The position numbers and the translations under genes are program-made. Under the pieces are notes generated by a model, which saw only the letters and a program-made list of their open reading frames with translations, ran no database searches and was not told where the DNA came from. Below, one piece after another: positions 1-64,000 of a DNA stretch of 64,000 nucleotides (position 1 is its first letter; each line of letters begins with the position of its first letter). The DNA is from Octopus sinensis (lineage: Eukaryota), in assembly GCF_006345805.1 (NCBI RefSeq), contig NC_043001.1, positions 132,370,001 to 132,434,000 of the forward strand. The letters are read 5' to 3'.

Positions 1-396
1 TGTGACCTACAATTTAAAAAAATTAATACTTTGTCGCATTTTATCAATCTAAATAATTAATATAGTAAATTAATTTTTTAAAAAAAGCTAATCTTTTACT
101 GAATGCCAAGAATCATGGGACTGAATTTTCTTTAATTTCCATAATATGAAGCAAATGAGGCATATAAAAGTGTAATAGGCCAGCTGGATTGAACTCAGTA
201 CCTCAAAATAACAAGATGCTCACTATTTCTATAGTTCTGTCACTGGTAACACTAGTGAATTATGGTATTTACTAAAAATAGCTGTTGAATTAAATGTGTT
301 GTGACTCCATATTTAATGAAATATGCAAAAGGTTCCCATCATAATTTTATAACCAGAAGTAGTCACAAATGAATTGGTGTTGAAACCAAACCTGTT

Positions 397-495
397 TTAA
401 GTGGCTTCATTGTAGATGCGATGCAGTAGCAGAACAAGAACTGTTGAATCTTTTGCTGGTTGTCCAGTACCATTCCTAAGCCAACCTACTGAGAT
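397..495 (-). CDS. Possible terminal coding exon ISVGWLRNGTGQPAKDSTVLVLLLHRIYNEAT*
   Basis: Acceptor ttacttgttttag; only phase 0 is open; runs to TAA in a repeat-free region. Weak support only. Confidence 0.25.
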   Translation of the reverse strand: MSVGWLRNGTGQPAKDSTVLVLLLHRIYNEAT

Positions 496-1516
496 CTAAA
501 ACAAGTAATTCTACAGGTCACATCTACTGAAATGAATTTATTGCAGACTAACCTACGACCAAAAGGCAAATACATGTTTAAATTTTGAAATGAAGTAAAT
601 AGGTAGTTTGTACAAAGGTTACAAATACTCTTTGAAGAAGTGAGAATAAAAACATGAGAATCTGTTTCATTTTTGTTTTAAGTTTGATAAATATCACTTT
701 CCTGCATTTTTACTAATATTACTTTGTGGGAACTAAGTCAATGTGTTGTGCAGAAGTAAGATACATTCAGGTAAACAATTCTGAAAATACATCAAAACAT
801 CTATTTGGAAAATGTTTACTGGGAAAGAAAAGCTTTTAAAAGTAAGTAGTATGTACAATAAGAGTTGCATGTCATTGATTTATACCCCTTCAGCAGTTTA
901 ACCATAGTAAAATAAATGTTGCAATTCTTTCACTATTGACAGCAGGGATTAAACAGAAAAGCATTAAAATTATCTGAGAAATCTAAATTTAACAACAACA
1001 TGTATTCTGATCTCATATACATTTACACACAAAGAAAAATAGATTCATGAGCAACTTTTATACATATTTTGAAAATAAAGCTTTTAAGTGTAACCTCTGC
1101 AGGAATTGGTTTCTGACAGACCCCCAACAGTCATGAATAATCCCAACAGAAATTACAAAATTGAGCATTTATCTTTTTTTTTTAACATTATAATCTGTGA
1201 TATGAATACTTAGCTTCCATTACATTTTATAGATATTCTATTAAACTAAAGTCAAAATCAGTAAATGTAATATTAAACAGGTGAAAGACAGGGGTGAGAA
1301 TATAGTATGATGTACACAAAATTAATTCCACATGAAGTACTCTGATCCCAACAAGAAATGGACCCAAAAATTGCAAAAGTTTTACAACCTCATTCCACAC
1401 ATATAAAAATGGTATTATCATCACATATTTCATTTTTCCCTCCATATTTCATAACTTATTTTATTAAGCAACAGAAATCTATGATCACCTAGCAGTTTTG
1501 TAAAGTAGTATAAATA

Positions 1517-1924
1517 GGCGCAGGAGTGGCTGTGTGGTAAGTAGCTTGCTAACCAACCACATGGTTCCGGGTTCAGTCCCACTGTGTGGCATCTTGGGCA
1601 AGTGTCTTCTGCTATAGCCCCGGGCCAACCTTGTGAGTGGATTTGGTAGATGGAAACTGAAAGAAGCCTGTCGTATATATATATATATATGTGTGTGTAT
1701 ATGTGTTTGTGTGTCTGTCTTTGTCCTCCTAGCATTGCTTGACAACCGATGCTGGTGTGTTTACGTCCCCGTCACTTAGCAGTTCGGCAAAAGAGACCGA
1801 TAGAATAAGTACTGGGCTTACAAAGAATAAGTCCCGGGGTCGATTTGCTCAACTAAAGGCGGTGCTCCAGCATGGCCACAGTCAAATGACTGAAACAAGT
1901 AAAAGAGTAAAAGAGTAAAAGAGT
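1517..1924 (+). mobile_element. tRNA-derived SINE family A (~400 bp, AAAGAGT tail)
   Basis: Box A/B-like head TGGCTGTGTGG...GGTTCAGTCCC, internal TA/TG tract, (taaaagag)n tail; many copies in the window. Confidence 0.9.
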
Positions 1925-3883
1925 AGTATGCAAGTATGATAAGTAGTTTAATGAACTACAGCTGTTGCTGTAGTTGTTTAGCACCATGTCAGCTCTGGTT
2001 GAGTAGACCTATGATCAAAAATCTCCCAATTAACTTGCTTTGTTCATTCACCCTTTTATTACCAACCCAGCTGAAACCCGGCTCTGGCTCTGTAGTACAA
2101 ATGTCTTGTTTTCATAAGTTTTGAATTAAAATCTTCCACCAAACCTTAGTCACAATTTATGTTCCTAACACTAGCTTAATGATAACTAAGTTATTCTACT
2201 AAATTCTTTGTTATATCTAAAATAATTGAGAGAAACACTGAGGATCTCAAAATAAATACAGTAACGAAAGAGTTAAGGACTAATATTCTGTTGTGTCTTT
2301 TCCTTTTTAATTAAGACAGTAAAGTATGGTTTGAAGGATATTTGACTGCTCTTTCTAATAGGTTGAACAGCTGTGTAGAGGTTTCCTCATTGGCTCCTAT
2401 AATAGTCTCTAACAATAAACACGAGTTAACAGCAGAAATGGTTGACTGAATAAAGCACCAGATTAAAGGCATTAGATATTTAAATTACCGGAGTCAATAA
2501 AATATGTACCAGAAATATTCTAAAATCTATTAACTTGTTTAAATCCTTCTCTATAAAAATTAGCCTTTTGTCTTATTAAGAAACCAAAATTAATTTATTT
2601 GGAAAGACGATAATGAATAACTAAACAATAAACATAATATAATGATGTATCATCGAAATTGCGGTTACAAGTATTGTATTTAAATTAACAAATGAAATTG
2701 AGAATGATATGTTGTACATTGAAATACCATGGTAACCTGGATCCATATCAGTTCTAAGGAGCTAGTCTTGCAAAGGACAAACAAGAAAATATTTATATTA
2801 AACTAAAGTTAAGGAAGCTGGAATAAATATAGCAAAATTAGATTTCACTGAGAAAAATTTTTAATTTATATTAAGTTTTGTTTCATATTTTTATGGGAAA
2901 TTATCAACAGAAACCTATTTAAATGTAGTATAAGAACAAATTATTGCCAAAAGCAGCCACATTCTCAAATTCTATAAGAAACAAATGACATCTAATTGAA
3001 AACAGAAAATAGACTTTCGTAATAGTTATAAGATTTCTTTTGATTAGCTTGAAGATAAATGACGATTCTTTTTTCTTCGTTATAATTCTTATGCATACAC
3101 ATGCCTATCATAATTCCATTTTGACAATCTAGCAACCAAACTATCCTGAGAAGTTTTAATGTTTCTTGATTCCTTTCCTCTTTTTGTTCATTTTAACATT
3201 ATATCCCACATTTTACTCCCTACTTATCTCAAGTAATACAAAAAGCTTAATTTCTAGTTCTGCTATTTCTCCATTTTCCCATAATTTTCTTTAATGTCTA
3301 TGGATAAATATCAGTTTATGATGCTCTTTCATGTAAACAATTTGTAAGCGCTTTATAATCATGTAAAGTCTTTCTTTGCTGTAGAAAAAGAAGAAAAAAA
3401 CTATAGTGAGAAAACAACTCTTGTGGTTTTCTTTAAAGAACTTTAAGCATATTTACACAACAAATTGTCTAATATTTTCTCTTTAATAGGCATGACAAAT
3501 AGCATAGTTAATTTTCTAAAACCATTTTAAAGTAAACCTTTAATATGTAGAAGAAATAACAAGGATTTATCATTAATTTAAAGAAATGATTGAGTTCTAA
3601 ATGTTATGTTGTAAGGTCTCTTGACAAATTTGTGCATTTTGCTGAATTCGTGTAATTACTAATTTTTCAAAATGACAATGAAATCTACCAGAAATGTAAA
3701 AATGGTCTGAATGTTTGTATCTTTCTTTCTATATGCCATAGATTGAATTTGCCTACAAAAAATAAGTTAACATTATATTGTGTTTGATGTGTTTACATAT
3801 ATATATTCAAAATGTGACTGCGTGTGTACTGTTGGCGATTTTTTTCCTCTGTCTTCCCTTCTCTGGATCTTTCCTTCTCCTAT

Positions 3884-3918
3884 GTTTCCGACGAAGAGCT
3901 CCGCTCGAAATGTTAAAC
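3884..3918 (+). ncRNA. Degenerate minimal hammerhead motif
   Basis: gttt-CCGACGA-agagc tcc gctc-GAAA-tgtt-aaac; U4C core change and a C>T change in stem III. Confidence 0.55.
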
Positions 3919-4006
3919 CCTCCTTCTTTCCTGAGTGTCCAATAATACTATATTTGTTCCACGTTCTCGCGTTGTTGTGTTTTTTTTTGTGCTTTCATGT
4001 TTGGAT

Positions 4007-4053
<47 letters not shown>

Positions 4054-4094
4054 CAAAGAATGGAGTTGAACAACGAATTAACAAAATTCCTTTA

Positions 4095-4177
4095 TTTTCG
4101 ACATATGTTTCGAAGGCTGCATATTCCTAACTTCAAAGGAATAAGGGGTGCATTATGCTGCCTTCTCATCAGGAAAA
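4095..4177 (-). ncRNA. Minimal type I hammerhead ribozyme motif (Penelope-type)
   Basis: ttttc-CTGATGA-gaaggcagcat...atgcagccttc-GAAA-C-ATAT-G-TC-gaaaa: stems I and II pair, palindromic stem III, GUC cleavage triplet. Confidence 0.85.
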
Positions 4178-4247
4178 ACAAGGAACTTATGTCAGCATCA
4201 AGATGCACAAAAACTTTTAGATGACTGCCCACACGGAGCCCATAGTG

Positions 4248-4288
<41 letters not shown>

Positions 4289-4423
4289 GCTGGATCTCAC
4301 TCATAAGGGAACCTTACATTGCTTATAAACTCTATATTTGGATGGACTCATTTTAAACTCTGTTGGACTTTTGGACTTTATTCATAGGATATTGGAATAT
4401 TGCATATATACCTATTTCTTAAA

Positions 4424-4622
4424 CACAGAGAGGACAAACAAGGACAGACATAGGTATTAAGTCGATTACATCGACCCCAGTGCGTAACTGGTGCTTAATT
4501 TATTGACCCCGAAAGGATGAAAGGCAAAGTCGACCTCGGCGGAATTTGAACTCACAACGTAACGCAGACGAAATACCGCTAAGCATTTCACCCGGCATGC
4601 TAACGTTTCTGCCAGCTCGACC
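4424..4622 (-). mobile_element. tRNA-derived SINE family B (~240 bp)
   Basis: Head gagctggcagaaacgttagc, box B gagttcaaattcc, core gtcgactttgcctttcatcctttcggggtc. Confidence 0.9.
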
Positions 4623-4751
4623 ATTATGCATAAAAAATGGATTTATAACTTCAATACCCATACATATCTTGCATCTATTTTCTTTCCTCCACCTCACTCT
4701 CTATTTTGTATCTCATCTAAACTATCTATGACTTAACTATCTTCTCACACC

Positions 4752-4803
4752 GTCTCCGATGAAGGGGTATAATTAATAAATATCCTAGAAACAGCTGTAA
4801 TAT
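4752..4803 (+). ncRNA. Degenerate minimal hammerhead motif
   Basis: CCGATGA-aggggtat...atatcct-a-GAAA-C-AGCT-G-TA; stem I poorly paired. Confidence 0.55.
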
Positions 4804-4872
4804 CTACACAGACTTGGTTCTTTATTTTATTACGCAAAAAATTCTTGTATATATATATATATTTATGTGGCA

Positions 4873-5274
4873 TACTCTTTACTCTTTTACTCTTTTACTA
4901 GTTTCAGTCATTTGACTTTGGCCATGGTGGAGCACCGCCTTTAGTCGAACAAATCGACCCCGGGACTTATTCTTTGTAAGCCCAGTACTTATTCTATCGG
5001 TCTCTTTTGCTGAACTGCTAAGTAACGGGGACGTAAACACACCAGCATCGCTTGTCAAGCAATGCTAGGGGGACAAACACAGACACACAAACACACATAC
5101 ATATACATATATACGACAGGCTTCTTTCAGTTTCCGTCTACCAAATCCACTCACAAGGCATTGGTTGGCCCGGGGCTATAACAGAAGACACTTGCCCAAG
5201 ATGCCATGCAGTGGGACTGAACCGGGAACTATGTGGTTGGTTAGCTAGCTACTACCACACAGCCACTCCTGCGC
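4873..5274 (-). mobile_element. SINE family A
   Basis: Full-length reverse complement of 1517-1924. Confidence 0.9.
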
Positions 5275-5434
5275 ATCTATAGTATTTATATATGAGATTT
5301 TGTTGATATATATATCACCCCTCTCAGTTGTTTGCAATGTTTCTGTAGCAGTATGGCACTCCTCTATATTTAGAGTGCTACAGTGTGGCATTCTCTATAG
5401 TTAGGGAGACAATCAGAGAGTGAGGAATATGTAT

Positions 5435-5461
<27 letters not shown>

Positions 5462-5465
<4 letters not shown>

Positions 5466-5518
5466 GCATGCATGAGAGAGAGGAGCATGCATGAGAGAGA
5501 GGAGCATGTATGAGAGAG
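5462..5518 (+). repeat. 19 bp minisatellite x3 (aggagcatgcatgagagag) beside (GA)n
   Basis: Direct reading. Confidence 0.9.
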
Positions 5519-6496
5519 AGAGATAAGGCTTCAAAAAATAAATTTATCAAACATTATAGTTATTTTTCACACTATTTATAGCTACTGAAATTACATGGGA
5601 ACATTGAAAACAATGTAACAAACAGAACCACACTCTACTACATTAATCAAAGGATAACAGACTGCTGTGGTCATGGCTGGAATGCCTTTATTCCCACAAA
5701 AGCTGGATAGTTTAACTCTTGTTTCATAAAAAAAATAACCATGTCAACATCCAAAACAGATTTGGAAATCTAACAAAAACCAATATAAATTAAATTAAAT
5801 CAAATATGTAATATGTAATTTTGGAAGACAGAGCCGACCAAAAAAGAAAGACTTGATTTATGAACATCATATACATGTATATTTGTTAGTTTTACTAACT
5901 CCATCCTCTGACATTACACTGATTGTCCCAGAAAACCAATCAATCAGCAAACCCTCCAAACATTTATTCATTTATTTTTTTGTTTATGATTCAGTCATTT
6001 TTATACTTGGGAAGAAATTGCATAACTTGTTTATTAATCAGGGTATGTCATTAATTTTAAGTTGGATATTTCACCACAAATTTGATAGTATGTCACCTAA
6101 ATCTGACAATAGTTCAGTTACAACTGAGAGGGAATTTTATATAGGTAGGATTACTAGACGTGCAAGAAATAACAGTCGAATCTTCTCCTTATCATATGTT
6201 ACTATCTTCAAAAAAGATAGCGTAACCCTAGATACACTGTGTCTGAAATAAATAAGATGGGCATGGATAGAATGCCATTTTATCATGAATCTACTTGAAA
6301 AAAGCTGACTAAACAACTATAACAACAGTAATTGAGCAGTGCTAGAATGCATCTCAACTTTCTTGACACTGAGCAATTAAGAGAAAACTATCCTTTTGGA
6401 TTGGATCCCCAGTCAAAGCTTCAATCAAAGAAAAATTTAAATTCAGCAGAGTTAACGAGCAAAACATATTTCAGATATACTATAGATTCTGAGTGA

Positions 6497-6785
6497 AGGC
6501 ACATGGCTAAGTGGTTAGGATATTCAGCTCATGATCATAAGGTCGTGAGATCAGTTCCCAGTAGCATGTTGCGTCCTTGAGCTCAGCTGGCAAAAATTAA
6601 TTGCAATAATTAGTGGTACCTGTATTTCACATTTGGTGTGTCAAAATGAATCTTCCTGAGAACTACATAAAAGGTATTTGTGTCTGTGAAGTACTCAGCC
6701 ACTTGCACGTTAATTTCATGAGCAGGTTGTTTGCTTGATTGAATCAAGTGGAACAATCGTCGTCATAACCGGTGGAACACCAGTT
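6497..6785 (+). mobile_element. Old tRNA-headed SINE sharing the family C tail
   Basis: tRNA-like head, then cagccacttgcacgttaatttcatgagcagg...gtcgtcataaccgg. Confidence 0.7.
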
Positions 6786-7084
6786 AAAGATTGTAGGTGA
6801 TGTTTCTTTGCCCAGTTATAACTCTTAGCTATGGACACAACAGGATAAAAATTGTCAATTTTTCAGTCAATAGAATTATAGTCGAACAACTCAGCTAGCA
6901 CCAAATCTCATACAGTTGGTGCTGTTGTTTAGGCCCCAGGTCAATGCTGATCATCAAGCAAACATAATTAAAGGCATTTCAGCTGTTACTTTCCCATCTT
7001 TTGTATATTGAGGGCTACATTGTTCAACGTGTCACTATCTAAGATAGTAGAGAATGAACATGAAAGGAAGATTTGTCTTTTTAT

Positions 7085-7545
7085 CTTTTATCTTAATGCT
7101 TGTTTCAGTCATTGGACTGTGACTATGCTGGGGCACTAGCTGATAGGGTTCTGTCAAACAAATCAACCTTAGTATTTATTTTTAAGTCCGGTACTTATTC
7201 TGTATAGTTTTTCACTAAACTGTTAAGTTACAGAGACATAAACAACACTGGTTGTCAAGTAGCAGTGGGGAAAACATAAACACAATGACACATACATATA
7301 CATACATTAAAGACCCCCTTCGGTCAGGCACTGACCATGGGTTTGCACCTAGAGAGATACCCTCTGAGGCACAAGTCTGGGCAAGGTTGTTTTTTTTATG
7401 GAAGACCAGCAGTCGCCCATGCATACCGGCCTCCCCTCTCCACGTCACCGATGTTGTCCAAGGGAAAGGCAAGGGCCGATACAGCTTGGCACCTGTGACG
7501 TCGCAACTCATTTCTACAGCTGAGTGAACTGGAGCAACGTGAAAT
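7085..7545 (-). mobile_element. 3' half of SINE A (7085-7310) abutting the 3' part of SINE E (7310-7545)
   Basis: Motif matches to both families. Confidence 0.75.
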
Positions 7546-8508
7546 CAAAAACAGTGGGACATGCTAAAGTGTGACACATGACAAAAATTTCAGTACCCAG
7601 TATTGTAAGATGTGGGGATAGGCTAGAGTACAGAGTACAAGTCTAATAGCAGAAAGAAATAATAAGCAGAAAACAGGTGAAGTACTCAAAGCTTTAAAAG
7701 ACATATGTGCATTTCAGAAAAATGCCAAAGTAATTACATAACAAGTAGAGACATTATACAAATAAGCATTCTGCTTCATCAATGTCCTACCATAAATGTT
7801 TTCTGATTATTATATCTTTCTCGGCCAACCAAATTAACTCACAGTGCATTGGTCAGTCTGTGGCTATAGTAGAAGACACATACCCAAGATGCCACACAGT
7901 GGAACTGAACCCAAAACTGTGTGATTTCAAAGCAAGCTTCTTAACCACTCAACCATGAAGAGTGAATGGTTTGTATGTTATAATATTTATGATAGCTGGT
8001 TAACCATGTACACCAACCATATATCTCAAAAGTTCTGATAATATTCAACTGTATAATTTAGATTGACTTCTCCCTAGTTTTCTTTCTTGTGATTAATTTC
8101 TATTGAGATAAGAGGTATTGAAGATTGGTAAAAAGTACCAAAACCGTTAACTTTTACTTAATTCATTTTTGCTTAAAATAAAAGGCAAAATTTCAAAACT
8201 CTGACAGGAATTATCAATTTTCATACATGAAAAGAATTGAAAATTATTCAATTTAACAAGTGCAGAATCTCTTAAATCTTCTAGTTTAGGATGTTAGGTG
8301 AAAGTGTGTAATTGTAAAGAATTTACATAATTTAAGTTGTTTGAAGAAAGGATAAAATTTAAAAGATTTTTTCACTTTGTTGCTAAACACTGCTTCTGAG
8401 TTTCTTGAAATAAAGTTCACTTCTAAAAAGTTAATAAAACAACTCCTCTCTCATAGTTGTGTTGTCTATGTTATATACAGAAAAGGAAAGTGAAAGTAGA
8501 ACAAAAAA

Positions 8509-8890
8509 CATGGCTGTATGGTAAGAAGTTTGCTTCCTAACCCTATCATTCTGGGTTCAGTCCCACTGCATGGCAGGCATAGCTAGGTTGTAAGAAATTT
8601 TGCTTCCTAATCCCATGGTTATGGATTCAGTCCCACTGTATGGCAACTTGGACAAACAACTGCTTTCTGCTATAGTCCCAGGCTGATCAAATCTTTGTGA
8701 TTGGATTTGGTAGACAGAAACTGAAAGAAGCCTGTTGCGCATTTGCATTTGTGTATGTGTGCTGGTCTTTGTGTTTGTCCCCCACCACTGCTTCAAAGTG
8801 GTGTTGGTTATTCTTTTTTTTTATGTCCCTGTAGCATTTCAATTCAGCAAATGAGATCAACAGAATAAGTACCAGACTTATTCTGGTACT
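8509..8890 (+). mobile_element. SINE family A, diverged, with duplicated head segment
   Basis: The segment ttcagtcccactg occurs twice before the shared body. Confidence 0.75.
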
Positions 8891-8924
8891 TATTCTATCG
8901 AATATGTACCAGAATCTGTCAAAT

Positions 8925-9158
8925 AAGGTGGCGAGCTGGCAGAAATGTTAGCACACTGGGCGAAATGCGTAGCGGTATTTCATCTGCCACTATGTTCTGA
9001 GTTCAAATTCTGCCGAGGTCGACTTTGCCTGTCATCCTTTCAGGGTCGATTAAATTAGTACCAGTTACGCGCTGGGGTCGATGTAATTGACTTAATCTGT
9101 TTGTCTGTCTTTGTTTGTCCCCTCTGTGTATAGCCCCTTGTGGGCAATAAAGAAATAA
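8925..9158 (+). mobile_element. SINE family B
   Basis: Full-length copy. Confidence 0.9.
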
Positions 9159-9927
9159 GAATAAGTACCAGACTTTCAGAAGAAAAAAAAAGGAGTACCT
9201 TCAAGGGTTCCAATGACTAAAACAATAAAAGATAAATATTGTTATTTTATAGCTTCAGATACAATGGAAAAAATTACAAGATTGACTGAAACTTATCACT
9301 TTTATTTATGAAGCTTAATACAGAAACTGCTAACAACTCAGCAGTTGAGTCAACATTATGATTGTGCTACTGTAAATGAGGAAATGCATAGTTCACTTCT
9401 TAAGCAGCAAATCGTAAAAGGAAAATTAAAAATCAACAAACTTTACATTTCTTTAAATGGAGAAATACATGATCGTTTCTTTCTTGTATGTACATGTTCG
9501 GGTGGGTGTGTGTGCATTTTGGTGTTGTTTTTATTTTTTCTTGTTTTTTTTTTTTGCTATTTGGCAACCAATTGCAAGCTGATTAAATAGTTCAAGATCA
9601 AGTAATTTAAATTACCTGAAATTCTAAATTTAAAAGACATAAACTTCTCCATCGAACTGTCTCTAATTTGATCCCTCTTTGCATATCTCAGTAGTAGCTA
9701 GGCATACTGACAATTACGTTAGTATGCATCTTCCCGCTCACTCTCTCACACACTCACACACACACACACACTTACACACACATACAGACAGACAGACAAA
9801 CACACACAAATATTAGAATTGTTAACTTTTGTATTACAGTTTTCTTTAGGATACATAATGTGCTTAATCAATAAAAATAATAACTTTAAAAATAAATCTC
9901 AGAATTTAATTCATGTTAGAAATAGAT

Positions 9928-9964
9928 ATTATTATTATTATTATCATTATTATTATTATTATTA

Positions 9965-10008
<44 letters not shown>

Positions 10009-10022
10009 ATTATTATTATTAT
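9928..10022 (+). repeat. (ATT)n microsatellite
   Basis: Direct reading. Confidence 0.97.
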
Positions 10023-11660
10023 TTAGTAATAATTGCTTAATTTTTAATTATAGCTTTTTTATAAATCTAATGCACAAAATAATAGAAAAGGTCATTAAAC
10101 AGAAGACAAAAATATTAAAACAGCCTCCAGCATATGAGTTCTGGATTGCCATTTTTCTTTCAGGCATCTCATTCTAGCAAGGATTCACTGAAGATGATGA
10201 ATTCAGCAGTTTCCAATTGCTCTCAGATGTTGATGCCTGAAGCAATCATAGTCATAACATGACACCCTAGCTGCTCTGTCTTTTTAAAAATTTATTTTTC
10301 ATCTTGCTTTACTTTTCATTTCTAATCTATGTTCTCCAATTTCTTATTTTTGTTAGACTACTTCATATTTGTTTTTATTTTGTTTCTGTTGTGTTGTCTT
10401 TATTATTTTTAATTTTTGTAATTTGTAGTTTGTTCCAATGTCACAGTCAATGTTTTCTTTACCGATGCCGTCTTATTTGATCTATTGTTTCTTCTCAAGG
10501 TTTGGTTCCTCACATAGTTATTCTGTTGCCAGGTTGATTTAAATTAATCAAACTTAGTTTTGATGTTGCCTTGTTAGTTTTCATTTTCTTCTTTTTTTTT
10601 TAAATTTTCGCCAACATCTCTCCTTTGAATTTTTCTTCAGAAATTTCACTTATTACAACTCCTTATATTAAGACTAATGGAGAAATTTTAGCCCAAGACT
10701 TCACTGATTCCTCAGTTGTTACAGGAAAATCTTAAATTGCACAAGTTTTCATTGGTAATAATTATTAAAATAATGTAATATGAAACTTTCCTAACTTCAT
10801 TAATGACAAGCAAATATTTCCCACTATAAATCTGGTATGACCCATTAAATAACACCTGTATAGGAAAGAAAACTCTATGATTGCTAAAGTATTGGTTTAA
10901 GTTACTTTACATATTTTCCAATAAACACCAAAGCAGGGCACAGTTGTTACCAAAATAATGAGAAAGACAATATAGAATTAATTAATCTTAATTGATTAGA
11001 GAAATAAGATTACCTCATTACATTTTATGCCATACAACAAATTTATATAATAAAAGTTGTTGATTGATTATGTGCATAACCCAGTTGTAAGAGATTTTCT
11101 CTTCATGTGTTTTAACACTGAATCTTTAGGTGGAAAGTTTTACATCTAAATTTCATTACGGGCAGCAATAATAAATTTCTTTGTATTAGTAGCTGTTAGT
11201 AAAGCAATAATGCTTGTGTATCACAACCTCAAATTTATAAAGCTTGAATTAAATGCTAACAATGCTTGTTTAACATTTAGATTAAATTCTCGGTTAACTG
11301 TCTACCAAGTTCCAAATTAGTTATGATTTTACTCTAATGATTAGAAAAAGACAAAAAGAATCTTTAATAAAAATAAAACAAATTATGTTTATAGTGACTG
11401 ATATTTCTAAAATCATAAAAATATTTTTAATATAATAGAATTTGGCACTAAAGATAGTGAGTAAGACTACATATTCTGTACAGTATGTGTTGAGTGTCAT
11501 ACATTTCTATTCAAAGTTCCCTAAAGTTTTTTTTTCCTTCTCCCCAAAATATAAACAAAGTATTCCAGTCAGATACTTTTTGTAAAACCGGCATGGTAGC
11601 TAAAAGAGCAATTCCATAATAAAATTAAAAACATTGCAGTGTATTCACAAAAAATACAAG

Positions 11661-11747
11661 TTAAGTTTCCAGCACAGAATATTCATTATGCCATTGTGCA
11701 TTGAAGTCAAAACAAAAACAATGTGTGGTTGCAATCAACAAGGCCAC
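11661..11747 (-). CDS. Possible terminal coding exon VALLIATTHCFCFDFNAQWHNEYSVLET*
   Basis: Acceptor tagttttcag; phase 0 fits the 16194 exon end; runs to TAA. Weak support only. Confidence 0.25.
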   Translation of the reverse strand: MALLIATTHCFCFDFNAQWHNEYSVLET

Positions 11748-11938
11748 CTGAAAACTACTATTTAAGGAATTTTAAACAACTTTCCAATATTCTATTAACT
11801 CTGAAATATAAGGAATGGGTAGAAAATATTTGTTTATAAGAAACTGTACATAATATAGTTATATTACTGGTTAATTAAAAATATTTCAGAACAGAAATAA
11901 TAATAATTTAATATTATAAAGATTGTAACTGTGAATCT

Positions 11939-11939
11939 A

Positions 11940-11985
<46 letters not shown>

Positions 11986-12114
11986 TGACATACACACAAA
12001 TAGTTGATCTCATTAACCACAGTGTTCTGTTTACCTATATAGGGTTCTATCTCTCAAAAGTTATCTCTCTCTCTCTTTCTCTCTCCCCCTCTCTCTCTCT
12101 CTTTCTCTTTCCCC

Positions 12115-12145
<31 letters not shown>

Positions 12146-12152
12146 CTCTCTC
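11939..12152 (+). repeat. (CA)n and degenerate (CT)n microsatellites
   Basis: Direct reading. Confidence 0.95.
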
Positions 12153-12238
12153 AGTGTTTGTGTTGACCATCGTCCATTTTTCTCTTCCTCATGTGATCAT
12201 CTTTCAGCACATATCCAATAGATAGAATTGGAAGAATA

Positions 12239-12464
12239 TTTATTTCTTTATTGCCCACAGGGGGCTAAATATAGAGGGGACAACCAAGGACAGACAAGGG
12301 GATTAAGTCGATTATATCGCCCCCAGTGATTTACTGGTACTTATTTAATCGACCCGGAAAGGATGAAAGGCAAAGTCGACCTTGGCGGAATTTGAACTCA
12401 GAATGTAGTGGCAGACGAATTATGGCTGCGCATTTCGCCCGGCGTGCTAACGTTTCTGCCAGCT
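12239..12464 (-). mobile_element. SINE family B
   Basis: Near full-length reverse copy. Confidence 0.9.
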
Positions 12465-13916
12465 TGGATTGGAAACTTTGTTGCAATTGTTCAAAGTTGT
12501 TCATAAAATTTTAACTAATACAATTTGAATAACACTGAACTAAGCAGATAACAGACAGACCTACGATTATTATGTATTATAAAGAAAAGTTCTTGATATA
12601 TCTAGAGATACTTTTAAAAGAAGTATTCTGTATTCAAAAACGAGAGTTGAAAACTAATATGCTATTGTCTTTTAACTATCAATAAGTAAAACTTAAATAC
12701 ATTTTAATTTATTAAAAATAAGTATTCAAGTAGCAGCAAAATTTATTTCTTAATCATAGCAGTGTACTTATTCAGCAATATTTCAAGCAACAATATTATT
12801 ATTGGTGATAAAATAAGAAACTATGAAATTCTATAGCTTAATATATTAGGTGAAGGATGAAGATAAACTTAAAGTATAGGCCTCCAGGCATTAATATTCT
12901 TTTGTGGGGAGTGATAATAGGAACATTCTCTTGCTGCAGTCAATCAATACTTCCAGAACTGTGGATTCTATCTATGTATAAAGCAGAGTAATTAATATTC
13001 ATACATAAAATTAAGTTTAGATCACTTAAAAAAAATTAATAGTTAAAGGATAAGGAAAATGAAAAGGGAAAAACAAACATATACATCTTTAGATTAATTA
13101 ATCCACCTCATTACTTCTTATACTAAGAGAAAGATGAAAGGCATATTAGATAGATAACATAATTTTAAAATGTATGGATAATGGATTGGAAATTAAGTTA
13201 TTAAGAAGAGTATGTAACATAGCAATACATGTCTGCTGGGATATATTGCTATGTATGTATGCACGCATGTATGTATATAAGTATGCAGGCATATTATATG
13301 TATGCATGTATGCATGCCTGCATGCATTTGCTTGTGTGTGTATGTGCATGGAGGTTGCATATACCAATACATAAATAAATGTAGAAATATGTAAGTATAC
13401 TCATAAATAAAAAAAAAATTTATACACTTATCTCCACAAACAATATACCATAAATACATTATGATCCATAGAAAAAAAAAAAAAAAAATCAAATATTGCA
13501 TTCATATATGTATATATAAAAAACATACACATACGCACACACACACACACACACACACAACACATGCATGCACACACAGTTTACCTACAAGTTCATATGA
13601 CTCAGTATTTATTCACACACCTATCTCTGCATGTAAATCTACATATAGGTAAAATATCATACTATTATAACATTACTGAAGAAATAATAAACATGGGCTA
13701 AACTTGAGGTTCTTACGATGTAGTTTCAAGTACCAAATTCATTTCATGTAGGATGCGTAAAATTAAGTTGGGGCTTAAACAATAAATCACAAAGTAATGA
13801 CCAAGTAGCATGTACATACATGCACATGTCTACTACTTATTGATAACATAAAACAATATATAAGTTCCATATGTATGTTTTGTCGAAATATATTTGTTAA
13901 AAAATTTATCAAGAAA

Positions 13917-14400
13917 TATGTGGCTGTGTGGTAAGAAGCTGGCTTCCCAACCACATGGTTTCTGGTTCAGTCCCATTGCATGGCATCTTGGGAAAGTGTC
14001 TTCTACTATAGCCTTGGGCTAGCCAAAGCTTCATGAGTGGATTTGGTAGACAGAAACTGAAAGAAGCTAGTCATATACATATATATGGATGTATATGTCT
14101 GTGTGTCTGTGTTTGTCCCCTGCCACCACTTGACGACTAGTGTTGGTGTGTTTACATCCTTGTAACTTAGGGGGTTGGCTAAGTACCAGGCTTTAAAATA
14201 TAAATCCTGGGGTTGAATTATTCAACTAAAACTCTTCAAGGTGGTGCCCCAGTATTGACAACTGACAAGTCCCTTAACTTCTTGGGGATCGTTGGGGCAT
14301 TGCAGCCATGCAGTGTATCTAGGGTGAGAAAGCCTGGTGGAGCACAGCTCTCTCCAGTATGGGGCAGTGAAATGACTGATGCAAGAAAAAAATTCATTGG
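13917..14400 (+). mobile_element. SINE family A, diverged copy
   Basis: Same head, body and tail motifs with many substitutions and an internal insertion. Confidence 0.75.
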
Positions 14401-14671
14401 GAAATAAATGAATAAATAAGAGTTCATAAGTCAGTGCCAGATACTGAATTATGATTATATAAAGCTTCTATAGTTAATTGAATAAACTGATAATTAAACT
14501 TAATATTTGTAGTTTTAGGTCAAAAGTTATGTTCATATGGGTTACATGCAAGCTAATAATGAAGTGAATGGTTGAATAAGAAGTTAATAGAATGTAAAGT
14601 AAACAGATGCAGAATTACATTCAGATTTACTAACTATTAGTAAAATATATTCATAATGTAAGCTCAGTGAA

Positions 14672-15010
14672 TCATCATCATCATCATCATCATCGTCATC
14701 ATCATCGTTTAACGTCCGCTTTCCATGCTAGCATGGGTTGGACGGTTCAACTGGGGTCTGGGAAGCCCGAAGGCTGCACCAGGACAGTCAGATCTGGCAG
14801 TGTTTCTACAGCTGGATGCCCTTCCTAACGCCAACCACTCCGTGAGTGTAGTGGGTACTTTTTATGTGCCACCGACACAGGTGCCAGACAAGGCTGGCAA
14901 ACGGCCATGCTCGAATGGTGCTTTTTACGTGCCACCGGCACGGAGGCCAGGGGAGGCTGGCAATGGCCACGATCGGATGGTGTTTGTTACGTGCCACCAG
15001 CACAGACGAA
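14672..15010 (-). mobile_element. 5'-truncated 3' end of the (GAT)n-tailed RTE-type LINE (family D)
   Basis: Matches 45100-45410. Further copies at 17620-17940(+), 19235-19590(-), 22015-22400(-), 34713-35075(-), 50420-50707(+), 57565-57965(+), 58000-58370(-). Confidence 0.85.
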
Positions 15011-15231
15011 TATGCATATATATTTGTATATTGACACTGGACGGGAAAGGTTCGCTCCCTTGCTTGCAATATATCGGACACAGGCTTTGTATCATTAACC
15101 AGCTGGATGAGGAGTCCTCCTGGGGTTAAAAAAGAGTAGTAACATTGTTCCATACGGAGCAGCCATGTTGAAGTGGCAACAATCATTATTTTTCAATAAA
15201 TTTGAACTTTTTGTTATCACATGATATTTAA

Positions 15232-15640
15232 CCTTTTAGCATTTAAACTGACCATATCCAGCCCAAACATTCTACCTGTTTTATGTTCAGACTGGCAAGA
15301 TCAGACTTGTCACACCTAGCCTACAATATCATTCTAATAATAAACAGTTTTCTCATCAAAATTACATAGTTACAAGATAATGCATGATTAATTCAAAACA
15401 ATGTGAATAAATAGCAGTGTAATCTGAATACTAAAGGGTTAAACAGGTCATTTCTAGCCCAAATATCTGTTCTATGTTCAACCTGACCAGATCTGACTTC
15501 TCACACCAACCTTACAGTGTCATTCTAAAACTAAACAATCAGGTCATTGAAATTTTGAAGTTACAAGATAATGCAAGATTAATTCAAAACAATATAAATG
15601 AATAAGGATTACATATGATAGAGTAATCTGTATGCTAATG
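15232..15640. mobile_element. TTAA MITE family 2 (15232-15438, opposite orientation) plus a partial tandem copy
   Basis: TTAA|CCTTTTAG...CTAAAGGG|TTAA, followed by a second diverged internal segment. Confidence 0.8.
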
Positions 15641-15641
15641 A

Positions 15642-16050
15642 GTTACTCTCTTTTTTTCTCTTTTACTTGTTTCAGTCATTTGACTGCGGCCATGCTGGAG
15701 CACCGACTTTAGTCGAGCAAATCGACCCCGGGACTTATTCTTTGTAAGCCCAGTACTTATTCTATCGGTCTCTTTTGTTGAACCACTAAGTGACGGAGAT
15801 GTAAACACACCATCATCGGTTGTCAAGCAATGCTAGGGGGACAAACACAGACACACATACATATATATATATATATATACATATATACAACAGGCTTCTT
15901 TCAGTTTCCGTCTACCAAATCCACTCACAAGGCATTGGTCGGCCCGGGGCTATAGCAGAAGACACTTGCCCAAGATGCCATGCAGTGGGACTGAACCTGG
16001 AACCATGTGGTTGGTTAGCAAGCTACTTACCACACAGCCACTCCTGCGCC
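15642..16050 (-). mobile_element. SINE family A
   Basis: Full-length reverse copy. Confidence 0.9.
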
Positions 16051-16193
16051 TTTTTTTCGTTTTTTTTTTCTTCTAAAGCAACTTTTCAACTATATATTAA
16101 ATTTTCAAATCTTATTCAGTTCAATTTTAAGATTTAGTGCCTTACTGTCAAGGTGAAGACAGGCTTATCCAGTATGGTAAGACATCAACTTAC

Positions 16194-16303
16194 AAACACT
16201 AATGTCACTTCCATGGAGTTTGCTATAATTTGTACAACTACGAGATGGTTGCAACCAGTCTTTAATATATCATCCTTTCCACGTGCTCTCATGAGTAAGG
16301 AAA
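16194..16303 (-). CDS. Candidate exon (110 nt), SLLMRARGKDDILKTGCNHLVVVQIIANSMEVTLVF
   Basis: Acceptor gataattttctag, donor ttt|gtaagt; only the phase 1 to 0 frame is open; unique sequence. Confidence 0.5.
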
Positions 16304-16613
16304 CTAGAAAATTATCTCATTGTTGCACTTGCATTTAACACAATGACCACAACAAGAGCTCCAACATCTACTTGTGGCACCAAGAAAACTGAATCTTTCT
16401 TGCAGTGGAAAGAAACTGGAATGCAAACGAGTACCAACACATTAAATTCTAAAGTGACAAACACCATGTGACAAAAAGGGCTACTTTATATCCCTTTTGA
16501 TACGAACCAACCTAAGATCATAAATGGTTTTACTATACAAGCTTCCAGTTTGAAGCTGATCGAAATTAAAAACTTTCCATCAAATTTTCATGCTAATCTA
16601 TATTCCAAGTTTT

Positions 16614-16996
16614 TGGAAGCACTCCGTCAGTTACGACGATGAGGGTTCCGGTTGATCCGAATCAACGGAACAGCCTGCTCGTGAAATTAACGTGTAAGTG
16701 GCTGAGCACTCCACAGACACGTGTACCCTTAACATAGTTCTCGGGGATATTCAGCGTGACACAGAGTGTGACAAGGCCGGCCCCTTGAAATACAGGTACA
16801 ACAGAAACAGGAAGTAAGAGTGAGAGAAAGTTATGGTGAAAGAGTACAGCAGGGATCACCACCATCTCTGCCGGAGCCTCGTGGAGCTTTTAGGTGTTTT
16901 CACTCAATAAACACTCACAACGCCCGATCTGGGAATCGAAACCGCGATCCTATGACCGCGAGCCCGCTGCCCTAACCACTGGGCCATTGCGCCTCC
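16614..16996 (-). mobile_element. tRNA-derived SINE family C (~380 bp)
   Basis: tRNA-like head ggaggcgcaatggcccagtggttagggcagcggactcgcggtc...ggtttcgattccc; tail gtaaccgacggagtgcttcca. Probably one of the tRNA-Arg-derived octopus OR families (recall, unverified). Confidence 0.9.
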
Positions 16997-17485
16997 ACGT
17001 ACCTATTTAATATTCCAAGTACCTGTTTAATAACAACAAAGTTATTTTATTAACTTCTTCACAATTCTCAAGTTTTCAAACATATATACACAGTTTGCTG
17101 GACAGGCCATTGAATCTCCTGAGTTTATACACCCATGCACAGATTTTCCTTGTCATTCTGTATCATCCCAAAGTCACATATATTAAATGGTAGTCTCTTG
17201 CATCCAAGAAAGGGAGTTCTGTAATTGTTTAAAATGATCAAATGTTGTTGCTGCTCATTAGCCCACTCTCTCTCCCCATCAACTGGGCATTGCTTGTATG
17301 GGTGCACGGTGTGCCACACATTAGATGCTGAAGTGATTACAAGGCAACATGAGATGAAGAATATTGGTCAAGAACACAACATAGCACCCAGTCTGAGAAT
17401 TAAAGCCATAAAGCTATGATCTTGCAATCATGAGTGCAACACCCTAACCACTAAGCCATATGCCTTCATATATATATATATATAT

Positions 17486-17517
<32 letters not shown>

Positions 17518-17895
17518 ATATATAATATGCACATATATATATATACACAAACACACACATATATACACACATATATAAAATATACTAAATATACATACAC
17601 ACACACACTTATATATATATTGTCCTCCACAGCAGAAGTATTAAGGCCACATCCCCCATTGAAGAGGATTGACCTCAAGAGTCCTGTGCCAGCGCCACAT
17701 AAAAGGCAGTCATGCCAGTACCATGTAAAAGCGCTCATACCAGTGGCACATTAAAAGCACCCAAGTGGTTGGCATTAAGAAGGGCATTCAACCATAGAAA
17801 CCAAACCAATTCAGGCTGGAAACTGGTGCAGCTCCTCAGCTTACCAGCCCTGATCAAACCATCCAACCCATGCCAGCATGGAAAACAGACGTTAA

Positions 17896-17942
<47 letters not shown>

Positions 17943-18139
17943 TTTCAGTTTTCAGCTAGCAATAAACATACATTAAATAAGTCTTATTAGGTAAGGTATA
18001 TCTATCATCCATCTATCTACATGTACACACACACACACATTCTATACAGCCAATATAGAAAACTTATGTAAAATGATTATGTGAGGGTGGGGTTATGAGA
18101 TATAGAAACAAGCTTAAACAGGTCTTTTAGTGATAGGAG

Positions 18140-18522
18140 GGAGGCGCAATGGCCCAGTGGTTAGGGCAGCGGACTCACGGTCGTAGGATCGCGGTTTCAA
18201 TTCCCAGACCGGGCGTTGTGAGTGTTTATTGAGCGAAAACACCTAAAGCTCCACGAGGCTCTGACAGGGGATGGTGGTGATCCCTGCTGTACTCTTTCAC
18301 CACAACTTTCTCTCACTCTTACTTCCTGTTTCTGTTGTACCTGTATTTCAAGGGGCCGGCCTTGTCACTCTCTGTGTCACGCTGAATATCCCCGAAAACT
18401 ACGTTAAGGGTGCACGTGTCTGTGGAGTGCTCAGCCACTTACACGTTAATTTCACGAGCAGGTTGTTCCGTTGATTCGGATCAACCGGAACACTCGTCGT
18501 CGTAACCAATGGAGTGCTTCCA
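18140..18522 (+). mobile_element. SINE family C
   Basis: Full-length copy. Confidence 0.9.
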
Positions 18523-18635
18523 TCAGTGATAGGAGACATCCTATTGTATAACGTCATTAGATACAGCAACTGAAATATGATTATGAAAAGAATTATGATG
18601 AAAAGGATGAGAAAAGAATATACACACAAAAGAAG

Positions 18636-18679
<44 letters not shown>

Positions 18680-18681
<2 letters not shown>

Positions 18682-18958
18682 AGGCGCAATGGCCCAGTGA
18701 TTAGGGCAGCGGACTCACGGTCGTTGTGAGTGTTTATTGAGTGAAAACACCTAAAAAGCTCCATGAGGCTCCGGCAGGGGATGGTGGTGATCCCTGCTGT
18801 ACTCTTTCACCACTCTTTCTCCCACTCTTTCTTCTGTTGGCCTGCTCGCTTAGCCAGCGGGGTGGCGTCATTCGAAGGCTAAAACAATGCAAACGCATTG
18901 TGACCAGCGATGTGTAACTACATCTGATGGACTGGTCGGTCACGTGATCACGTGATAT
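18680..18958 (+). mobile_element. SINE family C-prime (C head, different body, cacgtgat tail)
   Basis: Shares the 5' region with C, then ggcctgctcgcttagccagcggggtggcg...ggtcacgtgat; this copy lacks the box B segment. Confidence 0.85.
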
Positions 18959-18995
<37 letters not shown>

Positions 18996-20130
18996 TATTA
19001 ACAGGCAATAGTAGAATGTAAAAAAAATACGAAATAGAAAGAATCCTTTCAAAATATTAATTTTAAAAAGCCATCATTTTCACTCTTTCAGCCTATTCCT
19101 TCATTGCAATCATGTTAAATATATTTAAATAGCACTCATTACATTTTTTCTATTACAAAATATATATCATTATTTCTCACAATAAAAGTCAATAAAAATC
19201 AAAGAAAGCTATTTTCCTATGTGTAATTTAACATTCATCATCATTTAACGCCTGTTTTCCATGCTAGCATGGGCTGGACTGCAAAACCAGGGGCTGCACC
19301 AGGTCCCATAGTCTGTTCTGGCTTGGTTTCTATGGCATGATGCCCTTCTTAATGCCAACCATTCCCAATGTACTGGGTGCTCTTTAGGTGGCACCAGCAC
19401 CCACACCAATGCTTTTTGTATGATACCTTGGTTTTAGGGTCTCAATTCTGCTGTGTTGGGCAGGTCGTCCCAAGTACAGCAATGCACCACATATCTCAGT
19501 CTTCTGTCATCTCTTTGTAAAGTTCAGCATTTTAAGATCAGCCTTCAATACTTCATCCCATGTCTTCCTGAGTCTCTCTCTTCCACATTTCCCGTAATTT
19601 AGAAAAATCAATTACTTTATTTAGAGAGGTACATATAAAGAAGAGAATAAAAATCTACTTTTCAACTGATGACTATCTATTCAGTAATACATATGTAAAT
19701 GATTGAGGGAGTAAGAGAGAAGTTGTTAGTTTGCTTGTTTTAAATCTTAAGACATGGTTAAATCTTCCATGTTCAACATATCACATGTAACATGTTTTCA
19801 GCAAGATGTTGTCTTAGAGAAGACATTTTTGCAAGGAAGAAACCCTTGATTGTTTATGCCAGAAGAGTTAAAGAGAATGAAAACTTGCTGTTGACATCCA
19901 AGAGAGAGAGAGAGAGAATCAGAGAGAATCAGAGAGAGAAAGAGAAATAGGAAAATAAATTTCAGGGAAGATATTTAAGAAGAAGAAGGAGAAAAATGGA
20001 GAAGAAGAAGAGAGCACACAAGTTTAGTGCATGTTGAGAATGAAATGCCACTGATCAATAGATGACAAAATGTAAAGGAATGTCGTTCAATAACGAATTG
20101 ACAACAAGTGTTCATCAAGAGTTTACTTAC

Positions 20131-20212
20131 AAAAGTGTTTTCATAAACTGTGCAAATGCTGCAAGCAATGTCACTTTGTCTCAAACAACAGCGTAAATAA
20201 CTGGCGCTGTCA
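20131..20212 (-). CDS. Candidate exon (82 nt), DSASYLRCCLRQSDIACSICTVYENTF
   Basis: Acceptor ctttcttttcattttactgtgcggtttag, donor ttt|gtaagt; one fully open frame. Confidence 0.4.
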
Positions 20213-22404
20213 CTAAACCGCACAGTAAAATGAAAAGAAAGGCACCAGCTTTGTGAAAATTACCATTCTAGCTAGAAGCAACATTAATTATAATAATGAC
20301 ATTTTAACAGATGTGGCCCTCAAACAGCAGGCAGTTATTGCAGAACACAGATAAAACAGCTTCCTCTCTCATTTTCTTACCCTTTTCAAACTTTGTATAC
20401 ATATTTCAAGTTATTTATGTTTTCCGATAATTTTGTTTTTGTATTTTACTTTAGAGATTTTGCATTTTCTTTTTTCCACCCATTTTCTTTCTTTCATATT
20501 TCTTTTTCCAATAGAAACATAGGCAAGTGAGGAATATAATTTTCATGATGTATTTTGATAAATAGATTGATTACATCTCAATTTAAATTTCATAATAATA
20601 CTTATTGATGAAATATTTAGAGGAAATATCACCAAATTTACAAAGACAATTTATCTTTTTTCTTACACTTTAGGTTCTCATTAACAAGTATAAAAATTCC
20701 CTTGCAGAAGCAAATGTCATAAATTTAAGCACCTTTCATTAATATTTCCATTCAACAACATTTTTCTTTCCTACTTAATCACTTTTATATTTTGCCTTCT
20801 ATTATGAATGAACCCAAATTTCCAAATATTAAAACCACTGTTTAATGATTATATTTAATCTTCAAGCGATTAACAAAGGATAAATTGAGATGTTGCAAAG
20901 TTAAAGAGGAAATTGGATAACATGTATAAATAACTGATCATAAGTCATATTGAAGAGGTAATAAAAGTATTAAATGAAAGCATCATCAGATATAAAAATA
21001 AAGAGAAAAAGAGAAATCATAGTATTTGAAAAACAGTTTTACTTCTATCTTGTAAACTTCACAGTTTGATGTAACACAAAGATATGTGAGTGAATGTATT
21101 CTAGTGGCTGATTATTACTATTGACTATCAAAGTTTGTAATATTTAGAATAGATTTACTGGACAAAAGACAAGCTTTGTAATTTGACATGTCATGGTAAA
21201 CCATCAGTCCGATGCAACTATAAAGTTATCACTTTTCTTTTTCTCTGTCTTTCTTTCAGTTTACATTCTGTCTTGAAAGGAAGAGAAGCCAGCAATATTA
21301 CTTCTAATAGCCAGAGGCCTTTATTTTAAATTCGTACAGATAGGCATTGAAATATAATCACAATGAGGCAAAGTGAGAAGATACCCAAAATAAATTGTAA
21401 AGTCACAGCAATTGAAATAGATAGAATTCTGAAACCTCAATTAATGAGAATAGCTTTGGAACATTAGAAATGCAAGAACACCCTAAAGTGAACAGATATG
21501 ACACGAAAATAGGAAATAAGTTTAATGATTGTGAAGTTAATCATTTAATTCATTTGGATCAACAATTAAGACAGTGAATAGTAAAAATATTTGGATATAT
21601 TTTTCTTTAGAATAACATAAAACTAGCGGACAGAATAGGTTTGACATTTTTATAATTGCAACCTATTTGTTGTTAAAAGAAAAAAAAATAATTTGCACTG
21701 TACAGCTATTCAGACATGCAATTATTTTTGTTTACACTAAATATACTTTAGCCCCATATATACTTTAGTTCTATATATATGTAAATCTCTATTGATACTT
21801 AATCTTTTATGTAAATTGTTTCTAGTGGTTTAAATGTTTCTGCCTTGATGTTATAACATAGCTTTAAAAATACTAGAAAATGAAAATGAGTTCTTGATAT
21901 GCTGAAGAGCACTACAATAAAATTTATGTAAGTATAAGTCAAATAATGGTGTTGGTGTAATCAACCTGAACCCCTTCCTAATTTCTTGCATTGCATCCAT
22001 GTCAGAAACAATTCATCATCATCATCATCATCATCGTTTAACATCCGTTTCACATGCTAGCATGGGTTGGACGGTTCAACTGGGGTCTGGGAAGCCAGGA
22101 GACTGCACCAGGCTCCAGTCTGATCTGGCAGTGTTTCTACAGCTGGATGCCCTTCCTAACACCAACCATTCCATGAGTGTAGTGGTCTTTTTTATGTGCC
22201 ATCAGCACAGGGGCGAGAGGAGGTTGGAAACAGCCACGATCAGTTGATGCTTTTTACATGCCACTGGCATGGAAGTCAGTCAATGGCGGTGCTGGCATCA
22301 ACCACATTCTGATGGTACTTTTTACGTGCCACCAACACAGGTATCACGACTACAACTTCCATTTGATTTTTATTTTGATGTTGATGTAATTATTATTACT
22401 ATTT

Positions 22405-22610
22405 CTAAAGATGGTGAGCTGACAGAATGGTTACCACACCAGGCAAAATGCTTATCAGCATTTCATCCATTTTCACATTCTGAGTTCAAATTCTGCAGAG
22501 GTTGACTTTGCCTTTCATCCTTTTAGGGTCAATAAAATAGGTACTGGTTGATGTAATTGACTTACACCCTCCCCCAAAACTTGCTGGCCTTGTGCCAAAA
22601 TTTGAAATTA
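22405..22610 (+). mobile_element. SINE family B, diverged
   Basis: Core ctgagttcaaattctgcagaggttgactttgcctttcatcc. Confidence 0.75.
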
Positions 22611-22734
22611 TTTTCATCATCACTGCCATTGGCTCTCAGGGGCCTTTATTTCAATTTTTTTATTCCATGTCAGATCACGTCTTTCCTGACGGATAGGCCT
22701 CTTGATCAGGATAGATTTCTGCATTATTTTGGAC

Positions 22735-22937
22735 AATTTATAATGTCTTGATAAACGATGTTTTTTTTTTATTTTTCATTTGGTGCATAAATGTAAAGAC
22801 TTTTCTTACTTCCTACTCTTGAACATCCACTGTAAAGCTGACCATGGGTGAAGCTGGGCTTGTCAAAGTGTAAACATGTAACTGAAAATGTTTGCCCTTG
22901 CAATTTGTTGATGGTGATGGCAAAACTAAGACTCACT
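22735..22937 (-). mobile_element. Helitron RepHel helicase C-terminal remnant
   Basis: SFAITINKLQGQTFSVTCLHFDKPSFTHGQLYSGCSRVGSKKSLYIYAPN: PIF1-family motifs V/VI as in Helitrons. Confidence 0.85.
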
Positions 22938-22959
22938 GGAAATTGAAGTTGTTTGAATT

Positions 22960-23905
22960 AAAATGGGACATGTAGCCAAATGTAGGTAATAGTGAAGAAA
23001 GTTTATTAAAAGCTGTTAGAGTCACAAGACACAGGGAAACCAAAAACCCAAACAAAGTTAAAAAACAGAAAAAAAGAACAGAAATTATCTGAGTGGCAGG
23101 AGAAGGTTTTGCATGGCAGATTCCCAAAGATAATTGCAGCAAATAGTAGTAGTGAAATATGGTTATAGTTGCAGAAAATAAAGCTGAAAGGGAGACAGTG
23201 AGTTTGTTAGTAGCAGCACAGGATCAAGCATTAAGAACCAATTGGATAAACGCCAAGATAGATGAAAACCAAATAGATTCCCAATGTAGGTTATGCAAAT
23301 CAAAAGAAGAAGCATTACTCATATAGTAAGTGAATGTTGCATGTTGGCAGAGAAAGAGTACAAGAAAAGGTTTGACAACCTAGGAAGTGTAATCTACTGG
23401 GAGTTATGTAGAAAACCAGGATTTAAACATAGTGATAAATGGTATGAACATGAACCTACTAAAGTGCGCTAGAAAGTAAAAAATACATGTTGTGTGACTT
23501 TAACATTCAGACTGACAGAGTAATAGAAGCTTGAAAGCCTCCTGATTTAGTAGTAGTAAAGAGAATAGAAAATGCCAGATAACTGACTTTACAGTCCTAA
23601 ATGAAAAAAATCAATATTAGAGGTATAGAAAAAATAGCAAAGTACCAGGACCAAGCCATTAAATTACAGAGACTATGGAAAGAGCAGTAGTTATAGGTGC
23701 AATGGGACTATCCATATATATTTGAGCAGATGGATAGAGGAAATAGGGATAAAATCCAGTTTAGTACAGCTCCAGAAAACAGTGTTATTAGGGACAGCTA
23801 GGATACTTTGGAGGGTGTTTTGGTATCTAAGGTTACTTGTTGCAGTCTGATGTCAGGAATTTTTTCTTTTGCAACAGTCTAATCTGTTGTGTGTGAATAT
23901 GAAAG
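22960..23905 (+). mobile_element. R4/Dong-type RLE non-LTR retrotransposon, 3' part, decayed
   Basis: LVAAQDQALRTNW, CRLCKSKEE..HIVSEC (CCHC), KWYEHEP, DFNIQTD..I...PD, KYQD, LQKTVLLGTARIL; followed by (GAA)n. Confidence 0.85.
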
Positions 23906-24006
23906 GAAGAAGAAGAAGAAGAAGAAGAAGAAGAAGAAGAAGAAGAAGAAGAAGAAGAAGAAGAAGAAGAAGAAGAGAAGAAGAAGAAGAAGAAGAAGAA
24001 GAAGAA
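23906..24006 (+). repeat. (GAA)n microsatellite
   Basis: Direct reading. Confidence 0.98.
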
Positions 24007-24019
24007 TCATTATTATCTT

Positions 24020-24560
24020 CCAAATGGTTTATGGAGGGTATGATGGATAGCAACTTGGGAAATTTCAAGCCATTGATGAGGACAGTCTGAACAGACTGTA
24101 TTGGAGGGCTTTCAAGACAACTTCCAAAAGTACTTAGCCAAACAGTGTTATAAGGAAGCATTGCCAGTTAAAGATAAACTCTCCAAGCATGGCACAGCCT
24201 TTCCCAGATGCAGGCATGAAGAAGAAACTATTCTTCATGCACTCATTTGGTATCCAAACATTATTAACTTATGGAGTTATGTTAAACACTTGCTGTTATG
24301 TGTTGGACCGATCTACTTGTCAGCTTAGTCCAACATAAGGGTCATCCTGCTTTCTTTGATGAGGACTGTTAGTTTTCTGTTTTCTAGAGGTTACGTATGT
24401 CAAGAAAAGTAATGTAGTGGATAAGGTTGCAAGGACTATCAACAAAATTTCCTCTTTGATCAAAGCCTTCATCAACTGTTTTAATAACTAATTGAAAAAG
24501 AGTGAGTATTTTCAAGGAAGTGTTACCCTCAAGTAAATTTGCTGAAATTCAAGTGAGAGT
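24020..24560 (+). mobile_element. L1/Tx1-type LINE C-terminal fragment
   Basis: DNFQKYLAKQCYKEALPVKDKLSKHG..PRCRHEEETILHAL..LWSYV resembles the zf-RVT C-terminal region of Tx1 elements. Confidence 0.7.
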
Positions 24561-24589
24561 TTTGAGAATTGTGTGACAGCATGGTTCCA

Positions 24590-24822
24590 CTCTCTTAATC
24601 TCTTTTACTCTTTTACTTGTTTCAGTCATTTGACTGCAGCCATGCTGGAGCACCGCCTTTTGTCGAGCAAATCGACCCCGGAACTTATTCTTTGTAAGCC
24701 CAGTACTTATTCTATCGGTCTCTTTTGCCGAACTGCTAAGTGACGGGGGACGTAAACACACCAGCATCGGTTGTCAAGCAATGCGAGGGGGACAAACACA
24801 GACACACAAACATATACACACC

Positions 24823-24893
<71 letters not shown>

Positions 24894-25057
24894 TACGACA
24901 GGCTTCTTTCAGTTTCCGTCTACCAATCCACTCACAAGGCATTGGTCGGCCCGGGGCTATAGCAGAAGACACTTGCCCAAGATGCTACGCAGTGGGACTG
25001 AACCCGGAACCATGTGGTTGGTAAGCAAGCTACTTACCGCACAGCCACTCCTGCGCC
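24590..25057 (-). mobile_element. SINE family A with expanded internal (TA)n
   Basis: Full-length reverse copy. Confidence 0.9.
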
Positions 25058-25324
25058 AATCTCAATTTTTCATTTGTAATTTCTAGAAGGATGAGATTTT
25101 TGAGGTGCAAGGAGAAATTTATGAGTTGTTCAGCTTCATCATCAAGTAAATAACTCTTCATAAGGATATAACTTCTTTTATATTTTATATTCTCCAAGTG
25201 ATATGCTTATGTTTATCTTGATTTTTCCCTTTATTATTCAATATAAAAACAACCCACTCCTTTTGCAGCCAATCTTTATAGTGCCCATTATTCATTGTTG
25301 TGCTTGGAGAGGATAAAAAAAATA

Positions 25325-25325
<1 letters not shown>

Positions 25326-25376
<51 letters not shown>

Positions 25377-25487
25377 CATTATTATTATCATATTATTATT
25401 ATTATTATTATATTATTATTATTATTATTATTATTATTGTTATTATAATTATTATTATTATTATTATCATTATTATTATTATTAATA

Positions 25488-25531
<44 letters not shown>

Positions 25532-25555
25532 TATTATTGCTATTTGTTATTATTA
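25326..25555 (+). repeat. Degenerate (ATT)n array
   Basis: Direct reading. Confidence 0.97.
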
Positions 25556-26460
25556 AGAATTGTTATTTGCACTATGTACAGTGAGATCTAAAACAAGGCA
25601 TTGCATATTCATTCTTAATAAGTCTTATCAAATTTGAATGCAAATATGCAGTGTGTTCATAGTATACTTGGATATGATTTTAATATGTGTACATGCCATG
25701 GGATTCTTTCAGTTTCCATCTACCAAATCCATTCACAAGGCATTAGTCAGCCCAGGACTATAGTAGATGACACTTGCTTAAAATGCTATGCAATGGTTGG
25801 GAAGCAAACTTCACCACACATTCATGCCTGTACCTACATGTATTAACTAATCTGCTACCAGGAATAAAGTAAAATTATTAGATTAATTATATGATAAGAT
25901 AGAAAGGAAAGTAGTACACTTAACTTCAAATACAGTTACTTTTCAAACATTCTTCACAATCAATGCACAAGAATAGATAAATAATGCAAGAAGCAAAGCA
26001 GTCCTAATATAAATATTAAAGTATCTATCTATGTATCTAGGTAAGCATGTATGTATATACACAGACACACAAATGCACACATACAAGATGTTAAAATGAA
26101 AGAAAAGAAAAATAACAGATATCTAAATTGAATGATTGAATTAAGCAATGAGTGTCTATTTAACATATTGCACTAATACTATAGACAGGAATTTGATTAC
26201 TGCTTCAGTTTACACTTTAGTACCGAATCAGAAAAACTGAGCTGCTTGCAAAATAAAATACATAAAGAAGAATATAGAACATTCAAACACTTCTCGAAAG
26301 AATCTGAATTGTTTAAAGATTTTAAAAAAAAAATATATGCAAATTAGTTTAAAATTTATGTCGTATATTTCTAAGAAAAGTCAAGATATTTGAGAAAAAT
26401 TAAAACATCAAAAATCATTTCAAATTAAAATTTAAAATTTCTTATTAAAAGAAAATCTAC

Positions 26461-26493
26461 TTTGGAATTAATTGCGCGCACTGATAGATATAA
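26461..26493 (-). CDS. Candidate micro-exon (33 nt), LYLSVRAINSK
   Basis: Very strong acceptor tttttctttttcttttgtatgcag, weaker donor aaa|gtagat; symmetric length. Confidence 0.35.
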
Positions 26494-26621
26494 CTGCATA
26501 CAAAAGAAAAAGAAAAATCAAAGATTCTGTAGCACCATTCCAATATCACTAAATGAAAAGAAACAAATCTTGGGAAGTTCAAGGAACATAAGTGCATACA
26601 ATAAAATAGCCATATGTGTGC

Positions 26622-26663
<42 letters not shown>

Positions 26664-26700
26664 TGTGTACATATTTTATATGTGTGTGTATATATTTTAT

Positions 26701-26735
<35 letters not shown>

Positions 26736-27051
26736 TTCTATGTATATGAATATATAAATACGTATCTATAATTAGTGGCGGTGTGTGGCGTAGTGGTAAG
26801 GATGTTGGACTCATGATTGTAAGATTGTGGTTTTGATACCTGAACTGGGTGATGCATTGTGTTCTTGAGCAAAACATTTCATTTCACATTGCTCCAGTGC
26901 ATTCAGCTGACAAAAATGAGTCATCTTTTGACGAATCAGCATCCCATCCAGGTGGGGAAATATATACGTCATGAAACTGGAAATTGGCCCTTACGTGTCA
27001 GTATGACTTGAGAAAATAACTTTACTTTACATTTACATATATATATATATA

Positions 27052-27565
27052 TCTATATATATAAAACTGTAGTTGTGTGAGTGTCTGTCTCCTTCGATTT
27101 AGATTCCTAACTACTCCCACATTTTGCGGTGCAGTTTAACCAAATTCAGGTATCTTATAGTCGTGATTCATATCGAGCCCGCATGAGTATTAGCGTGCGT
27201 CTATGATGAGTCTACGATTTTAAAAATAATTTAACATAATTTTTTATTCCATTTTAATGCATAATTTTTCGTATGTCGATGGCAGCAGAGTTGGCGTCCA
27301 CAGTCACACCTGCACCTGTGTTGCTTCTCCCCCTTCTTCCCTCCCTCATGAAGCTGTGGGGAAGGGAGTGTAAGGAAATCAACGTCGTAAAGCGTTGTCA
27401 AGGAGACCAGCGTTCTTTTAGAACAACGACTTCATGGCTTGAAGACACCAAAACAGAAATGGCTAAGAAAGCCCGAATTGGCATCTATAAGGGAAGTAAC
27501 TCTCTAAAAATGCTTATATAGTTATTTCCCTTACAAACCCGAGCAACGCCGGGCGATACTGCTAG
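27052..27565 (+). mobile_element. Non-autonomous Helitron (514 bp), copy 1
   Basis: A|TC 5' end, subterminal hairpin cccgagcaacgccggg, CTAG|T 3' end, no TSD. Confidence 0.9.
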
Positions 27566-27933
27566 TATATATATTATATATATATATATATAATATATAT
27601 ATAATATATATATATATATTTCTATGTATATGAATATATAAATACGTATCTATAATTAGTGGCGGTGTGTGGCGTAGTGGTAAGGATGTTGGACTCATGA
27701 TTGTAAGATTGTGGTTTTGATACCTGAACTGGGTGATGCATTGTGTTCTTGAGCAAAACATTTCATTTCACATTGCTCCAGTGCATTCAGCTGACAAAAA
27801 TGAGTCATCTTTTGACGAATCAGCATCCCATCCAGGTGGGGAAATATATACGTCATGAAACTGGAAATTGGCCCTTACGTGTCAGTATGACTTGAGAAAA
27901 TAACTTTACTTTACATTTACATATATATATATA

Positions 27934-28447
27934 TCTATATATATAAAACTGTAGTTGTGTGAGTGTCTGTCTCCTTCGATTTAGATTCCTAACTACTCCC
28001 ACATTTTGCGGTGCAGTTTAACCAAATTCAGGTATCTTATAGTTGTGATTCATATCGAGCCCGCCTGAGTATTAGCGTGCGTCTATGATGAGTCTACGAT
28101 TTTAAAAATAATTTAACATAATTTTTTATTCCATTTTAATGCATAATTTTTCGTATGTCGATGGCAGCGGAGTTGGCGTCCACAGTCACACCTGCACCTG
28201 TGTTGCTTCCCCCCCTTCTTCCCTCCCTCATGAAGCTGTGGGGAAGGGAGTGTAAGGAAATCAACGTCGTAAAGCGTTGTCAAGGAGACCAGCGTTCTTT
28301 TAGAACAACGACTTCATGGCTTGAAGACACCAAAACAGAAATGGCTAAGAAAGCCCGAATTGGCATCTATAAGGGAAGTAACTCTCTAAAAATGCTTATA
28401 TAGTTATTTCCCTTACAAACCCGAGCAACGCCGGGCGATACTGCTAG
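27934..28447 (+). mobile_element. Non-autonomous Helitron, copy 2 (tandem duplicate)
   Basis: Same termini; offset 882 bp; four substitutions. Confidence 0.9.
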
Positions 28448-28489
<42 letters not shown>

Positions 28490-28730
28490 AATCTTTTTTG
28501 ATTCACCAGAAGTGATAGATTATAGGACTCAATGCAATTGTAAATTATTTAATACATTATAACCGAAAGGCTTGGATTTCCAGAACTCAAGAGTAGCTCA
28601 TTTCCAGTCATCACCTGTTTAATCAAACCTGGTTTTCTTTTGAACATCCACTGAATTATTTTGGAGCAGCAACACAATTTCATAACTTTGATAGTATGGA
28701 GTTTATGATGTTTATAATAATACCACCACA

Positions 28731-29209
28731 GGGAGTCCTTGTAGCGTTTCTTCTGGCCTCCTTTTGTACGCTTGCCGTCTTTGAGTTGGGAGTAGAAGAT
28801 CTGTTTGGGAAGTCGTTCGTCAGTCATTCTAACCACGTGGCCGCTCCATCTTAGTTGGCCTTTGATGACATAGGCTTCGATGCTGGTCATTTTTGCTTCT
28901 TGTAGCACGCTGACGTTAGTTCTTCTGTCTTCCCAGCTGATGTTGAGGATCTTCTGAAGACAGCGTTGGTGAAATTTCTCGAGCGTTTTCAGGTGGTGAC
29001 TATACAGGTTTCGGATGCGTAAAGGAGGGTTGGAATAATGACTGCCCTGTACACCATGAGATGACAGAAGGAGCGCCAACAACAACCAAACGCAACTCTC
29101 CCTTCTGGCACTAGATGTCCGCACTGTGACCGATCTTTTCAAGCAAGAATTGGTCTTATCGGTCACCTACGAACTCACCAGTAAATTCGCGTGAAGACCA
29201 TCATCAATC
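28731..29209. mobile_element. RTE-clade LINE 3' fragment with 5' inversion and 12 bp TSD
   Basis: 28731-~29060 on minus encodes LMVYRAVIIPTLLYASET...LRWSGHVVRM...KRYKDS; ~29060-29209 on plus encodes CPHCDRSFQARIGLIGHLRTHQ*. aataccaccaca flanks at 28719-28730 and 29210-29221. Confidence 0.9.
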
Positions 29210-29655
29210 AATACCACCACAAGAACCAGAAATTAAACCAAAACTATGAGCCTGAAGGAGCTGTTTGCACACAGGTTATTCACAAAGGTTTTTAAATGAA
29301 TGAACATATAGATAAGTATTTCCTTCAAACTTTCATTTCATATTTCAAAAAACATATTCAGAGAATGGATAGTCAAAAGAAAACCAGGCTCAGTTTACCA
29401 GCTGATGATCAGAAATGGGTAAATCTGAGTATTGGAAATCAGAGTCTTTCAGTTGTAATATATATATATATATTTAATTCTCTTTTTGCATGGCGGATAT
29501 GTTCCAGAGACTACCATGCAAAATATACAGTGTACATATGAAAATTAGAGGCAGGTTCCATCCAAACATATTTAATAAAAAAAAATGTTAATTTTCATAT
29601 GCAAATACATTGAATTTTTATTGGTACATACATAAATACATATATATATATATAC

Positions 29656-29706
<51 letters not shown>

Positions 29707-29713
29707 TATATGT

Positions 29714-30016
29714 GGAGGTGCAATGGCCTAGTGGTTAGGGCAGCGGACTTGCGGTCGAAGGATCGCGGTTTCGATTCCCAGACCAGGCGTTGTGAGTGTT
29801 TATTGAGCGAAAACACCTAAAAGCTCCACGAGGCTCCGGCAGGGGGTGGTGATCCCTGCTGTACTTTTTCACCACTCTTTCTCTCTCTCTTTCTTCTGTT
29901 GGCCTGCTCGCTTAGCCAGCGGGGTGGCGTCATTGTCATTCGAAGGCTAAAACAATGCAAACGCATTGTGACCAGTGATGTGTAAAACATCTGATGGTCT
30001 GGTCGGTCACGTGATA
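29714..30016 (+). mobile_element. SINE family C-prime
   Basis: Second, complete copy. Confidence 0.85.
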
Positions 30017-30597
30017 TATATATATATTATATATATATGAATAAATTCTTTCATTTATTTGTATTAAAAAAACACACAAATTTCCACACGAAAGCACGTG
30101 ATCTCTGCCCTTGGCATGTAGCTTCAACCGTGTTTTTCTGACGTGAATTTGCTACCCAGGTATCGGTTAACCGAATTATCCAACATAATCATTCAGTCAT
30201 TCACTGTCACTACTAGGCAGTAAACATGCCTGCTTTCTGTTGTTCTTCAGTGGTGCAAAATCACTCTCATCACTGAAAATATTTAATGGCAATATATCTC
30301 CATGTGTATCATGAATAAAATTAACACCTTGTGTTTCTTTTGCTTCACTGGTTTTGAATACGAATTCGGTTATCAGCTGCTGTGATTTTGCTTTTGTTAG
30401 TTCTTTACATGATTCTTCATAACATGTCATAATCATTTTGAAATCACGTTGGAGTTGCACAGCTCGTTCAACATAGTTATCATTTGTAAGAAAATGGTTT
30501 CCAAGTTTATTGGCTATTTGGAGGCCTTCTAGAATTGTACTTGCAGATAGTGAAACCACTTCTTCATCATCACTACTATAAACTAATGTGGAATCAT

Positions 30598-31012
30598 GAG
30601 TGGCTGTGTGGTAAGTAGCTTGTTTACCAACCACATGGTTCCGGGTTCAGTCCCACTGCGTGGCACCTTGGGCAAGTGTCTTCTACTATAGCCTCGGGCC
30701 GACCAAAGCCTTGTGAGTGGATTTGGTAGACGGAAACTGAAAGAAGCCCGTCGTATATATGTATATATGTATGTGTGTATGTGTGTGTGTGTGTTTGTGT
30801 GTCTATGTTTGTCCCACTAGCATTGCTTGACAATCGATGCTTGTGTGTTTATGTCCCTGTCACTTAGCGGTTCGGCAAAAGAGACCGATAGAATAAGTAC
30901 TGGGCTTACAAAGAATAAGTCCCGGGGTTGAGTTGCTCGATTAAAGGCGGTGCTCCAGCATTGCCGCAGTCAAATGACTGAAACAAGTAAAAGAGTAAAA
31001 GAGTAAAAGAGT
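30598..31012 (+). mobile_element. SINE family A inserted in the Tigger element
   Basis: Full-length copy interrupting the transposase C-terminal region. Confidence 0.9.
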
Positions 31013-31450
31013 ACTCCCTGAAATACTTTCTATAATTTGTTCTTCATTAAGAGCTTTGTCAATTGTTAATTCTACAATATCTTCAATTATTCATTCTTCA
31101 AAACCTTCTCTGCCAATCTGATGTGACAAAGTGATGATATCAGAATGTAATTCGTTCCTGTTTATATTAGATATGAGATTTTTAGGCTTTACACATTCTC
31201 GCCAAAGTGATCTCCAGCATGCATTTAGGGTGGATGGTTTCAATTTGGATAAAGACAGGGCAACATATTTAACACAATTATAGTAAATTTTTTCCATGCT
31301 TGAATGATTGAAAAAGTACCATCTTTTTCTAGTTCACCTATGATATATTCAAATGTTCGCTGGATATATGATCTGAATGTTGAAATTATACCCTGATGAA
31401 GTGGTTGAATCATTGATGTTGTATTTGGTAGCAAGAACACGACTTTTACA

Positions 31451-31680
31451 CATTATTTACATTATTTATATTTGACGGATATTTGTCCTCTTCTTGTTTG
31501 TTGTTAACGCAATGTTTCGGTCGATATACCCTCCAGCCTTCATCAGGTGTCTTGAGGAAATTTTTAACTTGGGTTCTCATTCCTTAGGAAACGTTGTGTT
31601 AACAACAAACATGTTGAGGACAAATATCCGTCAAATGTAAATAATGTACATAATTCCTCATCTCTTAAATATAGAACTGT
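31451..31680. mobile_element. Penelope terminal-repeat remnant in inverted configuration, 12 bp TSD
   Basis: acgacttttaca at 31439-31450 and 31681-31692; removing the insert restores PNVKVVFLLPN; ~60 bp inverted arms (tttgacggatatttgtcctc / gaggacaaatatccgtcaaa). Confidence 0.85.
31505..31551 (-). ncRNA. Degenerate hammerhead motif in the Penelope remnant
   Basis: acac-CTGATGA-aggctggagggtatatcgacc-GAAAC-att-gcgtt; stems II and III mutated. Confidence 0.5.
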
Positions 31681-33194
31681 ACGACTTTTACATTAGGTTG
31701 TTCCAAATCTGGATGACCAGGTGTGTTGTCTATAAGTAAAAGGACTTTAAACTCAAGACCTTTATCTTCCATATATCTTCTTATTTCAAGAACAAATCAG
31801 TTGTTAGACCATTCAGTAAATATTTCTTCAGTCATCCATTTTTATTGGCTCTCCAATGAACAAGTAATTTACTTAAGACTGATCAGACAAACTGATCAAT
31901 TAATTAATAAGTGCTTTAATAAACAATCTCCTGAAGCATTGCTACATAACAAGAAAATTACATGGTCTTTAGCTGCCTTAAAACCACTGGCACTTTTCTC
32001 TAATTTTGCTATATACATTCTGTTTGGCTTTTTCTCCAAATGACATCAGTTTCATCTGCATTAAAAACTTAGTCTGAAATGTAACTGCCTTCTTCAATTA
32101 TTTTGGCTAGTTGTCGAAGGAATTCTTCAGTAGCAGTTTTATCTACCGATGAAATTTCATCTCCCATCTTTATATTATGCAGTGTGTGTCTTTCAAGGAA
32201 TTTTGTAAGCCATCTCATACTTGCAGCACATTCATTCTTCCTTTTATCACTAGACAGATGTAATGCACTTGATGACTCCAGATCATTAATCTTCTTGTAA
32301 TCTGTTTTAGGTATCCTTTTTTGGTTGTTTTCTTCTTTCCATATTATTAACGGTTTCTCCATTTTTTTATTGAATCATATCCCTTGTATATGATGACGAC
32401 TTGGCTGACAATTTTGTTCCAGAAGCTATAGATCTTCTAATGATGGCATCATTCCATTTGATCATTCTTATCGTAGCTTCATTCAGGCAGAAAGCTCTAC
32501 CCAAAGATGCTGCACTTTTGCGCTTATGAAGACAATCCAAAATATTGATCTTGGTTTCCAAAGAAATTGATGCTCTTTTATTTTTCTTAGATGTATCAAA
32601 CAACATTTTGGGGTAGGTTATCACTATCATGATCGCAAATAAAAAATATAGCAGAGGATTAAATATGCAACACGTCTTTCGTATTAGACCCAATGCTAAT
32701 GAATGCTGCTGCACGCCGTCTGATGGAGTGGTTACACACAGCGAGAGGTATGTACAGTGCATAGGTCCCACCCACACCAGAGAGTGGGGGATCACTGTAT
32801 GGAAAAAATAGATTGGATTCTATTTTACTTTGCTAAATTGTTACTTAATCATGCTATGTAAAGTCTCAGCATTTTGTAAATCATAATTGATTGATGTTAC
32901 TTCATTGTTTACTTGCCACTTGCAATAAATTCAGTGGTCACACAAGTACAGCTGTTTAAAGCATGTTAAAGTAAAAACAAATACTGCAAACAAATAATCG
33001 GTTCTTTTCGTTAAACTATGTTATTTCAAAACCGTGCCAAAAGAAAATTGAGTGTGTGTATGTATGTATATCTATATATATATATATATATATATATACA
33101 TGGTGGCTGCCTCCTCGTTATCGAGTATGGCCATTGCACGAAGCTTAATCAATGTTGTTATCGTGCAATGCCTGTGCAAGAAGATTTTTTTTAA

Positions 33195-33370
33195 CCCCTT
33201 ACCCGGCAGAAACGAATATATGCGTTTTGACCTAAATTGGTTTTTACTATCTCTGGCGAGTTAACTCGTCACAAGATAGACTCACCAAAATCGACAATTA
33301 AAAAAGAAAACAATTAAAAAATATGTCTGAAAAAATACATTTATTTTCAAAATAATTGTTGGGTAAGGGG
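33195..33370. mobile_element. TTAA MITE family 3
   Basis: TTAA|CCCCTTACCC...GGGTAAGGGG|TTAA, perfect 10 bp TIR. Confidence 0.9.
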
Positions 33371-33629
33371 TTAAAGTGAGGAAAGGCTTTGCACTGAGTC
33401 AATCTCACTCACTAATCAACAGCAGCCATAATCCGAAAAGAAGAACAAGTCAACATCATTGGTAGCCACTGAGCCGCAGATTTTATTTCGGAGTTATCCC
33501 AGTTACCTGTGTTACCTTCTCCTAGAAGGATGCCCTAACAAAGGCTAGGAGTCCTTCACTCCCAATGATTTAACCGCGCGATCAGGTATTCAGTTTGATT
33601 ATTTCTATGTCCCCATGCATGATACATGA

Positions 33630-33950
33630 TATGGCTCTGTGGTTAAAGTGTCAGACTCACAATCACGAGGTAGTGTGTTTGATTCCTGGATTGGGCTGTG
33701 TAATGTGTTATTGACCAAGACATTTCATGTTGTTCCAATTCACTGAGCTGTAGAAATGAGTTGCAACATCACTAGTGCCAAGCTGTATCGGCCTTTGCCC
33801 TTTCCTTGGATAACATCAGTGGCATGGAGAGGGGGACTGGTATGCATGGGTGACTACTGGTCTTCCATAAACAACGTTGCTCAGACTTGTGCCTCACAGG
33901 GAAAGTTTCTAGGTGCAATGCCATGATCATTCATGAACAAAGGAGATTTT
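33630..33950 (+). mobile_element. SINE family E
   Basis: Same head and body as 62660-63013. Confidence 0.8.
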
Positions 33951-33976
33951 TTACCCTATATATATACACACTCACG

Positions 33977-34022
<46 letters not shown>

Positions 34023-34423
34023 ACACACACACACATATTATGTCAGATATTGGTCTTGCACTACTGGTAACATATAAGACAGTACAATTTGCTGCATGGT
34101 TGGATCACTGGCAACTAAACTGGCAACATTGCTAAGCAAGCTTGGTGAGGTCACTCAACAGGATGAAAAACAAGACCTGTCAAAGGGTGGGAGAACGTAG
34201 GAGAGTCAACAGCAGAAAGAAACGGAATTCCTAAGGGACATTTTGTATTTTCATCCAGAATAGAAATGAGCATCATCCTGCCATGTGATCAGCTTGAAAA
34301 ATTATTAATATATTAAGATCGTTTTCTTAACATGAAACCAATGGTAGCCTTAATGCACAAATAAAGAAATTTTATCCACCAATGCAGTGTTGAGCATTCA
34401 TTCTCATCATTCGACACATATAC

Positions 34424-34459
<36 letters not shown>

Positions 34460-35071
34460 ATAATAATAAATGGCAAGTTTGTGTTTGTGAATTTGTTACT
34501 TTAATTCTTCCAAGACTATCCAACAGACCTTGATAAAACTTGACATATGTGTGTGTGTGTGGGGGGGTGTCTTATGTCCATGCGGTCACTTATGCACTAG
34601 AATTTTTAATCAGAATCGATTTTTAATCAGAATTGAATTTTCAAATACTGTAAAATTTCAGCATTTTTCACACAAGCCATCATGACATCAAATTGATGAA
34701 ACATGCCGAAATCATCATCATCATCATCATCATCATCGTTTAACATCCGCTTTCCATGCTAGCATGGGTTGGACGATTTGACTGATTTGGACGATTTGGC
34801 CGATTTGACAGATGGCTGCACCAGGCTCCAATCTGACCTGGCAGAGTTTCTACAGCTGGATGCCCTTCCAAACGCCAACCACTCTGAGAGTGTAGTGGGT
34901 GCTTTTATGTGCCACTGGCATGAGGGCCAGTCAGGCAGTACTGGCAACGACCTTGCTTGAATGTTTTTTTACATGCCACCAGCACAGGTGCCAGTAAGAC
35001 GATGCAGGTAACGATCAAGCTTGAAAGGTGCTTTTTATGTGCCACTGGCATGGAAGCCAGTTTGTTGCTCT

Positions 35072-35121
<50 letters not shown>

Positions 35122-36855
35122 CCTTATTTGTAAATTAAGGCCACCATTGATTTCATGTAAAGAAAATTAAGAAGATATCATAGTGTTTTAACAATTTTTC
35201 AAGCCAATCGTATGGAGAAAGGTATTTGATTCCATTTTGGAAAACAGTCTCACTTCTTTCACAGGGTTTCTTGTAAATTCACGTAAATAAAACAATGAAT
35301 CAATGAGTCACGGGACGTTACTCTTGAGTAGCATCTTTTGGATGTTTCGCTCCCTTGAATTTGTTTTTTGGGGAAATTTTTTTTGATCAATTTGTTTGCA
35401 TTATTTCGCATGATTTTGTTTTTGTTCCGGGCATGGTGTTCTTATACTTGTGTGCTGAGGTAATTCATCATTGGGGCATATTTCTTCTTTGAGTGAAGTT
35501 TGTGTGCTATGTGTGTTCACATTTAGGAAATGGGCTATCCTGGTAGGGTTACCCTCACACATAGTGGGCTCTTCTTTGAAATATTTGAGTGTAAAATATT
35601 GTTTGTGTATGCAGGGAGAGGTTTCATGTGTAATGCTTAGGCCAGTGCTTTTCAAACTTTTTGCTGGAGCGGAACCCCAAGGAAACATTCCACTGGCTTG
35701 AGGAACCCCTGTGCAATAATTTAATAGCCTTATGCACACATATCTGCACAGGAGAATTAAAAATTATTGCCGATTTTAGCAGTTTTGTAACTTCTTGCGG
35801 AACCCCTGGACTCTACTGGCGGAACCCTAAGGTTCCGCGGAACCCTGGTTGAAAACCACTGGCATAGGCTGTTGTCTGTTGATTATATAATGTTTAATTT
35901 TTCAGTAATACAGAGTTCACATCTGGTATCCCATCCTCTGTAATTTTTGTCTTTAGCAATGATTTTCCATTCTATTTGGGGGTTGCTTATTCTACTTTCT
36001 TTCAATGTCCATATCATATTTGAAAGGGATGTTGCATATTTTTTACTTTTGTCTCTGAATGATGCCAGATGTTGTGTATACCTTTCCTTGAATGAGTTGC
36101 TCATCATTCCTGTGTATGGTTTTTGCTATTCCATTGTGGTCCGTGATCTTGGCCTTAACTATGAGTTCTTTCTCAAGACAGTTGCTATTTAGAGGGCAGT
36201 GGTTTGTTTATCTACAGTTGCATTGTCTTTTGTGGGTGTTTCTGGTGTGTTTATGTTTATTGTGATTGAATATTTTTGTTCCTATATTGGGGAGGCAACT
36301 ATAGTTAACTTTCACAGTATTTCAGATGAAGATCTTGTGGTATTTATGTTAATGTGGAAAGTGATTGTCCATTAGTTTTAAGAATTTTCTATGTTAGTGG
36401 CTAGATTCATGCTATAAGGTGGATTGAACCAGAAGATTTTCTTCTGTCTGAGCCTTTTTGGTTTATTTATAGTTGATTCAATGTAGTGTATGCAATTCTT
36501 GAAGTTGGACCTTTCTAATACAGTATTATAATATGGGGGAAGCTTTTTCAAAAGTGCCTTTATTGACAGATAAATTGGAGACATGCCCGCTGATGTTGTT
36601 AACTATTTGTTTAATTACAGCTGGTGGGTGGTTCGAACCTATGTCTATGTTCAACACTTCCTTATTCTGTTTGTGGTAGGGTTTAAATTTTCCTGTGTTA
36701 AGATTCATGTTAATGTCTAGAAAGTTGGTTTCTTTAAGGTTTGTATTAATTGTGATTCTTAGGCCTAATTGGATAAATATATTGAGTAATTTTTTCCTTT
36801 TTCTATATATCATGTCCGTTTTTACTATGCATTACTCCCAGGCCATTGTCCCTAC
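35122..36855 (-). mobile_element. Penelope-like element (Naiad-like by motif), 5'-truncated at RT motif C, decayed
   Basis: GLCRDNGL (YRDDGL), NFLDI, SNHPP, WFNPPYS, NYSCLPN, CNCR..CPL..CL, FKERYTQH, CELCITEK (GIY-YIG); (TA)n on the flanks. Clade assignment is inferred from recalled motifs. Confidence 0.85.
35643..35861. mobile_element. hAT-type MITE inserted in the Penelope element
   Basis: TIR CAGTGCTTTTCAAAC / GTTGAAAACCACTG; 8 bp TSD gcttaggc / gcataggc. Confidence 0.9.
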
Positions 36856-37120
36856 ATAAACATGCCACTCTAGTGTAACATCCCTTTATTCATTGATTCA
36901 GTGTTTTATTTATGAGAATTTACAAGAAACTCCATGAATGAAACAAGACTGTTTTCCAAAATGGAAGTGTACACCTTCCTCCAAGTGATCAGCTTGAAAA
37001 ATTGTTAAGACTCTAGAATATATTTTCCTACTTTTCTTAGCATGAAACGAGTGGTAGCCTTAATTCACAAATAAAGAAATTATATCCACTAATGCAGTGT
37101 TGAGCACTCATTTCTATTGT
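36856..37120 (+). repeat. Inverted copy of the Penelope terminal segment (vs ~35122-35345); third copy ~34262-34420
   Basis: The reverse complement shares aacaatttttcaagc, ttccattttggaaaacagtct and gtttcttgtaaatt..taaataaaaca.tgaatcaatga. Confidence 0.8.
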
Positions 37121-37132
37121 TTGACATTTACA

Positions 37133-37171
37133 TGTGTGTGTGTGTATACACATATATATATATAATATATA

Positions 37172-37216
<45 letters not shown>

Positions 37217-37249
37217 GTATATATATGTGTATATATATAGATATATACC

Positions 37250-37281
<32 letters not shown>

Positions 37282-37487
37282 ACATATATATATATAATAT
37301 TATATATATACATCATATCATATATATGTATATATATACATATACATATGTATATATATATATACACATACATATATATATAATACATATATATATATAT
37401 ATATATACATTATATATATATGCATATATATACATGTATATACATGTATATACATATATATACATTATATATTATATATACATATGC

Positions 37488-37530
<43 letters not shown>

Positions 37531-37580
37531 TATGTGTATATATGTATATACATATATGTATATATACACATACATGCATA
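37133..37580. repeat. Long degenerate (TA)n array
   Basis: Direct reading; similar arrays at 48520-49130 and 59750-59955. Confidence 0.95.
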
Positions 37581-38208
37581 TCTATATACTACTAAAACTC
37601 TCTGATTGCTTGTTTGTCTGCCATTTAATACAGTCAAACTGGTGCATAATACTTTGAATTAAGTTACCCCTGAAATGTGAATACAATTGGAATAAAACAA
37701 GTTGAGCATAAATCAGACTAAGGATTCCTCAGGTTTTAAAGGTTTGGGGGATATTCATAAATACCCAAGTACCAAATAATGAGAAAATGCTCCGAAAATA
37801 ACATAACCCTAAAAGGGAAGAAACTCTAACCTTTCGATGTCTTCTGTAATTTGGAGACAATCTTCATTACCTGGACAAAAGTCTTAGTGACTTTAACTTG
37901 CCAATGGAAAAGTACAAGTTGTTTTTACAGTAAATGTTTCTATTTTCACTTTTGTTAAACACAATATTTAATCATTTAGAAATATTTTTAATTGAATGTG
38001 ATTTAAAAAATATAAGTTGTTTGTACAGTAAGTATTTGTATTTTAGCTTTGTTTAAACAGACAATATTTTAATTTTTTTTTTTTATTATTTTCAAGTGAA
38101 TACCACTACAAATTTTTGTTGGCATATTTAAAAATATTTTTAAGTGAAAATGACTTTAAAAATACAAATTGTTTGTACAGTGATTATTTGTATTTCAGCT
38201 TTCTTTAA

Positions 38209-38429
38209 CCCTTTAGTGTTCACATTATTCTGCCAAAGTTAATGCTTTTTTATCCACATTGTTTTGATCTAATCACGCATTATCTTGTAGCCATGAGATT
38301 TTAATGAGGTAGCTGTTAATTTTTAAAACGACATTGTAGGGTTGGTGTGAGAGACCAGATCTAGCCAGTTTGACCATAAAACAGGCAGAATACTTTTGGC
38401 CGGATATGGCCGGTTTAAATGCTAAAGGG
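38209..38429. mobile_element. TTAA MITE family 2
   Basis: TTAA|CCCTTTAG...CTAAAGGG|TTAA. Confidence 0.9.
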
Positions 38430-38454
38430 TTAAACAGACGATATTTTAATTATT

Positions 38455-39175
38455 AATGAGTAGGAAAATATTTCATAAAGGACCCATTCGTACCTCAGTG
38501 TGAAATAAGTTTTTTCCACAGGTCTTTTTTTTTGAGAGCATTCAATGTATCTCACCTCCAAACCTGCCACAAGCCACTTTTCTTCCAGAAAATGGAGTAG
38601 TGGTGGGGGCTTCATAATTTCCTGAGTTTCCCACCAACAAATTTTATATCGCTATTTTCTTTCTTTTCCAGGTTATTTTGCATGCTTTCAATGAATGTGA
38701 CATCAAAATCATGCATAAATGGCTCCTTTCCCAGAAATGGAAAGATTTGGCTGCTATTTCTAGCATGTACTTCTACCATGTAACAGCTATTTGCAACAAA
38801 GACCTGAAATAGCTGTTACATGGTAGCAAGGCATGCCAGAAATAGCAGCCAAATCTTTCCTTTTCTGTGGGAGAGAGCTGTGTACATATGATTTCCATGC
38901 CACATTCATTGAAAGCATGAGAAATAGCCTAGAAAAGAAAAAGAACTCACAGAAAAAATCCATTGGTGGGAAACTCGGAGATTCCCAGAAAATATAAGTT
39001 GTTTCCCAGAAAACTCAAAGGTCCCTACCACCCTTCCACCCTCTTCTTTTTCAGAAGGAAGTGGCTTACTGCATGTTTGGAGGTGAGATACATTGAATGC
39101 ATTCAAAAAAACCCGTGGAAAAATTATTTCACACCAAAGTATGAATGGGTCCTTTACAAAATATTTACCCAAGAT
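38455..39175. repeat. Old ~700 bp imperfect palindrome centred at ~38800
   Basis: Inner 54 bp arms 38739-38792 / 38807-38860 with 5 mismatches; homology continues outward with gaps. Confidence 0.85.
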
Positions 39176-39760
39176 TGGGACAGGCATGCAAATAGAATTG
39201 ATGCGACTGATAGAGCAAGGGCAGAATGTCTGGCTGAACAGAGGGAAAGAGACAGAAGCAAGAGATAAGGAATCGGATGCTCGGGGAGCAGAGCATCTGG
39301 CGAAAGAGAGGGAAAGAGACAAAAGCAGGAGGCCATGACGAATTGGATGCTCATATGAATACACATGGAATAAAACAAGTTTCGCATAAATCAGGACAAC
39401 AGCTTACCAAGATATGCAGTTTTACAGGTCCCTTTATAAATAGCCAAACCAGTGCATAATGGAGAAAATGCTTTGAAAGTAAGGTACCATTGAAATGTGA
39501 ATACAAATGGAATAACACAAGTTTTGTGTAACTCGGACCATGGATTCCTGAGATATGTGGTTTTTCCAGGTACCTTGAACTATTGGTAACTCAATGGGTC
39601 ATGGATAGTCTAGTGTGTGTATATAATATATATATATTATATATATATATATATAATATATATATATTTAAAATAATATAAATTAATTAATTTTATGTAT
39701 TGGCTTATGTTTTTCATTGTTTGATTTGCCTAATAGTGGTTTTATCTCTAATTTAATATA

Positions 39761-39771
<11 letters not shown>

Positions 39772-39791
<20 letters not shown>

Positions 39792-39878
39792 TGTATGTAT
39801 GTATGTATGTATGTATGTATGTATGTATGTATGTATGTACGTACGTACGTACGTACGTACGTACGTATGTATGTATAG
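39772..39878 (+). repeat. (TATG)n with an internal (TACG)n block
   Basis: Direct reading. Confidence 0.97.
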
Positions 39879-41965
39879 AGTGTTAGAAGTGATGTACAGA
39901 AATTGAATATTGAGAAAACGTCATCAGAATTTTGTAAAAAAATCTTTTTAGTTCTTCATTATCATTATTTATATTGTTAAGGAGGTTGCCACACAACCAC
40001 ATGGTTTGGGGCTCAGTCGCACTATGTGATATTTTGGACACCTTCTAGGCTATAGTAGAAGATACCCAGAATCCACTTGCAAGGGGATTTGGCAGACAGA
40101 AACTGAAGAGAAGCCTGTCATATATGTATGTTTCTCACTATATGAGTATGAGTATTATATATGTGTTTGTATACATCCTTGCTTTGGCATAATATGATGG
40201 CTATAAATGAGCATCACAGCCATACAAACAGTGTTGTTTATTTTTAGTCTTCCATGAAAAACTTATCTGGTCATTGAGTAATATTATATTAATTGGAAAC
40301 AGAAGGCGGTTAGCAGCAAAAAGGGTTTCCAGCTCAGGTAAATCTACCTCAACAAATTCCATCTGACCCATGCAAGCATAGAAAAGTAAATGCTAAATGA
40401 TGATGACGATGGTGATGTGTGGGTGGGTGTATAAGACAAAGTATAAATAATGGTCATTACATATTTTTCCTTTACTGGAATAAATTTGACTTACAGCTGT
40501 TTCCAGTAGTCATTATAGGCTCATTATTGATAGGTTTTGCGGTTGGTCTATTGATCAGTTGAGAAAAGTTGAATGACCTAAAACATTGGAGTTCTTAACA
40601 AATCTAAACAATATTGTTGGCCTGGTGTGCTGACAGAGAGCTTAAGTATTTTGTCTGGATTAATAATCCCTTTCCAATAACTATACACACACACACACAC
40701 ACACAGGGAAAAGGATTGAGAAAAAATCCATTTAGTGAATTGTCATACAAAATATGAAAAGAAGGAAAATGCACAAAAATTTTATGCTGTAAAAATATAT
40801 AGATATATTTCTTTTTATGAAATGAGATATTTACATAGTCAACTAATTTCATTTATGCTAATCATGACTAAGTAGTTAGTGACTATGTTGTATTTTTTCC
40901 AACATAAAATTTCTCAGCATTTTCCTTCTTTTTGTATTTTCTAATACATATCATCATCATCATCACCATCATTATTTAACACCTGCTTTCCATATGTATG
41001 CACAAACACATAAATGCATGCAGACATAATATGAACACAAAAATACAATTTAAGAACCATGTTCTAGTTAAAGTTATCAGATGGTTTCATACAATGGTAG
41101 AATTCTGCAAGTTGGGAAATCTGAAAGAAGCTATTGTGCATGTGTATAAAATGGAATCATAGGATACAACAGACTCTATAATTATGATGCTTAATGCTAT
41201 GTTCAAATCAAAATATAAAGTGCAAATAAAGAATCCAGGTTATTAATTCATAAACTTTAACTATAAACATTATTTCACACCTTTTATTTTGAATGTTTAT
41301 TTTTACCATTAATATCATTCTGCTTTTCTTGTTTATTTTTATATTTTCCTTGCCCTTTGCAGTTTTATGCTTTTTACCTTTTCCATTCCATACAATATCA
41401 AAAAATTAGTGAATTTGGTTTTGTTTCTCCAGTTTCCAAATGAATTTACTAAAGGAAATTTATCTTCATCACTGGAACTATCGCTATTAATCATTATATT
41501 TCTTAGATGTCATTTCTTGACAAAGTGAGATGAATGAAACCAATCTTGCTTACTAAATATGTTTCATTTTCTTTTTTTGTTATCATTTAAATTTTTGTTT
41601 TTGTTTTCTTTTTTCAAAATCACAAATTGATGGTAATAAATTGTGGCAGTAATTCATTGGTGGAATTTGTCTGTTTAGCATGGTATACCATAAAATGACT
41701 GAAAATTCCTCAAGCATTATTCAAGAAATTATACTTCACTGCAGTTGATTCACTGCTGTTTCTACTTAAATCACTAAAATTTCCTTATTTCTTATGAGAA
41801 TTCTTTTAAGTCTTCCACTAAATGAAATAAAAAACAGAGATAACATGTCTGATATTTTATGGTCATTAAGCTGAAGTCAGCATCTGATAATAGACTGCTG
41901 GAATAGAATCCGCTTTCTCAAAACCTTTGTTGTTTGTAGTCCATTCAATTAGTCTTTCCACTAAC

Positions 41966-42062
41966 CATAGCAGTTCCAGCTCCAAAGTAGATGGTATTAT
42001 CTTTATTCACACAGTCAAAAACATTCGTGGTAGCACACAGATAAAGCAGATCTTTCTCCAAT
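41966..42062 (-). CDS. Candidate exon (97 nt), LEKDLLYLCATTNVFDCVNKDNTIYFGAGTAM
   Basis: Acceptor cctttgttttatcttaaag, donor atg|gttagt; one open frame (phase 2 to 0). Confidence 0.4.
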
Positions 42063-43227
42063 CTTTAAGATAAAACAAAGGCGTTACCATTGTCATCTAA
42101 AATACTCTTTGTGTGCATTAAAGTCTGATCAAAGTGACACAAAATGATATTTTTTTAAAAAAGAAATTTACTCAAGCAGTTTGATTTATGACATTCAACA
42201 CTTAACTCAACTGCTCCATTTTCTATGGCTGCTATCTGTAGTTAAATTTCCTTCTTTGAAAAATGAAACTCTTTAATGTACACTATGTGCAGTCATGCAT
42301 CCATACTATGATCATTTTTAATGATAGTGTTAATATTTAAAAGAATAATAAATAAATAAAATATAACGCTAAAATCCTCAAGAAAAGTGAGACTTTTCAC
42401 TATTTTTCAAAGGACTGATTTTTTTTTTTCAGAAACAAACACCTAATTAACACATTAATAACAACACAGATCTAAAAGCAACTATGATACTATTAAGTAT
42501 CAAAGACTGCTCACAATATACCACCAATAAACAGCTGAATTATTTGAAGTAGTCAAACAGAAATATAAATCATTCTAAAAACTTTTCTACATATGAGAAG
42601 CAGAAAATTATTGTTTATTTTTACCTCATAAGATTATTGTGCATATTTAATTAATTAATGCTACAGGAATAAACTTTAAAGTATACTTCTTACAAGCAAA
42701 ATCAAAGCTGATTATGTCAACTTGATGCTAGTCTACCAGTCATAAAGTCAGTGGTTTATATGTCTTTAACACTATAGTGTCCATGGCCAAGACGTCTAGT
42801 CCTCACTAGCTTCAGTTATCATCAATTAGATCAGCTCTTTTGTTAATGCAAAAACTGCATAATTCATGCATTGGGTTAATGAAAAAACTGTTACTGTGTT
42901 ACATGAAATAGTGTGACTGTAAATACAATTAACTGAATTAATAAACCAGAGAAAACTTTAGAAGAAACAGCATGTATCAGCCATTGTGCTCAGAGAAAAG
43001 CTGGCCGAAAAGATTTAGACAAAGAAAAAGATTATAAAATGGAGACCTATCCAACCCATATCAGTGTGGTAAAATTTATGAAAAGGATGATACTGATGAA
43101 GCTGATGATTAGGGTTGTAGTCAGAGTAGGAATCGAAATTTAAATAGATAGTTAACTTCTAATTCACAGTTTTCAGTTTATGTAAAGAAACACCTATTTT
43201 GATGATGATGGTGATGATGATGATAAT

Positions 43228-43580
43228 CTTTTCTAAAATTTTGGGGAATGGGTAAATCGATTACATCAACCCCAGTGTTCCACTGATACTTAATTTATTA
43301 ATCATGAAAGGATGAAAGGCAAAGTCAACCTTGGCAGTACTTGAACTCAGAACATAAAGTTAGATGAAATACTACTAAGTATTTTGTCCAGCGTGCTAAC
43401 AATTCTGCCAGCTTACCACCTTCATAATAATAATAATAATAATAACAATAATAATAATAATAATAATAATAATGATGATTGACCTAATAATAAGGTTGAC
43501 TTTGCCTTTCATCCTTTCATGATTAATAAATTAAGTATCAGTGGAACACTGGGGTTGATGTAATCGATTTACCCATTCCC

Positions 43581-43620
<40 letters not shown>

Positions 43621-43851
43621 GTTATTATTATTATTGTCATCATCATTATTAGATAAGACAATAAGCTGGAAGAATTGTAAGCATGCCGGGTGAAATGCTT
43701 AGCGGTATTTCATCTGTCTTCGTGTTCTGAGTCCAAATGCCATTGGAGTCAACTTTGCCTTTCATGGTTAATAAATTAAGTACCAGTTATGCACTGGTGT
43801 CGATTGGTCCCCTCCCCCAAAATTTCAGGCCTTGTGCCTATAGCAGAAAGG

Positions 43852-43855
<4 letters not shown>
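43228..43855. mobile_element. SINE family B cluster: minus copy 43228-43423, inverted partial duplicate 43492-43582, plus copy ~43655-43855
   Basis: Core motifs in all three, separated by (AAT)/(TTA) runs. Confidence 0.85.
43242..43582. repeat. Perfect 91 bp inverted repeat, 159 bp spacer
   Basis: 43242-43332 is the exact reverse complement of 43492-43582. Confidence 0.95.
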
Positions 43856-43895
<40 letters not shown>

Positions 43896-44147
43896 CATTA
43901 TTATTATTATTATTAGAAGAAGAAGAGAAGAATAAGAAGCAAAGAAGAAGAAGAAGAAGAAGAAGAAGAAGAAGAAGAAGAAGAAAGAAGAAGAAGAAGA
44001 AGGAAGAAGAAGAAAGAAGAAGAAGAAGAAGAAGAGAAGAAGAAGAAGAAGAAGAAGAAGAAGAAGAGAAGAAGAAGAAGAAGAAAGAAGAAGAAGAAGA
44101 AGAAGAAGAAGAAGAAGAAGAAGAAGAAGAAGAAGAAGAAGAAGAAG
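43855..44147 (+). repeat. (ATT)n then long (GAA)n compound microsatellite
   Basis: Direct reading. Confidence 0.98.
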
Positions 44148-44149
44148 GT

Positions 44150-44520
44150 ATGGGCTTGTGCAGAGGCAGTATGGGCTAGAATGATCCAAGAAGTGGTATG
44201 AGCACCAACCTTTATCAGTCGCAGAGAATAATCAAGTGAAACTCACATACGATATGCCAATCTAAACAGATAAGAAGCTGCAACATAAGTAAACAGATAT
44301 CACTCTACTATAGAAGGAATCCAAAGAACAGACTTTCATCAACATAGCTATACCTGCAGACCAAAATATTGTAAAAACAGAAAACAAATCGAGAAGTACC
44401 AAGATCTAACATTGGAAGTGAAATGCATCCATAGAGCCACAATAGTCAGTGTGATACCGACTGTGATTGGCAATATTCTGGCATAAAGGGTCGCATCTCT
44501 AAACTGTGGAAAGGAGCTGA
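44150..44520 (+). mobile_element. R4/Dong-type RLE fragment
   Basis: KWYEHQPLSVAEN..YDMPI.TDKKL..DI..FINIAIPADQNI..EKYQDL. Confidence 0.8.
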
Positions 44521-44559
44521 GATGTGTCATAGATAACTCAAAAGATGAAAGGAAAATAG

Positions 44560-45410
44560 AAGGGGTATCATTAGATAGAAATAACTACTGGGGTGTCAAA
44601 CTGCTGGATCAGGTGATGAAGGTCACAGAGAGGGTCATAGCCCAATTAATTAAGGAGAGAGTCTGCTTAGATGAGATGCAGTTCGGTTTTGTGCCAGGTA
44701 GAAGCACCACCGATGCTATATTCCTGGTACGACAACTACAGGAGAAATACCTAGCCAAAGATACACCCCTATACTTGGCTTTGATCTCTCTGTATTTGCC
44801 AGCTCTTCTCAGTCACAGCATATCTCCAGAGGTCTCACTCTTTCATCATTGCCTCTGTGAAGCCCAACATTCAAAGTGGGCTTCACAGAGGCAATGACGA
44901 AAGAGTGAGACCTCTGGAGATATGCTGTGACTGAGAAGAGCTGGCAAATACAGAGAGATAACAGCTGTAGCCTACACCAGTGTTGCATAACCAGCCCACT
45001 CCACAAAGTACCTTTGGATCATAGGGTGACATGCTGTACTTGAGGAGACCTACTGAGTCAAGTACACCAAAATCAAATCAAACCACAATCAAATGGAAAT
45101 TGTAGTTGTGGCTGATGCCAGCACCACCTGTCTGGCTCCCTATGTCAGTGGCATGTAAAAGCACCATCCAAACGTGGTTGATGCCAGCCCCCTCTGGCTC
45201 CTGTGCTAATGGCATGTAAAAAGCACCTGCTACACTCTTGGAGTGGTTAGTGTTCGGAAGGGCATCCAGCTGCAGAAATACTGCCAGATCAGATTAGAGC
45301 CTTGGGCAGCCTCCTGGCTTCCCAGACCCCAGTCAAACCGTCCAACCCATGCCAGCAAGGAAAACGGACATTAAACGATGATGATGATGATGATGATGGT
45401 GATGATGATG
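44560..45410 (+). mobile_element. RTE-type LINE remnant: RT fragment, internal deletion with fold-back, ORF end, 3'UTR and (GAT)n tail
   Basis: MKVTERVIAQLIKERVCLDEMQFGFVPGRSTTDAIFLVRQLQEKY (RT domains 2-3); then GFTEAMTKE*DLWRYAVTEK; the UTR ends gcatccagctg...aacccatgcc...ttaaacgatgatgat. Confidence 0.85.
44784..44959. repeat. 176 bp palindrome (83 bp arms, 10 nt loop, 1 mismatch)
   Basis: Read directly; centre gaagccca-acattcaaag-tgggcttc. Confidence 0.97.
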
Positions 45411-45840
45411 GATAATAATAATGATAATACTAATTGCTTATTATTTAGATACACTACCAGTAATTTTGTGGTGAAGATATGATACCACTGACTCCAGCAC
45501 TAGACGAATATAATATTTTAGCAACCCCAAAAGACTAAAAGACAAAGTGGACATTGGCAAGATCTAGAATTGAGAAATATATTTTAGGACATATTTGGAA
45601 TTGCTCAAGAAGTTATGACCCCTGTGATAGATCATAATACTGAAAGAACAAATCTTGTGTGTGTAACTGTCTGACAAATGGGAACATGAAACTCTGAGTA
45701 ATAGATTTTGTGATAATTTTGCAGCTTTAATAAACGTATATCACTCTACCTTTGGTATTCGAGTACTATTTTTTCCACCTTATTTTGCACTTATGTGCTC
45801 ACCCGTGTGTGTGTGTGTATGTGTGTGTGTGTGTGTGTGT

Positions 45841-45887
<47 letters not shown>

Positions 45888-46250
45888 ATTGTATATATAG
45901 GTTAAAGTAAAAAGGAAAGCAAACAAATTGGCAAGATTTGACAAGAACATTTAATTTAGTTATATAATGAGACATCCCTGATAGCTGTTTCTGGGGTGTC
46001 ATGCCATAGGAACATCGTGCAGAGCAAAGACTCCATATGCTGAGTATTCCATCATTGGAGAGAGATAACTAGATAGAGATAGGTTAAACATATGTAACAG
46101 TGGAATAAAAGTTCCTCATCAATGATAGTTGTCATGGCTCCTTAAGTCCAGAGAAGGAGGAGAGATCCAAATAAGTCCAGTTAGATCCAATGAGACTGGG
46201 ACTCATTAGGTAAATCCATGATCAGAGAGAATGGTTAAATAGTAATCCGT

Positions 46251-46634
46251 GGAGGTGCAATAGCCCAGTGGTTAGGGCAGCGGACTCGCAGTCATAGGAT
46301 CACGGTTTCGATTCCCAGACCGGGCGTTGTAAGTGTTTATTGAGCGAAAACACCTAAAAGCTCCACGAGGCTCCGGCAGGGGATGGTGGTGATCCCTGCT
46401 GTACTCTTTCACCACAACTTTCTCTCACTCTTTCTTCCTGTTTCTGTTGTACCTGTATTTCAAAGGGCCAGCCTTGTTACTCTCTGTGTCACGCTGAATA
46501 TCCCCGGGAACTACATTAAGGGTGCACGTGTCTGTGGAATGCTCAGCCACTTACACGTTAATTTCACGAGCAGGCTGTTCTGTTGATTCGGATCAACCGG
46601 AACCCTCATCGTCGTTACCGACAGAGTGCTTCCA
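46251..46634 (+). mobile_element. SINE family C
   Basis: Full-length copy. Confidence 0.9.
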
Positions 46635-48631
46635 TCATCCATCAGTAATCCAATGTGAGGAAGAAAATGGATTCTAGCAGTTCCAAAGATGGATAAAAAC
46701 TGAGAGGAGAAAGTACACTCTGGTGGGAGAGAGATAGGTAGATGGGAGTTTTAGTGGTATGCCTATTTGAGCACTCAGAGCACATACCTATTTTGTATGT
46801 GCTCTGATGAAAACTCTTTGTATCTTTATAAATATACTTTATTTTATCCAAACATATGGAGAGAAAAAAAGAGGTGTAGGGAGAGACAGATTAAGTAATA
46901 GCTCTATATACAGTGGGTCATGCATTTGTTAGAAGGAACTGTTAAATAAAAAACTATACAAAGATAATGTAAGATACAGAATGAGTAATTGTATTCCATA
47001 GAATATACAGATATATTTCTAAAAAAAAAACAAACTAAGCAAGAGGAGAGTGAAGAATTATTTAAGGTTGATGAATAGGAATTTGGTCATGTGTTTACAT
47101 GAGAAAATATATATATACATATATATATATATATATTTAGACGGACAGACAGATATATACATATATGTATATTTATTTATTTATTTAGACAGACAGATAC
47201 ATATATATATATATATATACATATCTCTGTGCGTGTGTCTTTTGTTTGTTCATATTTGTTCCCCATCACCGCTTGACAAATGGTACTGGTTTGTTTACAT
47301 TCCTGTCACTTAGCAGTTCAGCAACAAATTTCAATAAAATAAGAACCAGATTTATAGGTAAAAAAAATATACTGGGTTGATTTGTATGACTAAACCTTTC
47401 AAGACAGTGCCCCAGCATGGCCACAATCCTATAATTGAAACAAGTATCAGATAATATATATATATATATAAAAGGTAGCTGAATCAAAGGCAATGTATTT
47501 TTCAAGAGAAATATAATAAAAGAGCGGATGACAGTATGTAACTTAATTCTCAATTACATTTCAATATATCTCATAACTGTCTCTTTAAATAAAACTGTTC
47601 AAATTACATGCTTATAAGTCACATCAGTTGATATTTTGAATCAACTCCATTGATTTTATTAGTCTTCATAAATGACACTTAAAAAACAATTTGATAACAT
47701 GTAGACAGAAGTTATGAATTAATTTTTTCCAAAACGTAATAAGTGTGACATTGAAATTCAATAAATATATTTTGACTCCACGGATTTTTCTATTGTTAAA
47801 TAACCCTTTATATTATCAATTTTGGTTTAGACTGTGTATCTTTATTTGGTTTATGGAATCTATCAAATCTCATTAAAGCCATAATCCAGTAGGGAATTTA
47901 CAGAATCATGAGACAATTTCTTATTGGTACAGAGAATTTTAGGCTAATCCTAGCAAACCTAGACTGCAACTGTAAGGGGTCTGCACCTTGTTCGGTTCCT
48001 TTTGTTGATCCCTCTTATCATGAAAACCTCAGATAAGCCTCAGATTACATAAATAGCTGTGCTGGATGCATATAAAGGCAGGCAGGCATGCATGTAGATT
48101 GTCTTTAGCTCTTATGACATGCACCTACTTGTAAACCCATACATCATAATATAACAATTTAATGTTATCATAGTTATTGCAACTGGTGAAGAAAATGTCT
48201 AAAAATATTAACTGACAAACTGCTATTTAAAATTAATCTCAGCTACAGGCTACAATAATGGTTGATGCCAACTGTGACATGATGACGGAAGGATTCCAGC
48301 TGAACAAACATGATTTGCATGTAAGTGCACAACCCTATGACCTGTTACAAGCTGAAGATACATTTTCCAGCTTTCATATCAATTTGCCAGTGAAATAAAT
48401 CTGTTAAGATAACTATGTGCAATGGGATCATGTGTGCATGTTCACTAATAAAGCAACTCACGAGAATATGAATATATTGTGTGATTATAATGTTGCATAT
48501 TAAATGCAACACAACAGTTAAAATTATATATATATATATTTATATATATACACATATGCACATACATACATATATATATATATACATACATACATACATA
48601 CATATATATATATACATACATACATACATAC

Positions 48632-48663
<32 letters not shown>

Positions 48664-48719
48664 ACACATATATATATATATGTGTGTATCTTTATATGTA
48701 TATATTTTTATATACATAC

Positions 48720-48761
<42 letters not shown>

Positions 48762-48765
48762 AAAC

Positions 48766-48810
<45 letters not shown>

Positions 48811-48856
48811 ATGTATGTATGTATGTATGTATATAAAAATATATACATATAAAGAT

Positions 48857-48890
<34 letters not shown>

Positions 48891-48977
48891 GCACATATGT
48901 ATACAGAGTTAAATAGATATATACACACATATGCCTACAGACATGTGTGTGTGTGTATGCATATGTATGTATATATG

Positions 48978-49031
<54 letters not shown>

Positions 49032-49637
49032 AACACATATAAACACATATATACAAATACTTACAAACACATACAAACACATATAAACACATATATACAA
49101 ACACATATAAAACAGCCAAACAACTGGCATATAATGCAAACAAGATGGAAATCTATGTATGAATTAATATAGTGATAGCATTGTAATAAGCATGTATCAA
49201 CATAATGAACTATAGAAATACCAAACATTATTATGTATGACAGTCTCCTCACTGTATGAACAAACAAGACGATGCATTAGCCTCATAGTCCAATACATAA
49301 AAATGCTTGTATTGTGATAAATAATTACATTACATGAAATAATCTATTACCATATTTAGAAAAACATGATCAACTTAAACAAACAATGTCATCAGATTTG
49401 TTCAGAGAAATTTTATCGAAAATATAAATGTTAGTGTAATTATTTACGTGTTGTTTTATAGATGTCCATAAAAGCAGCAACCATAAAGTAATGAATAAAT
49501 ATTACTGGAAATAAAATCAGTATAGATGCCCAACCCCCAACTCACAACACCCTACCTGATATGTTGGTGGTCTACCTTTTCTTTGAACACACTGACTTCT
49601 ATCAGTTCAAATTTTATATATACACATATACATGTGT

Positions 49638-49674
<37 letters not shown>

Positions 49675-49733
49675 AACTTACTGTAATTCTGTTATTCACC
49701 CTAAGTGATCTCTGGTGCTTGTTACTGCTTGGT

Positions 49734-50117
49734 GGAGGCGCAATGGCCCAGTGGTTAGGGCAGTGGACTCGCGGTCGTAGGATCGCGGTTTCGATTCCCA
49801 GACCGGGCGCTGTGAGTGTTTATTGAGCGAAAACACCTAAAAGCTCCATGAGGCTCCGGCAGGGGATGGTGGTGATCCCTGCTGTACTTTTTCACCACAA
49901 CTTTCTCTCACTCTTACTTCCTGTTTCTGTTGTACCTGTATTTCAAGGGGCCAGCCTTGTCACTCTCTGTGTCACGCTGAATATCCCCGAGAACTACATT
50001 AAGGGTGCACGTGTCTGTGGAGTGCTCAGCCACTTACACGTTAATTTCACGAGCAGGCTGTTCCATTGATTCGGATCAACCGGAACCCTCATCGTCATAA
50101 CCGACGGAGTGCTTCCA
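49734..50117 (+). mobile_element. SINE family C
   Basis: Full-length copy. Confidence 0.9.
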
Positions 50118-50723
50118 CTACTGCTTGATGCATTTAGCCAGAACCCGGACTGTACCTGACAGCTCTTACAGTAACCACCTGGATAATTTGTCCCTATATA
50201 CTCATTGTGTGTATATATACACACATTCAAGTCATTTACAGTCACTGCCAACCATGTATGTATACAATTTATGTACGGTGACAGCAGCAGCAGATCCCCT
50301 CAGCTCTTATTTCTAGCAGTGTAGGTGTTCTGACACCCTCAGTCATATTCAATGACAATTATTGCTTTCGTTTTTGGTGAAACTCTGCTGATTAGCTGTC
50401 TCATTTAATTATATATAATGACTGGCCATTGCCAGCCTCGCCTGGCCCCTGTGCCGGTGGCACATAAAAAGCACCATCCGACCGTGGCCATTTGCCAGCC
50501 CCATCTGGCACCTGTGCCGGTGGCATGTATAAAGCACCCACTACACTCATGGAGTGGTTGGCGTTAGGAAGGGCATCCAGCCATAGAAACATTGCATGAT
50601 CAGACTGGGCCTGGTGCAGCCTTCTGGCTTCCCAGACGCCGGTTGAACCGTCCAACCCATGCTAGCATGGAAAATGGACGCTAAATGATGATGATGATGA
50701 TGATGATATATATATATATATAC

Positions 50724-50763
<40 letters not shown>

Positions 50764-52151
50764 GCAATTATGGGGATAAGCAAATTAGACACCTCAAATA
50801 TATTAAATATATTAAATATATCAAATACAAATTATGTATATATGTATACATACAAAACGAGAGAAAGCAAAAGGTGGAAACTTTCAGATGATGAATTTAC
50901 ATGTATAAATATATATATATTTATATAATTAGGTTCAACTTACACAGAATACAAACAATAGAAAATTAAAAGGGTGGAAAAGAGGTATTAAAAGTCCAAC
51001 AGCTGTTTCTGAGAGCTCAGCAATCCATAATATTGTTGGTAGATTTAGTCCATTACAAAATGTGGCCATATGGATGCATTTAGCATAGGGTGAAACAAGC
51101 CTCCATCATCATTGGACCTCTCTGCATTAAGATCTGAAATGTAAGATCTAGTCTACCCTGATGACCTGATGCAGATACCTGGTTGAGTTGGTGTGTTACT
51201 TGAATTGCTGATGCATACACCCAAGTGTTTGCATCTATTCACATAAGAATATCACATGGAGAATTTTTGGAATGTCTTGCAAATCTTGGATTTAGAGAAT
51301 TTGCCTCAGTTTCTTTTGCTCTTTCTGCATGAAACTGAATATTTCTAGGCAAATTTGTTGGTACATAACCTATCGGTGCTCTTATTGGTAAGGTGATGCA
51401 AAAGTATGCAATGGACATTGTAGCATTATCAGAGACTAGATTTCTTGGACAGGGTAATTTTACTGAGAAATCCAGTGGCTACACGTTTTATTGGAGTGGG
51501 AAATAAGAAAAAGAAAATTGCAAAAACAGAAAGCGGTGTTGCTTTTGCTCTGAAAACCTCCTTGGTTAAGTTAGAGGAATTACCATACAGTATAAATGAT
51601 AGAATAATATTGCTGAAGTTGCCTTTAAAAAAAGGTCAGTATGTAACACCTGTTAGTGTTTATGCACCAACTATGGATGCACGTGAAAATGAAAAGATCT
51701 TCTTTTATGCTGTGCTGAAAGAAAATATCCACAAAATTCCACATGTGGATAATATTATCATATTGGGTGATTTTAATGCTAGAGTTGGTAAAGATTATGA
51801 GACGTGAGGTGTAATTGGAAGACATGGAGTGGAAAATTGTAAAAGCAATGGCTTACATTTGTTACAGATATGTTCTGAGCTGAATCTACTTATTATGAGC
51901 ACTACTTTTCAGCAAAAAGATAAGTTCAAAACTACATGGATGCACCCCAGTTCAAAATGATGGCACCTGATAGACTATATGATAACTAGACAGCAAGATA
52001 AGAGAGATTGCTGTATATTGTGGGTTGTGCAGAGAGCAGAATATTGGGCAGATTACCACTTGGTTCATGGGAAGATCAAGTTTGTAGTGATACCAAAACT
52101 TAGACAAGGTGGCACTGGCATCCCTAAACGTCTGAATGTGAATCTCCTTAA

Positions 52152-52372
52152 CCCTTTCATTACCGTATTTATTTTGAGATGCTCTGAGTTTCTTTCAATT
52201 ATTTTAAATATAACAAAGAATTTAGTAAAATAACTTAGTTATCATTAAGCTAGTGTTAGGAACATAACTTGTGACTAATGTTTAATGGAAAATTTTAATT
52301 CAAAACTTATGAAAACAACACATTTGTACTACAGAGCCAGAGCCGGTTTCAGCCGGGTTGGTAACAAAAGGG
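52152..52372. mobile_element. TTAA-specific (piggyBac-like) MITE family 1, inserted in the RTE
   Basis: TTAA|CCCTTTCATTACC...GGTAACAAAAGGG|TTAA; removal restores RLNVNLLKNK. A decayed reverse copy lies at ~2050-2275. Confidence 0.9.
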
Positions 52373-52791
52373 TTAAGAATAAAACAGTTTGAGTAGAATT
52401 TCATTAGAAAATCGAAAATTTGGATTGGACAGGTGAGTGGATGGACTTCAGAGGACACCTATACAATTTACATAAAGAAGCTTTAGGAAGAAAGAAGAAA
52501 AAAACATCAAGATTGGTTTGATGAAAGTGATGGAAATATTCAACATTTGTTGGAAGAAAAAAGAAAGGCACTGCATTCATTACTAGCAAATGATTCTGAT
52601 CAAAATAGAACTTTTTTTAAAGAGATAAAAGCAGATGCGCAAAGAAAGATTCAAAGCATGCAGGTGGCAGAAGAATGCAGAAGAGATAGAGGTGGCTTCC
52701 AATGTTAAGAACACTAAGTTATTATATACTCTCCTTTTGATGTGTATGGGCCATCATGTCCTACTTTGGCTCATGTGAAGAATAGGAGTAG

Positions 52792-53025
52792 TTATTTCTT
52801 CACTACCCACAAGGGGCTAAACACAGAGGGGACAAACAAGGACAGACAAACGGATTAAGTCGGTTATATCGACCCCAGTGCATAACTGGTACTTAATTTA
52901 TCGACCCCGAAAGGATGAAAGGTAAAGTCGACCTCGGCAGAATTTGAACTCAGAACGTAATGCCAGACAAAATACGACTATGCATTTCACCCGGCATGCT
53001 AACGTTTCTGCCAGCTCGCCGCCTT
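52792..53025 (-). mobile_element. SINE family B inserted in the RTE LINE
   Basis: Full-length copy; aagaatagga is repeated on both flanks (probable TSD). Confidence 0.9.
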
Positions 53026-53771
53026 AAAAGAATAGGAATGGTGTTTTATTGAAGGAGCCCAAAGACATCTGAAAACGATGGGAGGAACATTTCAATGAAC
53101 TTCTGAATCGACCATCAGTTGTTGATGAAAAAGTATTGATATGGTTCTATAGAATGCACCCAATGAGTGCTTAGTGGAGGAAACAATAAAAGCAGTATCA
53201 AAATTGAACATTGGCAAAGCACTGGGAGTTGATAGCCTGAATGTAGAACTATCTAAGTTTCGGATGTGGGGTACTACTTGCAAGAAATGCTGACCACAGT
53301 AATACAGAGGTTATGGAAAAATGAAGTTATGCCAAAAGACTGGAAGGATGCAATCATGGAAGTTGTGTTCAAGGGTAAGGGACAACAGGATGAATGCCAT
53401 AACTTTCATGGTATTTGCCTGCTTACTACAGCCAGTAAAGTAAACTAGAAGACCACCTATGGTCTAGACATGGTATTTCCAATGCGACAAAGATTAAGGT
53501 ATGCAATATATGTATCTTAACCTCTTTATTGTATGCTTGCAAAACCTGGACTGTGTATTGTAAGCACTTAAAACTTATGGAACATTTTCATCAACAATGT
53601 CTCAGAAGGATTTTGAGGATCAGCTGAAAAACGTTTGTAAGTGCGATGAGGTGCTTGAAAGAAGGAAATGCTTCAGTATTGAAGCTTTGCCATTGCAGTA
53701 CAGATTGAGATGGAGTGGATACTTAGTCAGAATGACAGACAACAGAATGCCTAAATGACTTTTTACAGAGA

Positions 53772-53997
53772 ATTGGCAAGAGGTAAGTGTCCGTCCCACA
53801 TACCAAAGATGAGGTACAAAGATTGTCTGAAGTTGAGATTGAATAAGAAAAAAGATCCAATTGACAACTGGGAAGATTTAGCATATTGGCAAGAGGTAAG
53901 TGTCCGTCCCACATACCAAAGATGAGGTACAAAGATTGTCTGAAGTTGAGATTGAATAAGAAAAAAGATCCAATTGACAACTGGGAAGATTTAGCAT
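53772..53997 (+). repeat. Exact 113 bp tandem duplication inside the RTE
   Basis: 53772-53884 = 53885-53997; junction homology attggcaag / attgccaag. Confidence 0.95.
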
Positions 53998-54449
53998 ATT
54001 GCCAAGAAAAATGGGAAAAAGTTGTGTATGAAGGCAAAAATGAATTTGAAAGGCAAAGAATGGAGCATGCAAAGATCAAAAGAAAGATGAGAAAATGTGA
54101 CAGGAATGATGTTCTAACAATCATTAATGAACGTGATGAATGTGGAAAGATTTGTCTTAGTGAGGTTGGGCTAAAGAGCCATATGAAATCACACTTTGCA
54201 CAACCACACACTGATTATAGATGGACTGATGATTTTGAATGCATACAAAGTGACTTGAAAAAGCATAGTAAAATTCATTGAGCTGAAAAACTATACAAGC
54301 ACCAAGTTTTCTTGGACTAATTGTCAAAAAGCATGCAAGTCTTTGGCAGGCCTCAAAAGCCATATTCGTGCAGCTCATTGATGGTATTCTAGGGCATAAA
54401 GAAATTAGGCAATTTCTACTCAAAATCGAGTTGGCAACCATCATGTGTG

Positions 54450-55607
54450 TACGTATGTATGCATGCATGTCATTATTCAGTTTTATTTCAGAATTTCTTG
54501 CCAATAGAGAAAGAGCTGGTTTCAACATCAACAGGATATTTTTCTATGTACTTATGTATATATTACATTATATAATTAGGGCTTAGTAAAATAAATTACT
54601 TTGCCACATACTGAACTAAGTAGAAATAGCAGCCAAAAAAATTTTTTTTAGCCCTTTCCACTACTTAAAGAAAATTTCTCTCAGATAATGTTTACTCCAG
54701 ACAGCTCACAGCTTCGTGAGCTGTCTGGAGTAAACATTATCTGAGAGAAATTTTCTTTAAGTAGTGGAAAGGGCTACAAAAAATTTTTTTGGCTGCTATT
54801 TCTACTTAGTTCAGTATGTGGCAAAGTAATTTATTTTACTAAGCCCTAATTATATAATGTAATATTTTGAATTCGCCTTAAATGGTCCTTTTACATACTG
54901 AACACTTGGTGAAATTGATTAATTAATTTTACCCTCAATTGTTGATACTTATGTATATATGTAGATTTGTACGTTTTGTACTATGTATGATTATCATGCA
55001 TATACTTGCATGTCTAGACATGCTCATATATGCTTAAATGACAAATTTCTGGAAAGTTTTACAGATTTTTACAGTTCCAGTGATGACTTGGACCTGTTGT
55101 CTTCAAGTCAACTTCCTTCTTTTTGATTTTGAGATGCTTAACTTCTCAAGATTGGTATTTAGGCAGTGTGTTGCATATCCCAGGGCCCCAATAATGACAG
55201 GTATAAACCTGAACTTGTAATTTGGATAGAGTAGCAGTAGATTCCTCAATAGTTCTGCGTAGGTATTTTCTTTTTCACTGATCTTTTATTTTACGTTGAC
55301 ATCCACTGGGCAGCTGATTTCCACAAATGTACACAGTTTCTCTTTTCTAACACAAATCACTATGTCAGGTCTGTTATTTTTACATTTTATTGGGATTTTC
55401 TCTGGGGCGTTCCACCAGTAGTCCTTTTTATTATCAGTGGCTATGGCTTCCATCATATTGTGGGTTCTTATTTCTTTGGCCTTGGGGTCATCCTTCTGAT
55501 AGATCTCATTATACAGTGTCCTAGCTACATCATGTCCCATTCATAGATAATACCATGATGATATTTTCAGACAACTGCTTATGATGTGGTGATATCTTCG
55601 GGGGCTC
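54450..55607 (-). mobile_element. R4/Dong-type RLE element, 3' part with 3'UTR (second subfamily), interrupted at 54564-54945
   Basis: HIISSC..HDVARTLY, YWWN..NNRPDIVI...FVEISCPVDVNV, FIPVIIGALG (PD-(D/E)xK nuclease); the UTR ends aaactgaataatgacatgcatgcatac. Confidence 0.85.
54560..54865. repeat. 306 bp palindrome (150 bp arms, 6 nt spacer, 1 mismatch)
   Basis: Read directly; centre cagctcac-agcttc-gtgagctg. Confidence 0.97.
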
Positions 55608-55667
55608 TGTGTGTGTGTGCATGTGTGTGTGGTGTGTGTGTGTGTGTGTGTGTGTGCATGTGTGTGT

Positions 55668-55706
<39 letters not shown>

Positions 55707-56369
55707 TTATGTATGTATTCATTTATTACAAATGTATAAATACAACCTGATATATGCTGATAAAAACTGCAATCATTAGCATAGCAGTTCTAAAAACTAC
55801 TATTGATAATCATTTCTAAGTAAATGATTAAAATAAAAATAAACCTATAAATTGTTATATATGTTTTACCTTGTCACCTAAATTTATACAAACTGTGCTG
55901 CAGTATTCCTTGAAATCTAGGCAACTTCCAAAATGGATTTATCATATATATATAGGATATATATTACGATATCAGTTAATAAATCTATAGATCTTTTTTT
56001 TAGCTATCATTCATTGCTTTCCACTCTTCCCATCTTTTTCTTTGTCAAATGTTTATATTAGGATTCTTTCTGAAAACCAACTCAATGAAATAATTCTACA
56101 GATATCTTAATTTCTTAGTTAAAGTGTTTGTTTTGTTTAATGATTTTCTTTTTATCTTTTCTTTTTGTCTTGTCTTTTACTCTTTGAAATGGTTTCAGTT
56201 CCTTTATATTTTTTAGCATTTCATACCAGATTTAAAGCCAGTTTTTTTTTTTTCTATTCTTAAGAATTTGTAACACTGAATGTTCAATATACTCTGTTTC
56301 CTTACATCAGGTGAAGCAGCTGCTTAAGTTTTCAGATATAATGTAAATTGAAGACCTTCATTACTCACC

Positions 56370-56400
56370 AGGAAATTTTTCTTTTGAAAGTTTTTAGCAC
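56370..56400 (-). CDS. Candidate micro-exon (31 nt), AKNFQKKNFL or MLKTFKRKIS depending on phase
   Basis: Acceptor ttatttataaacag, donor ctg|gtgagt; two frames open. Confidence 0.45.
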
Positions 56401-57367
56401 TGTTTATAAATAACAGTAATGACAGAGACAGTAAGAGATGGAGAAAAAGAGTTAGAAAAGCATGGGAGGGGTAGGAGAACGAGGGTTACTAGTTTCTTCC
56501 TTATCAGTTTAAAATTTGCACTAAGCTTTACATTAAATTAATGGTATGAGGATAAATAAGAAAAGGTTGTGGAGATAGTGGCTAGTGATGTGAACTATCA
56601 CAGCATCTTATTCAATGACAACAATAAGTAACTTAATGTTTGGCAAGAGTAAATAACATTCCCAGAAAACTTATACGAATATCTTGAGATCACATAAGTC
56701 TTATGCTTGTGTTCATGCATGTGCACACACACACATATATGCTCCTTTATATGCTTGTATGTTTGCAAACAAGAAGAAAGTTGTGAGCAAATCCTTTAAT
56801 AACATTAGTTTACAATTGTTTCGCCTGAATTCAATCTCATGAATATTGCAATATGAAGCAATAATATATACAGGATTCACGAAGTGTCATTGTTAAAGCC
56901 TGTACCAAATTTGATTCTTCAGAATTTTGGATAAAACGAAGGCCTTTATTTTGCATTATATCTGAAAGCTTAAATAGCTGCTTTACCTGATATAAGGAAA
57001 TAGAGAATATTGAATTTTCAATGTTATAAATTCTTAAAATGACTTTTATGCATAATTCTAATGTCAAATTTGGTGCATGTTTTTACAACAACAGCCCATG
57101 AATCAATAGCTGCATATATAGTTGCAAAATATAGCAATATTGATGAGATCGAATTCAAATAAAACAGCTGTAAAATGAAGTAATAAAAGGCTTGCTTATT
57201 CCATTTTTCTTGTTAATAATTGTAAAAAAAAAACTGGATGTTTGTTGGTTTTCAAACGTGTGTTTGATAAAACAAACAATCTCAGGATTATTGTCTGGTA
57301 GCATGTACTCATGAATGAGTATAATAGGGTAAACTCTAGGATTAAAACACAAATGAAATTGCTATAT

Positions 57368-57564
57368 AATGTACAAAGTTTCTCTTTTCTAACACAAATC
57401 ACTATGTCGGGTCTGTTATTTTTACATTTTATTGGGATTTTCTCTGGGGCATTCCACCAGTAGTCCTTTTTATTATCAGTGGCTATGGCTTCCATCATAT
57501 TGGGGGTTCTTATTTCTTTGGCCTTGGGGTCATCCTTCTGATAGATCTCATTATACAGTGTCCT
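57368..57564 (-). repeat. 197 bp duplicate of the internal R4 segment 55326-55522
   Basis: Four substitutions seen by eye; no LINE 3' end. Confidence 0.9.
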
Positions 57565-58387
57565 GTATATGTGGGACGAAGTGGTGAGAAAGAATCTACA
57601 GACACTGAGACACAGAGAGGGGATGACAGAGAGATTAAGACTCCTGGTAGTCTGCTGTGCTTGAAAAGACATGTCAAGCGAAGTAAAAGCATGGTTATCC
57701 TTGCATACAGGCTATCCCCTGTATCACTCTCCAGCTGAGCATTCCTAATTTGGTGAGCTCATAAGTGCTGGTGCCACATAAAATGCTCCAATGCCGGTGC
57801 TGCATAAGAGCACCCAGTACACTCTGTAATGTGGCTGGTATTAAGGAAGGGCATCCAGCCATAGAAAGCATGCCAAAACAAATAGGAAGCCTGAACAGTC
57901 CTTCATCTGGTCAGCTCCTGTCAAACCAAACAACCCATGCCAACATGGAAAACAGATGTTAAATCAAGATATATATATATATATATATATATAATCATTG
58001 TCCGTTTTTTCCATGCTGACATGGGATGGATGGATCAGTGAGCCAGAAAACTGCAGTGACTTCCAGGATCTGTTTTTGCATGATTTCTACAGCTGGATGC
58101 TATTTTCTTTTAAGCCAACCACTTTACAAAGATTAATGGGTGTTTTTTACATGGCACCAGCACTAGGGAGGTTGCCAAGTACTCATAAGACAAGACCTCC
58201 CTCCTCAACTGAGTGAAATACAGTACTGAACATATAATAGAGGACCACGAACAGGTGTCTTGCAGAAGAAGTGATTACATGACTTCTCCAGTTGAAGAGA
58301 GACAAAGAGAGAGAGATGATAGGGGTGTACCCTCAAGATACAAGGTGAATATGGAGAGAAAAAGTAAGGTAAGTCAGTGCACTACTG

Positions 58388-58573
58388 CAGTGCTCCACAA
58401 CCAGTATGCTGCAGCACACTAGTGTGCCATGAAACAATGCTTGGTGTGTCACAGTGTAACCTGAATATAACTTTTGTCCCTATACTTTTACTTATATTCT
58501 TAGTTCAGGTGTGCCACTGAATTTTTAAAAGGATAGAAGTGTAATACAAGTGAAAAATGGTTATGGAGCACTG
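58388..58573. mobile_element. hAT-type MITE
   Basis: TIR CAGTGCTCCACAACC / GGTTATGGAGCACTG; degenerate 8 bp TSD cactactg / cattaatg. Confidence 0.7.
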
Positions 58574-58945
58574 CATTAATGTATGAAGAGTGATTAGAGA
58601 AGAAGGTTGAGGTGGATGCAATGAACTTTAGCCAGCTGAAGAAACTTCAAGAGACATGAAATTAATTGCTTTTAACAATGGAATATAATGTAAATAAATT
58701 TACAAATAACAGTGTGTAAATATTGGGTTAAAATTTCTTTTTACATAAACAGCATACAATTCTTACTGGTAAGAAAATAACTTCTAAAATCAATAGAGAA
58801 ATCGAAAGAATTGCTTTGCAGGTTTGAGTCCCACAGGCAACCATCAAATTATTCTATCCAAAGGGATTTTAATCCCAATATTGACATTTATAGCTTTACT
58901 TCATGTTCAACTATCAGAAATGCTTGTATATATATATATATATGA

Positions 58946-59175
58946 GCGGCGAGCTGTCAGAAACGTTAGCACGCCGGGCGAAATACGTGGCCGTTTTTCG
59001 TCTGCCGTTACGTTCTGAGTTCAAATTCCGCCAAGGTCAACTTTGCCTTTCATCCTTTCGGGGTCGATAAATTAAGTACCAGTTGCACACTGGGGTCGAT
59101 GTAATCGACTTAATCCGTTTGTCTGTCCTTGTTTGTCCTCTCTGTGTTTAGCCCCTTGTGGGTAGTAAAGAAATA
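58946..59175 (+). mobile_element. SINE family B
   Basis: Full-length copy inside (TA)n. Confidence 0.9.
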
Positions 59176-59185
59176 TATATATATA

Positions 59186-59745
59186 TGAGCAAAACGCCCC
59201 CGCCCCCCCGTCCAATGGACAGTGCTGAGTTGTCAAACATTTAAACCAAATTTTCTCAAAACAACTTGTCCGACTGTCTCATAGGTCACTCCTTTAAGAA
59301 ACACTGATTTAAACTAAATTTGAGACAACAGCAAAAGAAAAAATAAAGTTAGACTTTTTTTCAATTCCAAAGAAAAACGATTTTATTCACACAAATATGC
59401 AACCGAAGAGTTTAAAGTACCAGTAATGATAAGGCTGTTGACTGGGAGAACACAAACATGGTTTAAACAGTAAGCTTGTCATGAAAGAAACATGCCTTTA
59501 AGCAGTACAAAAACAACAAAAAGTGGAAGGTGCAGTTATGTACAGGTTTGACAGAAGACAAGCAGGACAAAAATGGCTTTATCGATCGCATTCTCACCTG
59601 GAATCGATTTTTGTAATTTTTTCAAGACTTATACATGTCCTGATATCGTCGGTATCTACATTTCAAATTTGAGCGCAATCAGATGGAGGATGCCCAAGAT
59701 CCGAGGAGACACATACACAGACAGACAGAACAGATTTTATATAAC
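59186..59745 (-). mobile_element. Possible non-autonomous Helitron-like element
   Basis: Minus 5' end tatataaaatctgttctgtctgtctgt; GC-rich subterminal stretch; non-canonical 3' end. Confidence 0.4.
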
Positions 59746-59762
59746 ACATATAAATATGTATG

Positions 59763-59844
<82 letters not shown>

Positions 59845-60482
59845 TATATGTACATATATATATATATATATATATACATATACATAGACATATATATATA
59901 TATACATATATACATATATATACATACATGTATACATATGTATATATATATATGTAAACTAAACTGCCTACCTAGTTGCTCCTTCTCCCATTCAGAGCTG
60001 GCCTTGACAGACATATCCCTGCTATATTCCTGGATAATCTTTTATTTTGTAAAACTACTTCTCATCTGATGATTACAGTCTTTTATAATGATGTAATGTT
60101 TTCATTCTTCTATTAAAAGTTGTAAGAAAGAGCTGTAATGAGCTGAAAATTATCCGTCATATGTTTTTATTCATTTGGCTACAATACACCAAGGGGTTTA
60201 TGACTTGTCGGACACCCTAGAGTATACCAACAATATGCTACTTAAACTTACATGTAATTTGGACCTGCCCCTTAGGTGCTAAATACTTATAGGATTGGTT
60301 TTCTCTATGTACACAAACATCCTAGCTGATATTTCAACTGTCACCAACCATAGGCCAGGTTCACAAATGTTACCCTATCCTATCTGGTGCATACCTTTCC
60401 AGGTACCTGATTCTTCATCTTAATATTTATACACTCCACACACACACACATACATGTAAAAAAAGAAATATATTATGATACG

Positions 60483-60864
60483 TGGAAGCACTCCGTCGGT
60501 TACGACGACGAGGGTTCCGGTTGATCCGATCAACGGAACAGCCTGCTCGTGAAATTAACGTGTAAGTGGCTGAGCACTCCACAGACACGTGTACCCTTAA
60601 CGCAGTTCTCGGGGATATTCAGCGTGACACAGAGAGTGACAAGGCTGGCTCTTTGAAATACAGGTACAACAGAAACAGGAAGTAAGAGTGAGAGAAAGTT
60701 GTGACGAAAGAGTACAGCAGGGATCACCACCATCCCCTGCCGGAGCCTCATGGAGCTTTAGGTATTTTCGCTCAATAAACACTCACAACGCCCGGTCTGG
60801 GAATCGAAACCGCGATCCTATGACCGCGAGTCCGCTGCCCTAACCACTGGGCCATTGCGCCTCC
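60483..60864 (-). mobile_element. SINE family C
   Basis: Full-length reverse copy. Confidence 0.9.
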
Positions 60865-61357
60865 ATTATGATATGTACATCTACAAACACAACATATGTA
60901 AGTATGGGTGTCCTTAGTTTGTGTTGCAGTATGTGCAGAAATATTTCATTATGTTTACTGTAGTGGGAACTACACAAAGAAACAACAGTCGAAAAGCATT
61001 AAAAACTGCGGCACTTTTCCTATCACAAGTACATTGTCTCCTATCGATTTTTCTTTTCTTTTTTTCAAAATATAACAAGATTCATCAATGTTTCTTTTCT
61101 TAATTTGTTTATTTAAAAAGAAAAGAAATTATTTCTAGTCATCTATTTATGCGCATGCTTCCAGCATAGAATTTATTGGAAATTTTTAGACACTTTTAGA
61201 CATTTGACCCAGGACAGAAATTTTGGGAGCTGATATTTTTACTGTTTAGCTGTTCACCTTAATGTTATCAGTTTAACATTGAACTAAGAGTAGCAATTAT
61301 TTTTATTTTCCCTAAGTTTACTGAATTTAATTGCTGCTATGTTCTGTGCTTAGATGT

Positions 61358-61738
61358 GGAGGTGCAATGGCCCAGTGGTTAGGGCAGCGGACTCGCAGTC
61401 GTAGGATCACGGTTTCGATTCCCAGACCGGGCGTTGTGAGTGTTTATTGAGAAAAACACCTAAAGCTCCACGAGGCTCCGGCAGGGGATGGTGGTGATCC
61501 CTGCTGTACTTTTTCACCACAACTTTCTCTCACTCTTACTTCCTGTTTCTGTTGTACCTGTATTTCAAAGGCCGGCCTTGTCACTCTCTTGTGTCACGCT
61601 GAATATCCCTGAGAACTACGTTAAGGGTGCACGTGTCTGTGGAGTGCTCAGCCACTTACACGTTAATTTCACGAGCAGGCTGTTCCGTTGATCGGATCAA
61701 CCGGAACCCTCGTCGTCGTAACCGACGGAGTGCTTCCA
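61358..61738 (+). mobile_element. SINE family C
   Basis: Full-length copy. Confidence 0.9.
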
Positions 61739-61902
61739 TCCAAGGTACAACATAATGCTTGTAGCTGTAGTTTTGAACTCATAACTATGTATTCATTAGC
61801 TTAGTATCTTAAAGTTACAGCCAATATATTTATTAATTATAATACTTTTTTTTAATCAATTATAACACATTTTTTTCATGTAGCACCAGGCAGTTCACTT
61901 AC

Positions 61903-61969
61903 TTTCCTCTTCAGACAAATAAACATCTTTTGTCATTCCCTCATTTCTTAGAATCGATGTATCACATAA
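61903..61969 (-). CDS. Candidate exon (67 nt), LCDTSILRNEGMTKDVYLSEEE
   Basis: Acceptor atatctttcatag, donor aaa|gtaagt; only one of three frames is open (phase 0 to 1). Confidence 0.6.
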
Positions 61970-62659
61970 CTATGAAAGATATTGTTCGTGTAGCCTACTT
62001 GTTAGTAATGTAAAATACATCTCAAGCATTTTTGTAGAAACTTGGAAATATTTGCATTCAAAAACAACACAGTAACACAAACCCTAAGGAATTGATAAAA
62101 ATCAATTGAAACAAATGTAAAATAAAACATTATTTGAAATCTATTTGCATTATTTATTTCCATAGTGTAAATATTTCAAAGTATAATTATCGATTCGTTT
62201 ATCATTGCTGTATCAAACTAATTCTTTGTGATGGCTTTATCTTGGTGACAACCTACATTGTTAGTTGAACATTTAGGTCAGATCTGGAGAATGATTAGGT
62301 GGGAAGGACACATACAGGGACTATGGAAATAGCTATCAAGTAACCAACAGCTTTGCTGTTATAGAACATGGAAAATGGATGCTAAATGACAATGACTAGG
62401 AGGAGGAGGGGGAGGGGGGCCAAGGATGAAGATTGGTGACATGATATGAAACAAGGAAGTTTTTCTGCATTTGCTTTCTGAAAACAACTTCTTTGCTGTG
62501 CTACAATAATTTATTCTAATCAAATACTGAATCCGTCCAGAAGCAAAAGTTTGACTTCCATGTGGTATGTCATAGTTCTCTGAATCAATTTCAGCATATT
62601 ATTGGTACATACTCTAATCAAATATTGCTTCCATTCAATGGTACAAGGCTAGAACTCGA

Positions 62660-63013
62660 CTCCATCGGCCATGAATGGGTGCACCTAAGAGGTTCCCCTC
62701 CAAGGTACAAGTCTGGGCAGAAAGTTGTCTCACCGGCGAATGCACAACTTGGGGTTGTTTTATGGAAGACCAGCAGTCACCCATGCATACCAGCCTCCCC
62801 TCTCCATGCCACCAATGTTATCCAAGGGAAAGTCAAAGGCTAATACAGCTTGGCACCAGTGACATCGCAACTCATTTCTACAGCTGCGTGAACTGGAGCA
62901 ATGTGAAATAAAGTGTCTTGCTCAAGAACACAACACACAGCCCAGTTCAGGAATCGAACTCACAACCGCACAATCATAAGCTCAATGCTCTAACCAATGA
63001 GCCATGCACCTTC
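62660..63013 (-). mobile_element. tRNA-derived SINE family E
   Basis: Head gcatggctcattggttagagc...gagttcgattcc; body gctccagttcac...gccaagctgtat; other copies at 7310-7545 (-) and 33630-33950 (+). Confidence 0.85.
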
Positions 63014-63262
63014 ACACAGGTGCATGTGCAAGGATACCACTATGTAATGTAAAGGTACAAGACTACTGATATGCAATGTAAAGGTATGTAATCAACTAAA
63101 ATGACTTGTACATAAAAGTGGTACTTATTTTATTGATCTCACAAGGGCGAAATGAAAAGTCAAATCCAGTAGGATATTAATTCAGAAATAAAGGAATATA
63201 GCTAAATATTGTTAAGACATTTATTTTCCGACTCTTTTTCTGTGATCTATTTTATCACTTAC

Positions 63263-63414
63263 TCAGAAGAAAATGGAGTAGTCTTGACCCATTCCATGGC
63301 ATCCAAGTCTGTTGAGTGGGTGAGAGGGAGAACGGTATCCACAAACTGGAGATGTGGATTAAATGCTTCCGACAGAATCCTCCACAAAATGTACTCAAGA
63401 ACCAAGTAATTGAG
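63263..63414 (-). CDS. Candidate exon (152 nt), LNYLVLEYILWRILSEAFNPHLQFVDTVLPLTHSTDLDAMEWVKTTPFSS
   Basis: Acceptor cttaattcattgctcagcttag (alternative cag 5 nt upstream), donor ga|gtaagt. 50 open codons in non-repetitive, GC-richer sequence, in frame with the exon 200 nt upstream. Confidence 0.55.
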
Positions 63415-63612
63415 CTAAGCTGAGCAATGAATTAAGTCTATCCCCCACACACATAAAACTACAGTAAGACCTGAACTCAAGAAGCAAAGAGCTGGAACAA
63501 ACACCACAAGTCATTCCATTTGATGTTCCAGCAATTCTGCCAATCCACTGCCCCAGATGTTTTTTCTAACATTCTATCAACTCTATCAGTTCAAATATTA
63601 AACATAACTTAC

Positions 63613-63644
63613 CTGATCTTCAAGTGCACCTTTTTCAGGAAGAT
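63613..63644 (-). CDS. Candidate internal exon (32 nt) of unidentified host gene, (D)LPEKGALEDQ
   Basis: Minus strand acceptor tttctaattgcag and donor cag|gtaagt; open in the phase 1 to 0 frame. Product not recognised. Confidence 0.6.
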
Positions 63645-63684
63645 CTGCAATTAGAAACAACTTGTTTTTAAATACCTTTATTAT

Positions 63685-63685
63685 T

Positions 63686-63762
<77 letters not shown>

Positions 63763-63784
63763 TATTATTATTATTATTATTATT
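63685..63784 (+). repeat. Compound (GTC)n(ATC)n(ATT)n microsatellite
   Basis: Direct reading. Confidence 0.97.
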
Positions 63785-63799
63785 CAGTAGTTTATTATA

Positions 63800-64000
63800 G
63801 GTGCAGGAGTGGCTGTGTGGTAAGTAGCTTGCTAACCAACCACATGGTTCCGGGTTCAGTCCCACTACGTGGCATCTTGGGCAAGTGTCTTCTGCTATAG
63901 CCCCAGGCCGACCAATGCCTTGTGAGTGGATTTGGTAGACGGAAACTGAAAGAAGCCTGTCGCATATATGTATATATATATATATGTATGTGTGTGTTTG
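63800..64000 (+). mobile_element. SINE family A, 5' half (runs off the window)
   Basis: Head and body nearly identical to 1517-1720. Confidence 0.9.

What the first reader, a model, noticed from the sequence alone, without database searches (positions are those of the whole stretch)
31451..54865. Recurrent short-range fold-back inverted duplications across unrelated elements
Seen: within ~24 kb there are inverted duplications in five different sequence classes. They lie in a Penelope remnant (31.5k), a SINE (43.2-43.6k), an RTE LINE (44.8-45.0k), a TA array (48.7-48.9k) and an insert in an R4 UTR (54.6-54.9k), with an older one in a Helitron (38.5-39.2k). Four have 0-1 mismatches. Established: long perfect palindromes are usually unstable, and coleoid cephalopods edit RNA extensively through ADAR, which needs dsRNA. 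Inference: a frequent snap-back or template-switch process, during retro-integration or break repair, may keep seeding intronic hairpins in this lineage.
Basis: partly seen in the sequence, partly recalled or inferred. Interest (0 to 1): 0.72.

Follow-up and report, generated by a model that had tools for sequence, protein, structure and literature searches.

The report
Fold-back duplications of mixed origin
Six hairpin-forming inverted duplications in unrelated sequences are really there, but they come from at least two known processes: fold-back copying during retro-insertion at two sites, and local copying errors at microsatellites or a breakpoint at three others.

Summary
All six inverted duplications exist at the stated coordinates; 30 shuffles of the window gave none. 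Three host labels are not supported. The 31 kb host is a Tigger DNA transposon, not Penelope. The "R4" is a LINE with an APE-type endonuclease. No Helitron domain was found.

The six units are unrelated in sequence and fall into groups.
(A) 31 kb and 54 kb are discrete insertions flanked by 12- and 15-bp target-site duplications (TSDs), laid out TSD|arm|loop|arm'|tail|TSD. Removing the 31 kb insert in silico restores the Tigger transposase frame exactly. This layout matches cDNA snap-back before 5'-junction formation, a documented outcome of target-primed reverse transcription.
(B) 43, 44 and 48 kb have no TSD. Two sit in microsatellites and one at a breakpoint, which fits DNA-level template switching or fold-back repair.
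(C) 38 kb is an old palindrome of unknown origin.

Young direct duplications are about as common in the window, so nothing points to a fold-back-specific process. Cephalopod origin, intronic location and any ADAR link could not be verified. No same-genome DNA could be reached. Verdict: real, partly well interpreted, known kinds of event.

The parts
31439..31450 (+). Left copy of the 12-bp target-site duplication ACGACTTTTACA (31 kb insert)
   Evidence: Exact direct repeat. The 12-mer occurs only at these two sites in the window.
31451..31680 (+). 230-bp insert: 1 nt filler, inverted arm 31452-31518, 69-nt loop, sense arm 31588-31654, 26-nt tail 31655-31680
   Evidence: Arms 67 nt with 7 mismatches. 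Deleting 31451-31692 restores the Tigger transposase frame ...IDNTPGHPDLEQP|NVKVVFLLPNTTS..., which aligns without a gap to Tigger1-like P0134.
31681..31692 (+). Right copy of the 12-bp TSD
31094..32819 (-). Host of the 31 kb insert: decayed pogo/Tigger-type DNA transposon (CENP-B_N, HTH, DDE_1)
   Evidence: Pfam hits. The reconstructed transposase is 47% identical over 99% of its length to Tigger1-like proteins, E about 1e-121.
38466..39166 (.). Old palindrome of about 700 bp (arms about 80% identical, 14-nt centre near 38800); origin unknown
   Evidence: No TSD, no other copy in the window, no Pfam domain.
43227..43420 (-). Full-length tRNA-derived SINE copy (SINE1); its 3' part, 43242-43332, is the left arm
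   Evidence: Alignment A1 with six other copies that are 77-85% identical.
43424..43479 (+). (AAT)n tract, the inverted counterpart of the (ATT)n at 43583-43650
   Evidence: The order is A..B A' B', interleaved rather than nested.
43492..43582 (+). Right arm: 91-nt inverted copy of SINE1, 91/91 identical, with abrupt ends on both sides
   Evidence: It shares SINE1's private substitutions, and there is no SINE remnant beyond either end. No TSD.
44493..44792 (+). RTE-like RT fragment (N-terminal half only) that ends where the hairpin begins
   Evidence: tblastn with 120 homologues. All stop at or before about 44792 and the RT never resumes in the window.
44784..44959 (.). Hairpin: arms 44784-44866 and 44877-44959 (83 nt, 1 CpG/TpG mismatch), spacer ACATTCAAAG
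   Evidence: No TSD. A diverged single-copy relative of the arm lies at 57613-57677.
48681..48863 (.). Inverted duplication inside TA/TG microsatellites: exact 42-nt arms 48681-48722 and 48822-48863, 99-nt microsatellite spacer
54549..54563 (+). Left copy of the 15-bp TSD TACTTATGTATATAT. Its last 4 nt (ATAT) also pair with the end of the right arm, giving junction microhomology.
   Evidence: The exact 15-mer occurs only at these two sites. An exact flanking repeat this long occurs at 2% of random loci.
54564..54945 (+). 382-bp insert: inverted arm to 54709, loop AGCTTC, sense arm 54716-54865, 80-nt tail 54866-54945
54946..54960 (+). Right copy of the 15-bp TSD
51424..54290 (+). Decayed LINE upstream of the 54 kb insert: APE endonuclease, RT remnants, RLRWSGYLVRM...C2H2 C-terminus. 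Not R4.

Best explanation
The cluster is a mixed set of fold-back (inverted) duplications made by at least two known routes.

Route A (31 kb and 54 kb). These are retro-type insertions. After target-primed first-strand synthesis stopped, the 3' end of the nascent cDNA folded back and copied the cDNA itself. It was then joined to the upstream target end. This leaves TSD | antisense arm | loop | sense arm | 3' tail | TSD. Shown: the TSDs, the asymmetric layout, the 31 kb empty site, and 4 nt of junction microhomology at 54 kb. Inferred: that an RT made the arms, and that the inserts are 5'-truncated retroelement copies.

Route B (43, 48 and 44 kb). These are DNA-level copies made in place, without TSDs. 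A polymerase switched template or strand at a stalled fork or broken end. Two of the events lie in AAT/ATT or TA/TG microsatellites, and the third lies at the broken end of a LINE fragment. Shown: no TSD; the 43 kb arm is a copy of one particular SINE copy; the interleaved order at 43 kb; the microsatellite context. Inferred: the replication or repair mechanism.

The 38 kb palindrome is an old event whose route cannot be determined. Young direct duplications nearby suggest general local template-switch duplication, not a dedicated fold-back process.
For: The hairpins are real and non-random. The units are unrelated to each other.

31 kb: a 12-bp TSD that is unique in the window. In-silico excision restores the DDE_1 core without a gap, and the whole reconstructed transposase matches Tigger1-like proteins at E about 1e-121.

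54 kb: a 15-bp TSD found only at the two flanks, empirical chance about 2%, and an ATAT overlap at the 5' junction.

Both inserts carry the tail on one side only. This differs from the symmetric TSD of a control MITE.

Snap-back cDNA synthesis before 5'-junction formation is a documented class of insertion junction (PMC11371274).

43 kb: the arms are 91/91 identical while family copies are 77-85% identical. The arms share private substitutions and homology ends abruptly.

Internal control: the 385-nt SINE pairs at 16.6/18.1 kb and 60.5/61.4 kb have arm identity equal to family identity, 94-96%.

The 44 kb arm has a non-hairpin relative elsewhere in the window, and its single mismatch is a CpG/TpG change.

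Direct young duplications: 26686-28487, 53772-54007 and 55326/57368.
Against: No other copy of any hairpin unit could be examined. So I cannot exclude that the 31 kb and 54 kb inserts are full-length members of small retroelement families with a built-in 5' hairpin. Neither insert was assigned to a known LINE or SINE, and neither ends in a recognisable 3' tail motif.

The 54 kb TSD is TA-rich and lies in microsatellite-like DNA.

The three near-perfect hairpins could not be checked against raw reads.

The 43 kb structure could also be read as snap-back after full-length cDNA synthesis followed by extra template jumps.

The polarity argument at 44 kb rests on a 71% match over 65 nt.
Confidence: 0.6

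Rival explanations
1. One reading: one frequent, lineage-specific snap-back or template-switch process keeps seeding intronic hairpins in a coleoid cephalopod genome, feeding ADAR editing.
For: Six events of different ages lie within 24 kb in unrelated sequences. The strict hairpin density is 4.7 per 100 kb, against 0.6 per 100 kb in 344 kb of other invertebrate DNA. All six would form very stable dsRNA if transcribed.
Against: The loci split into TSD-bearing and TSD-less classes. Direct young duplications are as common as inverted ones. The window was selected for its hairpins, so the density comparison is biased. The controls include a perfect 480-nt palindrome and a locus with 10 looser hairpins. 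The lineage was not verified: the named relatives are a mantis shrimp and other arthropods. Transcription, intron status and editing are untested.
Confidence: 0.12
2. The three near-perfect hairpins (43, 44 and 54 kb) are assembly or library artefacts (fold-back chimeras), not real genomic structures.
For: Arms have 0-1 mismatches, and two of the three spacers are only 6-10 nt (159 nt at 43 kb). Long perfect palindromes are expected to be unstable (general knowledge). The 54 kb mismatch lies in a T-run and could be a consensus error. Complex inverted structures are known to trouble assemblies (PMC8557442).
Against: The 54 kb hairpin sits inside an insert with a 15-bp TSD and junction microhomology, which an assembler would not invent. 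The 44 kb mismatch is a CpG/TpG transition, typical of real mutation. The 43 kb structure is interleaved and complex rather than a simple fold-back. Older analogues (31 kb at 10% and 38 kb at about 20% arm divergence) show that such events do occur in this genome.
Confidence: 0.13
3. The 31, 38 and 54 kb units are copies of mobile-element families with a built-in hairpin (hairpin-bearing SINE-like elements, MITEs or foldback elements), so no fold-back event happened at these sites.
For: Each is a discrete unit, and two have TSDs. Hairpin-shaped MITEs are common; a control locus shows one with a symmetric 8-bp TSD.
Against: The TSDs are 12 and 15 bp and differ in length, unlike the fixed short TSDs of DNA transposons (general knowledge). 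The layout is asymmetric, with a 26- or 80-nt tail on one side only. No second copy of any unit exists in 64 kb, although other repeat families have 6-7 copies. The three units are unrelated to each other.
Confidence: 0.15

Closest known systems
cDNA snap-back 5' junctions in target-primed reverse transcription (described for R2-protein-mediated insertions, PMC11371274)
   Same: An antisense copy of the insert's own 5'-proximal sequence lies between the upstream target DNA and the sense insert. The sense part runs to the 3' junction. The 5' join is untidy, with microhomology or filler bases.
   Different: Here the events are natural and genomic, in unidentified elements without a recognisable 3' module. 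RT involvement is inferred, not shown. The target sites are not rDNA.
Inverted 5'-truncated copies at Penelope-like element insertions (PMC8557442)
   Same: An inverted partial copy lies immediately 5' of the sense copy, and insertion occurs near microsatellites.
   Different: There is no PLE RT, GIY-YIG domain or hammerhead ribozyme. The inverted arm lacks the element's last 26 or 80 nt, so it is not a second copy primed from its own 3' end. The 31 kb host is a Tigger element.
Replication-based template switching or fold-back priming that produces inverted duplications (FoSTeS/MMBIR-type events; fold-back inversions at breaks). Named from my own knowledge.
   Same: No TSD, abrupt junctions, association with fork-stalling microsatellites, several switches (the interleaved order at 43 kb), and loss of adjacent sequence (44 kb).
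   Different: The scale is small (42-91-nt arms). Junction microhomology could not be established.
L1 twin priming (5' inversions). Named from my own knowledge.
   Same: An inverted 5' segment within a TSD-flanked retro-insertion.
   Different: In twin priming the inverted segment comes from a more 5' part of the RNA, with at most a small overlap. Here the inverted arm is a complete duplicate of the adjoining sense arm.

Membership tests
TPRT insertion with 5' cDNA snap-back | A variable-length target-site duplication flanks the whole insert | tested here: met
   12 bp at 31 kb and 15 bp at 54 kb, each found only at the two flanking sites. The 31 kb empty site is proven by frame restoration. 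Not met at 38, 43, 44 or 48 kb.
TPRT insertion with 5' cDNA snap-back | The antisense arm abuts the upstream TSD, and the sense arm runs into a unique 3' tail that reaches the downstream TSD | tested here: met
   31 kb: the arm starts 1 nt after the TSD and the tail is 26 nt. 54 kb: the arm overlaps the TSD by 4 nt and the tail is 80 nt.
TPRT insertion with 5' cDNA snap-back | The insert is a (5'-truncated) copy of an identifiable retroelement RNA | tested here: inconclusive
   No match to any LINE or SINE in the window, no Rfam family, and no genome-wide data available.
MITE / foldback DNA transposon | A short TSD of fixed length lies directly against both terminal inverted repeats | tested here: not met
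   The TSDs are 12 and 15 bp, and the right TSD is separated from the arm by 26 or 80 nt. Compare the control MITE in L011, which has a symmetric 8-bp TSD.
MITE / foldback DNA transposon | Multiple dispersed copies with the same termini | tested here: inconclusive
   There are none in the 64-kb window.
Penelope-like element terminal structure | PLE RT or GIY-YIG coding sequence, or a hammerhead ribozyme in the repeat | tested here: not met
   The Pfam scan of 29-42 kb found only Tigger domains. Rfam found no hammerhead at either gathering or permissive threshold.
L1-type twin priming | The inverted segment derives from RNA upstream of the sense segment and is not a duplicate of it | tested here: not met
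   The arms are duplicates of each other over 67 and 150 nt.
Chance inverted pair of independent same-family insertions | Arm identity is about equal to the identity between dispersed family copies | tested here: not met
   43 kb arms are 100% identical, against 77-85% for the family. This feature is met only by the 385-nt SINE pairs at 16.6/18.1 kb and 60.5/61.4 kb, which are not part of the finding.
Replication/repair template-switch inverted duplication | No TSD, and the copy is made from adjacent DNA after that DNA was in place | tested here: met
   43 kb: shared private substitutions and abrupt ends. 43, 44 and 48 kb: no TSD.
Replication/repair template-switch inverted duplication | Microhomology at the switch points, judged against the ancestral sequence | not testable with these tools
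   This needs the pre-event allele or an orthologous locus.
ADAR dsRNA substrate | Transcribed as one RNA, with clustered A-to-G differences between RNA and DNA | not testable with these tools
   Only folding potential could be computed.

The most novel reading that the evidence does not exclude
This genome, whatever its lineage, has an unusually high rate of polymerase fold-back. The fold-back occurs both at retro-integration and at microsatellite-stalled forks. It continually creates perfect 80-150-bp hairpins that are transcribed and act as a renewable source of long dsRNA for ADAR editing or RNAi.
Probability: 0.1. Interest if true: 0.7.

Novelty: new member of a known kind. Interest (0 to 1): 0.33.

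Why it matters
If the Route A reading is right, these are natural genomic examples of cDNA snap-back at retrotransposon 5' junctions. That outcome has so far been documented mainly in engineered insertion systems. The 31 kb case is unusually clean because the host reading frame proves the empty site. Such events create long, perfect hairpins in one step. These hairpins are potential fragile sites and potential dsRNA sources. The broader claim, that a lineage makes them at high rate to feed RNA editing, would be important. It is not supported by anything measurable in this one pre-selected window.

Tried and rejected
(1) BLAST self-comparison missed the 44 kb palindrome, so I replaced it with my own finder.

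(2) Exact look-up of 10 window ORFs in the protein collection, to find independent assemblies: none were present.

(3) The RTE homologues are at most 71% identical. Their contig L001 shares no SINEs with the window, and its intact LINE belongs to another family.

(4) The LINE C-terminus search gave mantis-shrimp hits at 74-80%, but that locus shares only the LINE, at about 75% nucleotide identity.

(5) Probes from the abundant 385-nt SINE found nothing in the metagenome contigs (two scans) or the prokaryote genome contigs. SINE sequence strings found nothing in paper full texts. The organism is therefore unidentified.

(6) Relatedness among the hairpin units: the 16-17-mer shared by the 38 kb and 54 kb units lies within the shuffle range, so relatedness is rejected.

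(7) Degenerate TSDs at 38, 43 and 44 kb: none were found. A null allowing up to 2 mismatches is uninformative because of the microsatellites.

(8) Gene conversion between old inverted SINEs at 43 kb: rejected, because homology ends abruptly with no diverged SINE beyond.

(9) Rfam and tRNA scans: no family at gathering threshold. The permissive hits are generic hairpin matches far below threshold.

(10) P0069 seemed to extend into the 44 kb arm, but its tail is unrelated.


Full report
OBSERVATION

- 31452-31518 / 31588-31654: 67 nt, 7 mismatches, 69-nt spacer.
- 38466-39166: a nested palindrome about 80% identical, centred near 38800.
- 43242-43332 / 43492-43582: 91 nt, 0 mismatches, 159-nt spacer.
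- 44784-44866 / 44877-44959: 83 nt, 1 mismatch, 10-nt spacer.
- 48681-48722 / 48822-48863: an exact 42-nt pair inside TA/TG arrays, 99-nt spacer.
- 54560-54709 / 54716-54865: 150 nt, 1 mismatch, 6-nt spacer.

The statement that four have 0-1 mismatches is correct. Thirty dinucleotide-preserving shuffles (global and in 500-nt blocks) gave no non-low-complexity inverted repeats, against 19 in the real sequence. As RNA, all six would fold far more stably than shuffled controls (z from -15 to -41).

INTERNAL CALIBRATION

The window also has larger inverted pairs outside the finding, at 16.6/18.1 kb and 60.5/61.4 kb. They belong to a 385-nt tRNA-derived SINE with seven copies and 8-11-bp TSDs. Arm identity (94-96%) equals the identity between dispersed copies (93-96%), so these pairs are ordinary independent insertions. 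No dispersed pair in the window exceeds about 96%. The three hairpins at 98.8% or higher are therefore local events.

Young direct local duplications are about as common: a 925-nt tandem at 26686-28487 (98.4%), a 123-nt tandem at 53772-54007 (99.2%), and 197-nt repeats at 55326/57368 (98%). Short-range pairs overall number 19 inverted and 14 direct. There is no orientation bias.

HOST LABELS

The SINE, the RTE-like RT and the TA array hold. Three labels do not.

The 31 kb host is a decayed pogo/Tigger transposon on the minus strand, with CENP-B_N and DDE_1 domains. The 'R4' LINE has an APE-type endonuclease and an RLRWSGYLVRM...C2H2 C-terminus; by my own knowledge, R4-clade elements carry a restriction-like endonuclease instead. 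No Helitron or Penelope domain was found between 29 and 42 kb, and no hammerhead ribozyme anywhere.

GROUP A: 31 KB AND 54 KB

Both hairpins lie inside discrete inserts bounded by exact direct repeats: ACGACTTTTACA (12 bp) and TACTTATGTATATAT (15 bp). Each repeat occurs only at its two flanking positions in the window. Exact flanking repeats of these lengths occur at 3.2% and 2.0% of random loci.

The layout is the same in both: TSD | arm | loop | arm' | unique tail (26 or 80 nt) | TSD.

For 31 kb there is an independent proof. Deleting 31451-31692 in silico restores the transposase frame ...KVLLLIDNTPGHPDLEQP|NVKVVFLLPNTTSMIQPLHQGII.... That sequence aligns without a gap to a Tigger1-like protein, and the whole reconstructed protein matches such proteins over 99% of its length (E about 1e-121).

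At 54 kb the last four bases of the TSD (ATAT) also pair with the end of the right arm, which gives 4 nt of microhomology at the 5' junction.

The tail on one side and the long, unequal TSDs do not fit MITEs; a control MITE with a symmetric 8-bp TSD is shown. Twin priming does not fit because the arms are duplicates of each other. Penelope-type double copies do not fit because the inverted arm lacks the last 26 or 80 nt.

The layout is what cDNA snap-back predicts: the nascent first strand folds back, copies itself, and is then joined to the upstream target. This class of 5' junction is documented for R2-protein-mediated insertion (PMC11371274).

What is inferred rather than shown is that an RT made the arms, and that the inserts are truncated retroelement copies. 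Neither insert matches any element in the window.

GROUP B: 43, 48 AND 44 KB

None of these has a TSD.

At 43 kb the right arm is 91/91 identical to part of a SINE copy whose relatives in the window are only 77-85% identical. It shares that copy's private substitutions, and homology stops abruptly at both ends with no diverged SINE beyond. This rules out a second insertion and gene conversion between old copies. The arm lies between an (AAT)n tract and its inverted (ATT)n counterpart, so the order is A..B A' B' (interleaved). That needs several template switches.

At 48 kb the exact 42-nt arms sit in TA/TG arrays.

At 44 kb the hairpin begins exactly where an RTE-like RT fragment breaks off after ...LYLA, and the RT never resumes. 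The arm has a diverged, single-copy relative at 57613-57677, within a LINE C-terminal module, so the hairpin is not a family feature. If that weak match gives the right polarity, the two sense copies converge on the centre, which is the opposite of a 5' snap-back. The one mismatch is a CpG/TpG change, typical of real mutation.

These features fit DNA-level template switching or fold-back priming at stalled forks or breaks. This assignment is an inference.

GROUP C: 38 KB

The palindrome of about 700 bp has no TSD, no paralogue and no domain. Its origin is open.

LINEAGE AND DENSITY

I could not confirm a cephalopod origin. The best named relatives of the window's LINE are mantis-shrimp proteins at 74-80% identity, and those of the Tigger element are arthropod proteins at 47%. 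Neither source shares the window's SINEs. Probes for same-organism DNA found nothing.

The window was selected for this feature, however. The controls are also heterogeneous, and they include a perfect 480-nt palindrome and a locus with ten looser hairpins. The comparison cannot support lineage-level enrichment.

VERDICT

The structures are real and non-random, and fold-back copying has recurred here over time. At least two known mechanisms are involved. Direct duplications are equally frequent. The ADAR, intron and cephalopod parts of the interpretation are untested. The cleanest single result is the 31 kb insert, a natural example, proven by its empty site, of an insertion with the snap-back layout.

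Noticed in passing
window 26686-28487: Tandem duplication of about 880 bp (925 nt aligned, 98.4% identical). The unit boundaries coincide with TA microsatellite arrays at about 26.6, 27.57 and 28.45 kb.
   Followed up: partly
window 53772-54007: 123-nt segments (99.2% identical) offset by 113 nt, forming a tandem duplication inside the LINE C-terminal coding region. The peptide ARGKCPSHIPKMRYKDCLKLRLNKKKDPIDNWEDLAY appears twice.
   Followed up: partly
window 55326-55522 and 57368-57564: 197-nt direct repeats, 98% identical and 1.8 kb apart. They overlap a LINE C-terminal module (..KDYWWNAPEKIPIKCKNNRPDIVI..). This could be an LTR-like or pseudo-LTR structure, or a segmental duplication.
   Followed up: no
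window 16614-16996, 18140-18522, 46249-46634, 49732-50117, 60483-60865, 61356-61738 (partial copies at 29712-29900 and 18718-18838): A young, abundant tRNA-derived SINE of about 385 nt (93-96% identity between copies, 8-11-bp TSDs, no A-tail). It is the youngest dispersed family in the window.
   Followed up: partly
window 28552-29166 (minus strand): The LINE C-terminal ORF is 74-80% identical at protein level to 'uncharacterized' proteins of the mantis shrimp Oratosquilla oratoria. That is surprisingly close if the window really is from a mollusc. It suggests either horizontal transfer of this LINE or a wrong lineage assumption.
   Followed up: partly
window 43940-45400: A mosaic of short same-strand fragments: (GAA)n, a LINE C-terminal module (FINIAIPADQNIVKTENKIEKYQDL..VIPTVIGN), a 300-bp RTE RT fragment, the hairpin, 147 nt of unknown sequence, and a SINE with a (GAT)n tail. 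It suggests a complex rearrangement or serial template jumps.
   Followed up: partly
L013 15884-16847 (Toxorhynchites rutilus, GCA_029784135.1, CM056649.1): A perfect 480-nt-arm palindrome with a 4-nt spacer and no flanking TSD, in a control mosquito locus. Near-perfect fold-backs are not unique to the window's genome (or assembly).
   Followed up: partly
L005 (Cordylochernes scorpioides, GCA_030710605.1): Ten hairpins with arms of 40-97 nt and spacers under 200 nt within 30 kb, probably MITEs. This shows how much hairpin density varies between genomes.
   Followed up: no
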